A stretch of DNA of 64,000 nt from Candidatus Methylomirabilota bacterium (GCA_046726415.1 JBKPAK010000020.1:14040-78039), one strand, 5' to 3'. Counted from the first letter of the stretch, positions 1-64,000 are shown. Notes: generated from the sequence alone by a model not told the origin. Numbers and translations are program-made.

Positions 1-176
1 TCCTCCTGCTGCTGAGATCGAGGCGAGCTGCGCGCCGGCCGTCCGTGTTCTCTGACACCTTCTATAGCCCATCTCGGGGTGCCCCGGGGAGGAACGTCGT
101 CTATACTGGCGCGTATCGGCGGGGCAGCATTCACCGGAGGGGCGGAGGCGCCACGGCGCCGGGAGGGACAGGACGC

Positions 177-662
177 ATGATTCAGGCGCGCAAGCTCGGT
201 CACGTCGTGCTGAAAGTTCGCGATGCCCGGAAGTCCAGGGAGTTTTACACTCGCGCGCTCGGGCTCAAGGTGGCCCACGAGGATCTTGAGCGTGGGACGG
301 TGTTCCTGAGCTTTGGCGAGCAGCACCACGAACTTGCTCTCTTCCAGCTGGCCACCGGCGAGGCACCGCAAGAGAAGCAGCCGGGGCTTCACCACGTGGC
401 CTGGCAGCTCCGAAGTTTCGAGGAACTGCAGGCGGCGTACCGCGAATTGGGTCAGCTCGGGATCGCCGTCGAGTCCACCGTCGAACACAACGTGACGCGC
501 AGCGTGTATTTCCCCGACCCCGATGGCAACCGAGTGGAGCTCTACTGCGACATGGTCGAGCACGGCTTCGAGGCCATGCGTGCCATCGGGCCCAGGAGGG
601 CGCTGCTCGACATGGAGACGGGCGAGGTCGCCGCGGCCCACGAGTCGCGCGCCGACCGGTGA
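177..662 (+). CDS. VOC/glyoxalase family protein (catechol 2,3-dioxygenase-like, single module)
   Basis: Motifs LGHVVLKVRD, GLHHVAW, SVYFPDPDGNRVEL. ATG at 177 follows GGAGGGACAGGA. Confidence 0.85.
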   Translation: MIQARKLGHVVLKVRDARKSREFYTRALGLKVAHEDLERGTVFLSFGEQHHELALFQLATGEAPQEKQPGLHHVAWQLRSFEELQAAYRELGQLGIAVESTVEHNVTRSVYFPDPDGNRVELYCDMVEHGFEAMRAIGPRRALLDMETGEVAAAHESRADR

Positions 663-735
663 CCAGCGCGTAGAGGCTCGGCGCAGGCCGCCGCCCGCGT
701 CGAGCCGTCGCGAGCCTCGTCCCGCCACTCCTGCG

Positions 736-1539
736 TCAGGCGTGGGGGACCCACGGCCAGTACTTGGCGACCGCGCCGGCGTCGATGCGCAGATCGAAGC
801 CGGTGATCATCTCGGCATCATCCGAGGCGAGAAAGGCTGCGGCGCGGGCGTAGTGGCGCGGGCTGGGCAGCTGCCCCATGGGCACCATCTTCTGAAAGTC
901 CAGCATACTGCCGCGCGGCTCTGGCCGCGGTCGACCCCAGGCGGCACCCCGCTCGACGCTCTCCTCGCGGTCGGTCGCCGTGGGCGTGAGGCTGTTGACG
1001 CGGATGCCGTGCTTGGCCAAGTCCATGGCCGCCGCCCGGGTGAAGTTGAGCAGGCCGCTCTTGCTCGTGCAATAGCCGATGTTCCCGGCCTGCCCCTGAT
1101 GGCCGGCGGTGGAGACGATCACGATGATGCAGCCCCGGCGTCCTTGGGCGACCATGAGCCGGGCCACGTGCTTCGTGCAGAGGAACGTGCCCGTGAGGTT
1201 GACGGCGAGCTGGCGGTTCCAGCGTTCGAGCGGCATGTCCAGCACACTCACCCCGCCGAGGATGCCCGCGTTGTTGACGAGGATGTCGACACCGCCGTAT
1301 GTATCGCGGACCCGCGCCACCATCGCTTCCACCTGCGCTTCGTCCGTGACGTCGCAGGCGATACCGAGCGCGATGCCCCCTCGGCCCTTGATCCAGTCGG
1401 CGCACTGGTGCGCGTTCTCCGGCACCACGTCGGCGCACACGACTCGAACCCCCTCGTCGGCGAGCCCCTCGGCAATCCCGCCGCCGATGTTGGGACTGGT
1501 CCCCGTCACGATTGCGATCTTTCCTTCGAGTCGAGCCAT
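736..1539 (-). CDS. SDR family NAD(P)-dependent oxidoreductase
   Basis: Starts MARLEGKIAIVTG; NNAG; catalytic YCTSK; GIRVNS. Start trimmed from the long ORF. Confidence 0.9.
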   Translation of the reverse strand: MARLEGKIAIVTGTSPNIGGGIAEGLADEGVRVVCADVVPENAHQCADWIKGRGGIALGIACDVTDEAQVEAMVARVRDTYGGVDILVNNAGILGGVSVLDMPLERWNRQLAVNLTGTFLCTKHVARLMVAQGRRGCIIVIVSTAGHQGQAGNIGYCTSKSGLLNFTRAAAMDLAKHGIRVNSLTPTATDREESVERGAAWGRPRPEPRGSMLDFQKMVPMGQLPSPRHYARAAAFLASDDAEMITGFDLRIDAGAVAKYWPWVPHA

Positions 1540-1594
1540 CGGCGTCCTCATCCAAGCGCCGGCGGAGCCGGCGCTGGCGCAGGGGACATTGCCA

Positions 1595-1619
1595 CGCGAA
1601 CGGGGAGGTTTGAAAGGGG
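1595..1619. repeat. Partial copy of G-rich intergenic repeat (inverted relative to 3405-3429)
   Basis: CGCGAACGGGGAGGTTTGAAAGGGG matches the reverse complement of 3405-3429 at 22/25 positions. Confidence 0.6.
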
Positions 1620-1628
1620 CACCCGCGC

Positions 1629-3371
1629 TCAGCCTACGCTGCCCCGTATCCCCAGCATCCGCGCGAGCAGCGCACCGGCCAATGAGATCAGCATGATGAT
1701 GCAGGCCACGACAACCGCCTCCTCGAACTTGCGCTGGGCGATGTAGTCGAGCTGCAGGATGGACAGCGGCCGATTGGCGCTGGTGGCCAGCAGGGCGAAG
1801 TTGCCGATGTTGCGCGCGGCCCCCACGAAGGTAATCATTCCCACCGCCATGAGCGTGGGGGCCATCAGCCGCAGCACGATGCGCCGGTAGGTGGCCCACC
1901 ACGAGGCTCCCACGATGCGCGAGGCTTCTTCCAGCTCGCCCCCGAGTTGCATGAGCCCGCTCTTGATGATCTGCACCCCCAGCGGCATACCGGAAATCAC
2001 TCCCGCGATGATCAGCAACGCGGTGGTGCCGTAGAGCGGCTTCAGGATCTCCACGCCCAGGAACAGCCACAAGAGCGCCAAACCCAGGATGATGCCCGGC
2101 ACGGTGAAGGGCAGCCAAGAGATGAAGTCGAGCGCCCGCCGCCCGGCGTAGCGCGTCCGGACGGCGATGTAGGCGATGAGCGAATGCACGAAGATCGTCG
2201 CCACCGCTGTGCCGACGGCGAGGACCAGTGTGTTGTGGAGGGAGCGCAGGAACAGCTCGTCGGTCAGCACCGTCTTCCAGTTGGTCAGGGTCCAAGGATC
2301 GGCGATGTTGAAAAAGCCGAACAGCTTCATGAAGGTGCCGAGCAGGGCGAACAGTACCGGCACCCCCAGCACGATCAGCACCAGGGCCAGCACCAGGCCG
2401 AGGGCCGGGCCGCGCCACCGACCGAGCTGGTGTGGCTGGTTCTGGAACTGCCCGGTGAGCGTGGTGTAGCGGCGCCCCCGCGTCAGCCCCTGCTGCATGA
2501 GCACGAGCGGCAGCATGGCGGCCAGGACCAGGACGGCCAGCGCGGTGGCCGCGTCATAGCGGGGCACCCGGGTGACGATGAGGTCGTAGATCATCGTGCT
2601 GAACACAAAGAAGCGGAACGGCAGACCGAGCACCTGCTCCACCTCGAAGGTCTGCAGCGAGACCATGGTGCCGAGAAGCAACACGGAGAGGATGACCGGC
2701 GCCATCACGGGCAAGGTGATGCTGAGGGCCGTGCGCAGCGTGCTTGCCCCGGCCACGCGCGAGGCTTCCTCGAAGGAGGCGTTCATGTTGCGAAAGGCCG
2801 GTGTCAAGAGAATGACCTTCACCGTCAGCGACCCGGTGACGAGATGGACCCAGACGATGCCCCAGAACGAGTAGATGTTGAACGGGCCGGCCCCCACCAG
2901 CGGCAACGTGGCGAGCCACGTGTTGACCAGACCGTACTCGGGATCGAGGAGGAGGATCCAGCTCAACGTGACGGTGAAGGTGGGCAGGAAGAAAGCTGCC
3001 CAGAAGGCGAACTCGATCCAGCCGCGGCCAGGGAGGTTGGTGCGGGCGAGCAGCCAGGCGATCAGCACGGCGAGCGGCAGCGACAAGAGCTGGCGGACGA
3101 ACGTGACCGTAAGTGTATTGAGGAGCGCCGCGCGCAGTCCTGGCTCGCCGAGGGCGGCACGCCAGCCGTCCAGTCCGTACGCCGAGGGTTGTCCCGGGGC
3201 CGCCACTTGAAAGCTCTGGATCACCACGAGGAGCACGGGAAAGACGACGCAGAACGCCACGACCGCGAGGACAACGGTGCAGAGCACGGCCTGCATCTCG
3301 ATCCTGCGTGGGAGGGCAAAACGCGCGGGATGGACGACCTCCCGTTCAAGTGCCGACCTCGCCGGCGTCAC
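1629..3371 (-). CDS. ABC transporter permease, duplicated-domain FbpB/iron(III)-type
   Basis: Hydrophobic protein with two EAA loops (FEEASRVAGAS, LEEASRIVGAS). Confidence 0.9.
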   Translation of the reverse strand: MTPARSALEREVVHPARFALPRRIEMQAVLCTVVLAVVAFCVVFPVLLVVIQSFQVAAPGQPSAYGLDGWRAALGEPGLRAALLNTLTVTFVRQLLSLPLAVLIAWLLARTNLPGRGWIEFAFWAAFFLPTFTVTLSWILLLDPEYGLVNTWLATLPLVGAGPFNIYSFWGIVWVHLVTGSLTVKVILLTPAFRNMNASFEEASRVAGASTLRTALSITLPVMAPVILSVLLLGTMVSLQTFEVEQVLGLPFRFFVFSTMIYDLIVTRVPRYDAATALAVLVLAAMLPLVLMQQGLTRGRRYTTLTGQFQNQPHQLGRWRGPALGLVLALVLIVLGVPVLFALLGTFMKLFGFFNIADPWTLTNWKTVLTDELFLRSLHNTLVLAVGTAVATIFVHSLIAYIAVRTRYAGRRALDFISWLPFTVPGIILGLALLWLFLGVEILKPLYGTTALLIIAGVISGMPLGVQIIKSGLMQLGGELEEASRIVGASWWATYRRIVLRLMAPTLMAVGMITFVGAARNIGNFALLATSANRPLSILQLDYIAQRKFEEAVVVACIIMLISLAGALLARMLGIRGSVG

Positions 3372-3390
3372 GGCGTGGCCCCCTCATGGT

Positions 3391-3429
3391 GGAGGGGGCC
3401 TGGACCCCCTCCAAACCTCCCCATTCGCG
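3391..3429. repeat. REP-like hairpin repeat between ATPase and permease
   Basis: GGAGGGGG/CCCCCTCC stem followed by CCAAACCTCCCCATTCGCG; related to the 1595, 9690 and 63403 elements. Confidence 0.6.
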
Positions 3430-3447
3430 CGAGGTGCCACACTGACC

Positions 3448-4587
3448 TCACGCCGGCCACACGCTCACCGTATCCGGCGGGAAGGCGAGCTGCAGGCGCT
3501 GACCCTCTCGCCAGTCGCGCGCACGGGGCAGGAGCAACAGGATGCTGTGTTCCCCTCCCACGGCCACGCGCGCCTCGTATCGGTCGCCCACGAAGAGGAG
3601 CGTCTCGATCACCCCGGTCAGCGCGTTCTCGGGTGACTCTCGACGGTCGCCCAGCGCCACCTCGATGTCTTCCGGCCGGATAGCGAGGTGTGCGTCCGCG
3701 CCCGGTGCAAGGGTGGCGCTCGGCGCCGCCCGGCCCACCAGGGTGCATCCGGCCAGCGCTCCATTCATCTCGACGGCGACGGTTTCCGGATGGCCCGAGG
3801 CGGGATGGCCGACGCGGCCGCGCAGGATCACCGTCTGGCCCACGAAGTCGCGGATGAACGCGGACCCGGGCTGCTCGTACAGGCTGCGCGGCGGTCCGAC
3901 CTGCTCGACGCGTCCGCGCTGCATCACCGCGATGCGATCCGAGAGGCTGAGCGCCTCAATCTGGTCGTGCGTGACGAAGAGGACGGTAATGCCGAGCCGT
4001 CGCTGGAGCAGCTTCAGCTCGACCCGCATCTGTTCCCGCAGCTTGGCGTCCAGGTTGCTGAACGGCTCGTCCAGCAACAGGAGATCGGGCTCGTACACCA
4101 GCGCGCGACACAGGGCCAGGCGCTGCATCTGACCGCCGCTGAGGAGCGTGGCCGCTCGTCTCTCCAGTCCGGTGAGTCCCACCAGGTCGAGCACGCGCGC
4201 CACCTTCTCGCGGATGACGGCGCGCGTCACGCCTCGGAGCTCGAGCGGGTAGGCGACGTTCTCGAACACGGTCATGTGGGGCCAGATCGCATACGATTGG
4301 AACACCATGCCGAGGTTCCGCTTGTGCGGCGGCACGAACAGGCGCCGCGACGCCGACGCCACGACGCGACCGCGCAGGGTGATCTCGCCAGCATCGGGAT
4401 GCTCCAGGCCGGCGACGAGGCGCAAGGTGGTGGTCTTGCCACAGCCGCTGGGCCCGAGCAACGTGAACACCTCGCCCCGCCCGATCTCGAGCGAGGCCTG
4501 GTCGACAGCGGGCGCCTGACCGAACAGCTTGCATACGCGGTCGAGGGTGAGGACCGTACCGCCGGTACCGGGCTCCGTCGCCCCCAC
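3448..4587 (-). CDS. ABC transporter ATP-binding protein (FbpC/PotA-like, C-terminal TOBE)
   Basis: Walker A GPSGCGKT, signature LSGGQ, Walker B LLLLDEP, VTHDQ. The GTG start at 4587 is approximate. Confidence 0.9.
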   Translation of the reverse strand: MGATEPGTGGTVLTLDRVCKLFGQAPAVDQASLEIGRGEVFTLLGPSGCGKTTTLRLVAGLEHPDAGEITLRGRVVASASRRLFVPPHKRNLGMVFQSYAIWPHMTVFENVAYPLELRGVTRAVIREKVARVLDLVGLTGLERRAATLLSGGQMQRLALCRALVYEPDLLLLDEPFSNLDAKLREQMRVELKLLQRRLGITVLFVTHDQIEALSLSDRIAVMQRGRVEQVGPPRSLYEQPGSAFIRDFVGQTVILRGRVGHPASGHPETVAVEMNGALAGCTLVGRAAPSATLAPGADAHLAIRPEDIEVALGDRRESPENALTGVIETLLFVGDRYEARVAVGGEHSILLLLPRARDWREGQRLQLAFPPDTVSVWPA

Positions 4588-4601
4588 CTTACGGCCTCGT
4601 C

Positions 4602-5708
4602 CTACTTGATCACCGCTTTGGCGATGTCCTGCGTCTTGACGACTTCCGGCAGGTTCTCCTCCGAGTCCACCTGGAAGAGCTTGGCGCCCCTCGGCACCAC
4701 GAGCTGAGGGTTCCCCGGCTCGACGCCCACACGGCGGCTGTTCGTCTCGACGTCCTTTGCCCAGAGCACTTGGGCCTCCTTGGTGAGCAACCAGTTGATG
4801 AAAACTTTCGCCGCGTTCGGGTGCGGCGCCCGGTTGATCAGCCACAGGGTGGAACTGAAGTTGACGGTGTCCATCTCGGGGAAGTGCAGGAGCTTGAGGT
4901 TCTTGCCGAGCCCCTGGCGCTGGAACTGGCCGAGGAGCAGGGGGTTGATGCCGAGACCAAGGGGATAGCGCCCCCGGACCATGAACTCAGCCATCTGGCG
5001 GGTATCTCGGCTCAGTACCGGTTCCTGGTCCACGAACAGGCGCCTGATGATGTCGTCGCCGAGATTGAGGCGCGCGCTGGTCATCGGCCAGAAGGCGTCG
5101 CCCATCACGCGCACGTCCGGCAGCAACAGCTTGCCCTTCCACTTCGGGTTGAGCAGCTCGGTGAACCCCTTGATCTCTTCCTTGACCAGATCGGTGTTGA
5201 CCGTGATGCCGCCCCCGCGATTCGCCACAAAGCCGTAGGTGAGCGCGCGGTCCTTCGCGAGAGAGAACCCTCGCTCGAACCCGCCCTCCCAGCCGGCGTC
5301 GTCTTTCGCCTCGGGCAAGACGATCGCCGGCCGAATGGGATCCCACACACCGGCCGGCCGCAGTACCTGAAAGGCCGTGCTGGTGGGGATCGTGGCCACG
5401 TCCCAGGTGTAGAGGCCGGCCTGACGCTCCTGGAGGATGCGCGGGGCAAAGTTCTGCGAGTGGAGCTGGGTGTGCTCCAGCTTGATCTCGGGATAGGCCT
5501 GGGTGAAGGCCTTGAGGGCGCGACCGAAGCCCTCGCCCGGAAAGGTGTTGACGACGACCTTGCCTTCTTTCTTGGCCGCCGCCACCGCCTGCGCCCACTC
5601 GGGGGGCGTGGACGCCACGGCTACCGTGGGCGCGGCCATTGCGCCGGCCGCGCCTCCCAGCACCGCCGCTCGCAGCAGGTCGCGGCGGCTCATCCGCTCA
5701 TCGGGCAT
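4602..5708 (-). CDS. ABC extracellular solute-binding protein, Tat-exported
   Basis: SRRDLL twin-arginine signal; AAAKKEGK and APHPNAAKVFINWLL motifs. Confidence 0.88.
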   Translation of the reverse strand: MPDERMSRRDLLRAAVLGGAAGAMAAPTVAVASTPPEWAQAVAAAKKEGKVVVNTFPGEGFGRALKAFTQAYPEIKLEHTQLHSQNFAPRILQERQAGLYTWDVATIPTSTAFQVLRPAGVWDPIRPAIVLPEAKDDAGWEGGFERGFSLAKDRALTYGFVANRGGGITVNTDLVKEEIKGFTELLNPKWKGKLLLPDVRVMGDAFWPMTSARLNLGDDIIRRLFVDQEPVLSRDTRQMAEFMVRGRYPLGLGINPLLLGQFQRQGLGKNLKLLHFPEMDTVNFSSTLWLINRAPHPNAAKVFINWLLTKEAQVLWAKDVETNSRRVGVEPGNPQLVVPRGAKLFQVDSEENLPEVVKTQDIAKAVIK

Positions 5709-5758
5709 GTCGGTGCCTCCCGTCGACACGGCGTTTGCGGTCGTCGGCGCGCCGGCGA

Positions 5759-7096
5759 TTACCGCGCCGCGGCTTTGGCCCGGGCCTGCTCCTGGAGGTA
5801 CCGCACCGACACGCGACTGACGGGGACATCCTCGGGCGCCATCCCGTCGGGGTTGCGGTACTCGAACGGGGCGTGGCGGCCGCCGAAGTGCTTGCTCACC
5901 ACCAAGCGCCGCCACTGGATCACTTCGGCATCAGTCCCCGACAGCTTCTCGGGCGTGTCGTAGCGCTGATTGAGCATCACGCGCTCGTCCTGGCGCGAGA
6001 AGTTGTACTCGATGATCCACCGGTGCATGGCCGCGTAGAGAAACCGTTGCCAGACACTCGCGAGCGCGCTCTGGGGTCGGAGGTAGTGGTAGTACCACAC
6101 CCGCGTCAGGTTCTCCTCGACGGGCACGCACATGCGGGTGTAGAGATCGTAGGCGAACTCGGCGCGGAACATGCCAGGGAGGTGGTGGCCGCTGCACCAC
6201 CGCGAGGATCGCGGGGGCGGGATGTTGCGCCGCGCCCGCTCCGCGAGCGGCCGGAGCAGCCAGGTCCAGGCGCGGCGATAGTTGGTCTTCGGCCACCGCC
6301 AGCCGTTGGCATACACGTCGTACGAGGGGTTCCGGCGCAGGTAGTTGCTCTCGGAGACATCGCCGCCGAAGCCGTTGCCCACGTAGATGGGGTGCTCGCC
6401 CTGGGCCCCGCGCGCGATGAAGCCGGTGCGGGCCACCACAAGGGCGTTGCGGTGCACGTAGTTCACATGAGAATCCATCGAGTTCTCGAGGGCCACTTCC
6501 CAGTTGCACCGCCAGTACACCTGGCCGGTGAGGACGAGGGCGTCCGCGTCGAAGAACTCCTCGGGAACGTCCTCCTCGATGGGCGCGGGCTCCTCGTCGC
6601 CGATCCAGACGAACACCAGACCCTTCAGGGTGCGCGTCGGGTAGACCTTCGCCTCGGTGCCCGGCTTGCCGCACACGCCCGAGTCCGGACCTTCGGAGAG
6701 GACGGCCACGTTCTTCCCGGACTCGTCGTACACCCAGCCGTGGTACGGGCAGGCCACCGTTCCGCGGTAGTGACAATCGCCCTCGCTGAGGCGCGCTCCC
6801 CGATGCGGGCACACGTCTTGGATGGCCGCGACGTCGCCGTTGGCCCCGCGGAAGAAGCAGATGTCCTCTCCCAGCATGGAGACCTTCACCGGCTTGCGCG
6901 ACCCCACCGTGCGGGCGTTCAGCGCGGGGTACCAGTAGTTGCGCAGACCGAGCTTGGGTATGAAATGCCGGATGTCCCCACTCAGCTTGGGGATGCCGCC
7001 GTTGACCGGCCGCGGAGGCTCTTGACCGGCCACGCGGACGCGCGGGGCTCGCAGGGAGTCGTGGTTCAGCACGCCGGTCTCCTCGTGGGCGCTCAC
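5759..7096 (-). CDS. Rieske non-heme iron oxygenase, CarAa/2-oxoquinoline 8-monooxygenase-like
   Basis: LGLRNYWYP; Rieske CPHRG...CPYHG; mononuclear Fe region ENSMDSHVNYVH. GTG start overlaps the upstream stop. Confidence 0.85.
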   Translation of the reverse strand: MSAHEETGVLNHDSLRAPRVRVAGQEPPRPVNGGIPKLSGDIRHFIPKLGLRNYWYPALNARTVGSRKPVKVSMLGEDICFFRGANGDVAAIQDVCPHRGARLSEGDCHYRGTVACPYHGWVYDESGKNVAVLSEGPDSGVCGKPGTEAKVYPTRTLKGLVFVWIGDEEPAPIEEDVPEEFFDADALVLTGQVYWRCNWEVALENSMDSHVNYVHRNALVVARTGFIARGAQGEHPIYVGNGFGGDVSESNYLRRNPSYDVYANGWRWPKTNYRRAWTWLLRPLAERARRNIPPPRSSRWCSGHHLPGMFRAEFAYDLYTRMCVPVEENLTRVWYYHYLRPQSALASVWQRFLYAAMHRWIIEYNFSRQDERVMLNQRYDTPEKLSGTDAEVIQWRRLVVSKHFGGRHAPFEYRNPDGMAPEDVPVSRVSVRYLQEQARAKAAAR

Positions 7097-8145
7097 GGCC
7101 TGAAAACCGCGAAGCACTTGTTGGAGTTGAACGACCACGTCTCGATGAATTCACACGCATCGGGGGTGCGACCCAGCTCTTCCATGGCGCCGGCGAGCAT
7201 GTACCAGTTGAGCATCTCCTGCTGGCCTGAGGCCTCGATGGCGGCGAGCGGCGTGGCGCGCCAGGTCGCGTAGTCGCCGATCCGGAGCGCCTCGTAGAGC
7301 CGCCGGTCCGACTCGATGTCGGGGTAGAGCTGGTGGTTCTTGTCCGTGAGGAAGGCGTGCGACCAGCTCGACGACGCGATCAAAGCCGTGCGCCAGGGAC
7401 TGTCGCGCATGGCCCGGACCGTCGCCGCCCCGACCTCCATGCACCGTTTCGGCGTGGGCGACGGCGGGTCCAGATCGGCCTCGGCGAGTGGACGGGAAAG
7501 ACTACCGCGACCGCCTCGCTGGGAGATGACCCGCCGGCCGTAGCAGTTCACCTGGAAGGCAAGCACGGGGTAGGGAAACCCGACCCGGTCGTAGTCCAGG
7601 TACAGGATCGTGTTGAGGAAGGCGTGCGCCAGCCCGGTGTGATGCAATGGCTGGTAGGCGTATGCCATGTCGACGCCCGCCTCGAGCAGCTGCCGCGCGA
7701 GGTACTTCCCGGCTTCCCGGTGTCCGGCGATACGGAAGACTGTGTCTGGCCCTTCGCCCCAGATGTTGGCGGCGGCATCGCGCTGACGGTGCCGCGCCTC
7801 GATCCGGTCGTAGGCGAGGATGCAGAAGGGCGGGATGATGTCCTCCGTAAAGTTCTCGTGCTGATCGTCGCCCCAGATCACCACGACATCCGGGCGGAAC
7901 TCGTCGAGGATCTTGCGGGCATCGCGGAAGTGGGAGACGAGACTCTGGCGATGCACGGCGGCGGACGCGGTGCCGCCATCCTCCCCGTACTCGCGGCGCA
8001 TGGGCTCCGGCCAATTGGCGGAGTCCCGGTAGCGCTCCGGCAGGCCCGGATCCCGGAGTACGGTGCGCAGGATGCCGGCCATGTCCGTGTCCGCTCCGAT
8101 GAGCGGCGGATAGTGGGTGACGCCCAGTCCGAGGATTTCGCCCAT
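7093..8145 (-). CDS. Extradiol ring-cleavage dioxygenase, class III (LigB-like fold)
   Basis: Motifs GLGVTHYP, PDVVVIWGDDQHENF, LAHAF, ASSSWSHAF. Confidence 0.8.
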   Translation of the reverse strand: MGEILGLGVTHYPPLIGADTDMAGILRTVLRDPGLPERYRDSANWPEPMRREYGEDGGTASAAVHRQSLVSHFRDARKILDEFRPDVVVIWGDDQHENFTEDIIPPFCILAYDRIEARHRQRDAAANIWGEGPDTVFRIAGHREAGKYLARQLLEAGVDMAYAYQPLHHTGLAHAFLNTILYLDYDRVGFPYPVLAFQVNCYGRRVISQRGGRGSLSRPLAEADLDPPSPTPKRCMEVGAATVRAMRDSPWRTALIASSSWSHAFLTDKNHQLYPDIESDRRLYEALRIGDYATWRATPLAAIEASGQQEMLNWYMLAGAMEELGRTPDACEFIETWSFNSNKCFAVFRP

Positions 8146-8228
8146 GCTGAGTCCCTCCCTGCGCTCGCCAACGCGTTGCCGCCGCCCCGGTGAGTTGGCG
8201 GCAGGGCTCCGCGCAAGCGCTTGCTCGG

Positions 8229-8257
8229 ACCATAGCCAGCCGAAGCCGAGTTGTCAA
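8229..8257 (-). promoter_or_regulatory. Sigma70-type promoter for the extradiol/Rieske/ABC operon
   Basis: Minus-strand TTGACA (8257-8252), 17 nt spacer, TATGGT (8234-8229). Confidence 0.65.
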
Positions 8258-8341
8258 AGGTCAGGTTGGCGCGTGCTGGTTGGCTCGGGAAGGGTCTAGA
8301 ATCCGGAGGGCGGACCTCGTCTTCGAACCCGGAGGGCATCC

Positions 8342-9577
8342 ATGGGAGCATATCGGCGCATCAACGTCGCCTCGGGCAGACCTCTGGAGAAGCTGGCGCA
8401 CTACTCGCGGGCCCTGAGGGCCGGCGACACCGTTCTGCAGTCGGGCACGACAGCCATCGATCGGCAGGGCAACGTCCACGGCGTTGGAGACGTGGCCAAG
8501 CAGGTCGACGCCATCATGCGCATCGCCGAGTGGAGCATGGGCAAAGCGGACGGTCGGCTCGCGGACGTCGTGAGGAGTCGCATCTACGTGACCGACATCT
8601 CCCTGGCCGACCAGGCGGCCCGCGCCCTGGCGAACTACTTCCGGGACGCGCGGCCGGTCTCCACCCTGGTGCAGGTGAACCGCCTGGCCCGGCCCGAGCA
8701 GCTCATCGAGATCGAGTTCGACGCCGTGGACGGCGCCGGGGGGAAGGCGCAGCGCATCTCATCGGGACGGACCATCGAGGATGAGTATGCCTACTCCCGC
8801 GGGGTACGGGTGGGGGATCGCGTCTTCATCGCCGGCACCACCGCGCTGAGCCCGCGGGGCATCGTCGAAGGGCCCGGTGACATGTATCGGCAGACTCGCG
8901 CGACGATGGAAACGATCCTCTGGGCGCTGGCCCAGGCCGGCGGCACGCCCGGCGATGTCGTCTATACGAAGACGTTCTTGACCGATCTCAGCAAGGCGCC
9001 CGACTACACCCGAGCCTGGCTGGAAGCGCTGGGCGACGTCCGCCCCACGTCGACGTTGCTCGGCATCCCTGGCCTGGTGCGCCCTGAGATGCTCATCGAG
9101 ATCGAGGCGGAAGCGATCATCGGTGCTGGCGGGTCGCGTCGGGACATCTACACAGAGCGCCAGCGGGAGAAGCCGCGCGGCTACGCCCGCGCGGTAGAGG
9201 TCGGCGACCGAGTCTACGTGAGCGGCTGTACCTCGTTGAACCCGGCGGGGGAGGTCGAGGCCCCGGGCGACTGGGCAGCTCAATCCGATGCGGCCCACAG
9301 GGCCATCCAGTGGGCGCTGGCGCAGACCGGCGCCACGCTCGACGACGTGATCCGGCGGCGAACCTTCACCGTGGAAACCGCCGAAGTGAACCGACCCCAC
9401 GGAGAAGGGCCGGCGTGGTTTGCCAGGAGCCATCCGGTGTCCCTTGGGTGTCGCACCGCTGGCCTGGCCCGTCCGGAGCTCCTCGTCGAGGTCGAGGTCG
9501 CTGCCCTCAAAGGCGCCGGCGCCGGCATCGAATGGATCCCGCCCGACGACATTGACCCGCTCGAGAGAATCACCTGA
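8342..9577 (+). CDS. Rid (YjgF/YER057c/UK114) family protein with three tandem domains
   Basis: Three repeats of YSR/YAR..GD....SG/AG-T and L.RPE.L(I/V)E(I/V)E. Confidence 0.85.
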   Translation: MGAYRRINVASGRPLEKLAHYSRALRAGDTVLQSGTTAIDRQGNVHGVGDVAKQVDAIMRIAEWSMGKADGRLADVVRSRIYVTDISLADQAARALANYFRDARPVSTLVQVNRLARPEQLIEIEFDAVDGAGGKAQRISSGRTIEDEYAYSRGVRVGDRVFIAGTTALSPRGIVEGPGDMYRQTRATMETILWALAQAGGTPGDVVYTKTFLTDLSKAPDYTRAWLEALGDVRPTSTLLGIPGLVRPEMLIEIEAEAIIGAGGSRRDIYTERQREKPRGYARAVEVGDRVYVSGCTSLNPAGEVEAPGDWAAQSDAAHRAIQWALAQTGATLDDVIRRRTFTVETAEVNRPHGEGPAWFARSHPVSLGCRTAGLARPELLVEVEVAALKGAGAGIEWIPPDDIDPLERIT

Positions 9578-9689
9578 GCCGGACAGCGATCTCGAATGAC
9601 GGACGATGAAGGACCTTCAGAACCCTGCGCAGCGTCGGAGGGATGAAGAGACGGTTCGAACGCGATCACGCACCTCCATACGCGGGGCA

Positions 9690-9766
9690 GAATCGAGGGG
9701 CGGCCCGGCTCCGCCGGGCTGGCCCGAGCGGTGGGGGGTTTGGGGGGCCCTTTCGGGGCCCCCCAT
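9690..9766. repeat. REP/MITE-like G/C hairpin repeat
   Basis: 34-nt core GGGGGGTTTGGGGGGCCCTTTCGGGGCCCCCCAT is 33/34 identical to the copy near 63499-63532; the upstream GAATCGAGGGG-hairpin is also shared. Confidence 0.8.
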
Positions 9767-10953
9767 TAAAAACAGACGGGCAGGGTGCTCAGTCCGCGCA
9801 AGGTCAGGCTTTCGCGGTACTCCGGCTTGTCGGTGGCCAGTGCGAGTTTCGGCAACCGCCGCACGAGTGTGTTGAGCGCGATCTGACCCTCCAGGCGCGC
9901 GAGGGGCGCGCCCAGACAGAAGTGGATCCCCCACCCGAAGGCGATGTGGCGGTTGTCGGTGCGCGCGATGTCGAGGCGGTCGGGATCGGGAAACTGCGCG
10001 GGGTCGCGGTCGGCCGCGCCGATGAACGGCATCACCAGCTCGCCCTTGGCGATCGTCCGACCGGCGATCGCCACGTCCTCGCCAGAGACGCGCGCCGTGC
10101 GCTGCACCGGGCCGTCGTACCGGAAGAGCTCCTCCACCGCGCTGGCGATGAGCCCGGGGTCCTTGCGCAGCCGGCGGAGCTGGTCGCGATGGCGGAGCAG
10201 CGCCAGAGTCCCGTTGCCGATGAGATTCACGGTCGTCTCGTGCCCAGCCACGAGCAAGAGGATGCACGTGGCGAGCAACTCGTCCTCGCGGAGCCGGTCG
10301 CCGACCTCCTCGGCGGCGATGAGCCCCGAGAGGAGGTCGGCGCGCGGTGAAGCCCGCCGCTCGGCAATCAGCTCGCGGAAGTAAGCAGTGAGAGCGCTGC
10401 GAGCGGCGTCGCTCCGTCGCGCCACATCCGAGTCGGGCGGCAGCAGGATCGAGTCGAGTCCCCGCGCGATGTCGAGGCCCCACTGCTTGAAACGCTCGTG
10501 ATCTTCGAAGGGGACGCCGAGCATTTCGCAGATGACGATCACGGGGAGGGGGTAGGCGAAGTCCTCGATCAGATCCATCGCGTTGGCCCCCGCGACGCGG
10601 TCGAGGAGGCTGTCGACGATCTTCTGAATGTGGGGTCGCAGCGCCTCCACGACGCGGGGAGTGAACGCCTTGCTGACGAGACTGCGCAGCCGCGTGTGGT
10701 CCGGCGGATCGCGGTCCAGCATCGACAGTGGCGCCGCCGGCGCGCGACCGAGGCGGGCGGCCACCACGGCAGCGATCGCCTCCTTGGCGAAGCGCGGATC
10801 GCGCAGCACTGCCACCACGTCCTCGTACCGCGTGAGGACCCAGAAACCGAGCGGACTGTGATGAACAGGATCCTCGGCGCGCAGCCGATGGTAGGTCGGA
10901 TAGGGATCCGCGACGAAAGCCGGATCCATCGGATTGAAAGCGACACGGCCCAT
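9766..10953 (-). CDS. Cytochrome P450 (BioI/CYP107-like)
   Basis: I-helix AGHETT, ExxR EELFR, heme motif FGWGIHFCLG. Confidence 0.95.
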   Translation of the reverse strand: MGRVAFNPMDPAFVADPYPTYHRLRAEDPVHHSPLGFWVLTRYEDVVAVLRDPRFAKEAIAAVVAARLGRAPAAPLSMLDRDPPDHTRLRSLVSKAFTPRVVEALRPHIQKIVDSLLDRVAGANAMDLIEDFAYPLPVIVICEMLGVPFEDHERFKQWGLDIARGLDSILLPPDSDVARRSDAARSALTAYFRELIAERRASPRADLLSGLIAAEEVGDRLREDELLATCILLLVAGHETTVNLIGNGTLALLRHRDQLRRLRKDPGLIASAVEELFRYDGPVQRTARVSGEDVAIAGRTIAKGELVMPFIGAADRDPAQFPDPDRLDIARTDNRHIAFGWGIHFCLGAPLARLEGQIALNTLVRRLPKLALATDKPEYRESLTLRGLSTLPVCF

Positions 10954-11071
10954 CCACCGGCCTCCTCGAGCACGTCGCTTCGCTCACTATACAGCGCGCC
11001 GGCGGGTGCCGTCGGTTTGCACTGGACGGACCGTCTTAACCGGTCTAGCGTACGGGGCGAGCAAACAAAGC

Positions 11072-11259
11072 GGCCTCATCGAGGCGATGGGGCACGACCA
11101 CGGCAACGTGCACCAGGAAGTGTGAACGCAAGGGCGACCGGCTCGTCAACACGACGATCAAGACCTATTCAGAACGTGAGCCAGTTCAGGACCTATGACG
11201 AAAAGTAGTTCCTCGCAGCGCCCGTCCACGCTCGCGACTATCCGCCGTTGAAGAGCTGA
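11072..11259 (+). pseudogene. C-terminal remnant of a branched-chain-type ABC substrate-binding protein
   Basis: Manual translation ERKGDRLVNTTIKTY/(shift)QNVSQFRTYDEK*FLAAPVHARDYPPLKS*; contains a frameshift and an internal stop. Confidence 0.6.
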
Positions 11260-11338
11260 GGTCGAGCCCGGGCGGCGGCCTTGCCGCGGCAATCCTCGCC
11301 TGGGGGACGTCGGCCGGTGGCAGTCCAGCTCCCTTCTG

Positions 11339-11580
11339 GTGAGGGGAACCCTGCTCGGTCCCGTCGCCGGCGCCGCGCTGGTCGTCATCATGAAGAACGT
11401 GGCGAGCGCCTACATCGAGCGCTGGAACTTGTCCTCGGCGCCATCTTCATGGTCATCGTGGTGTTCATGCCCGAAGGGCTCGTGCCGGGCACCGTGCGCC
11501 TCGCCCGCTGGGCGACGGCGGCGCTGCGGCCACGAATCACACCGCCCACGGAGCGGGCCAGAACCACACACGGAGCGTGA
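11339..11580 (+). pseudogene. C-terminal remnant of a branched-chain amino acid ABC permease (LivM-like)
   Basis: GTLLGPVAGAALVVIMKNVASAYIERWN continues after a frameshift near 11430 as VLGAIFMVIVVFMPEGLV; the N-terminus is absent. Confidence 0.7.
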
Positions 11581-12286
11581 TGGTTGCCCGCGCGGCGACG
11601 GTGCCCTGGTACCCCGGGGGAAGCGGCAGGGGGATCAACGTCCACTCCTCCGGCCGTCCCAGACCGGGATCGGCCGACAGGATTGCCGCGTGCCCAGGGT
11701 CGACCGATACGACGAAGCTCGCCAGAGGAAGGGCCATGCCGTCGCCGGTGGCCTTGATCACCGCTTCCTTACGCGTCCAGCAGGTGAAGAAGGCGGCGCG
11801 AGCCAGGGGCGGTGGCACCGCGGCCAGGCTCCGGACCTCGTCCCTGGCGAAGAATCGCGCCGCGATGTGCGCGTAGTCCACATCCTCGCGCATGTACTCG
11901 ACGTCGATTCCGACTTCCTGGTCCAGCGTGACTGCGCAGACCATCAGGTCATTCGAGTGGGCGACATTGAAGCGAAGCCGCCCACGGCTGTCGTCGTCGA
12001 GCCGTGGCTTTCCGCCCGCCGCCACGCTGAAGCGGACACCCTCCGGAGACCGTCCGCACAGCGGACCGAGGAGTTGCCGCAGCCGGCCCCGCCCCACGAC
12101 AAAGCGATCTCTGGCGCGCTCGGAGATGAGGCGGTCGGCACGGCCGCGCTCGTCCGGCGACAGGTACCCCCTCATTGCGTCGATCTCGTCACGCGAGAGG
12201 TCGAGCCGGCACAGCACGACATCGACGAAGGATGGGGCAACCCGGGGTCCGACCGCCCCCTCACGCTTCGGTCGTGGTGTCGTCAC
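11537..12286 (-). CDS. 4'-phosphopantetheinyl transferase, Sfp-type
   Basis: Motifs GGKP, FNVAHS, VGIDVE, WTRKEAVIKATG. Confidence 0.9.
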   Translation of the reverse strand: MTTPRPKREGAVGPRVAPSFVDVVLCRLDLSRDEIDAMRGYLSPDERGRADRLISERARDRFVVGRGRLRQLLGPLCGRSPEGVRFSVAAGGKPRLDDDSRGRLRFNVAHSNDLMVCAVTLDQEVGIDVEYMREDVDYAHIAARFFARDEVRSLAAVPPPLARAAFFTCWTRKEAVIKATGDGMALPLASFVVSVDPGHAAILSADPGLGRPEEWTLIPLPLPPGYQGTVAARATITLRVWFWPAPWAV

Positions 12287-12419
12287 ATGAGGTCACGGGC
12301 CTCACATTTCGCCGTCGCTCGCGCGGCGCCGCGTTCGGTTTGCTGTCAGGCGTCTCCCTGGCTGGTTTACCATGGCTTCCCAACAACCTGGAGCGCGCTC
12401 CACGCATGGGAGATTCGGC

Positions 12420-13553
12420 ATGAGTCGATCCCACGTCATCGTGCTTGGTGCCGGAGTCGTCGGCGCTAACGTCGCCTATCGCCTCGCGGCCGAGGGAGCG
12501 CGTGTCACCGTGGTGGACGCCGCGGCACCTGGCCGCGGAACCTCGGGGGCGAGCTTCGCCTGGGTCAACTCGTTCAACAAGGAGCCCCGCGCATACCACG
12601 AGCTCAACGTCGCCAGCCTGGACGAGTATCCGGCGCTGGCGGACGAGCTGGGGGGCGATTGGTTCAAGCGCGTCGGCAATCTCCACTGGGAGGAGGAGCC
12701 GGACGCGGTCGCTCGCCTGGGCCAGACGGTTGAGCGCCTGCGCGACTGGTCGTATCCAGTCGAGCGGCTCACGCGCAAGGAGGCCCTCGCGCTCGAACCT
12801 GATCTCGTCATCGCGCCGCAGATCGACGATGTCGTATTCACGCCCGGGGAGGGCTACGTGGAAGTCGTTCCGCTCGTCGCGGCCCTGATCGCAGGGGCTT
12901 GCCGCCTGGGCGCCTCGGTGCTTTCGGGACGTCGTGTCACCGCCATCGTTCGCGCGGGCCACCGCGTACGTGGGATCGAGATCGCGGGCGGCGAACGTCT
13001 CGAGGGCGACGTCGTGGTCGACTGTGCAGGCCCCGCCGCGGGGGAGATCGCACGGTACGCCGGCCTCGAGATTCCCGTGGGCGGCGAGCCAGGTCGGCTG
13101 GTGTACACGGCGCCCGTGGCCACGACCTTGCGCCGGGTCGTACACGCTCCCGGCGCGTACTTTCGCCCCGATGGGGCCGGGCGCATCGTGCTCGCCGAGA
13201 AGGTGCACGACGCCGTGGTGGAGGGAGCTCCGGCCGAGCCGATCTCCGGCTGGGGGCCGGCCGACTCGGTGGCCACCGCGGCCCGGCACCTTCCCCCTCT
13301 CGGAGTGGCCCGCGTCGAGGCAGTGCGCGTCGGGGTGCGCCCGATGCCGAAGGATCGATTGCCGATCGTGGGCGCGGTGCCCGATCTGGAGGGCTTCTAC
13401 GTCGTCGTGTCCCATAGCGGCGTGACCCTCGGACCGCTGTGGGGTCGAATCGCGGCGGCCGAGCTGATCCACGGCGCGGCCGACTTGCGCCTGGCCCTGT
13501 TCCGTCCCTCCCGATTCGCGGGCCACTCGAGCCAGACCAGCCAGCCGCGATGA
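12420..13553 (+). CDS. FAD-dependent oxidoreductase, DAO/glycine oxidase family
   Basis: Motifs GAGVVG, GTSGAS, RPMPKDRLPIVG, HSGVTLGP. Confidence 0.88.
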   Translation: MSRSHVIVLGAGVVGANVAYRLAAEGARVTVVDAAAPGRGTSGASFAWVNSFNKEPRAYHELNVASLDEYPALADELGGDWFKRVGNLHWEEEPDAVARLGQTVERLRDWSYPVERLTRKEALALEPDLVIAPQIDDVVFTPGEGYVEVVPLVAALIAGACRLGASVLSGRRVTAIVRAGHRVRGIEIAGGERLEGDVVVDCAGPAAGEIARYAGLEIPVGGEPGRLVYTAPVATTLRRVVHAPGAYFRPDGAGRIVLAEKVHDAVVEGAPAEPISGWGPADSVATAARHLPPLGVARVEAVRVGVRPMPKDRLPIVGAVPDLEGFYVVVSHSGVTLGPLWGRIAAAELIHGAADLRLALFRPSRFAGHSSQTSQPR

Positions 13554-13557
13554 ACCG

Positions 13558-14874
13558 CTACTGGCGCAGCTCCCAGAGGGTGCCGTTGGGCGTGTCGTGC
13601 AACTCGATGCGCGCCGCCGCCAGCTGCGCGCGCAGCCGGTCGGCGAGCGCCCATGCGCGCTCGACGCGAAGTTCTGCCCTCAGCGCCAAGAGGTTCTCGA
13701 CGAGGGGAGCGAGAAGCTCGCGGGGATCTCGGAGCCCTTCTCCCGCCGCTTCGCCGAGTCGATGAACCAGCGAGCGCAGGACGGCGCGCGCCTGGTCGGG
13801 GTCATCCGTCTGCAGGCTGTCCGTGGCCCACTCCTGTATCGTCCGGTCGAGGTGCAGGATGGCTTCGGCGGCCCCGGCCGCGGAGCGCCCGGCCAGCGCC
13901 GTCTCGAAGACCTGCTCCAGACGGGTGACCTCCGCGAGCAGGGGTGATCGCTTCGGACCGGAGGATGATGTCTCCGTGGGTGGCGAAGTCCCCTCTGGGG
14001 AAGAGCCGACTGAGGCGAGGGGGCGGTCGCTCGCCACCGTCTCCCCCCGGGCGGCGGCGAGCAATGCGTCCAGGCGCACGCGCTGGCCAGCGGGAAGTCG
14101 CCAGGAGGCCCCCTTCCGGCGCACGGTGACGGTGCCTCGCCCGGTGACGGTGGCCATCCGCGCGTCGAGATCGATGATCAGCGCGGTGTGTTCGTCGATC
14201 CCCAGCACCCAGCCGTCGTCGGGCAGCATCGCCTCCATCGCCGCGAGGCGCCGCTCACCGAGATAGCAGAACCGCGTGTCGTGCGTACCCCCCTCGGCGT
14301 TGTCGAAATGGGGAATGACCGCGCATGGGCCGCCGAAGCCGCCGATCCGCCCCAGGAGATCGAGGCCCTCGAGCCAGTGGACGGCCTGGCCGACCTTGTA
14401 GACCTCGTAGACGGGCACGCTGAAGCGGCCGAGCGTGAGGGCCGCTGCGCTGGCGAACACGACGGCGCCGCCCTCGACGAGCTTGCTGGCGAGCGTCTCC
14501 GGCACCGGCGAGGTGCGCCAGACCGACAGCGCATACGAGGGACTGCCTGGCCCGGCGAAGATCAAGTCCGCCGTGCGAAGACGTGACAGGGCCGCCGCCT
14601 CGGCGAGCGGCGTGCGCTGCGCGGGATCCACGGCGAGCGGTCCCGGCAAGCCGGCGGCCTCGATCACCAGCTGCACGCGGTGGGCGAAGTACTCGATGGC
14701 CCGCTGCGTGATCTCGGCGGCGTTTTCCTGGAAGCCATACGGGGTGTCGAGCAGGACGGCCCGCGGAGGCGTCTCGCCGAACCGCGCGACTACCTCGCGA
14801 TGCGTCGTCACCATGGTGGGCGCCGTCTCGCCCGAACCCATGAGCGCCAGCAACCGCAGAGCCCGTGCGCTCAC
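13558..14874 (-). CDS. Peptidase S51/cyanophycinase-like domain fused to a cysteinyl-tRNA synthetase C-terminal-like helical domain
   Basis: N-terminal GSGE, FAGPGSP, ASAAA (nucleophile-elbow-like), IPHFD, GIDEHT. C-terminal LRAELR..RAWALADRLRAQL....IELHDTPNGTLW resembles the CysRS tail. Confidence 0.7.
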   Translation of the reverse strand: MSARALRLLALMGSGETAPTMVTTHREVVARFGETPPRAVLLDTPYGFQENAAEITQRAIEYFAHRVQLVIEAAGLPGPLAVDPAQRTPLAEAAALSRLRTADLIFAGPGSPSYALSVWRTSPVPETLASKLVEGGAVVFASAAALTLGRFSVPVYEVYKVGQAVHWLEGLDLLGRIGGFGGPCAVIPHFDNAEGGTHDTRFCYLGERRLAAMEAMLPDDGWVLGIDEHTALIIDLDARMATVTGRGTVTVRRKGASWRLPAGQRVRLDALLAAARGETVASDRPLASVGSSPEGTSPPTETSSSGPKRSPLLAEVTRLEQVFETALAGRSAAGAAEAILHLDRTIQEWATDSLQTDDPDQARAVLRSLVHRLGEAAGEGLRDPRELLAPLVENLLALRAELRVERAWALADRLRAQLAAARIELHDTPNGTLWELRQ

Positions 14875-15755
14875 GCGAAGAACCCGTCGCCCACGGCGTC
14901 CGCGAGAACGCCCGCCACCTTCGCCGGGAACTGCAGGTGCAGGTCGTGATGCCCGGGCGCGAACCAGTGAGAGCGGATCTTCGCGCCCGCAGCGAGCGCA
15001 GCCGCCTCAGCCCGACGCTTGGCTGCGGTCCGCGCGGGGTCCCCCGTGTCGGCGAGGAGCAGCACGGTGGGAGTGGTCAGCGTCGAATAGCGGCTGGAGG
15101 GGCGGTGCTCCCAGAGCGATCGCAAGATCTCGAGGTGCCGGCCTCTCACCAGGCGAGGCTCGATGGTGCCGTCGGATCGAACGCGGAAGCAGTGCTCATA
15201 GGCCGCCAGGGCGCGATCGGAGAAATCCGGATTCGATTGCCGGAATCGGGCTCGAAGCTGGGCCATCGTGAGGTGGTCCAGCGACGGTGGGGTCAGCGCG
15301 GCCAGGCAGCCCGCCCACTCGGGAAACGACTCGGCCAGCTCGATGACTCCGCCGTCGACGCAGGCGATGCCGCGCACCGCGTCCGGTCGGCGCCAGGCCA
15401 GCTCCAGAACCACGTTGCCCCCCCAGGACTGCCCCGCGAGCACGGGTCGGTCCAGGTCCAGGACGCCGATCAGGGCCAGCAGGTCGGCCACCGCGGTGTC
15501 GAGATCGTAGCCGGTCTCGGGCGCGTCGGAGCGGCCGTGGCCCCGCTGGTCGAGCGCGACTACCGTGTGGCCCAGCGCGTGAAGGTGCTCGGCCACGCCG
15601 TCCCACAGCCGGAGGTTTGACGCGAGGCCGTGGACGAGGACGAAGGGGACAGCCCCGGGAATTCCGCGGCGCCACTCGACGTGAAGGGCGACGTCCGCCG
15701 CCACCGGCACACGATGGTCGAGCGCCCTCGCCGCGCGATCGGATCGTTGGCTCAT
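14871..15755 (-). CDS. Alpha/beta fold hydrolase
   Basis: HGLASN, DQRGHGRS, nucleophile GQSWG, C-terminal GHHDLH. Confidence 0.88.
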   Translation of the reverse strand: MSQRSDRAARALDHRVPVAADVALHVEWRRGIPGAVPFVLVHGLASNLRLWDGVAEHLHALGHTVVALDQRGHGRSDAPETGYDLDTAVADLLALIGVLDLDRPVLAGQSWGGNVVLELAWRRPDAVRGIACVDGGVIELAESFPEWAGCLAALTPPSLDHLTMAQLRARFRQSNPDFSDRALAAYEHCFRVRSDGTIEPRLVRGRHLEILRSLWEHRPSSRYSTLTTPTVLLLADTGDPARTAAKRRAEAAALAAGAKIRSHWFAPGHHDLHLQFPAKVAGVLADAVGDGFFA

Positions 15756-15895
15756 CGGTCTCCCGGGGTCATGAGCAGCCGTGGCCATCGTAGTCCAGCG
15801 CCTGCGCGGCCTCAACCCACTCCCCTAGAATCGACGTGGAAGCGAAATTCGGGTCAGCGTCCGGTCCAGAGACGCGACCGCGGGGAGGGACGGCG

Positions 15896-16282
15896 ATGGC
15901 GAGCGGAGCGATCACGGGGCTGGCCGGCGTCCTCATCTGGACAGAGGCTGGTCGTTTGGGTGAGATGGCGCGGTTCTACTGCGACACATTGGGGCTCACG
16001 CCGCGGTCGATGCGAGAGGACTTCGTCAACTTCGATTGGAACGGCGTGCGGCTCAGCATCGGTGTCCACGACCGCCTCCAGGGCGCTGCGCGGGATCCGC
16101 TGCGCATCATGATCAATCTGGCTGTCGTGGACATTCGCGCGGTCTACGCGCGGCTGAGGGCGGCCGGCGTACCCTTCAGCCGTGTGCCGGAGCAGGAGGA
16201 CTGGGGAGGGTGGGTGGCCAGCTTCGCCGATCCCGATGGGAACACCCTGCAGCTCATGCAACTGCCTCCGGGGCCGCCCTGA
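15896..16282 (+). CDS. VOC/glyoxalase family protein
   Basis: Motifs FYCDTLGL and WGGWVASFADPDGNTLQL. Confidence 0.85.
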   Translation: MASGAITGLAGVLIWTEAGRLGEMARFYCDTLGLTPRSMREDFVNFDWNGVRLSIGVHDRLQGAARDPLRIMINLAVVDIRAVYARLRAAGVPFSRVPEQEDWGGWVASFADPDGNTLQLMQLPPGPP

Positions 16283-16383
16283 GGGGCCTGTCGGCGCGTC
16301 CCCCGTGCGGGCGGCAGTCCGGATAACGGCGCACAGGCCGGTCCCGTGGCTGTCGGTCGACGCGTCATCCAAGGTCGGCCGCG

Positions 16384-17142
16384 TCAGTGGGGATGGCGGT
16401 GCTGAAGGATGTGCGGTCGCTCGAGCCCGTGCGCCAGCATCAGCGGCTCGTCGGCCAGAAGCTCAATGGGCGGGCCGGCCGCGACCACTTTCCCCCCATC
16501 TAGCACGACCGCGCGCGAGCACATCTCGGCGACCAGCTCGAGATCATGCGTGGCGATGATCTTCGTCGCAGGGATACCTCGCAAGAGGGCCTTCAGCTCC
16601 CGCCGGCCGCGGGGATCCAGATCGCTGGTCGGCTCGTCGAGCACGAGGATGCGCGGCGCGCAGGCCAGCACGCCAGCCAGGCAGACGCGCCGCTTCTCGC
16701 CACCGCTCAGGTGATGGGGAGACCGGTTCTCGAACCCGGTCAGGCCAACCCGGGCCAGCGCGTCGGCCACCGCACGCTGCACCTCGGCCCGACCGAGCCC
16801 AAACTGCTCGGGACCGAACGCGACATCTTCGAATACGGTGGGGCAGAAGAGTTGGTCGTCTGCATCCTGGAAGAGCAGACCGACCGTCCGCCGGATCGAG
16901 GGGAGCGTGGCGGACGTGACGGGCTGGCCGAAGATGAAGACGGCGGATGCGGGCGAGCTCCCGCGTCCGCCCTCCGGGAGGATCCCGTTGAGGTGCAGCA
17001 GCAAGGTCGACTTGCCGGCGCCGTTGGGTCCGATGATGCCGACGCACTCGCCCTCCTCGACCTGGAGGTCGAGCCCCCGCAGCGCTTCCGCGCCGTCGGG
17101 ATAGCTGAAGCGCAAATCTCTGATCTCGAGCGCAAGCGTCAC
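16384..17142 (-). CDS. cbiO: ECF transporter ATPase (CbiO/NikO)
   Basis: GPNGAGKST, FQDADDQLF, LSGGEKRR, LDEP. GTG start overlaps the upstream stop. Confidence 0.88.
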   Translation of the reverse strand: MTLALEIRDLRFSYPDGAEALRGLDLQVEEGECVGIIGPNGAGKSTLLLHLNGILPEGGRGSSPASAVFIFGQPVTSATLPSIRRTVGLLFQDADDQLFCPTVFEDVAFGPEQFGLGRAEVQRAVADALARVGLTGFENRSPHHLSGGEKRRVCLAGVLACAPRILVLDEPTSDLDPRGRRELKALLRGIPATKIIATHDLELVAEMCSRAVVLDGGKVVAAGPPIELLADEPLMLAHGLERPHILQHRHPH

Positions 17143-17750
17143 TTCCAACCCCGGGCCGCCATGGCGGCGTAGATCCGCTCGGCGCGTTCGGTCGATCGCA
17201 CGAACAGCTGTCCGATCACGGTGGCCAGGATACGCCACGTCCACCAGCGCCCGGGGCGAAACGTGCGACTCGCGCGGGCGCGCCGCATGCGTTGCGCCTC
17301 GTCGGTCAGCACGAACAGGTACCGGTACATCAGGGCCAGCGTGCTGACGAGAAGAGCGGGCATCCGGCCGCGCCGCATCACGCCGAGCAGCGCCGAGAAC
17401 GACGTGGTGTTGGACAGGAGGATCATGACGAGGAGGCAGAGTGACGTCTTCGCGAGCAAGGTCGCGAAGATCGCGCCTCCGTCCGGCTGGAAGATCGCCA
17501 GGCCGGCGGTGCCGAGGGCAAGCGGCTCGAGCGCGATGAGGCGCCACAGAATGAAGCGAATGGGGATGTGGCTGACGGCGGCCACTCCGGCCATGAGCAC
17601 CCCGACCGCGAGAAACGCGTCCCAGCGTCCACGAGGAAGGGTCGCAATGACGAGGACCACGGTCAGGGCGGCCAGGAGCTTGAACCATGCGGGCAGCCGA
17701 TGCACGGGGCTGTCGAGGCGGCTGTAGCGATCGATGAAGTCGGGACGCAT
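17139..17750 (-). CDS. cbiQ: ECF transporter T component (CbiQ/NikQ)
   Basis: SPVHRLP, YRYLFVL, ARASR, ERAERIYAAMAARG. Confidence 0.88.
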   Translation of the reverse strand: MRPDFIDRYSRLDSPVHRLPAWFKLLAALTVVLVIATLPRGRWDAFLAVGVLMAGVAAVSHIPIRFILWRLIALEPLALGTAGLAIFQPDGGAIFATLLAKTSLCLLVMILLSNTTSFSALLGVMRRGRMPALLVSTLALMYRYLFVLTDEAQRMRRARASRTFRPGRWWTWRILATVIGQLFVRSTERAERIYAAMAARGWK

Positions 17751-17755
17751 TGGGA

Positions 17756-18724
17756 TTAGCGCGACGGGGGATCCGGTCCTCTGCCCTGACGCTTCCTGGC
17801 GACGACAAGCCGGGCCACCCCGAGTGCCAGCAGGAACACAAGACCGGTGCCCAGGGCGCCGGCCACGGCGGTGGCCCAGGCCGCCGAGCTGATGCCGCGC
17901 ACGGCATAGTCGATCAGTGGCGATGGCACCAGCGGCGTATCCGCAGCGCGCTCCTGGAAGCCCAGCTGCGCGGCGACCTTCTCGAGACCGTCGGGCCACT
18001 CTGATGCCAGCGGCGAGGCGAACAGGGCAATCCCCAGTGAAATCAGCAATCCGAAGGCGAGCACCTCGGTGGCCGCGCGGGCGGTGCCTCCCAGGGCCCT
18101 TTCGCGGAGGATCTCGGGCCGCGCCCGTCGAATCGCGAGCAAGACCATCGTGGTGATCAGTGCCTCGCCCACCCCAATGAGCATGTGTACGCCGGTCATA
18201 GCCAGCAGGGCGACCCGCCATGGCACGACACCCGACACACTGAGCTCTCCGGCGGTGACGATCGCCGCCATCACGGTGGCACACCACGCCGCGACCGCGG
18301 CGGCCACGAGCTGGCCCCGGTCGCCCCGGAGCAGGCGGTGAATCGCGCAATAGACATAGAAGCTGCCGACCGCGCTGACTATCGCCATGTTGAAGACGTT
18401 CGCCCCGAGCGCCAGCAGGCCGCCGTCGGCGAAGATCAAACACTGCACGATGAGCACGGCGGTCATGACGAGGGCGGCGCCACTCGGGCCGAGCAACACG
18501 GCCGCCAGCGTCCCGCCAATGAGATGCCCCGACGTCCCTCCGGCCACCGGGAAGTTCACCATCTGCGCGGCAAAGATGAAGGCGGCGGTCAGTCCCAGGA
18601 GCGGAACGCGCCGCGGCGGCAGGTGCGCCTGGGCCTGCTTCACTGCGATGGCGACACCGGTCGCGGCGAGGACACCCGTCGCGACGAGCGTCTTGGCGTC
18701 GAGAAATCCGTCGGGAATGTGCAG
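17756..18724 (-). CDS. ECF Ni/Co S component fused to a PDGLE domain (NikMN/CbiMN), probable CTG start
   Basis: In-frame (L/M)HIPDGFLDAKT upstream of the ORF-track start; FAAQMVNFPVAGGTSGH, QCLIFADGG, PDGLEKVA. Confidence 0.88.
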   Translation of the reverse strand: MHIPDGFLDAKTLVATGVLAATGVAIAVKQAQAHLPPRRVPLLGLTAAFIFAAQMVNFPVAGGTSGHLIGGTLAAVLLGPSGAALVMTAVLIVQCLIFADGGLLALGANVFNMAIVSAVGSFYVYCAIHRLLRGDRGQLVAAAVAAWCATVMAAIVTAGELSVSGVVPWRVALLAMTGVHMLIGVGEALITTMVLLAIRRARPEILRERALGGTARAATEVLAFGLLISLGIALFASPLASEWPDGLEKVAAQLGFQERAADTPLVPSPLIDYAVRGISSAAWATAVAGALGTGLVFLLALGVARLVVARKRQGRGPDPPSR

Positions 18725-18749
18725 GACTGGCTCCGAGCCTACGACGACG

Positions 18750-19730
18750 TCAGAGCGTCGCTCGACACGAGGTGGCCTCGCGCAGGCGGTCCAACACGGC
18801 CAGCAGGGCGACCGCGTCCGCGAGCGTTCGCCTGGGCCTCGCTGCGCCTCGTACGATGGCGTGGAAGTGCTCGATCATCGCCCGATACGGATCACTGCCG
18901 CCGGTGACGATTTCCTCCAGGCGGCCGTCGCGATGGCGAAGGACAAATGTGACATCCTGGGGGCCGGGAGTGTGGGCGCGGTCGATAATCACCGCGGTCT
19001 CAGTCCCGACGATCTCTAGGAACTGCCGCTCCGGGGCCTCGAACGAGCACTCGATGGCTGCCGTGAACCCCTCGCCAAAGTCTAGCCAGCCAGAGAACGA
19101 TGAGTCCACCCCGGCCGCGGTGCTCACGGCTCCGGCTTCCACGCGCACCGGCGGGCGGCCGGCCACGGCCAGCAGTGGCGCCACGCAGTAGATCCCGACA
19201 TCGAGCAGGGCACCGCCGCCCAACTCCGGGCGCCAGCGGTGATCGTCCTGGCGGCCGAGAACCCCCGTGAAGGCGGCCCGGGCGAAACGAAGGGCGCCAA
19301 GCCGGCCGGATCGCACCAGCGCGGCGACCGCGTCCGTGCGGGGGTGGAACGGCGTCATGTACGCTTCGAACAGCAGCACCCCCGCCGCAGCACAGGCGGC
19401 GACCATCGCCTCCGCGTCGGCGGCCGACGGGGCCAGCGGCTTCTCGCAGAGGACGTGCTTTCCGGCCGCGGCGGCACGCTCGGTCCACTCCCGGTGGAGG
19501 CCGTTGGGCAGAGGAAGGTAGATCGCCTCGACCTCAGGATCCTCCAGCAACGCCGCGTACGAGCGGTAGACGCGCCGGGCACCGCTGCCGTTGCCGACGC
19601 CGCCGCTCTCACTAGCCACGGCCACGAGCCGCGCGCTGGGGCTCGCGGCAATCGCCGGCAGCACCGCCAGCCGGGCCACCCGCGCGGTCGCCGCGAGCAC
19701 GCCCCAGCCGAGCGGCTTCCCGTCGCCCAC
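18750..19730 (-). CDS. Gfo/Idh/MocA family oxidoreductase
   Basis: LPNGLH, GKHVLCEKP, GGGALLDVGIY. Confidence 0.88.
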   Translation of the reverse strand: MGDGKPLGWGVLAATARVARLAVLPAIAASPSARLVAVASESGGVGNGSGARRVYRSYAALLEDPEVEAIYLPLPNGLHREWTERAAAAGKHVLCEKPLAPSAADAEAMVAACAAAGVLLFEAYMTPFHPRTDAVAALVRSGRLGALRFARAAFTGVLGRQDDHRWRPELGGGALLDVGIYCVAPLLAVAGRPPVRVEAGAVSTAAGVDSSFSGWLDFGEGFTAAIECSFEAPERQFLEIVGTETAVIIDRAHTPGPQDVTFVLRHRDGRLEEIVTGGSDPYRAMIEHFHAIVRGAARPRRTLADAVALLAVLDRLREATSCRATL

Positions 19731-19731
19731 C

Positions 19732-21420
19732 TCACGCGCCCCCGGCGTCGATCATGACCATCGCGCCGCCTTGATCAGTGGATCGACGGGCCGCTTCGAG
19801 GACGGCGATGACCTGCCGCACCGAGGCCGGCGTGACGGCGAGCGGCTCACCGAGATGCAGGTGATCCGCGAGATTCCGGTGGAAGGCGAACGGCTGCTCG
19901 GGGGCGGGGGGCAAGCGCGTCTCGCTGATTCCGTAACCACTTTCGTAGCGAGCCAGCAAGAGGTCGGCCGGCGCCTCGGCGTGATGGATCTGCTGGGCGA
20001 CGTACCCGCGACCGGGCTCGATGCGCTCGAGCCTCACCACGCGGTAATGACCGACCAGCGTACCGGCAGTTCCCTGGACCCAGAACTTGGGACGTCGGAC
20101 CGCGGCAACATCACTCTGGAAGAACTCGGCTTCCCGGCCGTCGCGCCAGGTCATGCGCACGCGAAGCTGGTCGAGATTTGTGACGTCGTGCCAGACGCGC
20201 TTGTGGCCGTGGGCCTGCACGACATGCGGGCTCTCGCCGAGAAGCTGCAGGATCCAGTCGATGTGATGCGATCCCCAGTCGTACACGGCGCCGCCGGACA
20301 GCGTGCTATCGGAATGCCACGTGCGGCAGGGATGCGCGTAGCCACCCACGAAGGTCTCGATGTTGAAGAGCGCGCCGAGGACGCCGGCGTTGACTGCCCG
20401 CCGCACGGCCACGAAGTCGGGATCCCAGCGCCGATTCTGGTGGACGGTGAGCACGCGATGGTTCCGAGCCGCGGCGGCCATGACCTGATCGGCCTCGGCG
20501 AGGGTGAGGCAGAGGGGTTTCTCGCAGGCCACGTGCTTGCCGGCTCGCAGGAGGGCGAGGGTCAACGCCACATGCTGAGCGGGTGGCGTCGCCACGAAGG
20601 CCACTTCGACATCATCGTCGCTCAGGAACTCGTCGATCGATGCATAGGCGCGCACGCCGGGAAAGTCCGCCTCGGCGGTCTTGCGCCGGTCGACGCTGGG
20701 ATCGGCGACGGCCACGAGCTGGAGGCCGTCGGTGCTGGTCACGCCGAGACCATGGTGGTAGCCCATGCCGCCCAGCGGGCCGTAGCCGACCACGCCGACC
20801 CCGATCATCCGTCCACAGCAGCTGAGGTCCGGGCGCAGTGCCCGCGCGAGCAACTGGGCGACATCGGGGATTAGCAGCGCATCGTCGGCGTTCCCGAAAC
20901 CGCACGCCACCACCCGGCCCACCCCGACCGTACTCTCCACGACGGCGGCGAGGTCGCGCAGGGCCACGCTCACGTCCACGATGATCTTGGCGTCGGCGAG
21001 CGGAACGAGGGGGACGAAGCGATCGACCACAGTGAACTCACGGGCCACGCGGGCGGTGATGTGAGAGTGCGCGGAGGTCAGCCGGGCTAAGTATTCACCT
21101 GCTGGTGGCTCCGGGCCGGCGATCACCCCGAGCAGGTCGGCCCAGAAGCCGCTGCTCTCGGCCGGCGCGGCGCCGATCGCTACCAGCGCCGCGCCGCGCT
21201 CAATGGCCGCGCGAAGCGCGCCGAGCGTCTCCAGGGACTGTGCCGGCTGGGGGCCATCGACGAGGAACGCGTCGAACTCCCCGGGGTCCGGCCGCGTGTC
21301 GTCCGGTGAGACGAAGAGGAGGTCGGTCGGCCCCTGAGCCAGGGCCTGGAGGGCGTCTCGGCGGCGGTCGGTGAGACGCGCGGACAGGACGAGGACGCGC
21401 ATCGGGCCCAACGGTATCAC
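19732..21420 (-). CDS. Gfo/Idh/MocA oxidoreductase with an N-terminal ThuA/GATase-like domain
   Basis: C-terminal GYGPLGGMG, GKHVACEKP, HQNRRWD, YDWGSH. About 200 aa N-terminal extension ending GRVVACGFGN. Start is 21420 or 21402. Confidence 0.8.
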   Translation of the reverse strand: MIPLGPMRVLVLSARLTDRRRDALQALAQGPTDLLFVSPDDTRPDPGEFDAFLVDGPQPAQSLETLGALRAAIERGAALVAIGAAPAESSGFWADLLGVIAGPEPPAGEYLARLTSAHSHITARVAREFTVVDRFVPLVPLADAKIIVDVSVALRDLAAVVESTVGVGRVVACGFGNADDALLIPDVAQLLARALRPDLSCCGRMIGVGVVGYGPLGGMGYHHGLGVTSTDGLQLVAVADPSVDRRKTAEADFPGVRAYASIDEFLSDDDVEVAFVATPPAQHVALTLALLRAGKHVACEKPLCLTLAEADQVMAAAARNHRVLTVHQNRRWDPDFVAVRRAVNAGVLGALFNIETFVGGYAHPCRTWHSDSTLSGGAVYDWGSHHIDWILQLLGESPHVVQAHGHKRVWHDVTNLDQLRVRMTWRDGREAEFFQSDVAAVRRPKFWVQGTAGTLVGHYRVVRLERIEPGRGYVAQQIHHAEAPADLLLARYESGYGISETRLPPAPEQPFAFHRNLADHLHLGEPLAVTPASVRQVIAVLEAARRSTDQGGAMVMIDAGGA

Positions 21421-21568
21421 GATCGAGCATTTTCAGCTTGCCATGACGGCGGGCGGGTGGTGCGATGACTGGCCTCGGATCCGAGCGTCTGGCTATCGTG
21501 CAGACGTGGGACGTCCGCGGGGCGGGGGTCCCGCCGTCCAGGTCGAGCCGGTGAACAGGAGGACCGCG

Positions 21569-22933
21569 ATGCTCTCCAGAGAAGACAACGACCTGCTCTG
21601 TCGCGTCGGACCCGGCACTCCGATGGGCGCCTTGCTGCGCCAGTACTGGATTCCCGCCCTCATGTCCACCGAGTTACCGGCCTCGGATGGCCCGCCGGTG
21701 CGCGTGCGGCTCCTCGGCGAGAACCTGATCGCCTTTCGCGTCACCTCGGGCAAGGTCGGGCTGATCCAGAATCACTGCCCGCATCGCGGGGCGTCCCTGT
21801 TCTTCGGCCGCAACGAGGAGGACGGCCTGCGCTGTGCGTATCACGGCTGGAAGTACGACTGCGAAGGCGTCTGCGTCGACATGCCCAACGAGCCGCCGGA
21901 GAGCACCTTCAAGGCGAAGATCCGGGCCACGGCCTACCCATGCCTCGAGCGGAACGACATCATCTGGACCTACATGGGGCCACGCCCGACACCACCGCCG
22001 CTGCCCGACATCGAACCGAACATGCTGCCGCCGGGGGAATACACCATCCAGAAAGTCCTGCGGGAGTGCAACTGGTTCCAGGGACTCGAGGGCGACGTCG
22101 ATACGAGCCACCTGGGGTTCCTCCACCTCGGCGCCGTCAGGCCCGAGGACACGACACCGGGGACATTCGATTACTACAACGTCGCCGACCGCGCGCCGAA
22201 GTACGAGGTGGTCGACGCGGAGTTCGGCACCTCGTACGGGGCCTACCGCCCGGCCGAGGCGGATACGTACTACTGGCGCATCGCCCACTTCCTGTTCCCG
22301 TTCTTCACGATGATCCCTACCGGCATTCTCGGCGTGCAGATCCTCGTCCGCGCCTGGGTGCCCATCGATGACGAGCACCTGATGTTCTGGAGCATCGGGG
22401 CACCGCGCTCGCGCGAGGGCCGAGCGGCCACCGGCGGCGCCAACGCCCTCGCCCCCGGCGGCCGGCCGGTGGCCGCCGCCGGCTCCAGAGCGGGAGGCTT
22501 CGAGTTCCTGGCGGACACCACGGACTGGCTCGGCAAGTTCCGCCTCACCCAGAACAAAGACAACGACTACCTCATCGACCGCGAGGCCCAGCGCACCGAG
22601 AGCTTCACCGGCATCGCCGGGATCCATCAGCAAGACCAGGCTGTCACCGAGAGCATGGGGCCGACCATCGACCGGACACAGGAGCACCTGGGGACCTCGG
22701 ACGCGATGGTCATCCGGACGCGACGCCGGGTCATCAGCGCCGCCAGGGCGCTTCGCGATCGCGGCGTGGTGCCGCCCGGGGTCGACAACCCGGAGATCTA
22801 TCGCTGCCGTTCAGGCGGCGTGATTCTCCCCCGCCATGCCAACTGGCTCGAGGCCACGCGGGAATTGCGCCGGGCCTTCGCCGAGCCCACACTCGCCGCG
22901 CTCGCCGCGCTGGCGACCGACACCGGCCGATGA
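21569..22933 (+). CDS. Rieske oxygenase, phthalate 4,5-dioxygenase/LigXa-like
   Basis: MLSREDNDLLCRVGPGTPMG, CPHRG, CAYHG, EGDVDTSHLGFLH, QDQAVTESMG. Confidence 0.9.
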   Translation: MLSREDNDLLCRVGPGTPMGALLRQYWIPALMSTELPASDGPPVRVRLLGENLIAFRVTSGKVGLIQNHCPHRGASLFFGRNEEDGLRCAYHGWKYDCEGVCVDMPNEPPESTFKAKIRATAYPCLERNDIIWTYMGPRPTPPPLPDIEPNMLPPGEYTIQKVLRECNWFQGLEGDVDTSHLGFLHLGAVRPEDTTPGTFDYYNVADRAPKYEVVDAEFGTSYGAYRPAEADTYYWRIAHFLFPFFTMIPTGILGVQILVRAWVPIDDEHLMFWSIGAPRSREGRAATGGANALAPGGRPVAAAGSRAGGFEFLADTTDWLGKFRLTQNKDNDYLIDREAQRTESFTGIAGIHQQDQAVTESMGPTIDRTQEHLGTSDAMVIRTRRRVISAARALRDRGVVPPGVDNPEIYRCRSGGVILPRHANWLEATRELRRAFAEPTLAALAALATDTGR

Positions 22934-23029
22934 CCGGCGCCGACCGCCGAGGGAATTGACCATGACGGCGACCGGCTCCGAGCGCCGAGCCCTTCGAGGG
23001 CAACGCGGCCCCAAGGCCTGGATTCCCCG

Positions 23030-24061
23030 TCAAGCCAGCCGAGGGCCTCCCAGGCGGGCGAGGCGCGCTCGCCACCGGGGCAGAGCTTCGCGATTGCGGA
23101 CATAGAGAGGCTCTTCGCCCCGAAGCGCCCGGGCGACGTTCTCCACCGCCGCGCCTGGCAGTCCCGCGTAGAGCTCCTCGGAATGCGCCACATTGTGGGC
23201 GGTCGCGATCACGCGGGGATGGGTGCGCAGCGGGTGCCCCGGAGGGCACGGCTCCTCTCGCCAGACGTCCAGAGCCGCGCCCCCGAGATGGCCGTCCAGG
23301 GCTGCGATCAGTGCATCTTCGTCCACCACCCCGCCGCGGCTGGTGTTGATGAGATAGGCCCCGGGCTTCATGAGCGCGAACTCTTTGTCGCCGAGGAGGT
23401 GTCTGGTCTCGCGCGTCAGCACCACCTGGATCGATACCACGTCGGCCGTGCGCAGCAACGTCTCCAGATCCACCAGCTCCACGCCCAGCTCCGCCGCGAC
23501 GTCCTTTGACACGTACGGGTCGGTGGCCGTGATCCGGCATTCCCAGCCGGCGAGGCGGCGGACGACCGCCTGGCCCACGTTCCCCAATCCGATCATCCCA
23601 ATGGTGCGGTGCCGGACCATGTGGCCTGTCTGGGCCACCCGGTAGCCTCCCTCGCGCATGGCGGCCCACTTCTGCGGAAGCCGTTTGACGAGGGCGGCCG
23701 CCAGCATCACGACCGCCTCCGCCACGCCGAGATAGTTCTCGGGAGTGGCTCCGAAGGCGATGACGATGCCGAGCTCCGTGGCTGCGTCCACGTCGATGTT
23801 CTCGGTGCCGATGATCGTGCTGCACCCGACCGTGAGCCGCGGGGTCGCTTGCAGCAGCTCCCTCGGGTACCGCTCGCGGATACCGGCGATGAACCCGTCG
23901 GCATCGCTGAAGTACTCCTCGATTTCGGTTCGGCTGAAGATATGCACCGCTCCGGGAAGCGACACGGGGCCGAGGACCGGCGCACAGCCGGCGGCCGTGA
24001 GTCCTCCCACGACGTCTTCGACCCTTGCCAGTTGACGAGACACCACGACCTTGGGCGCCAT
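23030..24061 (-). CDS. D-isomer-specific 2-hydroxyacid dehydrogenase
   Basis: GLGNVG, INTSRGGVVDE, LDVWREEP, TAHNVA. Confidence 0.88.
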   Translation of the reverse strand: MAPKVVVSRQLARVEDVVGGLTAAGCAPVLGPVSLPGAVHIFSRTEIEEYFSDADGFIAGIRERYPRELLQATPRLTVGCSTIIGTENIDVDAATELGIVIAFGATPENYLGVAEAVVMLAAALVKRLPQKWAAMREGGYRVAQTGHMVRHRTIGMIGLGNVGQAVVRRLAGWECRITATDPYVSKDVAAELGVELVDLETLLRTADVVSIQVVLTRETRHLLGDKEFALMKPGAYLINTSRGGVVDEDALIAALDGHLGGAALDVWREEPCPPGHPLRTHPRVIATAHNVAHSEELYAGLPGAAVENVARALRGEEPLYVRNREALPRWRARLARLGGPRLA

Positions 24062-24164
24062 CTCGTTCCTCCGCTTGAAAGCAGGCGCCAGTAAGTATAC
24101 TTTCCGCAAGCCAGCTGCCTGTCTCCCCGGAAAGGCGCCGCGCACTAGCACCAAGGAGGGCGTT

Positions 24165-25220
24165 ATGCGGGACGGCATCTTCATCGTCGACGGCGACGGC
24201 CATGTCATGGACCGGCCGCACCGGTGCTATCAGAAGTACCTCCCCGAGCAGTACCGACATCGGTCGGCGTTCTTTCCCGGCCCCTACTGGGACCGCCGGC
24301 AGGCTCCCAATGGCGAGCTGGGCCGCGACCCCGACACGCCAAGCGAAATGATGGCCGACATGGATCAGGAGGGCATCGATCTCGCGATCCTGTACCCGAC
24401 GACGGCGCTCGGGATCGGGCAAATCCGCGAAGTGGACTATCAGACTGCGCTCTGCCGCAGCTACAACAACTTCATCGCGGATTGGTGCCGCGCCGACCCC
24501 CAGCGTCTGAAGGCTGTTGCTCTCGTGCCCTATCTCGACCCTCCCGAGGCCGCCCGCGAGCTGGACCGGGCGGTATCCCATCTCGGCCTGGTCGGCGTCA
24601 TGGTTCCGACGTTCATTCCGGGCCGGAACGCCGCCGATCCTTTTTTGTGGCCCATCTACGAAGAGGCCGAGCGGCTCGGCGTGCCGGTGGCCATGCACGC
24701 CACGGGCAGCGAGACCGGGGATCTCTACCGTTTCAGCAACTTCCTGGCTGTGCACACGTGGACCCACGCCCCTGAGCAGATGATCTCCGTGATTAGCTGC
24801 GTCTACGGCGGGATCTTCGAAAAGTTCCAGCGGCTCCGGGTGGGCTTCATGGAGTCCGGCGCGGGCTGGGTGCCGTTCTTCATGGAGCACCTGGACGGCG
24901 AGTTCGAAAAGCGCCCTTGGGATGCGCCCCTGTGCAAGGCGAAGCCCAGCGAGTACATGACGTGCGGCCGCGCGTATTTCGCCTGCGAGCCCGAGGAGAA
25001 GACGATCCCCTACGTCGTCCAGTGGGTCGGTGAGGACAACATCCTGTATGCGTCCGACTATCCGCACTGGGACAGCGAGTGGCCTCACACGGTTGACGAG
25101 CTGCTCAAACGGGGCGATCTCGGCCGGGGCCTGAAGGCGAAGATCCTCGGCCAGAACGCGCTGGCATTCTACGGTTTGAAGGCGGCGGTGGCGGCGCGGT
25201 TGCCCACCGCACGAATCTGA
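24165..25220 (+). CDS. Amidohydrolase family protein (amidohydro_2)
   Basis: DGDGH metal motif, MH, ESGAGW, ASDYPHWD. Confidence 0.88.
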   Translation: MRDGIFIVDGDGHVMDRPHRCYQKYLPEQYRHRSAFFPGPYWDRRQAPNGELGRDPDTPSEMMADMDQEGIDLAILYPTTALGIGQIREVDYQTALCRSYNNFIADWCRADPQRLKAVALVPYLDPPEAARELDRAVSHLGLVGVMVPTFIPGRNAADPFLWPIYEEAERLGVPVAMHATGSETGDLYRFSNFLAVHTWTHAPEQMISVISCVYGGIFEKFQRLRVGFMESGAGWVPFFMEHLDGEFEKRPWDAPLCKAKPSEYMTCGRAYFACEPEEKTIPYVVQWVGEDNILYASDYPHWDSEWPHTVDELLKRGDLGRGLKAKILGQNALAFYGLKAAVAARLPTARI

Positions 25221-25246
25221 ATCCACTCAGCCGAGACGGCGGGCCC

Positions 25247-27049
25247 ATGAACCCGCGAACCGAGGACGAACCCATGGCGACGCACCTCGAGACGCTCGAC
25301 ACCGCAACGGGACAACGCCGGGAGTACGGCATGCAGGCCCACCAGGCCGCCGAGGCCCTGATGGCCTCCATGCAGCTGAATGGCATCGAACGGCTGTGGT
25401 TCGTCTCCGGCACCGAGCTCGCCTTCTTTCAGGAGAGCGCCATCAAGCACCGGGCCCTCGGAAAGCCCACTCCGCAGCTCATGACGATGACTCACGAGAA
25501 CGCCGCGTTGGCCGCCGCTTGCGGAGAGACCGTGATGACCCGCCGGCCCTCGGCCACCGCCTTTCACGTCGAGTGCGGCCTGATCAACGCGGGTGGTGCG
25601 TTGCACAACGCCGATCGCGGCCGCTATCCGGTGCTGATAATGTCGGGTTACCCGCCCTCGTCCGAGGCGCGCAAGGTGCCGGGCGGGCGAAACAGCTACA
25701 TCCAGTGGTATCAGCAGATTCGCGATCAGGGCGAGTTGCTTCGCCAGTACGTGCGCTGGGATCACAAGTTGGCGACCTACGACAACGCCGGGCTGGTGAT
25801 CAGCCGCGCCGTGCAGGTGATGACCAGCGAGCCGCGAGGACCGGCCTACCTGGCGGTGCCCCGCGAGTCCGCCATGGCGCCCATCGAGGCGGCTCGGTTT
25901 CCCCTGGCCGAGCACCTGCGTCCGGCCGGTACGCCGGCGGCCGACCCCGCCGAGCTGCGCCAGGCCGCTCAGTGGCTGCTCGCGGCGGAGAACCCGCTCA
26001 TCTGCGTCTCGCGCAACGGCGACAACGCCACCGCCGTCGCGGCGCTCCAGGAGCTCGCCGAAACGCTCGGCGCCCGTGTGATGGCCGATTCCTTTCGGAT
26101 GAATCTCCCGGATCGCCATCCACTGCAGCGCGGGGCGCCTGGCATCGCCCCGACGCCGCCGGACACCGATTGTCTGCTCGCCGTCGAGACGGTGGTGCCC
26201 TGGCAGCCGTGGGCGTTCGATCCCGACGGGGTGAAGCGCGTTATCCGCCTCGCCATCGACCCGATCGAGCGCATGACGCCGATCTATGAGTTCCCCTCTG
26301 ACCTGTCGATCACCGCCGATCCCGCCAAGGCGATTCCCGCGCTCCTGGAGGAGCTGCGCTCGCAGATGACGCCGGAGCACCAGCGCCGCTGTCGGGCTCG
26401 GCTGGACCGCTATCAGACGGAGGGCCGGCAGCGGTTCGAGGCCGTGCTCAACACCGCGAACGCGGACCAGGCCCGGGGGGTGATCTCTCCATTGTGGCTC
26501 AGCTATCAGATCGGCCAGACGCTCGACCCCGAGACCATCATCGCGCACGAGCTGGTCGAATCGTCGATGTTCAACCGCTCACGCCCGGGAACCCTGGTGG
26601 GCACCGGTGGCTCGAGCATCGGGTGGGCCGCACCCGCGGCCGTCGGCGTCAAGGTCGCCGCGGGGGATCGCCCGGTGGTGGCCTGCATCGGGGACGGGTC
26701 GTGGATGTTCGGCAATCCGCAGGTGACGGTCTGGGCCTCGGCGTTTCACCGGGCGCCCGTGCTGTTCATCGTGTGGAACAACCGCGGTTATCGCACCGGA
26801 ACGGCCGAGGTGCTGCGAACCTACCCAGAAGGCTACGCGGCGAAGGCCCGCGATCTCACGGGAGGCTGGTTCGACCCCTGCCCGAACTACTCGGGCGAGG
26901 CGGCGGCGAGCGGGGCTCACGGCGAGAAGGTCACCGATCCCAACGAGGTCGGCCCGGCCATTCGACGTGCCCTCACGGCCATCGAGCGCGACGGGGCTCC
27001 CGCCGTTCTCGACATGTGGATGCCCAAACTCGTGACCGGTGACGTGTAG
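25247..27049 (+). CDS. Thiamine diphosphate-dependent enzyme (ALS/benzoylformate decarboxylase-like)
   Basis: THE catalytic Glu, PRGPAYL, GDGSWMF...NN ThDP motif. Confidence 0.88.
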   Translation: MNPRTEDEPMATHLETLDTATGQRREYGMQAHQAAEALMASMQLNGIERLWFVSGTELAFFQESAIKHRALGKPTPQLMTMTHENAALAAACGETVMTRRPSATAFHVECGLINAGGALHNADRGRYPVLIMSGYPPSSEARKVPGGRNSYIQWYQQIRDQGELLRQYVRWDHKLATYDNAGLVISRAVQVMTSEPRGPAYLAVPRESAMAPIEAARFPLAEHLRPAGTPAADPAELRQAAQWLLAAENPLICVSRNGDNATAVAALQELAETLGARVMADSFRMNLPDRHPLQRGAPGIAPTPPDTDCLLAVETVVPWQPWAFDPDGVKRVIRLAIDPIERMTPIYEFPSDLSITADPAKAIPALLEELRSQMTPEHQRRCRARLDRYQTEGRQRFEAVLNTANADQARGVISPLWLSYQIGQTLDPETIIAHELVESSMFNRSRPGTLVGTGGSSIGWAAPAAVGVKVAAGDRPVVACIGDGSWMFGNPQVTVWASAFHRAPVLFIVWNNRGYRTGTAEVLRTYPEGYAAKARDLTGGWFDPCPNYSGEAAASGAHGEKVTDPNEVGPAIRRALTAIERDGAPAVLDMWMPKLVTGDV

Positions 27050-27058
27050 ACATGCCCC

Positions 27059-27232
27059 ATCAGCCGCATCCTCAAGATCTGCCAGGACCACAACGTCCCG
27101 TGCGGCCATCCGCACCCCGACGCCCGCAACATCGAGCGCTTGATCGCGAGCGGCTACCGCTTCCTCATGCCCAGCGCGCCGCGCTCGTTCGCCGTGCTCG
27201 AGCAGGGCCGCAAGCTCGCGGGCCGCAGTTGA
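27059..27232 (+). pseudogene. C-terminal fragment of an HpcH/HpaI aldolase-family gene
   Basis: Start-less frame RILKICQDHNVPCGHPHPDARNIERLIASGYRFLMPSAPRSFAVLEQGRKLAGRS*. Confidence 0.55.
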
Positions 27233-27245
27233 GATGGGGCGCGAC

Positions 27246-28403
27246 ATGACACTGCGATTCGGGGTCTTCGATCACATCGAGCCGGTGCCGGGGCTGCGAC
27301 TCGATCAGATCTATCGCGAGCGGTTGCAGCAGATCGAACGTTTGGACGCGGCGGGGTTCTATGCCTATCACCTGGCCGAGCACCACACCCCGGCCATCCA
27401 CAGCCTGGCCCCGTCGCAGAACGTCTTCCTGGGCAGCGTGGCCCAGCGCACCCGGCGCCTGCGATTCGGTCCGTGCGTGTATGTGCTGCCCCTGCATCAT
27501 CCGCTCCGCCTGATCGAAGAGATCAGCATGCTCGACAATCTGAGCGACGGGCGCCTGGAGATCGGAGTCGGCCGCGGCGGTGTCATGGAAGCCTATTTCT
27601 GGGGTCAGGAGGCCGACTCCGAGACGAACTATGCGCGGTATCTGGAGACCCTGGCCATCGTGCGGGAAGGGCTCAGTCACGACCAGCTCACCTATGCCGG
27701 CCGCTTCCATAGCTTCGACCACCTCCCCATGTACTTGCGCCCGCTGCAGAGGCCATATCCGCCACTCTGGTACATGCGCAACCCGGTCACCGCGGCCATG
27801 GAGGGCATGCACACCATTCTCGTCGGCTCGCTCGAGACCCTGGTGGCGGCGGTTCCGCGCTACCGGAGGGCCTGGGACGAGCATCAGGGGGCCGGTGCGT
27901 TGACCGTCCAGGGCGACGAACCGATGATCGGGCTCGTGGTCCACCTCGTCGTGGCGGAGAGGGATGAAGAAGCGATCGAGATCGCCAGACCGGCGTGGGA
28001 GAAGTACCGCTGGAACCTCGCCGCTCCGCGCCGTCTGGAAGCGGAGAAGCGCGGCCTGACCCAGTTCATGCAGAGCAAGGACGGCTCCTTCGGCTTCGTC
28101 GGAGAGCGCCCGTCCGGATTGCCGACCCGGGAAACGCGGCGGGACATCGACGCCGAGCTCGAGCGCTTCGACCAGCAGAAGCACCGCGACCATCCCAACC
28201 GCTTGGGGGGCGTAGCCCTAGCCGGCTCCCCGCGGGCCGTGCAAGAGTACATGGACGAGTAACTGGCCACCGGGGCCAATTACTTCGTCTGCTCCTTCCA
28301 ATGGGGCGATCTCACCCACGATCAGGCCATGCGATCGATCGAACTCTTCGCCACCGAGGTGATGCCCCGTTACCTGACGGCTGCTCCCGTGGCACATGGG
28401 TAG
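27246..28403 (+). pseudogene. Luciferase-like (LLM) flavin monooxygenase with an in-frame TAA at 28260-28262
   Basis: AEHH, GRLEIGVGRG, QRPYPPLW. The frame continues past TAA as LATGANYFVCSFQWGDLTHDQAMRSIELFATEVMP to TAG 28403. Confidence 0.8.
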
Positions 28404-28605
28404 CGGCGAGCGGAGGGCGATTGCCTGGAGGAGGAATGGGCGATGAGCGACCCGAAACTCTGCGTCCGGTAGACCGCCGGGAGGTGAACGGTCGGCCGCA
28501 CGGGACGTCGCCGGGACGCTCATCGGGTCGCCGTTTGTCCGATGCAGCGCATTGCACTATGATCCCCCCGGCTGTCTCACTCCCTCTCATCGGAGACTAA
28601 CGACG

Positions 28606-29793
28606 ATGGCGGACAACGGATCACTGCCCCTGGGACGCTTCTCGGTGCTCGATCTCACGCGGGCGCGGGCGGGCCCCACGTGTGTGCGGCAGCTCGTGGA
28701 CTGGGGCGCCAGGGCGATCAAAATCGAGATGCCGGGCGGTCGCTCGGGCGATGGGATGGGCGGCAACCGCCGCGGGTTCGACTTCCAGAACCTGCACCGC
28801 AACAAGCGGGCCATGACCTTGAACCTCCGAGAGCCCGATGGGGTGGCCATCTTCAGGCGGTTGGCGCGGGATGCTGACATCGTCGTGGAGAACTACCGGC
28901 CGGACGTCAAGCGGCGTCTGGGCATCGATTACGAGACCCTCCGCCAGATTAATCCGCGCCTGATCTACGGCAGCATCTCCGGATTCGGCCAGAGCGGGCC
29001 CTATCGCGATCGGCCAGGGGTCGATCAGATCGCCCAGGGGATGGGCGGTCTGATGTCCATCACCGGCATTCCGGGGCAGGGACCGGTGCGGGTGGGCATT
29101 CCCATCGCCGACCTGTGCTCGGGGATCTTCCTCGCCCAAGGGATTCTCGTGGCGCTCATCGAACGGGAGCGCACGGGCGAAGGAAAATGGGTGCATACCT
29201 CGCTGCTCGAAGCGATGCTGTCCATGCTCGATTTTCAGGCGTCGCGCTGGTTGATGTCCGGAGAGATTCCTCCCCAGGCGGGGAACAACCACCCGACGGG
29301 GATCCCCACCGGCGTGTTCGAGACGAAGGACGGTCACATCAACATCGCCGCCGCCGGCGATGAGATTTACGAGCGGTTCTGCCAGGCCATCGAGAGGCCG
29401 GATCTGCGGACCAACCCTCAGTTTGCCACCTCGCGGGCGCGCTCCACCAATCGCGATCTGCTGATGGATGTCCTGATACCCGTCACCCGGCAGAAGTCCA
29501 GCGCCGAATGGGTGAAGATCCTGAACGACGCGGGCGTGCCCTGTGGGCCGATCTATCGGATCGACGAGTCCTTTGCCGATCCCCAGGTGCGATATCTGGA
29601 AATGGCGCAACCGGTGCACTCGCCGGCCCTTGGGGATCTCACCATCTTGGGACATCCCGTCTCCCACGGCGACAAGCGCCTGCCCATCCGGGCCTCGGCG
29701 CCCGAACTGGGGCAGGACAACGAGGAGATCCTCACCTCCCTCGGCTACACCAAGGCGCAGATCGCGGATCTGACGGAGCGCGGGATCATCTGA
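28606..29793 (+). CDS. Type III CoA-transferase (CaiB/BaiF, formyl-CoA transferase-like)
   Basis: VLDLTRARAGP, HRNKR, VENYRP, SISGFGQSGP, APELGQDN. Confidence 0.92.
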   Translation: MADNGSLPLGRFSVLDLTRARAGPTCVRQLVDWGARAIKIEMPGGRSGDGMGGNRRGFDFQNLHRNKRAMTLNLREPDGVAIFRRLARDADIVVENYRPDVKRRLGIDYETLRQINPRLIYGSISGFGQSGPYRDRPGVDQIAQGMGGLMSITGIPGQGPVRVGIPIADLCSGIFLAQGILVALIERERTGEGKWVHTSLLEAMLSMLDFQASRWLMSGEIPPQAGNNHPTGIPTGVFETKDGHINIAAAGDEIYERFCQAIERPDLRTNPQFATSRARSTNRDLLMDVLIPVTRQKSSAEWVKILNDAGVPCGPIYRIDESFADPQVRYLEMAQPVHSPALGDLTILGHPVSHGDKRLPIRASAPELGQDNEEILTSLGYTKAQIADLTERGII

Positions 29794-30951
29794 TGAAGAT
29801 CACTGCCCTCGAGACGTACTTCCTCTCGGCGCCCTTGCCGCAGCCCGTCCGCACGTCGACCCATACGATCAGCCGGGTCAGCGAGGTCATCGTCAAGCTC
29901 GCGACGGATGCTGGCCCCGTGGGGATCGGCGAGGCGCACGGGCCCTTCCTGTTCCAGGGCGCCGAGGGTCTGCGCACCGTGAACGACATTCTGAAGGCGA
30001 TCACGCCGCTCGTCGTCGGAGGAGATCCCTTCGACGTCGAGCGGATCTGGCAGGATGTATTCGCGCTGACGTACCGCACGGTGCGGGGGATCCCCGCGCT
30101 GGCCCGGCAGCAGCGTCCGCTGGTGACCGCCCTGAGCGCTATTGACATCGCGCTGTGGGACCTCATGGGGAAGGCGATCGGGCGACCAGTCTACGCCCTG
30201 CTGGGCGGGGCACTCCGCCGGCGCGTGCCCGCGTATGTGACGGGCTTTTACTACCGGGACGGCGAACGGCCGGACGACCTCGTGCGTGAGGCGGCGCCAT
30301 GTACATGGAGCAGGGCTATCGCACGGTGAAGGTCAAAGTCGGCGGATTGACGCCGGAGGCGGATGCCGAGCGCGTGGGCCTGATCCGGAGGGCCGTGGGC
30401 AAGGGCGTGGCGATCATGCTCGATGCGAACCAGGGCTGGGATTACCCGACCGCGGTGCGCGCCGCCCAGTTGTGCGCCCCTCACGACATCTTCTGGCTGG
30501 AAGATCCCATGCCGTGGTACGACGAGCCGCCACACGCTGCAGAAGCTGAAGGCGGCGGTCAGCATCCCAATCGCGGCCGGCGAGACGGAGGCGAGCCCCT
30601 TCGGTCTGCGCACGATGGTCGCCGAGGGGTTGGTCGATTACCTGATCATCGACTCGACGTGGGCCGGGGGGGCTGACGACCTGGCGGAAGGCTGCGGTGG
30701 TCGCCGAGCTGTATCAGGTGCCTCTGGCCGCACATCACGATCCGCAGATCCACGTCCATGCAGTGGCGGCGAGTCCGACCGGATTCATCCTGGAGTCGTT
30801 CGCCGACCCCACCCGCGATCCGCTGTGGTTCGAGCTGTTTCGCGAGCGGCCGCCCATCATCGATGGCTCCATGGCGCTTCCCGAGGCGCCCGGACTCGGG
30901 CTCGAGTTGCGCGACGAGACGCTGGAGAAATACGGTGTGAAGCTCGGCTGA
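29793..30951 (+). pseudogene. Mandelate racemase/muconate lactonizing enzyme family gene broken by three frameshifts
   Basis: SAIDIALWDL / KVKVG..MLDANQ..WLEDP / IAAGETE / LAAHHD..PGLG lie in successive frames; shifts near 30297, 30528 and 30670. Confidence 0.8.
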
Positions 30952-31013
30952 CGGTCAGGGCCGGTGAAGCGAACGGTGAGCCGGGTGGCCGCCGGTGTGA
31001 TCGAGGCCGCGGC

Positions 31014-32018
31014 TCACCGCTGGCGCACCGAGCAGGTCGGGGCCAGAGCGCGGTCGAGACACTGCCGAAGCCGGGCCCCCGTGACCGCGGCGTACGGCTC
31101 CTGGAGCATGATATCGGCTCGGCAGCTAGGTGACGCGGGGTGCACTTCGAGACCCGACCCGGCGAACGCCTCCCACTCCAGAGACCGGTCGTCGGCCAGG
31201 CTTACCTCGTCGGTGCTCGGCAGGAAGAGCGTGATCCGACCGGGGTAGACCCGCGGCAGGTACCGCCTGGCGGCCGCGGCGGTCGCCTGTTCCACGCGCA
31301 GCCGGTACACGCGCTCGGCACTCCCGCGCTCGATGCTTCGCCGCGCGACGAGATCTCCCACCTTGGTCCGCACGTATCCGGCGCGCTCGCCGCGCCCCAA
31401 GGTCATCAGGATCCGCCCGTGCCTCCTCAGCCGCTCCAACGCCAGTCGGACTTCTACGCGGCTCCGATGGCGCCATCCCAGTGCCGTCGGAGAGGGCGTG
31501 GCGAATAGGGCGAGCAAGGCAACCTCGTGCGCCTGAGCTCGGAGCTGCTGAGCCATCTCGAAAGCCACCACCCCGCCCAGGCAATAGCCGCCGAGCGCGT
31601 AGGGCCCTTCCGGCTGGAGGCCTCGCATCTCTGCCACAAAGTAGGCGGCAAGATCCTCGATCCGCTCGAGCGGAAGGCGCGTCCCGTCGAGCCCCGGTGG
31701 CCGCAAGGCGTAGAACGGCTGGTCGGTTCCCAGGTGACTGGCCAGGCGGACGTAGCAGAAGACGTCTCCATTGTGCCCGGGCACGGCGACCAGGCGGGGG
31801 CGGGAGCCGGCAGCCTGCATGGGAACCACCGCCGAGCTCTTCGACCATTCCTCAGCCGCCTGGAGAAACGCCACGATTTCGGGCTTGCGCAGGCCGAGCT
31901 CCTCGCGAAGCGCGAGGGTGAGGCCCCCCTGGGGTGCGTTACAGCGCAGGCGATCCCCTTCCACCCAGACCCGGATATCCCGGCTGCGCAGTTGGGAGAG
32001 GAACTCGGCCGTTGTCAC
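31014..32018 (-). CDS. Stand-alone thioesterase-like protein with an N-terminal TubC-type docking domain
   Basis: EFLSQLRSRDIRVWVEGDRLRCNAPQG..K.EIVAFL docking motif; QPEGPYALGGYCLGG. GTG overlaps the NRPS stop. Confidence 0.88.
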   Translation of the reverse strand: MTTAEFLSQLRSRDIRVWVEGDRLRCNAPQGGLTLALREELGLRKPEIVAFLQAAEEWSKSSAVVPMQAAGSRPRLVAVPGHNGDVFCYVRLASHLGTDQPFYALRPPGLDGTRLPLERIEDLAAYFVAEMRGLQPEGPYALGGYCLGGVVAFEMAQQLRAQAHEVALLALFATPSPTALGWRHRSRVEVRLALERLRRHGRILMTLGRGERAGYVRTKVGDLVARRSIERGSAERVYRLRVEQATAAAARRYLPRVYPGRITLFLPSTDEVSLADDRSLEWEAFAGSGLEVHPASPSCRADIMLQEPYAAVTGARLRQCLDRALAPTCSVRQR

Positions 32019-35000
32019 AGCTCGATCTCGTCTCGAGCCCCGATTGGTGCGGAGTGCTCTTTTCCCGAGGCCCACGTGAGGGTGTCCACGACCTCGGCCA
32101 GCCCGGCTACCGTGGGGGCGATGAAGAGGCTGCGCAGCGGCAGCTCCACGGCGAATTGCTCGCGAGCGCGCGCGATCAGGCGGGCCGCCAGGAGTGAATG
32201 GCCGCCCAGGTCGAAGAAGTTATCGTGGATATCGACGCGATCCTGCTGCAGGACGTCGGCCCAGATGGCAGCCAGTGCCTTCTCGGTGTCGGAGCGAGGT
32301 GAAGCAGTCGGCCGATCGGCTCTCCCAGACTCGTCCCGGGCGGGAAGAGCCCGACGGTCGACCTTGCCGTTGGGGGCTAACGGCAGCGCGTCCAGGACGA
32401 CGAAGGCCGAAGGGATCATGTACTCGGGAAGCCGTCGGCGGAGGTGAACCCGAAGCTCGGTCTCGCTGAGGTCTGCTCCGGCTACGGCGGAGGTCACGTA
32501 GGCCAACAGCCGCTTGAGCTCAGGCGCGTCCTCCCGCAGCACGACCACACTCTCGCGAACGCCGGGACACCGGGCCAGGGCGTTCTCGACCTCGCCGAGC
32601 TCGATGCGGAAACCCCGGAGCTTGACCTGATGGTCGAGGCGGCCCAGGTAGTCGAGGGTGCCATCGGCCCGGTAGCGGGCGAGGTCACCGGTCTTGTAGA
32701 GGCGGGCGTTTGGATCGGCGCTGAACGGATGTCGGATGAACTTCTGGGCGGTGAGATCGGGGAGGTGCAGATAGCCGTGGGCCAGGCCGCATCCTCCGAT
32801 GTGCAGCTCGCCGGGAACGCCGACAGGTACGGGCTGCAAGTGGGGGTCGAGGAGGTAGATCTCGGTATTGGCGATGGGACGGCCGATGGGGACGGGATCG
32901 TCGGTGCCCGAGACGCGATGCAAGGTAGACCAGATGGTGGTCTCCGTGGGGCCGTAGAGATTCCAGACACTGACGCCGCGGCGGCAGAGCGCGGTGGCCA
33001 GGTCGGTCGAGAGGGCCTCGCCGCCGCAGAGGATCGCGAGGCCCGGCGTACCGGGCCAGCTAGCTTCCAGCATCAGACGCCACGTGGCCGGAGTGGCCTG
33101 CATGATCGTGACCTGGTGACGCGCGAGCAGGCCGACCAGCTGAGCTCCGTCGCTGGTGGTGTCGCGGCGGGCGATGATGACGCGAGCGCCCACGAGGAGC
33201 GGCAGGAACAGTTCCAATCCGGCGATGTCGAAGGACAGGGTGGTTACGGCCAGGAGGCAGTCGTGGGCGGTGACACCCGGCGTCCGGAGCATGCTGGCGA
33301 GGAAGTTGACCAAGGCCCGGTGCGGGACCTGGACACCCTTGGGCTGGCCGCTGGAGCCTGAGGTGTAGATGACGTAGGCAACGTCGTCAGCCGTAACCCC
33401 GCTGACGGGAGGGGCCTCGGGCTCGAGACTGATCAGATCCCAGTCGGCGTCCAGATAGACCGTTTGGGCGTCGTGGTTGTCCAGCGTGTCCTCGAGCGCG
33501 CGCTGGGTGACAAGGATAGGGGCCTGGGCGTCGGCGAGCATGAAGGCCAAGCGCTCGGGGGGGTAGGTGGGATCCAGGGGCACATACGCTCCGCCCGCCT
33601 TGAGGATGCCCAGCACGCCGACGAGCATGTCGAGGGAACGCTCGACGCACAGGCCGACGCGGCAGTTGGGGCCGACGCCGCGACCGCGCAGGTGATGAGA
33701 GAGCTGGTTGGCGCGGCGGTGGAGCTCGCGGTAGGTGAGAGCGGCATCCTCGAAGACAGCGGCGATCGCGTCGGGAGAGCACTCGGCCTGAGCCTCGAGG
33801 AGATCGGGCAGGGTGGCCTGCTGGGGATGGGCCGCTCCGGTGGCGTTCCAGTCGACGAGGAGCTGCCGGCGCTCGTCGTCAGTGAGAAGCGGTAAGGCAG
33901 ACAGGCGCTCGGTGGGACTGGCCACGATGCCTTCGAGCAGGACTCGGAAGTGGCCGGCGAGACGCGCGATGGTGGGGGGGTCGAACAGATCGGTGTTGTA
34001 CTGCAGCGCGCCGCGCAGGCCCTCGCTGCTCTCGCGCAGGAACAGGGTCAGGTCGAACTCGGAGGCACCCGTTTCGGTGTCGATCGGCCTCGCGGTCAGA
34101 CCCGGGAGGGCGAGGGCGATGGGAGCGGTGTTCTCCAGCACGAACATCACCTGGGCGAGCGGGGCGTGGCCGAGGCTCCGCTCGGGACGCAAGTCCTCCA
34201 CGAGTTTCTCGAAGGGAAGATCCTGGTGGTCGTACGCGTCGAGGGTGACGCGGCGGACGCGGCCGAGCAGATCGCGGAAGGAGGGGTCGTCAGCTGCGGA
34301 GGTCCGGAGGGCCAGCGTATTGACGAAGACGCCTATGAGTGGCTCAAGGTCGGGTCGGGACCGCCCGGCAATCGGCGACGCCACGACGATGTCGCTCTGC
34401 CCGCTGAGGCGATGCACCAGGGTCTGGACGGCGGCGAGGAGGCACATAAAGAGGGTGACGTCCTCGCGGCGGCTCAGGGCAAGCAAGTCCGCGGTCAGCG
34501 CCGCGGGCAGGGCGAAGTAATGGTGGGCGCCGCGATAGCTCTGCACCGCGGGCCGGGGCCGATCCGTAGGGAGCTCGAGAAGCGGAGGAACGCCGGCGAG
34601 CTGCTGGATCCAGTAGGCCCGCTGGGCGGTCACCGCCGGTCCTTCGAGCATCTGGCGCTGCCAGAGGGCGAAGTCGGCGTACTGGATGGGCAGGGCCGGC
34701 AGAGGAGACGGCCGGCCGTGGGTGAAGGCTTCGTAGAGGGCAGCGAGTTCCTGGAAGAGCACGCCGAGAGACCAGCCGTCGGAGGCGATGTGATGGCTGA
34801 CCAGGAGGAGGACGCACTCGTCGGCCGCCAGCCGAACCACGGCCGCCCGCAGCAGCAGATCGCGGGTGAGGTCGAAGGGGCGGCCAGCTTCCTGTCTGAG
34901 TAGCCGCCCTAGTTCGGTCTCGCGGGGAGCCGCAGGCCAGGCGCGCAAGTCGACGACGGTTACGTCGGCTGGCCGAGACCCGGCGATGATTTGGACGGGG

Positions 35001-38000
35001 CTGCCGCGCTGAAAGGCGAAGGTCGTGCGCAGGGCCTCATGGCGCGCGACGAGCAAGTCCAGACTCTGCTGCAGGGCCGGGAGATCGAGGGCGCCCCCGA
35101 GGCGAACAGCGGAGGCGATGTTGTGGAGCGGGCTGTCGGGGGTGAGCTGGTTGAGGAACCACAGGCGCTGCTGAGCGAAGGAGAGCGGGCAGGGACCCGT
35201 ATCGAGACGGCGCGGAATTGCCCCATTCTCTGCGCGCGGGGCGAGGTCGCTCGGCCGGCCGAAGGCAGCGCGGCCTGCGTCGATCAGCGTGGCCAGCTGC
35301 GCCACGCTGGGCGACTCGAACAGGGCGCGGAGGGACACGTCGGCGCCGAAGGAATCCCGCAGTCGAGCCACCATCCGCATGCCGAGCAAGGAGTGGCCGC
35401 CCAGGTCGAAGAAGTTGTCATGGACGCCGACCTCGGGGAGGTCGAGCAGATCGCACCAGATCTGAGCGATGAATCGTTCGGTCGCCGTGGTTGGCGGTGC
35501 GAGCCGCGGCACTGGAGCCCCGTCCGCAATGGCATCGGGCAACGCAGAGCGATCGACTTTCCCGGAGGGCGTGAGCGGCAAGGTTGGGAGGGGCACGAAG
35601 ACGGAGGGGATCATATAGTGCGGCAGCTTCTGCCCAAGGTAGGCGCGGAGGTCGGCCGCGGAGGGTTCAGCCCCGCCGCGGCCGACCACGTAGGCCACCA
35701 GGCGCTGGTCACCGGAGTGGCTCTCGCGGACGACCACGACTGCGTGGCCCACGAGCGGGTGCTGCCCCAGAACCGTTTCGATTTCCCCGAGCTCGATGCG
35801 GAAGCCCCGAATCTTGACCTGGTGGTCGAGACGGCCGAGGAAGTCGAGCTGTCCGTCGCTGCGGTAGCGGACGAGGTCTCCCGTCCGATAGAGGCGCGCG
35901 CCCGGGCGGCCGGCGAACGGATCCGCCACGAATCGCTCGGCGCTCAGGTCCGGTCGACCTCGGTAGCCGCGCGCCACCCCCGCGCCGCCGATGTACAGTT
36001 CGCCGGGCACGCCCACGGGCCGCGGTTGACCTCGCGGGTCGAGGACGTACACGCGGGTGTTGGCGAGCGGCCGTCCGATGGAAACGGCGCCGTCCCCGGG
36101 CGTCACTCGATGCGCGGTGGACCAGATCGTCGTCTCCGTTGGCCCGTACAGATTCCAGACCTCGCTGGCGCGGGAGAGGAGCTCCGCGGCCAAGCCGCGC
36201 GCGAGCGCTTCGCCCCCACACAGCGCCTTGAACGGCCGGCGGCCTTCCCAGCCGGCCTCGAGCAGGAGCCGCCACGTGGCAGGCGTCGCCTGCATCACCG
36301 TCGTTCCCGATCGCGTGATCCACTGCGCGAGCTGCCGGCCGTCCGCCGCCGCGTCCTGGCTGACCACCTCGACCTTGGCGCCGACGACGAGCGGCAGGAT
36401 CAGCTCCAGCACCGCGATGTCGAATGAGATGGTGGTGACGGACAGCATCTGGTCCGATGGCGTCAGAGTCAGGATCTCCTGCATCGCGCCGAGAAAGTTC
36501 GCCACGGCTCGGTGAGGGATCTCCACGCCCTTGGGGCGCCCCGTCGAGCCCGAGGTGTAGATCGCGTAGGCCAGCGACTCCGGGTCGATCGGTCCCGAGG
36601 GGGGCCCGGCGCTGCGGTCAGAGAGTTCCGCACAGTCCGAATCCACATAGACGACGGTGGTTGTCCCGGCCGGGACGCGATCGCGGAGCGAGGTCCGCGT
36701 CAGAAGAACGACCGCTTGGGAGTCCTCTAACATGAAGCCGAGCCGCTCGGTGGGGAACGTCGGATCGAGGGGCACATACGCCCCCCCCGCCTTGAGAACG
36801 GCCAGGAGCGCCACGACGAGATCTGCGGACCGCTCGAGACAGAGGCCGACCAGGACGTCCGGCCCGACGCCGAGTTCACGAAGGCGATGCGCGAGGCGGT
36901 TGGCGCGGTGATTGAGCTGCTGGTACGTCACAGTTTCCCCGCCGCACACCACGGCCACGGCCTCCGGAGTCCGGCCCGCCTGGGCGTCGAAGAGAAGCGG
37001 CACGGTCGTGGCCGGATAGTCCCGCTCAGTGGCGTTCCACCGCCCTAAGATCTGACCGCGATCCTCCGCTGACAGTACGCTGACGAACCCGATGTTCTGC
37101 TGCGGATCGGCGGCCAGCCCCTCCAGAACCGCCTGGTAGGAGCGAAGCCACTGCCGGATGGTATCGGACTCGAAGAGATCGATGTTGTAGTACCAATCCA
37201 CCACCAGGTTCCCCGCGGACTGCGCGATGTTCACGTCCACGTCGAAGTTGATCGCGCGCCGAGGCGGGATGACGAGCTCGGCCTCGAGACCGGCGAACTT
37301 CGGCGCCACCGCGGGGGGGTCGAGATTGAAGATCACCGATGTGAGCGGCAGTCGGCTCCGATCGCGAGGGAGGCGGAGCTTCTCGAGCAGGCTGCCATAG
37401 GTGTAGCGCCGGTGATCGTGGACGTCGAAAACGATGGTCTTCAGCGAACTCAAATAGTCCGCGAATGGCATGTCAGGCTCGAGGCGGCTCCGCACCGGCA
37501 AGAGGCTTGCGCAGTGTCCCACCACGTCGTTGGCGCCTTCTGCCGTCTGCCCTGCCACCACGATGCCGACGACGATGTCCTCGTGCCCGGTCAGCCGATG
37601 GAGCACCACCTTCAGTCCGGCCAGGAGCGCGGTGAAGAGCGTGCTGCCGCGCGACGCGCCCAGGTGTCGCAGCGCACGGCCGAGCGCCGCCGGCAACGTG
37701 AGGCGTTCTCGGCCCGCCCGGTACGTCTTCACAGCGGGTCGCGGCCGGTCGGCCGGCAGCTCGAGGACGGGCACAGGGGCCGCGAACTGCTCGAGCCAGT
37801 ACTGCTCGGTCGCTGTCCGGGCCGCGGTGCCCTCGAGCTCGCGCTCCTCGCGAGCATAATCGGCGAACTGCCTGGCCGGACCCAACGGGGCGGTCCGACC
37901 CTGGCGGACGGCTGAATAGAGAGTCCCGATCTCCTCGAGCAAGATTCCGAGCGACCATCCGTCCACCGCGATGTGGTGCACGGATACGAGGAGGACGTGG

Positions 38001-38458
38001 TGCTCCTCGCCGAGCCTCGCGATGCGGGCGCGCAGCACGGGGCCCCGACCGAGGTCGAATGGGTCCCACACGTCCTGCCGCGCGAGTTCGTCGAGCAGCC
38101 CCTCTCGTTGCGCGGGCGGTCGCGCCGACAGGTCGTCCAGGGGCACATCCACCGGCATGAACGCCTCCAGGATGCACTCCTTTCCATCCGCGCTGAATCG
38201 GCTGCGCAGGGCGTCATGTCGCGCAACGAGCTGCTGGATCGCCTCCCGGAGCGCGCTCACCTGACACGGCCCGCGGAGGTGTACGGCCACCGCGTCGGCG
38301 AACGCCCGCGATCCGTCCTCGCCCATCTGGGTGGCCAGCCAGATCTCCCGCTGCGCCTCGGTCATCGGCAAGGTGGTCGGGGCGGATTGCTCCTGTCTGA
38401 ACGGATCGAAGTCGACCGGCGTCAACGTGAGGGAAGAGAGACGCGGCTCGGTGGTCAT
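32015..38458 (-). CDS. NRPS, C-A(Gly)-T-C-A(Gly)-T
   Basis: HHIAVDG and HHIASDG; two YTSGS, YGPTETTIW and GKVDR; two LGGHS. Pocket residues read by eye as DILQLGLIWK in both A domains. Confidence 0.93.
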   Translation of the reverse strand: MTTEPRLSSLTLTPVDFDPFRQEQSAPTTLPMTEAQREIWLATQMGEDGSRAFADAVAVHLRGPCQVSALREAIQQLVARHDALRSRFSADGKECILEAFMPVDVPLDDLSARPPAQREGLLDELARQDVWDPFDLGRGPVLRARIARLGEEHHVLLVSVHHIAVDGWSLGILLEEIGTLYSAVRQGRTAPLGPARQFADYAREERELEGTAARTATEQYWLEQFAAPVPVLELPADRPRPAVKTYRAGRERLTLPAALGRALRHLGASRGSTLFTALLAGLKVVLHRLTGHEDIVVGIVVAGQTAEGANDVVGHCASLLPVRSRLEPDMPFADYLSSLKTIVFDVHDHRRYTYGSLLEKLRLPRDRSRLPLTSVIFNLDPPAVAPKFAGLEAELVIPPRRAINFDVDVNIAQSAGNLVVDWYYNIDLFESDTIRQWLRSYQAVLEGLAADPQQNIGFVSVLSAEDRGQILGRWNATERDYPATTVPLLFDAQAGRTPEAVAVVCGGETVTYQQLNHRANRLAHRLRELGVGPDVLVGLCLERSADLVVALLAVLKAGGAYVPLDPTFPTERLGFMLEDSQAVVLLTRTSLRDRVPAGTTTVVYVDSDCAELSDRSAGPPSGPIDPESLAYAIYTSGSTGRPKGVEIPHRAVANFLGAMQEILTLTPSDQMLSVTTISFDIAVLELILPLVVGAKVEVVSQDAAADGRQLAQWITRSGTTVMQATPATWRLLLEAGWEGRRPFKALCGGEALARGLAAELLSRASEVWNLYGPTETTIWSTAHRVTPGDGAVSIGRPLANTRVYVLDPRGQPRPVGVPGELYIGGAGVARGYRGRPDLSAERFVADPFAGRPGARLYRTGDLVRYRSDGQLDFLGRLDHQVKIRGFRIELGEIETVLGQHPLVGHAVVVVRESHSGDQRLVAYVVGRGGAEPSAADLRAYLGQKLPHYMIPSVFVPLPTLPLTPSGKVDRSALPDAIADGAPVPRLAPPTTATERFIAQIWCDLLDLPEVGVHDNFFDLGGHSLLGMRMVARLRDSFGADVSLRALFESPSVAQLATLIDAGRAAFGRPSDLAPRAENGAIPRRLDTGPCPLSFAQQRLWFLNQLTPDSPLHNIASAVRLGGALDLPALQQSLDLLVARHEALRTTFAFQRGSPVQIIAGSRPADVTVVDLRAWPAAPRETELGRLLRQEAGRPFDLTRDLLLRAAVVRLAADECVLLLVSHHIASDGWSLGVLFQELAALYEAFTHGRPSPLPALPIQYADFALWQRQMLEGPAVTAQRAYWIQQLAGVPPLLELPTDRPRPAVQSYRGAHHYFALPAALTADLLALSRREDVTLFMCLLAAVQTLVHRLSGQSDIVVASPIAGRSRPDLEPLIGVFVNTLALRTSAADDPSFRDLLGRVRRVTLDAYDHQDLPFEKLVEDLRPERSLGHAPLAQVMFVLENTAPIALALPGLTARPIDTETGASEFDLTLFLRESSEGLRGALQYNTDLFDPPTIARLAGHFRVLLEGIVASPTERLSALPLLTDDERRQLLVDWNATGAAHPQQATLPDLLEAQAECSPDAIAAVFEDAALTYRELHRRANQLSHHLRGRGVGPNCRVGLCVERSLDMLVGVLGILKAGGAYVPLDPTYPPERLAFMLADAQAPILVTQRALEDTLDNHDAQTVYLDADWDLISLEPEAPPVSGVTADDVAYVIYTSGSSGQPKGVQVPHRALVNFLASMLRTPGVTAHDCLLAVTTLSFDIAGLELFLPLLVGARVIIARRDTTSDGAQLVGLLARHQVTIMQATPATWRLMLEASWPGTPGLAILCGGEALSTDLATALCRRGVSVWNLYGPTETTIWSTLHRVSGTDDPVPIGRPIANTEIYLLDPHLQPVPVGVPGELHIGGCGLAHGYLHLPDLTAQKFIRHPFSADPNARLYKTGDLARYRADGTLDYLGRLDHQVKLRGFRIELGEVENALARCPGVRESVVVLREDAPELKRLLAYVTSAVAGADLSETELRVHLRRRLPEYMIPSAFVVLDALPLAPNGKVDRRALPARDESGRADRPTASPRSDTEKALAAIWADVLQQDRVDIHDNFFDLGGHSLLAARLIARAREQFAVELPLRSLFIAPTVAGLAEVVDTLTWASGKEHSAPIGARDEIEL

Positions 38459-41400
38459 CGCCTCTCGCCCACCTCTAGGTACTTGCCGGGCCGATCGGGG
38501 TCGGGGATGAACCAGGCCTCGCGCCCACTCGGGTCCCGCCCCCTTCGCGCCCCGGGCAGCGGTGGGGTGGCCGGCCCAGTGCTGGGTAGCAGACCGACCT
38601 CCTGCATCTCCGCCACCGTCTCGGCGAACGCCTGGACCACGCGATCGATGTCCTCGTCCGAGTGCGCCGTACTCAAGAAGGCCGGTCGCCCTTCCCAGAC
38701 GTGGAGGCCTTTGGCCCGGAGCCACGCGAAGACCACCGGGGCGAACGGATAGTCGGGCGGCAAGCCTATGCAGAAGAAGGAGCTGAAATGCGTGAGGCGG
38801 ATCGGGGCCTGCGCCCGCGCGACGACGGCCCTCAGCGCCTCGACCAAGCGCGTCGTCCGCTCGTTGAGCCGCCGCTGTAGCTCTGGCCCCTCTTCCTCGA
38901 GGTGGATCAGGCAGGCCCGGGCGGCGGCCAGGGCCAACGGGTGGCGCACGAAGGTCCCGGCGAAGAAGGTGACACCGATCTCTGGAAAGGTAAGATCGCC
39001 ATACTGCCACATGCCCCCGTCGAGAGCGTCCATGAACTCGCGCCGGCCGGTCACGATCCCGATCGGTAAGCCTCCGCCGATGACCTTGCCGTAGGTGGCG
39101 AGGTCCCCCTGAATGCCGAGCATGGCTTGGACGCCTCCAGGGTGGGCGCGGAAGCCGGTGACCACCTCGTCACAGATGAGAGCCGTGCCCGAACTGGCGG
39201 TGAGCTCGCGGAGCTCGCGCAGGAACTCCCAGGGCTGGAGGTCGGGCCTCCGGCTCTGCACTGGCTCGACGAGCACCGCGGCCAGCTCGCCCGCCTGAGC
39301 CCGCAGCAGGTCGAGGGAGGCCGACTGACCGTACTCGAGGACGATGACATTGTCCGCCATCCCAGCGGGGATGCCCGGGGCGATCGGGCGCGAACGCAGT
39401 ACCCCATCGCTCAGGGTGGGGCGCACGAGCACTTCGTCGAACACGCCGTGGTAGGCGCCGGCGAACATGGCGATCCGGTCGCGCCCGGTCACCGTGCGAG
39501 CCAGCCGGATGGCCGCCATCACCGCCTCAGAACCCGTGTTGCAGAAGGCCGCGCGGTCCATCCCGGTGAACGCGCAAAGTCGCCGGGCCACCTCGCCGGC
39601 CAGCGGTGATTGGGGACCGATCTCAAATCCCAGCCGCAGCTGGGCCTCAACGGCCGCGGTCACGAACGGCGGGGCGTGGCCGAAGAGGACCATTCCGAAG
39701 CCGTTGGTCAAGTCGACGTACTCGTTCCCATCCACGTCCCACAGCTTCGAGCCGGCGGATCGGACGGTGACGATCGGGTAGACCGCTTCCTTCCAAGGCA
39801 GACGGAAGCCCGCCACCGAACGCGGATCGGCCAGGTGGCGACGGTGCTGTTCAGCCAGGCGCTTGGAGCCCTGGGTGCGCGCCGTGTAGCGGGTGATGAA
39901 GGCCTCCAGGCTTCTCTGCTGGGACGGTGTGAGGCCGCCACCCGTGCCCTTGTCGATCGGCCGGTAGGGCCCGAAGGCCCGGGACTCTTGACTCGCGGAG
40001 TCGGCCAAGGCGGCTTGGTAGGCCGGGCTCACGGGCACGCCGTCAGGCGGCCGCTCTGGGGTTGCGCGGGCGCCTCCGCCGGCGGATGCCGCAGGGGCGC
40101 CACTGCGCAGGAGGTCGAGCTGTCTGGACATCAGCTCGAGCTGCTGGGCGACCAGCCATTCCACGGAACCGACGGCGGCGTCGGGTTTCTCGCGCCGCGG
40201 AACCTCGAAGCGAGAGCCATCCTCCTGGCTTTCCGGCCGGACAGCCGACCCTCGAGGTACAACCTCGCTCGACTCGGTCGTAGACGAGACGGGGACACGG
40301 ACGGAGGGGGCCGGCGACGGGTTGGGCGGCAAGGTGCGATCCAACCAATCCGCCAACGCTCCGGGCGACGCGAGATCCTCGAGGAGCTGTCGGAAGCTGA
40401 TCTTCACGCCGAAGGCCTTCTGTATCGCCGCGCTGGCCTGAGTGAGGCTAAGGGAGTCCAGGCCGGCCTCCACAAACGGGGTGTCGTGGTCCAGCGCCGC
40501 GGCGTCGATGCCGGAAAGCTCCGCGAACAGAGCTCGCACGCGGCCCAGTAGGATAGCGTGCCGACCTGGCGTCGGGGTGACCTCGACAGGAGTGTCTGCC
40601 ATGCTCTCCTCGCTCCGACTGTCGTCCGCGGCGGCCGTCGGAATCCCCGCCATCCCGACCGCCGTCACGGTTTCCGGCGACGCCTCCGGCGCTCGTTCGG
40701 CGCTGGTGGGCGGGTCGATCCAGAACCTCTGCCGCTCGAACGGATAGGTCGGCAGCGGCAGGCGACGGCGCCGCTGCCCGTCGTGGACCGCCGCCCAGTC
40801 GATGTCGGCTCCGGCGATCCAAAGACGTCCCAGGGCATCGAGAATCGATTCGATGTCAGGGCCCGCATTCTCGTCGAGCGGCAGCGAAGCGATCACTGTC
40901 TGGCCTGCGGACCGATCGGTGTGCTGTCGAGCCAGCGCGGTGAGGCTCCGGCCCGGGCCGACCTCGAGGAGCAGTTGGCTGCCTTCGCGCACGAGCAGAG
41001 CCACGCCGTCGGCGAATCGGACAGGTTGCCGGAGCTGTCGCGCCCAGTACGCTGCGTCCATTGCCTCTGCGGCGGTGATCCACTGCCCGGTCACGCCGGA
41101 CACCCACGGCACCTGTGGAGGCTTGAGGCGGACACCTCGCATGACCGCCTCGAATGGCTTGAGGACGGAGTCCATCATGGAAGAGTGGAAGGCGTGCGAG
41201 GTCGGAAGCCGGCGGAAGGCGACGCCGCGTGCGCCGAGTTCCGCCTCAAGAGCCTGAACCGCCTCCGCGTTCCCCGCCACGACCGTGACCGCGGGGCCGT
41301 TAAGCGCGGCCACCGATAGGGTGCCAGACAGAAGCGGCTCGACTTCAACCGCGGGGAGTCGCACGGCGAGCATCACGCCGCCCGGCATGCTCTGCATGAG

Positions 41401-43377
41401 CCTCGCCCGCTCGGCGACCACCCGCAGGGCATCCTCACGCGAGAGGACGCCGGCCAGGCACGCCGCCACGTATTCGCCGAGGCTGTGGCCAATCATCGCC
41501 TGGGGCTTCACCCCCCAGCGCATCCAGAGGTCGGCCAGCGCATACTCGATGGCGAACAGGGCGGGCTGGGTGACGCGCGTTTCCTCGAGGAGGGCCGCGG
41601 CCGCCGCGGCGCCAGTGGCATCCGGATAGAGCACCGTTCGTAGGTCCAGCTCCAGCTCCGGCTGCAGAGTCTCCGCGCATTCGTCGACGGCGGTCCGAAA
41701 GGCCGCCTCGCCCTGGTAGAGTCCCCGCGCCATGTTCACCCGCTGCGCGCCCTGCCCGGGGAACAGGAAGACCACGGGCGCCGCGCGGGCATCGCACTGG
41801 GTGCTCACCAGGTGCTCGGCCTCCGGCCGGCGTAGCGAGGTGATGGCCTCGGCACCATCACGGCACACCAGCATCCGCCGATGGGCGAATCGCCGGCGGC
41901 CGGCCTGGAGCGTGAAGGCCACATCGGCGAGGTCGAGTCCCGGCGACGTCTCCAGGCACCGGGCGAGGCTGGCCGTGGCCTGTTCGAGGGCAGAGGCCGT
42001 CCTTGCCGAGATCACCAGCAACTGCTCGCGCCGGGCCGGCGCCGGACCCGGCGGTGTTGGCGCCTCTTCCAAGACCACGTGAGCGTTGGTGCCGCCCACG
42101 CCGAAAGAGCTCACCCCGGCTCGGCGCGGCGTCCCGCCCGGCGGCCAGTCAACCAGCCTCGTGGCAACGTAGAACGGGCTGTTCTCCAATTCGAGCTTCG
42201 GATTCGGCGCTGTGAAGTGCAGACTGGGGGGAATCTTTCGATGCCGCAGGGCCATCGCGGCCTTGATCAGGCCGACGATCCCCGCCGCCGCGTCCAAATG
42301 CCCGATGTTCGTCTTCACCGACCCGACGGCGCAGAAGCGAGTCGCGGAAGTACCGGCCCGGAAGGCCTGGGTGAGCGCGGCGATCTCTACCGGGTCCCCA
42401 AGGGGGGTCGCGGTGCCGTGCGCCTCGACCAGGGAGATGGTTTCCGGCTCCACGCCAGCGAGAGACTGGGCCAGAGCGATGCACTCGGCCTGGCCATCCA
42501 CGCTGGGCGCCGTGAAGCTCACCTTGGTGGCGCCATCGTTGTTGAGCGCCGCCCCCTTGATTACCGCGTAGACGTTGTCGCCGTCGGCCAGTGCGTCGGC
42601 CAGGCGCTTGAGCACGACGATGCCGACCCCATTGCTGAATACGGTGCCCGCGGCCTCGACGTCGAAGGCCCGGCAGTGGCCGTCAGGGGACGTGATGGCG
42701 CCTTCCTGATAGAGATATCCGCGTTGCTGGGGGAAGGTGATGGACACGCCGCCGGCTAGCGCCGTGTCGCACTGATAGTCGATCAGGGCCTGCACGGCCT
42801 GACAGACAGCCACCAGCGAGGTCGAGCAGGCGGTGTAGACGCTCACGCAGGGCCCGCGCAGATCCAGCTTGTAGGCGACCCGGGTGGCCAGGTAGTCCTT
42901 TTCATTGCCCATCATGACAAGCAGACCGCCCGCCCGCTGGATCGCGACCGGATTGGGATACAAGTTCTCCAGGAAGTAGGTGTTGTTGCTCATCCCAGCC
43001 CAGACGCCGATCGCACCCCGGTACATCCTCGGGTCATAGCCCGCATCCTCGAGCGCGGTCCAAGCCGTTTCCAGGAACACCCGCTGCTGAGGATCCATGA
43101 CGGCCGCCTCGGTGGGGTTGATGCCGAAAAACGCGGCATCGAACAGCTCGGCGCCGGGCAGGACACCCCGCGCCGGCACGTAATTCGGGTCCTTCCTCAT
43201 ACCGGGTGATTCGGCCCGACAGGGCTCTAGCTCGTCGGTCGCGAAGCGAGAAATCGACTCGACTCCGCCCTCAATGTTCCGCCAGAATTCCCCCACGTCC
43301 CGGGCACCGGGGAAGCGTCCGGCCATCCCGATGATGGCCACGCCGTCCATGGGATCTCCGTGATCCGAGTGCGCCAT
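38455..43377 (-). CDS. Type I PKS, KS-AT-ACP-aminotransferase (class III, PLP)
   Basis: KS TACSTS/HGTAT/IGHLD; AT GHSLGE and HAFH; ACP GLDSL; AMT DEVVTGFR, TYGKVIGGG. Confidence 0.93.
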   Translation of the reverse strand: MAHSDHGDPMDGVAIIGMAGRFPGARDVGEFWRNIEGGVESISRFATDELEPCRAESPGMRKDPNYVPARGVLPGAELFDAAFFGINPTEAAVMDPQQRVFLETAWTALEDAGYDPRMYRGAIGVWAGMSNNTYFLENLYPNPVAIQRAGGLLVMMGNEKDYLATRVAYKLDLRGPCVSVYTACSTSLVAVCQAVQALIDYQCDTALAGGVSITFPQQRGYLYQEGAITSPDGHCRAFDVEAAGTVFSNGVGIVVLKRLADALADGDNVYAVIKGAALNNDGATKVSFTAPSVDGQAECIALAQSLAGVEPETISLVEAHGTATPLGDPVEIAALTQAFRAGTSATRFCAVGSVKTNIGHLDAAAGIVGLIKAAMALRHRKIPPSLHFTAPNPKLELENSPFYVATRLVDWPPGGTPRRAGVSSFGVGGTNAHVVLEEAPTPPGPAPARREQLLVISARTASALEQATASLARCLETSPGLDLADVAFTLQAGRRRFAHRRMLVCRDGAEAITSLRRPEAEHLVSTQCDARAAPVVFLFPGQGAQRVNMARGLYQGEAAFRTAVDECAETLQPELELDLRTVLYPDATGAAAAAALLEETRVTQPALFAIEYALADLWMRWGVKPQAMIGHSLGEYVAACLAGVLSREDALRVVAERARLMQSMPGGVMLAVRLPAVEVEPLLSGTLSVAALNGPAVTVVAGNAEAVQALEAELGARGVAFRRLPTSHAFHSSMMDSVLKPFEAVMRGVRLKPPQVPWVSGVTGQWITAAEAMDAAYWARQLRQPVRFADGVALLVREGSQLLLEVGPGRSLTALARQHTDRSAGQTVIASLPLDENAGPDIESILDALGRLWIAGADIDWAAVHDGQRRRRLPLPTYPFERQRFWIDPPTSAERAPEASPETVTAVGMAGIPTAAADDSRSEESMADTPVEVTPTPGRHAILLGRVRALFAELSGIDAAALDHDTPFVEAGLDSLSLTQASAAIQKAFGVKISFRQLLEDLASPGALADWLDRTLPPNPSPAPSVRVPVSSTTESSEVVPRGSAVRPESQEDGSRFEVPRREKPDAAVGSVEWLVAQQLELMSRQLDLLRSGAPAASAGGGARATPERPPDGVPVSPAYQAALADSASQESRAFGPYRPIDKGTGGGLTPSQQRSLEAFITRYTARTQGSKRLAEQHRRHLADPRSVAGFRLPWKEAVYPIVTVRSAGSKLWDVDGNEYVDLTNGFGMVLFGHAPPFVTAAVEAQLRLGFEIGPQSPLAGEVARRLCAFTGMDRAAFCNTGSEAVMAAIRLARTVTGRDRIAMFAGAYHGVFDEVLVRPTLSDGVLRSRPIAPGIPAGMADNVIVLEYGQSASLDLLRAQAGELAAVLVEPVQSRRPDLQPWEFLRELRELTASSGTALICDEVVTGFRAHPGGVQAMLGIQGDLATYGKVIGGGLPIGIVTGRREFMDALDGGMWQYGDLTFPEIGVTFFAGTFVRHPLALAAARACLIHLEEEGPELQRRLNERTTRLVEALRAVVARAQAPIRLTHFSSFFCIGLPPDYPFAPVVFAWLRAKGLHVWEGRPAFLSTAHSDEDIDRVVQAFAETVAEMQEVGLLPSTGPATPPLPGARRGRDPSGREAWFIPDPDRPGKYLEVGERR

Positions 43378-43378
43378 G

Positions 43379-46300
43379 CTACGGGTTCCGGCCGATCCTT
43401 CGCGGTCGGGATTGCGCGTCCCGCTGGCGCCGAGCCCGATCTCGAACGTGGCTCAGGCAAGATGCCTCGTTCGGCTGGTGGCTGAGGTAGCCGGCCAGCG
43501 CACTGACGGTGGGGTATTGGAGCAGCGCCACGATGGGAAGGTTCAGGCCCAGCCGGGCCTGGAGCCGGGTGTGGGTCTCGACGAGCAGAATAGAGTGCCC
43601 GCCGAGATCGAAAAAGTTATCGTCGAGCCCGACCCGCTCTACTTCGAACAGCTCCTGCCAGATCGCGGCGATGGCCTGCTCGAGCCGCGTGCGCGGGGCG
43701 AGATACGCCGCGCCCTCCTTCGAGCGGTGATCGAGCCCCGCGACCGCCAGCTGCCCGTCTGGAGGTGGAGGCAGCACCGCCAGGATGTCGGCGATCGTCC
43801 GTCGCGTGGCGGTAGTCATGGCCTCGAGGACCGCGGCCAAAGCGGCGAGCGAGCGGCGGATCGCCGCGCCGTCGAACTGGTTGCGGCGGTAGATCATCTT
43901 CAGCCGGAGCTCAGGAGCCGGCGTCACCACCAGAGTCAACGGATAGTTGGTCGCCTCCGGCATCGAGACCGGAGCGATCTCGACGGTTGGTCCCAGCCGG
44001 CGCGCCTCCTGGCTGACGGCGTAGTTCTGGAAGACGAGCAGACTGTCGAACAGGCGAAGCCGCCACGGAATGCCCGTCCAGGCCTGAATCTCGAGCGGGG
44101 AGACGTACTGGTGGAGCACGGCATCGGCCTGCTTGTCCTGTGCCTCGGCGAGCCAGACCGGTACAGACATCTCCGGCCTGACCTGGAGCCGGATGGGGAG
44201 ATTGCTCACGAAGGTCCCCACCATCGATTCGATACCGGCCACCTTAGGTGGTCGCCCGGAGAACGTGACCCCGAAGACCACGTCGGCCTGGCCACTGCGA
44301 TGGCTCAGGAGTAAGCCCCATGCCCCTTGGACGAGCATGCTCAAGGTGAGGTGATAGCTCCGCGCAAACGAACGGAGGGCCGCCCCAGTCCGCTCTGACA
44401 GCCTCACCTCTTCCTCGGCGTGCGACTGCCCTGCGCCCTCTGAGCGTCCCGCCGGCGCAGGCGGCAAGCCGAGCGGGGTGGGCGCGGTGAAGCCCGCGAG
44501 CCAGCGCCGCCAGAAGGCCTCGGTCTCCGTACTGTTCCGACCTTCCAGCCAGCCGATGTAGTCGCGGTACGCGTGGGGGGGCGCGAGTCTGGCATCTCGG
44601 CCCGCGCGGAGGGCTTCGTAGCACTCCGACAGCTCGGAGAAGATTAGGGGCCACGACCAGCCGTCGACGTGGAGGTGATGGGTGGTCCAGAGAAGGTGGA
44701 ACGTTTCGTCGGCCAACCGGAGGAGCGTCACGCGCGTGAGTGGAGCCCGCGACAGGTCGAAGCCCTGAGCGGCGTCCGACTCCACGAGTTCGGCCAGTCG
44801 CGTGCTCTGGTCGGTGGCGGAGAGAGCACTCCAGTCGTGCTCGCTCCACGGCAGCGCCACGCGGCGGACGACGACCTGCAACTCCCGCTGGCCGTCGGAG
44901 ACGAAGGCGGTGCGGAGAATCGAGTGCCGATTGACGACCAGTTCCCACGCGCGCCGCAGCGCCGGCGCGTCCACCGAGCCGTGCAGGCGGTACTGCCACT
45001 GCTCCAGCCCGGAGCCGGCGGCCTCCATCGAGTGAAACAGGCGCTGCATGGGAGACAACGCGTATATGTCTTCCACCTCCTCGAGGTCGCAGGGAAGCCG
45101 GTCGAGAAGAGCCAGGTCGAACGCCGCCGGCGCGACGTGGGCCGGCCGTGCGTCAGTTGCCCCTCGCGTCTCACAGGCCAGGAGCACTTCGCGCACAGCC
45201 TCGACGAAGCTCTGGGCCAATCGCTCCACCGTCTGCCGGCGGTGGATGTTTTCGCTGTACGTCCACCGCATCTGGAGCCGTCCGTGAATGACCAGGGCCA
45301 AGAGGTCGATCAGGTGCCGCCGCGGAGCTCGTGGGCTGTGCCAGGGGCCGGCGGGTTCCGCGGCGAAGCGGAAGAGGCCGGAGCCGGCCAGAACCTGGTC
45401 GAACTGACCGAGGTAGTTGAACAGCACCGCGGGCTGGGGATGGTCGCCGAGGAGGGTGGCGGTGGTCGGATCGCCGAGGTAGCGAAGGACGCCGTAGCCA
45501 ATGCCTCGGCCCGGGACCTGCCGCAGTTGCTCCTTCACCGCGTGGAGCACGTCGGCGAGGGGACCACGCGGGGGCTCGAGCCGCAGCGGGAAAATGCTGG
45601 TGAACCAACCCACGGTCCGCGAGAGATCCACATCGTCGAAGATCGCCTCCCGACCGTGGCCCTCGACATCCACGCAGAGGGACCCGCCCTTCGTCCATCC
45701 GGTGAGGCACCGCGCCAGCGCCGCCAACAAGACGTCGTCGACCTGCGCGCGGAATACTTGGGGCACCCGCTGCAGTAGCGCACGTGTCTCCTCGATCCCG
45801 ATGGACCACGTCACGGTTCGAGCGGACATCTCGGTGTTGGCACCGCCCTCGAAGTCGACAGGGAGGCGGGCGGAGTCCACGTTCGCGGTGGCCAGCCAAT
45901 GACTGAGCTGATTCCGGCAGGCTGGCCACTGCGCGTACTCAATGAGCCGCTGCGCCCAACGCCGATACGACGTCGTCCGGGCGGGCAGCCGCACCGTGTC
46001 GCCCCCATGCAGTGCTCGGTAGAGCGTGTCCACATCCCCCAAGAGGATTCGCCAGGACACCCCATCGATCACCAAATGATGGGCGATGACAAGGAGCCGG
46101 CCCGGGCGCCGGGGGCCGAGTCCGAAGTGGGCTATTCGCAGGAGTGGGCCATCGGCGATGTCGAGAGTGCGCTGGAGCTCAGTCGCCTTCGCTTCGATGG
46201 CGGCTGGCAATTCGGCGTCTGGCCGTCCAGAGAGGTCTATCTCCGCGACAGAGATGGTCCCGCCATCGTTGCTATAGCGCTGCTCCCAGCCGTGGGCGCC

Positions 46301-49300
46301 GCGCCGGAACCGCAGCCGGAATGAGTCGTGGTGATCGACGACGTGCTGGCTTGCCGCTTCCAGAGCCTGTACATCCACGTCGGTCGGCACCTCGAACAGG
46401 AAGGCTTGGTTCCAGTGATCAGGCTCCGGTAGTTCCTGCTCGAAGAACCAGCGCTGGATCGGAGTGAGGGGAACGCACCCCTCCGCTCGATGGCCGTCGT
46501 CCTGCGGCGTCGCGACTGCCGTCACCGCAGCCAGCTCGGCGATCGTCGAGTGCTGGAACAGCTCCCGAGGCGTGAACGATAGACCAGCCTGACGGGCGCG
46601 CGCGATGATCTGGATCGCGAGAATCGAGTCCCCGCCCAGCTCGAAGAAGCTGTCGTGGACGCCAACCCGCTCGAGCCCGAGCACGGCGGCCCAGATGCCG
46701 CTCAGGGTCTCCTCGATGGCCGTCCGGGGAGCCACGTAGCCCCCACGCACGTCGGGACGCGTCTGATCGAGTGCGGGCAACGCCTTTCGGTCCACCTTCC
46801 CGTGGCCGGTTAGCGGGAGCCCGTCGAGCCGCACGAACGCGGCGGGCACCATGTAGTCGGGAAGCTTGGCCCGCAGGAAGCCGCGTATCTCGTCGGCCAT
46901 GAGCGGCGCGTCGCGGTCAGCGACGTAGTACGCCACCAGCCTCTTGTCGCCCGGGATGTCCTCACGGACGATGACCACCGACTCCCGCACCGCCGAGTGC
47001 TGGGCCAGCGCCGATTCGATCTCCCCCAACTCGATCCGGAAGCCCCGAATCTTCACTTGGTCGTCGATTCGGCCGAGGTACTCGAGATCCCCATTGGGCA
47101 GCCGCCGTGCCAAGTCCCCCGAACGGTAGAGCCGCGCGCCCGGAGCGGCAGTGAACGGGTCGGCGATGAATCGCTCGGCGGTGAGCTCGGGCCGGTTCAG
47201 GTAGCCACGCCCCACGCCGGCACCACCTATATAGATCTCCCCGGCCACTCCGATCGGGACGGGACGGAGCCAGCGATCCAGAACATAGACCTGGAGGTCT
47301 GGGATCGAACGGCCGATGACGCTGCCGCTGCCGGAAAGGACGTCGTTGAGCGCGATCGGACGGTAGGTGACATGCACGGTGGTCTCGGTAATGCCGTACA
47401 TGTTGATGAGCCGAGGCGGCCGATCTCCAAACCGCTCGAACCAGGGCCGCAGCGCTTGCAGGTCCAGCGCCTCGCCGCCGAAGATAACGTACCGAAGGGC
47501 GAGCCCACGCGACTCGCCCTCCAGTATCACCTGCATCAGCTGTCGAAATGCCGACGGCGTCTGGTTCAACACCGTCACCTGCTCCCGGTACAACAGCTCG
47601 GCGAACGCCTCCGGCGAGCGACTCACCCAGTAGGGCACCAGCACGAGCCGGCCTCCGTACAAGAGCGCGCCCCACAGCTCCCACACGGAAAAGTCGAACG
47701 CGTACGAGTGGAACAGGGTCCATGCGTCCGCGGGGCCGAAGCGGAACCACGGGTCGGTGGCGTCCATGAGCCGGACGACGTTCCGATGGGTGATGAGGAC
47801 GCCCTTGGGACGCCCGGTGGACCCTGACGTGTAGATGACGTAGGCCAGGCTGTCGGCCGTAGCGCCGCCGGAGACATTGTCTTCGGCTGCGCCGCCGTCA
47901 GCTGCCTCTTCGCCCGAATCGCCCTCGAGCAGGACCATCCGAGCTCGATGCGGGGGCAGTGCGGAGGCCAGTTCGCCCTGGGTCAGCAGAACGGCGACTT
48001 CGGAATCCTCCAGCATGAAGGCGAGGCGATCCTTGGGGTACCGGGGATCGAGTGGGAGATAGGCGCCCCCCGCCTTCAGGATGGCGATGATCGCCATGAC
48101 CATGTCCACGGATCGCTCGACGAAGAGCCCGACCAAAACCTCCGGCCCCACGGAGAGCTCCCGCAGGCGGCGAGCCAGCCGGTTTGCGCCGCGGTTCAGC
48201 TGTCGGTAGGTCAGCGCCCGCCCATCATGGATCACCGCCACCGCGTCCGGCGTTCGCGCAACCTGCCGCTCGAATCGCTGGTGAATGCACAAGCCGTTGG
48301 CGGGGCCGATGGGGAGTGGGTTCGGGCTAGGCACCAGCTCGGCGCGCTCTGTCGCGGTGAGATACGGCACCGCCCGCAGCGGTTGGTCTGCGGCAGTGAT
48401 CATCCCCTCGAGAAGGAGGCCGACATGATCCAGCATCCGCGCCGCGGTGTCGTCGTCGAATCGCCGGCGGTCGTACTCCAGGCGAAGGAGCAGCTCGGCG
48501 TCCGCATAGGCAATGAAGGTGAGCGGGTAGTTCGTCTGCCCGAGGTAGCGAAAGCGCCGGCCGGTCCACTCTCCTCCCTGCGCGCGCAACGCGGTGTTCA
48601 GGAGGTAGCGCTCGTAGACCACGAGACTCTCGAAGAGCGGCGTACCGCGCGGCACGTCGCTCCAGTCCTGGATCTTGACCAGCGGTGTGTGCTCGTGCGC
48701 GCGCAGGGCCACCCCTTGGCGGCGAAGCTCTCGCAGCCAGGGCACGAGCGGCGCGTCGGATTTCACGCGAACCCGAACGGGCAGGGTATTGATGAACAGC
48801 CCCACCATGTCGTCGGCACCCTCGAGGGACGAGCGCCGACAAGCCCGGGTGGCCCCAAAAACGATGTCGTCCTCGCCGCTGTAGATGTGAAGCAAGAGCG
48901 CCCAGGCGCCTTGCAGCAGGGTGTTGACCGTGAGCTCATGCTTCTCGGCGAAGTCCCGGAGCCCGGCGGTGACGTCGGCGGCCACTCGTGCCTCGTGGGC
49001 GCCGTGAGTTCCCTGCGCGGCAGGTGCCGTGCGCGGGTTTTGCCCCACTCGCAGCGGCGTCGGTGTCGTGAAGCCTTTGAGCAGGCGCCGCCAGTACTCT
49101 TCCGCGCGGGCGGGATCCTGTCCATGCAGCCACTCGATGTAGTCGCCGTACGGCCGCGGCAGGGGAAGGTCGAGCTCCCGCCCGTCGCGGATCGCCTCGT
49201 AATAGGCGAAGACCTCCCGGAGCACGAGCGGGAAGGAGCGCCCGTCGAGCACGGCGTGGTGGAACGTCCACAACAACCGGGCCACTCGGCCGGGTAGCCA

Positions 49301-49699
49301 GACCAGGGTCAGGCGCATCAGCGGCGCCTGGCTCACGTCGAAGCCTCGCCGGCGATCGGCCTCGAGCAGAGTTGACCACCGCGCCTGGCAATCCCCAGCG
49401 TGGATCGTGGACCAGTCCAGCTCGGCCACGGGGATTTCCACCGAGCGGTAGACCTCCTGCACCGACTGCGCGACCCCGTCGACGCGGAACCGCGTCCGCA
49501 AAATCGGGTGTCGGGCGACGACTCGCTGCCAGGCGGTGAAGAGGGCCGGCGCGTTCAGCACCTCGTCCAGATCGCAGATGATCTGCTCGATGTCGACGCC
49601 GGACGCATCGGACGAAAGACTGTGGAAGAGCATCCCGTGCTGAAGGGGCGAGAGCTCGTAGGAGGCTTCAACGGCTCGGTGGAGGCCCAACGGTGTCAT
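43379..49699 (-). CDS. NRPS, C-A(Thr)-T-E-C-T
   Basis: C HHAVLDG; A pocket DFWNIGMVHK; T LGGDSI; E HHLVIDGVSW, TVGWFT, FNYLGQ; C HHLHVDG; T LGGHS. ATG 49699 overlaps the PPTase stop. Confidence 0.93.
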   Translation of the reverse strand: MTPLGLHRAVEASYELSPLQHGMLFHSLSSDASGVDIEQIICDLDEVLNAPALFTAWQRVVARHPILRTRFRVDGVAQSVQEVYRSVEIPVAELDWSTIHAGDCQARWSTLLEADRRRGFDVSQAPLMRLTLVWLPGRVARLLWTFHHAVLDGRSFPLVLREVFAYYEAIRDGRELDLPLPRPYGDYIEWLHGQDPARAEEYWRRLLKGFTTPTPLRVGQNPRTAPAAQGTHGAHEARVAADVTAGLRDFAEKHELTVNTLLQGAWALLLHIYSGEDDIVFGATRACRRSSLEGADDMVGLFINTLPVRVRVKSDAPLVPWLRELRRQGVALRAHEHTPLVKIQDWSDVPRGTPLFESLVVYERYLLNTALRAQGGEWTGRRFRYLGQTNYPLTFIAYADAELLLRLEYDRRRFDDDTAARMLDHVGLLLEGMITAADQPLRAVPYLTATERAELVPSPNPLPIGPANGLCIHQRFERQVARTPDAVAVIHDGRALTYRQLNRGANRLARRLRELSVGPEVLVGLFVERSVDMVMAIIAILKAGGAYLPLDPRYPKDRLAFMLEDSEVAVLLTQGELASALPPHRARMVLLEGDSGEEAADGGAAEDNVSGGATADSLAYVIYTSGSTGRPKGVLITHRNVVRLMDATDPWFRFGPADAWTLFHSYAFDFSVWELWGALLYGGRLVLVPYWVSRSPEAFAELLYREQVTVLNQTPSAFRQLMQVILEGESRGLALRYVIFGGEALDLQALRPWFERFGDRPPRLINMYGITETTVHVTYRPIALNDVLSGSGSVIGRSIPDLQVYVLDRWLRPVPIGVAGEIYIGGAGVGRGYLNRPELTAERFIADPFTAAPGARLYRSGDLARRLPNGDLEYLGRIDDQVKIRGFRIELGEIESALAQHSAVRESVVIVREDIPGDKRLVAYYVADRDAPLMADEIRGFLRAKLPDYMVPAAFVRLDGLPLTGHGKVDRKALPALDQTRPDVRGGYVAPRTAIEETLSGIWAAVLGLERVGVHDSFFELGGDSILAIQIIARARQAGLSFTPRELFQHSTIAELAAVTAVATPQDDGHRAEGCVPLTPIQRWFFEQELPEPDHWNQAFLFEVPTDVDVQALEAASQHVVDHHDSFRLRFRRGAHGWEQRYSNDGGTISVAEIDLSGRPDAELPAAIEAKATELQRTLDIADGPLLRIAHFGLGPRRPGRLLVIAHHLVIDGVSWRILLGDVDTLYRALHGGDTVRLPARTTSYRRWAQRLIEYAQWPACRNQLSHWLATANVDSARLPVDFEGGANTEMSARTVTWSIGIEETRALLQRVPQVFRAQVDDVLLAALARCLTGWTKGGSLCVDVEGHGREAIFDDVDLSRTVGWFTSIFPLRLEPPRGPLADVLHAVKEQLRQVPGRGIGYGVLRYLGDPTTATLLGDHPQPAVLFNYLGQFDQVLAGSGLFRFAAEPAGPWHSPRAPRRHLIDLLALVIHGRLQMRWTYSENIHRRQTVERLAQSFVEAVREVLLACETRGATDARPAHVAPAAFDLALLDRLPCDLEEVEDIYALSPMQRLFHSMEAAGSGLEQWQYRLHGSVDAPALRRAWELVVNRHSILRTAFVSDGQRELQVVVRRVALPWSEHDWSALSATDQSTRLAELVESDAAQGFDLSRAPLTRVTLLRLADETFHLLWTTHHLHVDGWSWPLIFSELSECYEALRAGRDARLAPPHAYRDYIGWLEGRNSTETEAFWRRWLAGFTAPTPLGLPPAPAGRSEGAGQSHAEEEVRLSERTGAALRSFARSYHLTLSMLVQGAWGLLLSHRSGQADVVFGVTFSGRPPKVAGIESMVGTFVSNLPIRLQVRPEMSVPVWLAEAQDKQADAVLHQYVSPLEIQAWTGIPWRLRLFDSLLVFQNYAVSQEARRLGPTVEIAPVSMPEATNYPLTLVVTPAPELRLKMIYRRNQFDGAAIRRSLAALAAVLEAMTTATRRTIADILAVLPPPPDGQLAVAGLDHRSKEGAAYLAPRTRLEQAIAAIWQELFEVERVGLDDNFFDLGGHSILLVETHTRLQARLGLNLPIVALLQYPTVSALAGYLSHQPNEASCLSHVRDRARRQRDAQSRPRRIGRNP

Positions 49700-50526
49700 G
49701 GGACACATGAGTCAACCCCAGGACCTTCGTGGAGCCGCCTCTTGTGGCCCACCCATGCCCCGCACACCAGACGTTCGATAGCGCCCTCGACGGCAATCGC
49801 CGCGACATGGCTCCGATCGATCGGCACCTCATGAAGGCTGAAGTGCTCGCTCTCGCCCGGACTGTTCTCGATGCGCAGCAATCGAGCCGGCTCCCCGGGC
49901 GCAAAGGCCACGTCAAAGTTCGCGAGAGGGTAGGAGAGCCCCTGCCCGAGGGCCTTGACGATTGCCTCCTTCCGCGTCCAGCAGCGAAAGAACGCGGAGA
50001 GCTGCTCGTCAGGTCGCAGCGACCGGAGCACTTGACGCTCCTGGGCCGAGAAGACGCTGGCGGCTAGCTCGTCGAGGTCCTCTACCGCTCGGATCAGCTC
50101 GATATCGACGCCGATCTCTCGGTCGCGCGTCAGTGCGCACAGGGCAAGCCCATGTGAATGGGACAGGTTGAAGCGGAGCCCGTCCCCGCCCGCATCCCCG
50201 GATAGGGAGGGCTTGCCATGAGCGCTGTACTCGAACTCGAGCCGATCCGGGTCGACGCCACAGTAGCCGGCCAAGACCTCCCGCAGGAAGCCGCGGCCGA
50301 CCACAAACCGCTTCCGGTCCCGCTCGAAGTGAAACCTCGCCGCCCGTGCCGCCTCATCCGCGGACAGCGCGCTGGCGAGCCGCCGAACCTCGGGCGCGAG
50401 CTGATCCAGATCCGCCACCCACACATGGATTTCGCCTCCGGGCAGCGGGACGCTGGCTGCCGGAGTCGGCAAGCATAGGGATCGAGGACCCGCTTGGACG
50501 TTGGACTCGAAGTGCACCACCGTCAC
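49696..50526 (-). CDS. 4'-phosphopantetheinyl transferase, Sfp-type (first gene of the NRPS-PKS operon)
   Basis: HGKP, FNLSHS, IGVDIE, WTRKEAIVKALG. Confidence 0.92.
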   Translation of the reverse strand: MTVVHFESNVQAGPRSLCLPTPAASVPLPGGEIHVWVADLDQLAPEVRRLASALSADEAARAARFHFERDRKRFVVGRGFLREVLAGYCGVDPDRLEFEYSAHGKPSLSGDAGGDGLRFNLSHSHGLALCALTRDREIGVDIELIRAVEDLDELAASVFSAQERQVLRSLRPDEQLSAFFRCWTRKEAIVKALGQGLSYPLANFDVAFAPGEPARLLRIENSPGESEHFSLHEVPIDRSHVAAIAVEGAIERLVCGAWVGHKRRLHEGPGVDSCVP

Positions 50527-51144
50527 GCCGGGCGATGGCTTGTTTCGGCGCCTCGGGCGAGTGGCCCGGGCGGCCCCTCGTGCAGCCGGGCCTCGGCCCC
50601 GCGCATATCCGAGGCGTCTTGCTCCATGGGCGGCTTCTTAGCAATTTCGCGGCCGAATCTGGCCCGGCGGTGTCGGAGGGATTTCGACACTGCCTGCCCG
50701 CAGCGCCATGCCAACGTTGCGTCCTACCCCGGGCTGGATCGGCGCTTGTTACCTCAGTTTCTTGGCCCTCCCGACGGGGGAGGAGCCGGTAATGGCATCG
50801 ACCTGAAGACAATGGGCCGGTGCGCACGTTGTAGATATGACAATGACGAGATTTCCGGCGGCGGCGCCGGACTTTCCGGGCCGGAACCCGCGCTGCCGAC
50901 GGGACGTCACATCGGGACCGATTCGCGCTTGCAGGGAGCCTATTGCGCGCCTACGCCGTGAAGCGCGCGATGGGCAGGGCGCGCTCGCTCGTGGCGCCGA
51001 CCGGCGGTCGAGCACGCTCTCGCGGGCCCGCCGCTTGCTGGATTTGGAAGTACATGCGGATAAAGGCAAATCGGAAAGCAGCTTCCGAAGGGGAGAAGGC
51101 GGCGACGCCGCCCTCTCTCTGGCTGAGAACAGGAGGAACTTGAG

Positions 51145-52029
51145 ATGCTGACACAGTATCGCGTGGCCTGGGCTCTGATGGCCGTGGCCGTTCTCCTCGG
51201 AACGGCCGGATGTGCAACGACGGCAACGACAGCACGTACCACCGGAGAGTACGTCGACGATGCCAGGATCGCCGGCGATGTCCGCACGAAGCTCCTGGCG
51301 GATCCGACCCTGAACGGGTCGAGTATCGCCGTCACGAGCTCGGACGGAGTCGTCTATTTGAGCGGTACGGCCCCGTCGTCCAATAGCCAGACGCGGGCCA
51401 CTCAGCTGGCGAGGGAGGTCGCCGGCGTTCGCAGTGTCGTGAACAACATGGTCGTCGCCACTTCGCCACCCGCGGTGGCGACGGCGACGGCGGCACCGCC
51501 CCCGAAAGCGGTGGTGGCCCCTCCGGTCAATATCGTTACCGGTCAACCGGCGATCGACGCCACCGGCGTCGTCGCTCAGTACGACCCGCAGACCGGGATC
51601 ATCATTTTTCAGGATGGCCGAATGGTCAGGGTGACGACCGAGTCCGCCGTAGGCGCGCCGGCCAGCGTCGTGGCCTTGCAGCCCGGCACCCAGGTCATGC
51701 TGCGCAATGTGCAGCCGGTCGGGTATCAGCCGACCATGGTGCCCGCGCCCGGCTCATGGCGAATGGCCACGGTGAGCCACGTGGATACAACGAACTCGTT
51801 GATCTTCCTCACCGACGGTAGCGTCGTCCACGCGGGACCTTCGACGGTGCTTCGCTCCGGCACGCAGCCGATCACGCTCGCCCAGCTCCAACCCGGCTCT
51901 CAGATCGCGATCAGCGTGCCCGCGACCGTCGCCGCGACGCCGGCTCCAATGACGGGGAGCGCGCTCCCTCGGCAAACGGTCGTCCCCCAGGAGACGCCCG
52001 AAATACGGATCTTTACGGTACCGCGCTGA
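51145..52029 (+). CDS. BON-domain lipoprotein with two C-terminal beta-rich repeats
   Basis: AGGAGG RBS; lipobox TAGC; BON VDDARI..VYLSG..VAGVRSVVNNM. Confidence 0.82.
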   Translation: MLTQYRVAWALMAVAVLLGTAGCATTATTARTTGEYVDDARIAGDVRTKLLADPTLNGSSIAVTSSDGVVYLSGTAPSSNSQTRATQLAREVAGVRSVVNNMVVATSPPAVATATAAPPPKAVVAPPVNIVTGQPAIDATGVVAQYDPQTGIIIFQDGRMVRVTTESAVGAPASVVALQPGTQVMLRNVQPVGYQPTMVPAPGSWRMATVSHVDTTNSLIFLTDGSVVHAGPSTVLRSGTQPITLAQLQPGSQIAISVPATVAATPAPMTGSALPRQTVVPQETPEIRIFTVPR

Positions 52030-52048
52030 CGCGACTGCGCAAACGCAC

Positions 52049-52087
52049 GGCCGGCGACCGCCCGCCTCACCGCGGTGGTCGCCGGCC
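52049..52087. terminator. GC hairpin between convergent BON and TRAP genes
   Basis: GGCCGGCGACCGCC ... GGTGGTCGCCGGCC inverted repeat; no clear U-tract. Confidence 0.5.
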
Positions 52088-52089
52088 TC

Positions 52090-53409
52090 TTACTTCCCCA
52101 TCACCGCATCCGGCAGCCAGAGGGCGATGCCGGGAAACATGAACAAGAGGGCGATGCAGATCGCCATGCCGACCATGAACGGGAGCACGCCGATCCAGAG
52201 GTCGAGCATGGTCCCGACCTGCAGGCCCGCATCTTCGGAGACCGACTTGCGGATCCCCTGGATGATGTAGAGGTTGAGGCCCTCCGGCGGACTGACGAGG
52301 GCGGCCTCCAGCAGGATGACCATGATGATGCCGAACCACACCAGGTCGACCCCCATCGCCTTCAGCACGGGCACCAGGATCGGCATGGTCGTCACCATCA
52401 TCGAGAGGGCCTCCATGAAGGTGCCGAGGATCAGGTAGAAGACCACCAGGATGAGCACGAAGGTCAGGGGGGTGAGGTTCCATCCCGACAACAATGCGGT
52501 GAGCTGGCCGGGGACTCCGAGAATCGCCAGCGCGAAGCTCAGGATGAAGGCCGAGGTCACGATGAGCATGATCATGGAGGAGGTGCGCACGGTGGTGACC
52601 ATGACCTGTCTGAGCATGCGCAGGCCGACCTCGCGGTTCAGGGCCGCCAGAACGAAGCTCGCCACGACTCCGAAGGCAGCAGCTTCGGTGGGCGTGGCGA
52701 CCCCCAGATAGATGGTGCCCAGCACGATGAACATGAGCGCGATGACGGGGAGGAGCGCCAGCAAGCCGAGGAGGCGCACCCGCCAGGACGGGGTGGGCTC
52801 GCGCGGCGCGACCGATGGCCACATCTTCGCGGCTACCGCGATGATGAACATGAAGATTCCAGCGAGCAGGAATCCCGGGACAAATCCGGCCAGGTACAGT
52901 CGGCCGATGGATTCTTCGGCCAAGACCCCATAGATGATCATCGAGATGCTGGGTGGGATAAGAATGTCGAGGGTGCCCCCGGCGGCCAGACTGCCGATCA
53001 CCAGTCGCTCACTGTAGTTCCGCGCTCGAAAGGACGGCAGGGCGACCGCCCCCACCGTCGCCGCGCAGGCCGCGCTCGAACCTGAGATGGCCCCGAACAC
53101 CGCGCAGAAGGCGATATTGGAATGCAGGAGCCCGCCGGGCAGAGGGGCTAGCCAGTGGGACAGCACCTGATACAGTCGCTCGGACAGGCGACTGTGGATC
53201 AGGACTTCCCCCATCATCACGAACAAGGGGATCGCCACCAGCACCGAGCTACTGTTCACGTTCCAGGCGATCTGCCCCAGCATGTCCCAGAGCGGCCGGT
53301 CGGAAAAGAGGTACATCAACGCCATGCCGATGAGGCCCAGCGCACTGGCCACATGTAGCCCGGCCAGGAAGAGGATAACCATGAGCGCCGCGGCAATCCC
53401 GAGGACCAT
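52090..53409 (-). CDS. dctM: TRAP transporter large permease
   Basis: AIPLFVMMG, GGTLDILIPPS, TPTEAAAFG, SPPEGLNL. Confidence 0.92.
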   Translation of the reverse strand: MVLGIAAALMVILFLAGLHVASALGLIGMALMYLFSDRPLWDMLGQIAWNVNSSSVLVAIPLFVMMGEVLIHSRLSERLYQVLSHWLAPLPGGLLHSNIAFCAVFGAISGSSAACAATVGAVALPSFRARNYSERLVIGSLAAGGTLDILIPPSISMIIYGVLAEESIGRLYLAGFVPGFLLAGIFMFIIAVAAKMWPSVAPREPTPSWRVRLLGLLALLPVIALMFIVLGTIYLGVATPTEAAAFGVVASFVLAALNREVGLRMLRQVMVTTVRTSSMIMLIVTSAFILSFALAILGVPGQLTALLSGWNLTPLTFVLILVVFYLILGTFMEALSMMVTTMPILVPVLKAMGVDLVWFGIIMVILLEAALVSPPEGLNLYIIQGIRKSVSEDAGLQVGTMLDLWIGVLPFMVGMAICIALLFMFPGIALWLPDAVMGK

Positions 53410-53417
53410 GGGTCGAC

Positions 53418-53951
53418 CTAGGCCTCCGGTCCCCGACCGGCTTCCGCGGACTCCCATCCCACCACGGTCGCCACGGCCGTGAACGCTGCGGCCAGCGCCA
53501 GCAGACTGAATCCCACCCCCAAGATGCCCTGAGGGATGTAGAGCGGGGTGAGCAGATAGGTGGAGGACCTCATGTCGCTCTGCATGGAATCCGCTACTAA
53601 TGCCCAGATCTTCCACGAAATGACGGAGGCAAAGACCGCCATGAGCGCCTGAGCCATGAAGTCCACGGCGGTCTTCACCGTCCGGGTCATGTAGGGAAAC
53701 AGCACGTCGACGCGCACGTGACCGCCGGTGCGGAGCGCATAGGCAAATCCCCAGGTAGCGGCGACGGCCAGCATGTACCCGCTGATCTCATCGGTGACGC
53801 GCGTAGTGGGCAGGCCGAACGCGCTCCCCCACTTTCGGGCCAGGGCATCATAAGTGACGAAGAAGGCCAGGACGACGTACAACACACCGGCGAAGTACCC
53901 GGTCCCGGCAAAGAGGAGATCCACCGCCCGCGCGACGGTCGGAGTTCGCAT
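53418..53951 (-). CDS. dctQ: TRAP transporter small permease
   Basis: Four TM segments; EISGY, GGHVRVD. Confidence 0.88.
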   Translation of the reverse strand: MRTPTVARAVDLLFAGTGYFAGVLYVVLAFFVTYDALARKWGSAFGLPTTRVTDEISGYMLAVAATWGFAYALRTGGHVRVDVLFPYMTRTVKTAVDFMAQALMAVFASVISWKIWALVADSMQSDMRSSTYLLTPLYIPQGILGVGFSLLALAAAFTAVATVVGWESAEAGRGPEA

Positions 53952-53961
53952 CGCGCCCGGC

Positions 53962-55017
53962 CTAGGGGCTGACCGTGAAGCCGACCAGGGGGGCGATGAT
54001 CTCGTTGAACTGGCGGGCCGCGTCGGGGCCGCCCGCTCGCTTCACCCAGTCCGGGACCACCTTGGTCCGCAGAACGTCCTTGATGGCGGACTGAGTCTCG
54101 GGCGAGAACGGGATGTGCTCCATGCCCTTCTCGACGCTCTTGTCGATTCCCTCCTTGTTCCACGCCTCGATCAGCTCGAACGCCTTGCCCTCGACGATCT
54201 TCTCCGCCTCTTGCCTCATGATGTGCTGGATATCGGGCGGCAACCGCTTCCAGCTGTTCTTGTTGATGGCCAGCGCCACGTGCGGCCGCATGGAGATGGG
54301 ACCGATCAGATACTTGGACACCTCGTACCACCGAAGACCGAACCCCGGCTTGGTGCCGCTGATCGCCGCGTCGAGGGTGCCACGCTCGAGGGCCGTGTAG
54401 ACCTCGGCGAAGGCGATGGTGAGGGGCTCGCCGCCGAGGCCGGCCACAAGCGATGCGAGGGCCACGCTATGCACGCGCGTCTTCAGGCCCTTGAAGTCGG
54501 CGGGCTTGCGCACGGCCTTCTTGCTGAAGAATGCCTGGTCGGGATACACCGCCATGGCCAGCATCACGGCATTGGCCTTCTGGTCGAGGAGCTTGGCCTC
54601 GGTCGGCTTCCAGGCCAGGATCGCTCTCTTGGCGGTTTGGGGGTCGGGGAAGATTCCGGGCAGCTCGAGGATCTCGACCATGGGGAGTTCTCCGGCCACG
54701 TATCCACCGTACGTCTCGGTCACGTCCACCACGCCGGTCCTCAGGACGCGCAGAGTCTCGGCTCCCCCCAGGCCGAGCTCGGGCAGTGACGTTAGCTCGA
54801 ACTGCACCCGCCCGTTGGTGCGCTTCTCCACCGTCTGGGCCCATTCCTGGTAGAGCTTCCAGGGATCGAGCGTCCGGTTGATGCCCATCAGCTTCAGCTT
54901 GAATTCCGCTTTCGGCCCCTGCGCCACCACCGCCTGGGGCCTCCATACGCTACCGAGCAGGACGAACAGCCCCAGGACGCCGAGCACAACGGCGATTCTC
55001 CGCATGGACATGCTCAT
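53962..55017 (-). CDS. dctP: TRAP substrate-binding protein
   Basis: Signal peptide; DFKGLKTR, EVYTALERGTLDA, WKRLPPDIQ. Confidence 0.9.
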   Translation of the reverse strand: MSMSMRRIAVVLGVLGLFVLLGSVWRPQAVVAQGPKAEFKLKLMGINRTLDPWKLYQEWAQTVEKRTNGRVQFELTSLPELGLGGAETLRVLRTGVVDVTETYGGYVAGELPMVEILELPGIFPDPQTAKRAILAWKPTEAKLLDQKANAVMLAMAVYPDQAFFSKKAVRKPADFKGLKTRVHSVALASLVAGLGGEPLTIAFAEVYTALERGTLDAAISGTKPGFGLRWYEVSKYLIGPISMRPHVALAINKNSWKRLPPDIQHIMRQEAEKIVEGKAFELIEAWNKEGIDKSVEKGMEHIPFSPETQSAIKDVLRTKVVPDWVKRAGGPDAARQFNEIIAPLVGFTVSP

Positions 55018-55406
55018 GGACGTGCCCTCCCCATCACTTGGTCGGCCTACTCACAGTTCGACCGTCGCCGCGGTTCGCGTTCAGTCGGTTTCCCGCGCGC
55101 CCGGCGGGGCGGAACGCCGAGTACTTTAGGCGACACCACTTCCTTCGGCAAGGACGCAAGTCGTTCCGCCGTTGCCGACGACCGCCGGCGGGCTGAGGGG
55201 GCCGGTCGAGGCCGCCGACGCACTGGACACCGCGGGAGCTCTGTGAAGGCGACCTTCCCCCGCCACGACGATGCCGTCCGCGCCGAAAGCCGGACCCAGT
55301 CAGATGCGCGTGACGTGGCGAAGACTCTGCAGTATGGTTCCAACACGTGGGTGAGGATGATGTCGCCGACTCGAACGAGCGGCGCCGGGGTGCCCGGGTG
55401 ACAGGC

Positions 55407-56876
55407 ATGGCGGCCGAGGCTCAGGGCGAGTCGGTGGCACGCATCACCCTGGCCGCCGAGAGCGCCTACGTCGGCGCCGCGCTCGCGCTCCTGCGGGAGG
55501 CGGGGACGAAGCTCGGGCTGGCGGCGGCCGATGTGGACAGCCTGGCCCGCGCCGTCGGAGAAGTCGCCCTGAACGTCATCGCGCACGCCTTCGAGCCGGG
55601 CCAGCGCGCGACCTTCGACATCGTGCTCATGCGCCGGCCGGGCCAGATCGCGGTGGCCATCGAGGATCAGGGCCTGCCGTTCGACTACACGGATCTGCAG
55701 GCGGAGAGCCGCTCGTCCCTGGCCGCCCCCGCGCTCGCCGGTTCCCTCGACGCGGTGCACTTCACGAACCTCGGACCGCGCGGCAACCGGGTGGAGCTCG
55801 TGAAGCGCCTGGCCTTCGCTCACATCGAAACGCGCTTGGGGTCCGCGGACGAGCGCGGGACGGCAGTGCCCGTCGTGGCGCCGGACGTGCCGATCAGCCT
55901 GCGGTTGATGACGGCCGACGATGCGGTGGGGATCGCCCGCTGCACGTATCGGTGCTATGGCTACAGCATCCCCGATGAGTTTCTCTATTACCCCGACCAT
56001 CTGTGCGAGATGCTGCAGGGCGGACTCCTCGAGGTATGCGTCGCCGTCACCGAGGACGATGAAATCGTGGGCGTGCTCACGGTCGAGCTTGATCACCCGC
56101 GCGCAGTCGTGGGCAATCTGGGCGAGGCCATGGTCGATCCGCGCTTCCGCGGGCACCGCCTGTTCGAGCGCATGATCGCGCTGGTCAGGCAGCGGGCAGC
56201 CGAGAAGGAGATGCTCGGACTCTACGGCGAGGCCGTCACCGTCCACCCCTTTTCGCAGAAGGGCAACATCGCGCTGGGCGCCACCGAGACCGGAGTCCAA
56301 CTGGGCGACGAGGCGCCGGTCACCATGAAGCAGATTGACGCCGGCGCACCGAGAAAGCGCACCGCCACCATCCTCTACTACTTCAAGACCAGCGACGGCC
56401 CGGCCCGAGCCGTCCATGCTCCCCCCCATCACCGGATGATGATCGAACGGATTTACCGGCACGGCGGGTTCCCGCGGACGTTCGAGCCGGTGCCAGCTCT
56501 TCCCCCGGAGCGGCGGGCCACCTCCCAGGTGAAGGTGGAGCTCTATCCGGAGTGGAGCGAGGCGGCGATCCGCGTGGCCGCCTGCGGGAGCGATCTGCCC
56601 GAGTTGGTGCGCTTCCGCTTGCGCGAGCTGTGTCTGCGGCGCGTCGCGTGGATTGGCCTCGACCTGCCGCTGTCCGATGCTGCCGTGCCCTCGCTCTGCG
56701 CCGCGCTCGAGGCTCTCGGCTTCTTCTTCGCGGGGGTCGTTCCCGAGCTGGCCGACGGCGATGTGCTCAGGCTGCAGTACCTGAACGAGGTGGACGTCGA
56801 GGTGGCGTCCGCGCAGATCGCCTCCGACTTTGGTCGGGAGCTGTTTGGCTATGTCGTGAAGGCGATGCCGCACTAG
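55407..56876 (+). CDS. RsbW-like HATPase domain fused to a GNAT acetyltransferase-like domain
   Basis: EVALNVIAHA N-box, EDQGLPFD; GNAT motif A VDPRFRGHRLF. Start is 55407 or 55347. Confidence 0.75.
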   Translation: MAAEAQGESVARITLAAESAYVGAALALLREAGTKLGLAAADVDSLARAVGEVALNVIAHAFEPGQRATFDIVLMRRPGQIAVAIEDQGLPFDYTDLQAESRSSLAAPALAGSLDAVHFTNLGPRGNRVELVKRLAFAHIETRLGSADERGTAVPVVAPDVPISLRLMTADDAVGIARCTYRCYGYSIPDEFLYYPDHLCEMLQGGLLEVCVAVTEDDEIVGVLTVELDHPRAVVGNLGEAMVDPRFRGHRLFERMIALVRQRAAEKEMLGLYGEAVTVHPFSQKGNIALGATETGVQLGDEAPVTMKQIDAGAPRKRTATILYYFKTSDGPARAVHAPPHHRMMIERIYRHGGFPRTFEPVPALPPERRATSQVKVELYPEWSEAAIRVAACGSDLPELVRFRLRELCLRRVAWIGLDLPLSDAAVPSLCAALEALGFFFAGVVPELADGDVLRLQYLNEVDVEVASAQIASDFGRELFGYVVKAMPH

Positions 56877-57034
56877 CCGGATCCGCGAGAAGGTTCGCGG
56901 GTTGTGCATTGAGCCAGCTCGCCCGGGGCGGTGATAGGATGGAGTTCACTGCGGGACGCAAGGGCCCGCGACATCTCCTTCCACCTGTCGGACTTCGGGG
57001 CCGACGCCAGACGACACACGAAGGGAGAACTGCC

Positions 57035-57574
57035 ATGACGTCGCCCGCTCTCGCGCCCCCCGCGCGCACCGTCGTCCCCCTGCTCATCGCCTTCGCGGAC
57101 CTGACGCACTACGGCGCCGAGAGCTCGCGCCTGGACGACCGGCGGCTCTCCGAGATCATGGACGAGTTCTACGAACGTGTCTCCGCGCGGATCGAGGCCG
57201 GGGGCGGGACGGTCGTGAAGTTCCTGGGCGATGCCGCGCTCGTCGTTTTCCCGGAGGAACGGGTTGACCAAGGCATCGCCGCGCTGCTCGAGCTCAAGCG
57301 GGAAATCGACGCGTTCTTCGAGGACCTGGGCTGGCCGTCGCGACTCCTCGTGAAGGCTCACTTCGGGACGGTCGTGGCGGGACCGTTCGGTGCGGCGCGC
57401 GACAAGCGGTTCGACCTCGTCGGCCGCAACGTCAACATCGCGGCGACCCTCGACACTCGGTCGTTCGCGCTTTCGGTCGAGGCGTTCCGACAGCTCGCTC
57501 CGGAGACCCGCAAGAGGTTCAAGAAGCACACGCCTCCGATCACCTACATCCCAGTCGAGGCGCGCCGGCCCTGA
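57035..57574 (+). CDS. Stand-alone class III adenylate/guanylate cyclase domain protein
   Basis: AFADL, GGTVVKFLGDA, FDLVGRNVNIAA; GGGAGA RBS. Confidence 0.82.
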   Translation: MTSPALAPPARTVVPLLIAFADLTHYGAESSRLDDRRLSEIMDEFYERVSARIEAGGGTVVKFLGDAALVVFPEERVDQGIAALLELKREIDAFFEDLGWPSRLLVKAHFGTVVAGPFGAARDKRFDLVGRNVNIAATLDTRSFALSVEAFRQLAPETRKRFKKHTPPITYIPVEARRP

Positions 57575-57652
57575 CCGAGCCGGGCGAAGTCGGAGAAGAA
57601 AAATCGGCGGCCGATACGAGCGGTGACCCGTACCACGTGGGCGGACACCGCC

Positions 57653-58801
57653 CTATTTGATGAGCTGCTTGGCCAGATCCTGGGTCTTGACGATGTCCGG
57701 GAGCAGCTCTTCCGAGTCGATCTGGGTCAGGCTCACGCCCGGGGGGACAATGGCGTGCGGGTCGCCCGGTTCCACGCCGAGGAAGCGACTGTTGGTCTGG
57801 AGCTCCTTGGCCCAGGCCACCTGGGCATCCCGGGAGAGCAGCCAGTTGACGAAGAGCCTTGCCGCGTTGGGGCGGGGCGCGCGATTGAGCAGCCAGACAG
57901 CGCTGCCCGAGGCCTGGTAGTCCATCTCCGGCAGGAGGACCGTCTTGACGTTCTTGCCGACGCCATGGGCCTGGAAGTCCTGGAGCGTCAGCGCGTTGAG
58001 GCCGATGGCGATGGGATACCGTCCGCGCACCATGAATTCCGTGAGCTGATTGCGATCGCGACTGAGGACGGGCTCTTGGTCGACCAGCAACGCCTTCATG
58101 ATCCCGTCGCCCAGCTTCAGCCGGGCGACCGTCAACGGCCAGAACGTAGAGCCGATTGCCCGCGGGTCGGAGATCGCGATCTTGCCCTTCCACTTGGGCG
58201 CGAGGAGATCCGCAAAGCTCTTGAGCTCGCCGTCCTTCACCCGGTCGACGTTGACGAACACGCCGACCGCGCGCACGAGAGTGAAGGCGTAGGCCAGGTG
58301 CTTGTCCTTGTCGAGAAAGCCGGCCTCGAAGCCCCCGCGCCAGTTCGCGTCGTTTCTGGCCTCGGGCGCGACGATCGCCGGCTTCACCGGGTCCCAGACC
58401 CCCGCCGGCTTCAGCACCTGCAGCGCGGTGCTCGTCGGCATGGTGGCGACGTCCCAGGTGAAGAGGCCGGCCCGGCGCTCATTGAGAATGCGCGGCGAGA
58501 AGTCCACCGGCTCCAGGTTGGTGTGGTCGAGCTTGATCTCCGGATAGGTCTGGGTGAACAGCTTGAACACGCGCGCGTAGCCCTGACCGGTGAAGGTGTT
58601 GACCGCGAGCTTGCCTTCCTTCTTTGCCGCGGCCACCAGGTGGGTCCATTCCGGCGAGGCGGTCACGGCCTCGGCCCGCGCGGACCGGCCACCGGTCGCG
58701 GCGAGCGCGGCGATGCCACCGGCCCACGCGATCGTGCGAATCAGGACCCGCCGTGAAGGCCGGCTCCCCGCGGCCGTCCGCTCACCCTGAGCGTCGCGCA
58801 T
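57653..58801 (-). CDS. Orphan ABC solute-binding protein, Tat-exported; paralog of 4602-5708
   Basis: SRRVL; shares TWDVAT.PTSTA, VDQEPVLSRD, EFMVRGRYP, VKTQD with 4602-5708. Confidence 0.88.
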   Translation of the reverse strand: MRDAQGERTAAGSRPSRRVLIRTIAWAGGIAALAATGGRSARAEAVTASPEWTHLVAAAKKEGKLAVNTFTGQGYARVFKLFTQTYPEIKLDHTNLEPVDFSPRILNERRAGLFTWDVATMPTSTALQVLKPAGVWDPVKPAIVAPEARNDANWRGGFEAGFLDKDKHLAYAFTLVRAVGVFVNVDRVKDGELKSFADLLAPKWKGKIAISDPRAIGSTFWPLTVARLKLGDGIMKALLVDQEPVLSRDRNQLTEFMVRGRYPIAIGLNALTLQDFQAHGVGKNVKTVLLPEMDYQASGSAVWLLNRAPRPNAARLFVNWLLSRDAQVAWAKELQTNSRFLGVEPGDPHAIVPPGVSLTQIDSEELLPDIVKTQDLAKQLIK

Positions 58802-58843
58802 GGTTCTGGTATCTTACCCGGGCCGTTCAACGATGATCGAGGG

Positions 58844-59989
58844 ATGAAGGGCAGCCGCGAGCGCATCCTGACCACGCATGCCGGCAGCCTGCCGCGGCCG
58901 GACGACCTGCGCGACATGCTCATCGCCCGGGACGAGGGCAAACCATACGATCGCGAGGCCTTTGCGGCACAGGTCCGCCGCGCCGTGGGCGAGGTCGTCC
59001 ACCACCAAATCGACGCCGGTCTCGACGTCGTCAACGACGGCGAGCTGTCGAAGCGCAACTTCACGACGTACGCGCGCCAGCGCCTGGGAGGGGTTGAGAC
59101 GCGGCCGCCGGCGCCAGGAGAGCGGGTCCTGGCCAAGATCTACGGCCGGGACGCGGCGGAGTTTCCCGAATACTTCGCTGGGCGAGGGAACCTGGCGGGA
59201 CGCGAGGCAGTCTGCAGAGGGCCACTGACGTACACCGGGCGCGACGATGTGCAAGAAGACATCGACAACCTCAGGGCGGCGCTGGTGGGTGAGGCGGTGG
59301 CCGAGGCGTTTCTGCCGGCGGTGGCCCCCGGCACAATCGAGCACTGGTTGCACAACGAGTACTACGCGAGCGATGAGGCCTACCTGTCCGCCATCGCCGA
59401 CGCGATGAAGCTCGAATACGAGGCGATCGTCGGGGCCGGCTTTCTCCTGCAGATCGACGACCCCGACCTGGCCGATGCTTGGCAGATCCACCCGGCGATG
59501 AGCGTGCCGGAGTATCGAGCGTTCGCCGCGCTGCGGATCGAGGCGCTCAACCACGCGCTGCGCGACATCCCGCCAGAGCGCGTGCGCTTTCACATGTGCT
59601 GGGGCAGCTATCACGGCCCCCACAAGCACGACCTCCCACTCCGCGACCTGGTGGACCTGGTGTTGGCCGTCCGCGCTCAGGGGTATTCCATCGAGGCGTC
59701 CAACCCCCGCCATGACCACGAGTGGCGGGTGTGGGAAGAGGTTGAGCTACCCGACGACAAGATCCTCATCCCAGGCGTCGTGGGTCACGCCAGTGACTTC
59801 GTCGAGCATCCCGAGCTGGTCGCCGAGCGCCTGGTGAAGTACGGCCGGGTGGTCGGCCGCGAGCGCGTGATCGCGGGGACAGACTGTGGCCTGGGACCGC
59901 GTGTCGGTCATCCCAGGATCGCGTGGGCCAAGTTCGAGGCGCTCGTGGAGGGAGCACGCCTGGCCACGCAGCAGCTCTGGCGACGGTGA
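58844..59989 (+). CDS. Cobalamin-independent methionine synthase II family (MetE C-terminal-like) protein
   Basis: TTHAGSLPRP, LQIDDP, Zn ligands HMCWG and TDCG. Confidence 0.88.
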   Translation: MKGSRERILTTHAGSLPRPDDLRDMLIARDEGKPYDREAFAAQVRRAVGEVVHHQIDAGLDVVNDGELSKRNFTTYARQRLGGVETRPPAPGERVLAKIYGRDAAEFPEYFAGRGNLAGREAVCRGPLTYTGRDDVQEDIDNLRAALVGEAVAEAFLPAVAPGTIEHWLHNEYYASDEAYLSAIADAMKLEYEAIVGAGFLLQIDDPDLADAWQIHPAMSVPEYRAFAALRIEALNHALRDIPPERVRFHMCWGSYHGPHKHDLPLRDLVDLVLAVRAQGYSIEASNPRHDHEWRVWEEVELPDDKILIPGVVGHASDFVEHPELVAERLVKYGRVVGRERVIAGTDCGLGPRVGHPRIAWAKFEALVEGARLATQQLWRR

Positions 59990-60022
59990 TCGCGCGACCG
60001 CGCGCCGGGATGGGTCGATCGC

Positions 60023-60051
60023 TTGACAGGGTCTGGGGCTTTGGCTAGAAC
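60023..60051 (+). promoter_or_regulatory. Sigma70-type promoter for the sugar-type ABC operon
   Basis: TTGACA (60023-60028), 17 nt spacer, TAGAAC (60046-60051). Confidence 0.55.
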
Positions 60052-60132
60052 TGCTCGCAATCCATCGGGCGGGTCGCACGGGGCGGCGCGCACAACCTCG
60101 AGCTGTTCGACGCGCGGTCGGGGAGGTCAACG

Positions 60133-61575
60133 ATGAGCGACCCGGGTTCACGCAAAGGGATCAACGGCGCTCACCAGGCCGTGACGCGACGGACGGCGTT
60201 GCGCGTTGGCCTCGCGTCCGTCGCCGCGGGGGCGGCGGGCGTGGCGCGCGCGAGGCCCGCGGCCGCCCAGATCGGGGGGGCCCAGCCTGCGGCCCCCTCA
60301 ACGCCGTCCGGGGAGCTCAAGAACCCGGCCGAGTTCAAGCCGCCGCGCGTCAAGGCGAGCGCGCCCACCACGCTCACCTTCTGGCAATACGTCGGGTTTC
60401 ATGTCAACGCGCAGCGCTTCATCGCCGACGAGTACAAGAAGCGCTTCGATCCGAACCTGGCGCTGGAGATCACCGCCTTCCCCGGACTCAATGAGCAGCG
60501 CGTGGCCGTCAAGGCCGCGCTGGCCGCCCAGAGCCCTACCCCGGACATTATCGCCGTCGAGCCGGGGGCCTACGCGGTCGACGTGTATACGAGCGGCAGC
60601 GTGCTCGACTTCACCAAGGTCTTCGCTCAGGATCCCGACTTCCATCGTGGCTTCTGGCCGAACGCGCTCGAGCTGCTGACCATCAACGGAAGCGTCGTCT
60701 CCGTTCCCGCGGTCACCAACACGGTGATCGTCTATTACAATAAGGCGCTGTTTGCCCAGCACGCGCTGGAGGTGCCGCAGACCCTGGAGGAATTGAAGAA
60801 GGCCGGCGCCGTCCTCAACGCCAAAGGCATCGCGCCCATCGCCTACCCCGCCGGACAGGACCGGAACTTTCCGATTTTCCCCTTCTACACGTATGCCGGT
60901 GGCACCAAGGCCGACAGGCTCCTGCGCGAGGCGGATCTGGGCCGGAAGCCGTGGACGAGTCCGGAGCTCGTGGCGGCCGCGGAGTTCGTGGACATGCTGG
61001 CGAAGTCCGGCCTCTACGCCAAGGGCCCGCTCGGCATCAAGGAGCCCGACGCGATTTCCATCTTTGCCGGGGGCAAGTCGGCGATGTTCTGGGGCGGGCA
61101 GTGGATGCGGCGGTCCATCCGGGCCGCGCTCCCTCCGGGATTCGACCTCGGGATCTTTGCCTTCCCGGCCGTGGTACCGGGCGGCCACAAGCCCGTTCTC
61201 AGCTCGGTCGGGATCACGCTGACCGTCAACGCGCGCAGCAAGCAGCCTGAGCTGGCTTTCGAGATGGTCAAAGCGATCACCGGCGCGTGGGGGAAGATCG
61301 AGTACACACGGAATCTCGGCCTCTCGCCCAATGGCCCCATCAGCCCCGAGGCTATCGCGTACCAGATGCAGTCGCTCAAGGACCCCCTCTATCCGGAGTT
61401 CCTCAAGCTCCAGCCGACAGGAACCACGCGAGTCATCTTCACGCCAGCTGTGGAGGAGGCGCTCACTCAGGGGATGCAAGCGCTCTTCGCGGGGCAGAAG
61501 ACGCCCAAGGCCGTCATGGAGACCGTGGAGGCCGCCTCCCAAAAGGTCGGCGTCCGCAAGTTCAAGGTTGGCTGA
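60133..61575 (+). CDS. Carbohydrate-type (CUT1) ABC substrate-binding protein, Tat-exported
   Basis: TRRTAL; YYNKALF, F..GKSAM; GGAGG RBS. Confidence 0.88.
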   Translation: MSDPGSRKGINGAHQAVTRRTALRVGLASVAAGAAGVARARPAAAQIGGAQPAAPSTPSGELKNPAEFKPPRVKASAPTTLTFWQYVGFHVNAQRFIADEYKKRFDPNLALEITAFPGLNEQRVAVKAALAAQSPTPDIIAVEPGAYAVDVYTSGSVLDFTKVFAQDPDFHRGFWPNALELLTINGSVVSVPAVTNTVIVYYNKALFAQHALEVPQTLEELKKAGAVLNAKGIAPIAYPAGQDRNFPIFPFYTYAGGTKADRLLREADLGRKPWTSPELVAAAEFVDMLAKSGLYAKGPLGIKEPDAISIFAGGKSAMFWGGQWMRRSIRAALPPGFDLGIFAFPAVVPGGHKPVLSSVGITLTVNARSKQPELAFEMVKAITGAWGKIEYTRNLGLSPNGPISPEAIAYQMQSLKDPLYPEFLKLQPTGTTRVIFTPAVEEALTQGMQALFAGQKTPKAVMETVEAASQKVGVRKFKVG

Positions 61576-62506
61576 AGCCCGGGCGCTGACCTGGGCGGGG
61601 CGGGCGGCAAGCGCCGCGCGACCCTGGCGGTATCACCTGACCGGGTACGTGTTCGCAGCTCCGGCGATCCTGGTCCTCGCGACCTTCCTGCTCTATCCGA
61701 TCGGCTATTCCGTGTGGCTGAGCTTTCACGAGTGGAGCGGCTATACCCCGGAGTGGGGAGGGTTCGTCGGCCTCGCGAACTACGCAGCCCTGGTGCGGGA
61801 CGAGGTCTTCTGGAAAGCGACGGCGAACTCGATCGCCTTTGTCATCGTGCGGACCCCGCTGGAGGTCGGTCTCGGGTTTCTCCTGGCCCTCCTGCTGAAC
61901 CGCCGGATGCGCGCCCGCTCACTTCTCAGAACCCTCTTCTTCGTCCCCGTCGTGATGTCGCTGATCGTCGTCACCATCATCTTCCAGCGGATCTACGAGC
62001 CCAACACGGGGCTGCTCAACACCTTCTTGCATGGCATCGGCCTCGGTGGCCTCGCCCATCCGTGGCTCGGCGATCCGGTCACGGCGCTCCCGGCGGTGAT
62101 CGCGGTGTCGGTCTGGAAGAACGTCGGCTTCAGTCTGGTGATCCTGCTCGCCGGGCTGCAAAGCTTGCCCCAGGACGTCATCGAGGCCGCCCGTGTGGAC
62201 GGCGCCAACGCCTGGCAGCTCAGCACGCGCGTGGTCACGCCGCTCATGCGGCCCATCCTGGTGCTGACCGCGCTGCTCTCCGTCATCGGCGGGCTGAAAG
62301 TCTTCGATTTGATCTTCATCATGACCCGGGGTGGGCCGTCTTACTCGACCGAGGTCCTCGCCACCATGCTGTATCGCCACGCTTTCGAGCTGAACGAGAT
62401 GGGCGTGGCGTCGGCCATCGCAGTCATCTTGGTGGCAATCGTCCTGGGTACGGCCCGACTCCAGACGTCCCTCCTCCGCGAGCGCAGCGACCAGGGCCAG
62501 AGATGA
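61568..62506 (+). CDS. Carbohydrate ABC permease 1
   Basis: FVGLANY, EAARVDGA, TRGGP. The TTG start is uncertain. Confidence 0.85.
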   Translation: MAEARALTWAGRAASAARPWRYHLTGYVFAAPAILVLATFLLYPIGYSVWLSFHEWSGYTPEWGGFVGLANYAALVRDEVFWKATANSIAFVIVRTPLEVGLGFLLALLLNRRMRARSLLRTLFFVPVVMSLIVVTIIFQRIYEPNTGLLNTFLHGIGLGGLAHPWLGDPVTALPAVIAVSVWKNVGFSLVILLAGLQSLPQDVIEAARVDGANAWQLSTRVVTPLMRPILVLTALLSVIGGLKVFDLIFIMTRGGPSYSTEVLATMLYRHAFELNEMGVASAIAVILVAIVLGTARLQTSLLRERSDQGQR

Positions 62507-62540
62507 GCGCCGGGGACTCTTCCGCGGCCGGGCAAGCGCG

Positions 62541-63392
62541 GTGACGGTTCGGCCGGCATGGCGCGAGCGCAAGCTGGGCGCGGCATCGCCGGCCGCGCTA
62601 CTGGTCCTCCTCATCGCGCTCGCGATCTCCCTGGCCCCGGCCCTCTACATGCTCAGCATGTCGCTCATGGACAATCCCCAGCTGTTCGCGGGGCGGGTGG
62701 TGGCCTGGCCGCTCCGGCCCGAAAACTATCCCCATGCCTGGGTGGCCAGCGGTATCGGACAGCTCTACTGGAACAGCATCGTCGTGTCGACGGTCTCGAT
62801 GCTGGTCACCGTGGCCATCTCGGCCCTCGCTGGCTACGGTCTTGGGCGCATCCGTTTTGCGGGGCGGGGCGTGGTCTACACGCTGGTGCTGATCGGCCTC
62901 ACCATCCCGCTGCAGATCGCACTCATCCCGCTCTTCATCAACCTGCGCTCTCTCGGGCTCCTCAATACTCGGCTGGCCCTGATCGGCCCGTACACCGGCT
63001 TCGGTCTGGCCTTCGGCACATACATCATGAAGGGCTTCTTCGAGAGCCTCCCCCGGGAGCTCGAAGAGGCGGCTCGGCTCGACGGCGCCGGGGAGTTCGG
63101 CATCTTCGCTCGGGTCATGCTGCCGCTGACCAGACCGGCGCTGGCCACCGTCGCGATCTTTTTGTTCCTACAGAACTGGAACGAGTTTCTGTTCGCGTTG
63201 ACCTTCATCACCGAGGGGGCGATGCGGACACTGCCCACGGGCATCTACGCCCTCCTCTCCAGCGAGTTCTACGGGAACTACCCCCTCCTCGCCGCCTCCC
63301 TGGTGCTGTTCTCGGTTCCCGTCTTGGTGCTGTACTTTCTCTTCCAGCAACAGTTCATCGAGGGGCTCACCGCAGGCGCGCTGAAACACTAG
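62541..63392 (+). CDS. Carbohydrate ABC permease 2
   Basis: ELEEAARLDGA, WNEFL, QQQFIEGLTAGALK. Confidence 0.88.
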   Translation: MTVRPAWRERKLGAASPAALLVLLIALAISLAPALYMLSMSLMDNPQLFAGRVVAWPLRPENYPHAWVASGIGQLYWNSIVVSTVSMLVTVAISALAGYGLGRIRFAGRGVVYTLVLIGLTIPLQIALIPLFINLRSLGLLNTRLALIGPYTGFGLAFGTYIMKGFFESLPRELEEAARLDGAGEFGIFARVMLPLTRPALATVAIFLFLQNWNEFLFALTFITEGAMRTLPTGIYALLSSEFYGNYPLLAASLVLFSVPVLVLYFLFQQQFIEGLTAGALKH

Positions 63393-63402
63393 CAGCATGT
63401 CG

Positions 63403-63532
63403 CGGAATCGAGGGCGCGCCACGGCTTCGCCGAAGGCGTCCCGCGCATCGGGGGGATTCGAGGGGCCGCCCCGGCTTCGCCGGGGGCCCCGAGCGTCGGG
63501 GGGGTTTGGGGGGCCATTTCGGGGCCCCCCAT
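63403..63532. repeat. Composite REP/MITE-like hairpin repeat (two GA[A/T]TCGAGGG-hairpin units plus terminal core)
   Basis: Two GGCTTCGCC hairpin units, then a core nearly identical to 9733-9766. Confidence 0.8.
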
Positions 63533-63565
63533 CTCAACAGCCCCGCAGGGTAGGATAGCGCCGTG

Positions 63566-64000
63566 ATGCCATCTGAGCGTGACGGAGTCGACGTCAGCGA
63601 TCCCTGGGAGGCGATTGAGGTTTGCTACGAGCGGGGCTGGACCGACGGGCTGCCTGTTATCCCGCCGACCGAGGCTCTTGTCGGCCGGATGCTGGCGTCC
63701 GGGCCGTGGGCCTCCGATCACGTGCTTCTGTTCGAGCCTGTGCGTAGCCGCGCGGTAACGGCCGAGAAGGCGGCCATCAACGCGGTGCTGGCCGGATGCC
63801 GGCCGGAGTACTTTCCGGTGGTTGGCGCCGCGCTCATCGCCATCGGCGATCCGGCATTCGAGCTCCACGGTCCGGCCACGAGCACGGGCGGCGCAGCCCT
63901 CATGGTGATCGTGAACGGCCCCGTCCGGCGGCGCCTCGGCGTCCAGGGCACCGCCAATCTGTTCGGGCCGGGGTTTCGCGCCAACGCGACGATTGGTCGC
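63566..64000 (+). CDS. Conserved uncharacterised protein of the WTDGLPxxPPT family, truncated by the window end
   Basis: Manual translation GWTDGLPVIPPT, EKAAINAVLAGCRPEYFPVV, GFRANATIGR. Absent from the ORF track because there is no stop. Confidence 0.75.
   Translation, partial: MPSERDGVDVSDPWEAIEVCYERGWTDGLPVIPPTEALVGRMLASGPWASDHVLLFEPVRSRAVTAEKAAINAVLAGCRPEYFPVVGAALIAIGDPAFELHGPATSTGGAALMVIVNGPVRRRLGVQGTANLFGPGFRANATIGR

Follow-up and report, generated by a model that had tools for sequence, protein, structure and literature searches.

The operon at positions 31014-50526 of the 64,000-nt window (the whole stretch of DNA analyzed here) raises the question of what is built by an assembly line in which a module lacking an adenylation (A) domain lies between a Thr-coded module and a polyketide synthase (PKS) with its own aminotransferase (AMT). 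Five co-oriented genes on the minus strand were assigned with Pfam: a phosphopantetheinyl transferase (PPTase), NRPS1, the PKS, NRPS2 and a free thioesterase (TE). As read from the DNA, neighboring genes of the operon either overlap by 4-13 nt or lie 1 nt apart. PPTase and NRPS1 share 13 nt (or just ATGA, should the second ATG be the start), the TAG of NRPS1 is separated by one base from the ATG of the PKS, PKS and NRPS2 overlap at ATGA, and NRPS2 and TE overlap at GTGA if the GTG at 32018 is the TE start. Motif reading found the catalytic motifs intact across all domains of the operon, and soil-metagenome contigs of at least 95% identity from four public runs, one of which is perhaps the source sample, cover the stretch and run across its left boundary as well as the junctions between genes. 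The preliminary description had reported co-oriented genes with overlapping or abutting start and stop codons, in the order PPTase; C-A-T-E-C-T; KS-AT-ACP-AMT; C-A-T-C-A-T; docked TE, and both the junctions and the domain order (Pfam and motifs) agree with that account. The five genes form a genuine, intact line for peptide/polyketide assembly. Also as described previously, the Pfam scan detected no exporter, regulator or resistance gene within the operon. Among 34 scanned flanking ORFs, the sole NRPS/PKS-related gene was a second PPTase at 11537-12292, and promoter and terminator scans of both operon ends gave nothing beyond shuffled sequence except one terminator-like site (51088-51071).

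The host is an uncultured soil bacterium, represented by a Rokubacteria-like MAG, and the cluster was absent from all 40 relatives examined. The one strong match, in G017, was rejected as an orthologue: it is a PKS of the KS-AT-KR type, and its contig has 76% GC. Breaks in flank homology delimit a strain-specific segment of ~21 kb (30952-52069, no strand assigned) containing the operon and a divergent BON-domain gene (51145-52029, plus strand). This segment is missing at the same site in both same-genus genomes: flank homology of 83-88% ends at 30951 in both and resumes at 52070 in one (G002), while in the other (G001) the matches to 30951 and 55385 are separated by ~7.1 kb with different ORFs. 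A search of the host genome for FkbH gave 0 matches, as did its control. Among RNA data sets, none was listed as containing the PKS gene, a result that carries no information on expression.

The first gene (49696-50526, minus strand) encodes an Sfp/HetI-type 4´-phosphopantetheinyl transferase (Pfam ACPS 2.2e-19, AASDHPPT_N 3.5e-12) with GxDxE and WxxKEA motifs; it scored 223.7 bits against the NCBIfam HetI model, under the model cut-off of 370, and has candidate GTG starts at 50526, 50520 and 50517. NRPS1 (43379-49708, minus strand; 2109 aa) was assigned as C1-A(Thr)-T1-E-C3-T2 from Pfam, motifs and pocket code, the Pfam matches being three Condensation-family stretches, one AMP-binding and two PP-binding domains. 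The N-terminal condensation domain C1 (48353-49672, minus strand; HHAVLDGRS), identified by motif and PDB matches, has no upstream module, and the operon holds no donor gene for it. Its best solved relatives are the McyB C domain (E 1.8e-105), the PvdL C domain at 558-1001, SrfA-C and TycB, with weaker matches to TycC and LgrA (about E 1e-16 to 1e-20); the nearest of these use D-aminoacyl or fatty-acyl donors. The only A domain of NRPS1 (46796-48274, minus strand; Pfam) carries the code DFWNIGMVHK, extracted by alignment, and served as the alignment reference for reading specificity codes. T1 (GGDS) and the epimerization domain follow (45119-46708, minus strand; Pfam and motifs), the middle Condensation-family stretch being of the E type (HHLVIDGVSW, EGHGRE, FNYLG). 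The protein ends with the A-less module C3 (HHLHVDGWSW) and T2 (GGHS) (43475-45076, minus strand; Pfam and motifs), whose domain matches are 91 nt apart. The closest solved structure to C3 is again the McyB C domain, and its C-domain group includes several members that take D-donors.

The PKS (38455-43377, minus strand; 1640 aa) was assigned as KS-AT-ACP-AMT from Pfam and motifs. The KS has its Cys in TACSTS and its His residues in EAHGT and NIGH, the AT has GHSLGE and the previously reported HAFH, the ACP has GLDS, and the class-III AMT has the PLP Lys within YGKVIGGG. Pfam placed PP-binding at residues 946-1012 and Aminotran_3 at 1200-1564. That a class-III aminotransferase adjoins the ACP had also been proposed earlier, and the closest characterized relative of the domain is the MycA AMT (6kfm/6kfu, 453 residues aligned, E 1e-142). 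The KS thus has the Cys-His-His of a condensing domain, and a C domain that would take the beta-aminoacyl chain, C4, opens NRPS2 downstream of the AMT. Judged by its domains, the operon is a hybrid NRPS-PKS line with an in-line aminotransferase of the MycA/McyE kind.

NRPS2 (32015-38458, minus strand; 2147 aa), assigned from Pfam, codes and motifs, starts at ATG 38458 rather than at the ORF start of 39010 and has the order C4-A(Gly)-T-C5-A(Gly)-T. The best solved relatives of C4 are Txo1/Txo2 and TycC. Both A domains carry DILQLGLIWK, so that alignment recovered the two pockets (Thr and Gly) named in the preliminary description. A recent duplication of the two Gly modules was ruled out, the repeat segments being 64-67% identical. 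The last ORF spans 31014-32075, though the TE gene itself probably covers 31014-32018 (minus strand; 334 aa), because GTG 32018 puts a TubC-type docking domain (Pfam TubC_N 2.2e-18) at the N-terminus, ahead of the alpha/beta-hydrolase (Thioesterase 1.4e-26). PDB matches included AB3403 (4zxh, aligned at GGWCFGG), AerJ and TubC docking domains. The nucleophile is Cys (GYCLGG) and not Ser, a feature that had not been noted before. The docking domain is basic and the C-terminal tail of NRPS2, ending in DEIEL, is acidic; by these predicted charges, the two would fit each other.

We then asked how common this arrangement is. The layout had been implied to be rare, but searching for NRPS1 homologues with the C3-T2 region as query found C-A-T-E-C-T in 83 of the best 120 database matches, and exact DFWNIGMVHK was present in 66/84 proteins of 2030-2150 aa. 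Loci gathered from metagenome contigs by AMT alignment included 88 fetched loci, from many phyla, with the KS-AT-ACP-AMT core and a following C domain; a generic KS-pattern scan of genome contigs found an AMT in only 8/80 loci. PKS identity to homologues was 53-68% among the matches listed. A-T lies directly before the KS in 48 of the 62 readable loci, and the extended loader C1-A(Thr)-T1-E-C3-T2 is a minority form (9/62), C3-T2 directly preceding the KS in these nine related loci. In one protein (P0178), C1-A-T-E-C3-T2 is fused to KS-AT-ACP-AMT, and two loci (L090 and L092) have the gene order PPTase, NRPS1, PKS, C-A-T, docked TE. The window shows both patterns: a T domain feeding KS-AT-ACP-AMT, after which come a C domain of the C4 type and an A domain with a Gly code, and a loader of ~2100 aa with one Thr-coded A domain, E and a terminal A-less C-T. 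Polysaccharide genes flank four of the eight relatives with scanned flanks (L001, L002, L090 and L101), and Cupin_8 genes lie beside 3/9 extended-loader relatives. The flanks in the window hold catabolic and uptake genes, with no polysaccharide genes adjoining. As previously suggested, the architecture matched no characterized cluster, and no product with this layout was found in the literature searched, where coverage of subscription journals is thin. By predicted domain order, the cluster falls within a widespread family for which we found no known product, whose core would prime KS-AT-ACP-AMT with an amino acid and then add Gly.

Several known systems share parts of this line. In MycA, an acyl ligase and an ACP supply a fatty acid as the primer. 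MycA and ItuA (mycosubtilin and iturin; 6kfm, 6kfr, 6kfu) likewise have an in-line class-III AMT after KS/ACP and before C, with the PLP-Lys motif kept, but the KS of the window receives its chain from a peptidyl-T and has its own AT. In contrast to the iturin family, which makes a seven-residue peptide, the window has just two Gly modules after the AMT and the PKS has no AMP-binding domain, the three NRPS A domains being the only ones in the operon. McyE/NdaF-type modules (microcystin and nodularin) have KS-AT-ACP-AMT followed by C-A-T. The window has this same order, and the string KS-AT-ACP-AMT occurs in one microcystin review; however, upstream Adda PKS modules, methyltransferases and a large macrocycle have no counterpart here, and the starter would be an amino acid or dipeptide. 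The window also resembles the orphan family A-T-KS-AT-ACP-AMT plus C-A(Gly)-T(+C-T) plus TE, in which a Cys-TE and a PPTase gene are frequent and which shares the core and the post-AMT Gly module; the window differs in its minority loader, two complete Gly modules and free docked TE. The AB3403 pathway has no PKS or AMT. The best solved match to the TE is that of AB3403 (Acinetobacter baumannii C-A-T-TE, 4zxh; E 3.5e-18), which also has Cys (GGWCFGG, GGYCLGG here) but forms part of a larger fused module. The megapolipeptin protein MgpD (Paraburkholderia megapolitana) has the same C-A-T-E-C-T with an A-less C-T after E, and a cupin-family hydroxylase in its cluster; as described in PMC11411415, it is C-A(Val)-T-E-C-T-TE, with proposed terminal amide formation, and does not feed a PKS-AMT.

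What, then, would the window's line make? The product proposed earlier, X-(D-Thr-derived, extended, aminated unit)-Gly-Gly, holds up for its Thr and Gly residues, which the codes support, but skips the A-less C-T module that feeds the KS. Because this module sits between T1 and the KS, the extended, beta-aminated unit would be the T2 cargo and not the D residue. E would act on T1 and C3 would hand the D residue to the T2 cargo, so "X" would include the D residue. Alpha-epimerization of L-Thr gives D-allo-Thr, not D-Thr. The product is probably a small, very polar peptide holding an unusual two-amine acid. The reading we favor, with slightly better than even confidence, is (acyl?)-D-allo-Thr-(Thr-derived 3,4-diamino-5-hydroxyhexanoyl)-Gly-Gly, made by an intact, co-translated line in which one Thr A domain loads both T1 and T2, the loading of T2 being suggested by the architecture.

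In such a line, the PPTase would activate five carrier domains, and the single Thr A domain would load T1 and, we infer, the A-less T2 as well. C1 would N-acylate Thr-S-T1, perhaps with an acyl-CoA or acyl-ACP as donor, E would yield D-allo-Thr, and C3 would join this to the T2-bound residue. The KS would condense the dipeptidyl chain with malonyl-ACP and the AMT would convert the new beta-ketone to an amine as in MycA, giving a 4-N-acylated 3,4-diamino-5-hydroxyhexanoyl unit. C4 and C5 would append the two Gly, and the Cys-TE, docked on the acidic NRPS2 tail via its TubC-type domain, may release a linear acid or cyclize the chain. Unacylated and linear, the product would be C14H27N5O7, with [M+H]+ at 378.198, and a cyclized species would be 18 Da lighter. 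In MycA, the amine moves from Gln to an ACP-bound beta-ketothioester (PMC3870968).

The identity of the T2 cargo is central to this reading. At C-T junctions without an A domain, the gap is 76-463 nt in 31/31 cases and therefore too short for one, and the code is of the Thr type in 9/9 extended loaders. The relatives end in C4-A(Gly)-T-C5-T; in the window the line closes with C4-A(Gly)-T-C5-A(Gly)-T, and its two A domains share one code. T2 was the best match for 27 of the 45 loader T domains (A-T type) detected. In a quick T-domain tree search over 76 columns, 10/10 T2-type domains clustered with 21 loader T domains and 9/9 T1 domains fell elsewhere, the key fork having an SH-aLRT of 90 and being drawn unresolved. 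This likeness could stem from a shared KS partner and not a shared A partner. No A domain was found in the second module ahead of the AMT line among the relatives examined, which therefore give no direct hint of the T2 cargo. Loading of A-less modules in trans is known from SyrB1/SyrC and from AmbB to AmbE. With these precedents, T2 might receive a different residue from an A domain outside the operon, in which case the extended, aminated unit would derive from something other than Thr. Beyond the operon, the host genome (98% complete) holds an NRPS-sized A domain in just one place: a C-A-T module (L087; A4 region, FVDSIWE) at the edge of a contig, with the stretch upstream of it missing from the assembly. 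That A domain, however, belongs to its own C-A-T module, the A-less C3-T2 recurs throughout the best matches noted above (83 of 120), and the nine loci from different phyla have no conserved free A gene adjoining C3-T2. We consider charging from elsewhere unlikely.

The lack of an A domain for T2 could also mean that C3-T2 adds nothing and that the D-configured Thr itself is malonate-extended and aminated, as the earlier product would have it. The intact HHxxxDG of C3 and GGHS of T2, both conserved family-wide, make this quite improbable, and we know of no precedent for a condensation domain that merely shifts a chain between carriers. A different order of synthesis is suggested by the relationship to MycA and by the C domain that opens every NRPS gene: a fatty-acyl-primed PKS could start the chain, giving a beta-amino fatty acid that is passed to Gly-Gly and then to NRPS1, with ring closure by the beta-amine as in iturin. 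Yet the operon has no acyl ligase or loading ACP, the fusion in P0178 places NRPS1 directly ahead of the PKS, an A-T didomain occupies that position in most readable loci (48/62), and the TE comes after NRPS2, whose acidic tail suits its docking domain. We regard this order as highly improbable. That the cluster belongs to a characterized pathway overlooked so far is very unlikely: full-text literature, thin for subscription journals, gave no match, the homologues carry no product name in the sources searched, and the sole bacterial C-A-T-E-C-T match in the literature, MgpD, belongs to a different pathway.

The window alone is a modest gain, adding one more member of the family from an uncultured Rokubacteria-like genome, with neighbors that give no functional clue. 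For the family as a whole we offer a broader proposal, tentatively and at well under even confidence. Its members may make vicinal diamines, namely beta,gamma-diamino acids, through steps not known from any natural product (an aminoacyl or peptidyl thioester, malonyl extension and in-line transamination), with one A domain routinely charging two carriers. The window's variant would be an N-capped D-allo-Thr/diamino-hydroxyhexanoyl/Gly-Gly released by the Cys-TE, and the products would form a new small, polar class, shared by many phyla of soil bacteria, with movement from one to another. If so, the product would possibly serve as a metal binder or cell-surface decoration, and the recurring A-less C-T would show clearly how a single adenylation domain can serve two carriers, a point of importance for genome-based product prediction. 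A very common, unstudied soil gene-cluster family would then gain a defined chemistry, the assembly-line synthesis of vicinal diamino acids.

Five minus-strand genes at 31014-50526, all with high third-position GC, make up the operon. By Pfam, they encode an Sfp-type PPTase (49696-50526), the 2109-aa NRPS1 (43379-49708), in which one adenylation domain and two carrier domains accompany three condensation-family stretches, a 1640-aa PKS (38455-43377) made up of KS, AT and carrier domains and a class-III aminotransferase (AMT), NRPS2 (C-A-T-C-A-T), and a TE protein that combines a TubC-type docking domain with a thioesterase fold. NRPS2 lies in a long ORF that opens at 39010, its upstream part overlapping the PKS gene, and the true start is the ATG at 38458. 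Reading the junctions from the DNA revealed a 13-nt or ATGA overlap (PPTase/NRPS1), TAG, one base and ATG (NRPS1/PKS), an ATGA overlap (PKS/NRPS2) and, if the TE protein starts at GTG 32018, which places the docking domain at its N-terminus, a GTGA overlap (NRPS2/TE). Every catalytic motif sought in the operon proteins was found: HHxxxDG in the E domain (along with EGHGRE and FNYLG) and in each of the four C domains, all carrier serines, the KS Cys-His-His, AT GHSLGE and HAFH, the AMT PLP lysine and, in the TE, GYCLGG, which makes its nucleophile a cysteine. With each A domain aligned to the window's own Thr domain, the pocket codes were DFWNIGMVHK for NRPS1 and, twice, DILQLGLIWK for NRPS2, which are established codes for Thr and Gly, respectively; HAFH is an established sign of malonyl-CoA specificity. 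The domain anatomy and pocket codes given in the preliminary description were correct.

Four public soil-metagenome runs, each from a different study and one possibly the source sample, contain contigs that match 30600-50599 at 95% identity or higher. Single soil-metagenome pieces bridge the left boundary (30600-31730, two runs) and the NRPS2/TE (31936-34540), PKS/NRPS2 (36120-40089) and NRPS1/PKS (41461-47045) junctions. The host genome is 7.6 Mb in 352 contigs and 98% complete, with the window in a 78-kb contig. The matches listed for its RpoB are metagenomic proteins of 82-95% identity, only two of the 120 carrying organism names ('Candidatus Rokuibacteriota' and 'Candidatus Tectomicrobia'), and we read the host as a Rokubacteria-like MAG.

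The flanks of the operon encode catabolic enzymes and uptake transporters. The left flank matches two same-genus genomes, G001 and G002, at 83-88%, ending at window base 30951; the match to the right flank restarts at 52070 on a different contig in G002, while in G001 ~7.1 kb of other ORFs lie between the matches to 30951 and 55385. Given these breaks, the operon lies within a variable, strain-specific segment of ~21 kb, which also holds a BON-domain gene (51145-52029, plus strand) that diverges from the operon, with 618 bp between the two. A single terminator-like hairpin (51088-51071, minus strand) was detected in this interval. The sole strong PKS match among 40 relatives, an examined set that includes the unpublished genome G011, is a KS-AT-KR protein in G017 and not an orthologue; the cluster was therefore found in none of the 40. 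The location of the operon in a strain-specific segment fits horizontal acquisition. At the cluster site in G001 (L171, contig C5:37500-46800), three other ORFs of 828, 1089 and 444 aa sit between the conserved flanks. We also noted that a mandelate racemase/enolase-family gene at 29508-31133, a single ORF of ~410 aa in G001 and G002, is divided here between one ORF for the N-terminal domain (29508-30329) and another for the C-terminal domain (30423-31133); one base is missing at 30666 in contigs of three of the four soil runs, so the split reflects a frameshift of the present assembly or strain. A region 15 kb from the operon (9766-15824) contains a second Sfp-type PPTase (11537-12292) and, beside it, a P450 (9766-10983), a DAO-family FAD oxidoreductase (12291-13553), an alpha/beta hydrolase and an ORF of 482 aa that matched no family; no carrier protein was seen there.

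Searching with the C-terminal half of the PKS gave 6004 proteins at E <=0.001 among 8000 scored. The 119 listed non-self matches have 53-68% identity, and their source names range over Gemmatimonadales, Burkholderiales, Angelobacter, Dormibacteria-like, Rhodanobacteraceae and Bradyrhizobiaceae-like bins. We took 80 genome loci (AMT in 8) and 80 AMT-centred metagenome loci, 88 AMT-carrying in total, and assigned their domains using those of the window as tblastn queries. The loader, the part preceding the KS, was readable in 62 of the 88: a simple A-T in 48, C-A-T-E-C-T (the extended loader) in nine, C1-A-T in two, FkbH-T in one and other arrangements in two. A C4-type C domain comes next after the AMT, and beyond it Gly-type codes, DILQLG(M/L/V)(I/V)WK, are the commonest. 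The exact C1-A-T1-E-C3-T2 layout of NRPS1 recurs in 83 of the 120 best matches to its C3-T2 part, exact DFWNIGMVHK is present in 66 of 84 proteins of 2030-2150 aa among the listed matches, and in P0178 this NRPS layout is joined to KS-AT-ACP-AMT in one protein; two such NRPS proteins (P0220 and that of L002) bear an FkbH-T at the N-terminus. In L090 and L092 the genes from PPTase to docked TE are arranged as in the window, but one module follows the AMT versus two in the window. Some members have companions that were absent from window region 28001-53000: a ~346-aa conserved ORF without a Pfam or NCBIfam match (L005:2664-3704; also after the TE in L093, L156, L159, L160 and L161), and Cupin_8/JmjC-like genes (in L005, L002, L106 and L165; three of nine extended-loader loci have one), which hint at product hydroxylation in those members.

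Among C domains of solved structure, those of McyB, PvdL, SrfA-C and TycB, which take D-aminoacyl or fatty-acyl donors, match C1 and C3 far better than those of TycC or LgrA; the D-aminoacyl donors fit the position of C3 after the E domain. C4 is best matched by Txo1/Txo2 and TycC. The best solved match of the TE is that of AB3403, where a Cys also aligns at the nucleophile. Across 43 family TE matches the nucleophile was Cys in 21, Ser in 16 and unresolved in six, with Cys in all five lines labelled extended-loader. The AMT is closely related to the MycA aminotransferase (E 1e-142), and MycA is reported to use Gln as the amine donor for the beta-ketothioester on its ACP (PMC3870968).

For the A-less C3-T2 module, our reading of the sequences is that the Thr A domain of NRPS1 probably loads T2 as well as T1. 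C-T junctions lacking an A domain recur across the family (n=31, all gaps 76-463 nt), relatives end C4-A(Gly)-T-C5-T where the window adds a second A domain with an identical Gly code, and no free NRPS-type A domain was found in the host genome (98% complete). T2 is also similar to the T domain that precedes the KS in simple A-T-KS lines: of the 45 loader T domains detected, 27 have T2 as their best match, and a quick tree placed 10 T2-type and 21 loader T domains together and nine T1 domains elsewhere. With 76 columns in the tree and possible convergence on the KS partner, this likeness is a weak sign of shared charging. Elsewhere in the host genome, a second NRPS piece lies at a contig edge (L087, contig C13:1-14000). 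Its C domain is partial, with Q for G in the motif HHIVCDQWS, the A domain reads FVDSIWE in the A4 region, and a T domain comes last. The piece shares 47% identity with the last NRPS2 module and has a tail of the same kind (VEIEL); after it come an ABC exporter, a sigma-54 activator, a Wzz/GNVR-like protein, a GFO/IDH oxidoreductase and a carbamoyltransferase. As no TE follows the piece, the window's docked TE might serve it too.

Gene order, the P0178 fusion, T2-KS adjacency and the TE position make colinear operation most likely. An AMT acting like MycA would place an amine on the ACP-bound beta-ketothioester and, if T2 holds Thr, the chain would run from a possibly acylated D-allo-Thr to a Thr-derived 3,4-diamino-5-hydroxyhexanoyl unit and then Gly-Gly. 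The product formula proposed earlier was wrong, since it ignored the C-T module and assigned the D configuration to the unit that is extended. A literature search (papers only) did not find a published pathway with matching chemistry or domain order. The bacterial match to C-A-T-E-C-T, MgpD of megapolipeptin, is a Val module that terminates in a TE (PMC11411415), and a published lipopeptide line with an AMT is, unlike the window operon, primed by a fatty acid (PMC12819058). The architecture had been described as unrecognised, and while we likewise found no characterised product in the literature, it belongs to a common orphan family rather than a singular cluster. Collectively, the operon is real, intact and well supported, and it is the family that is of interest, with the window contributing one incremental member.
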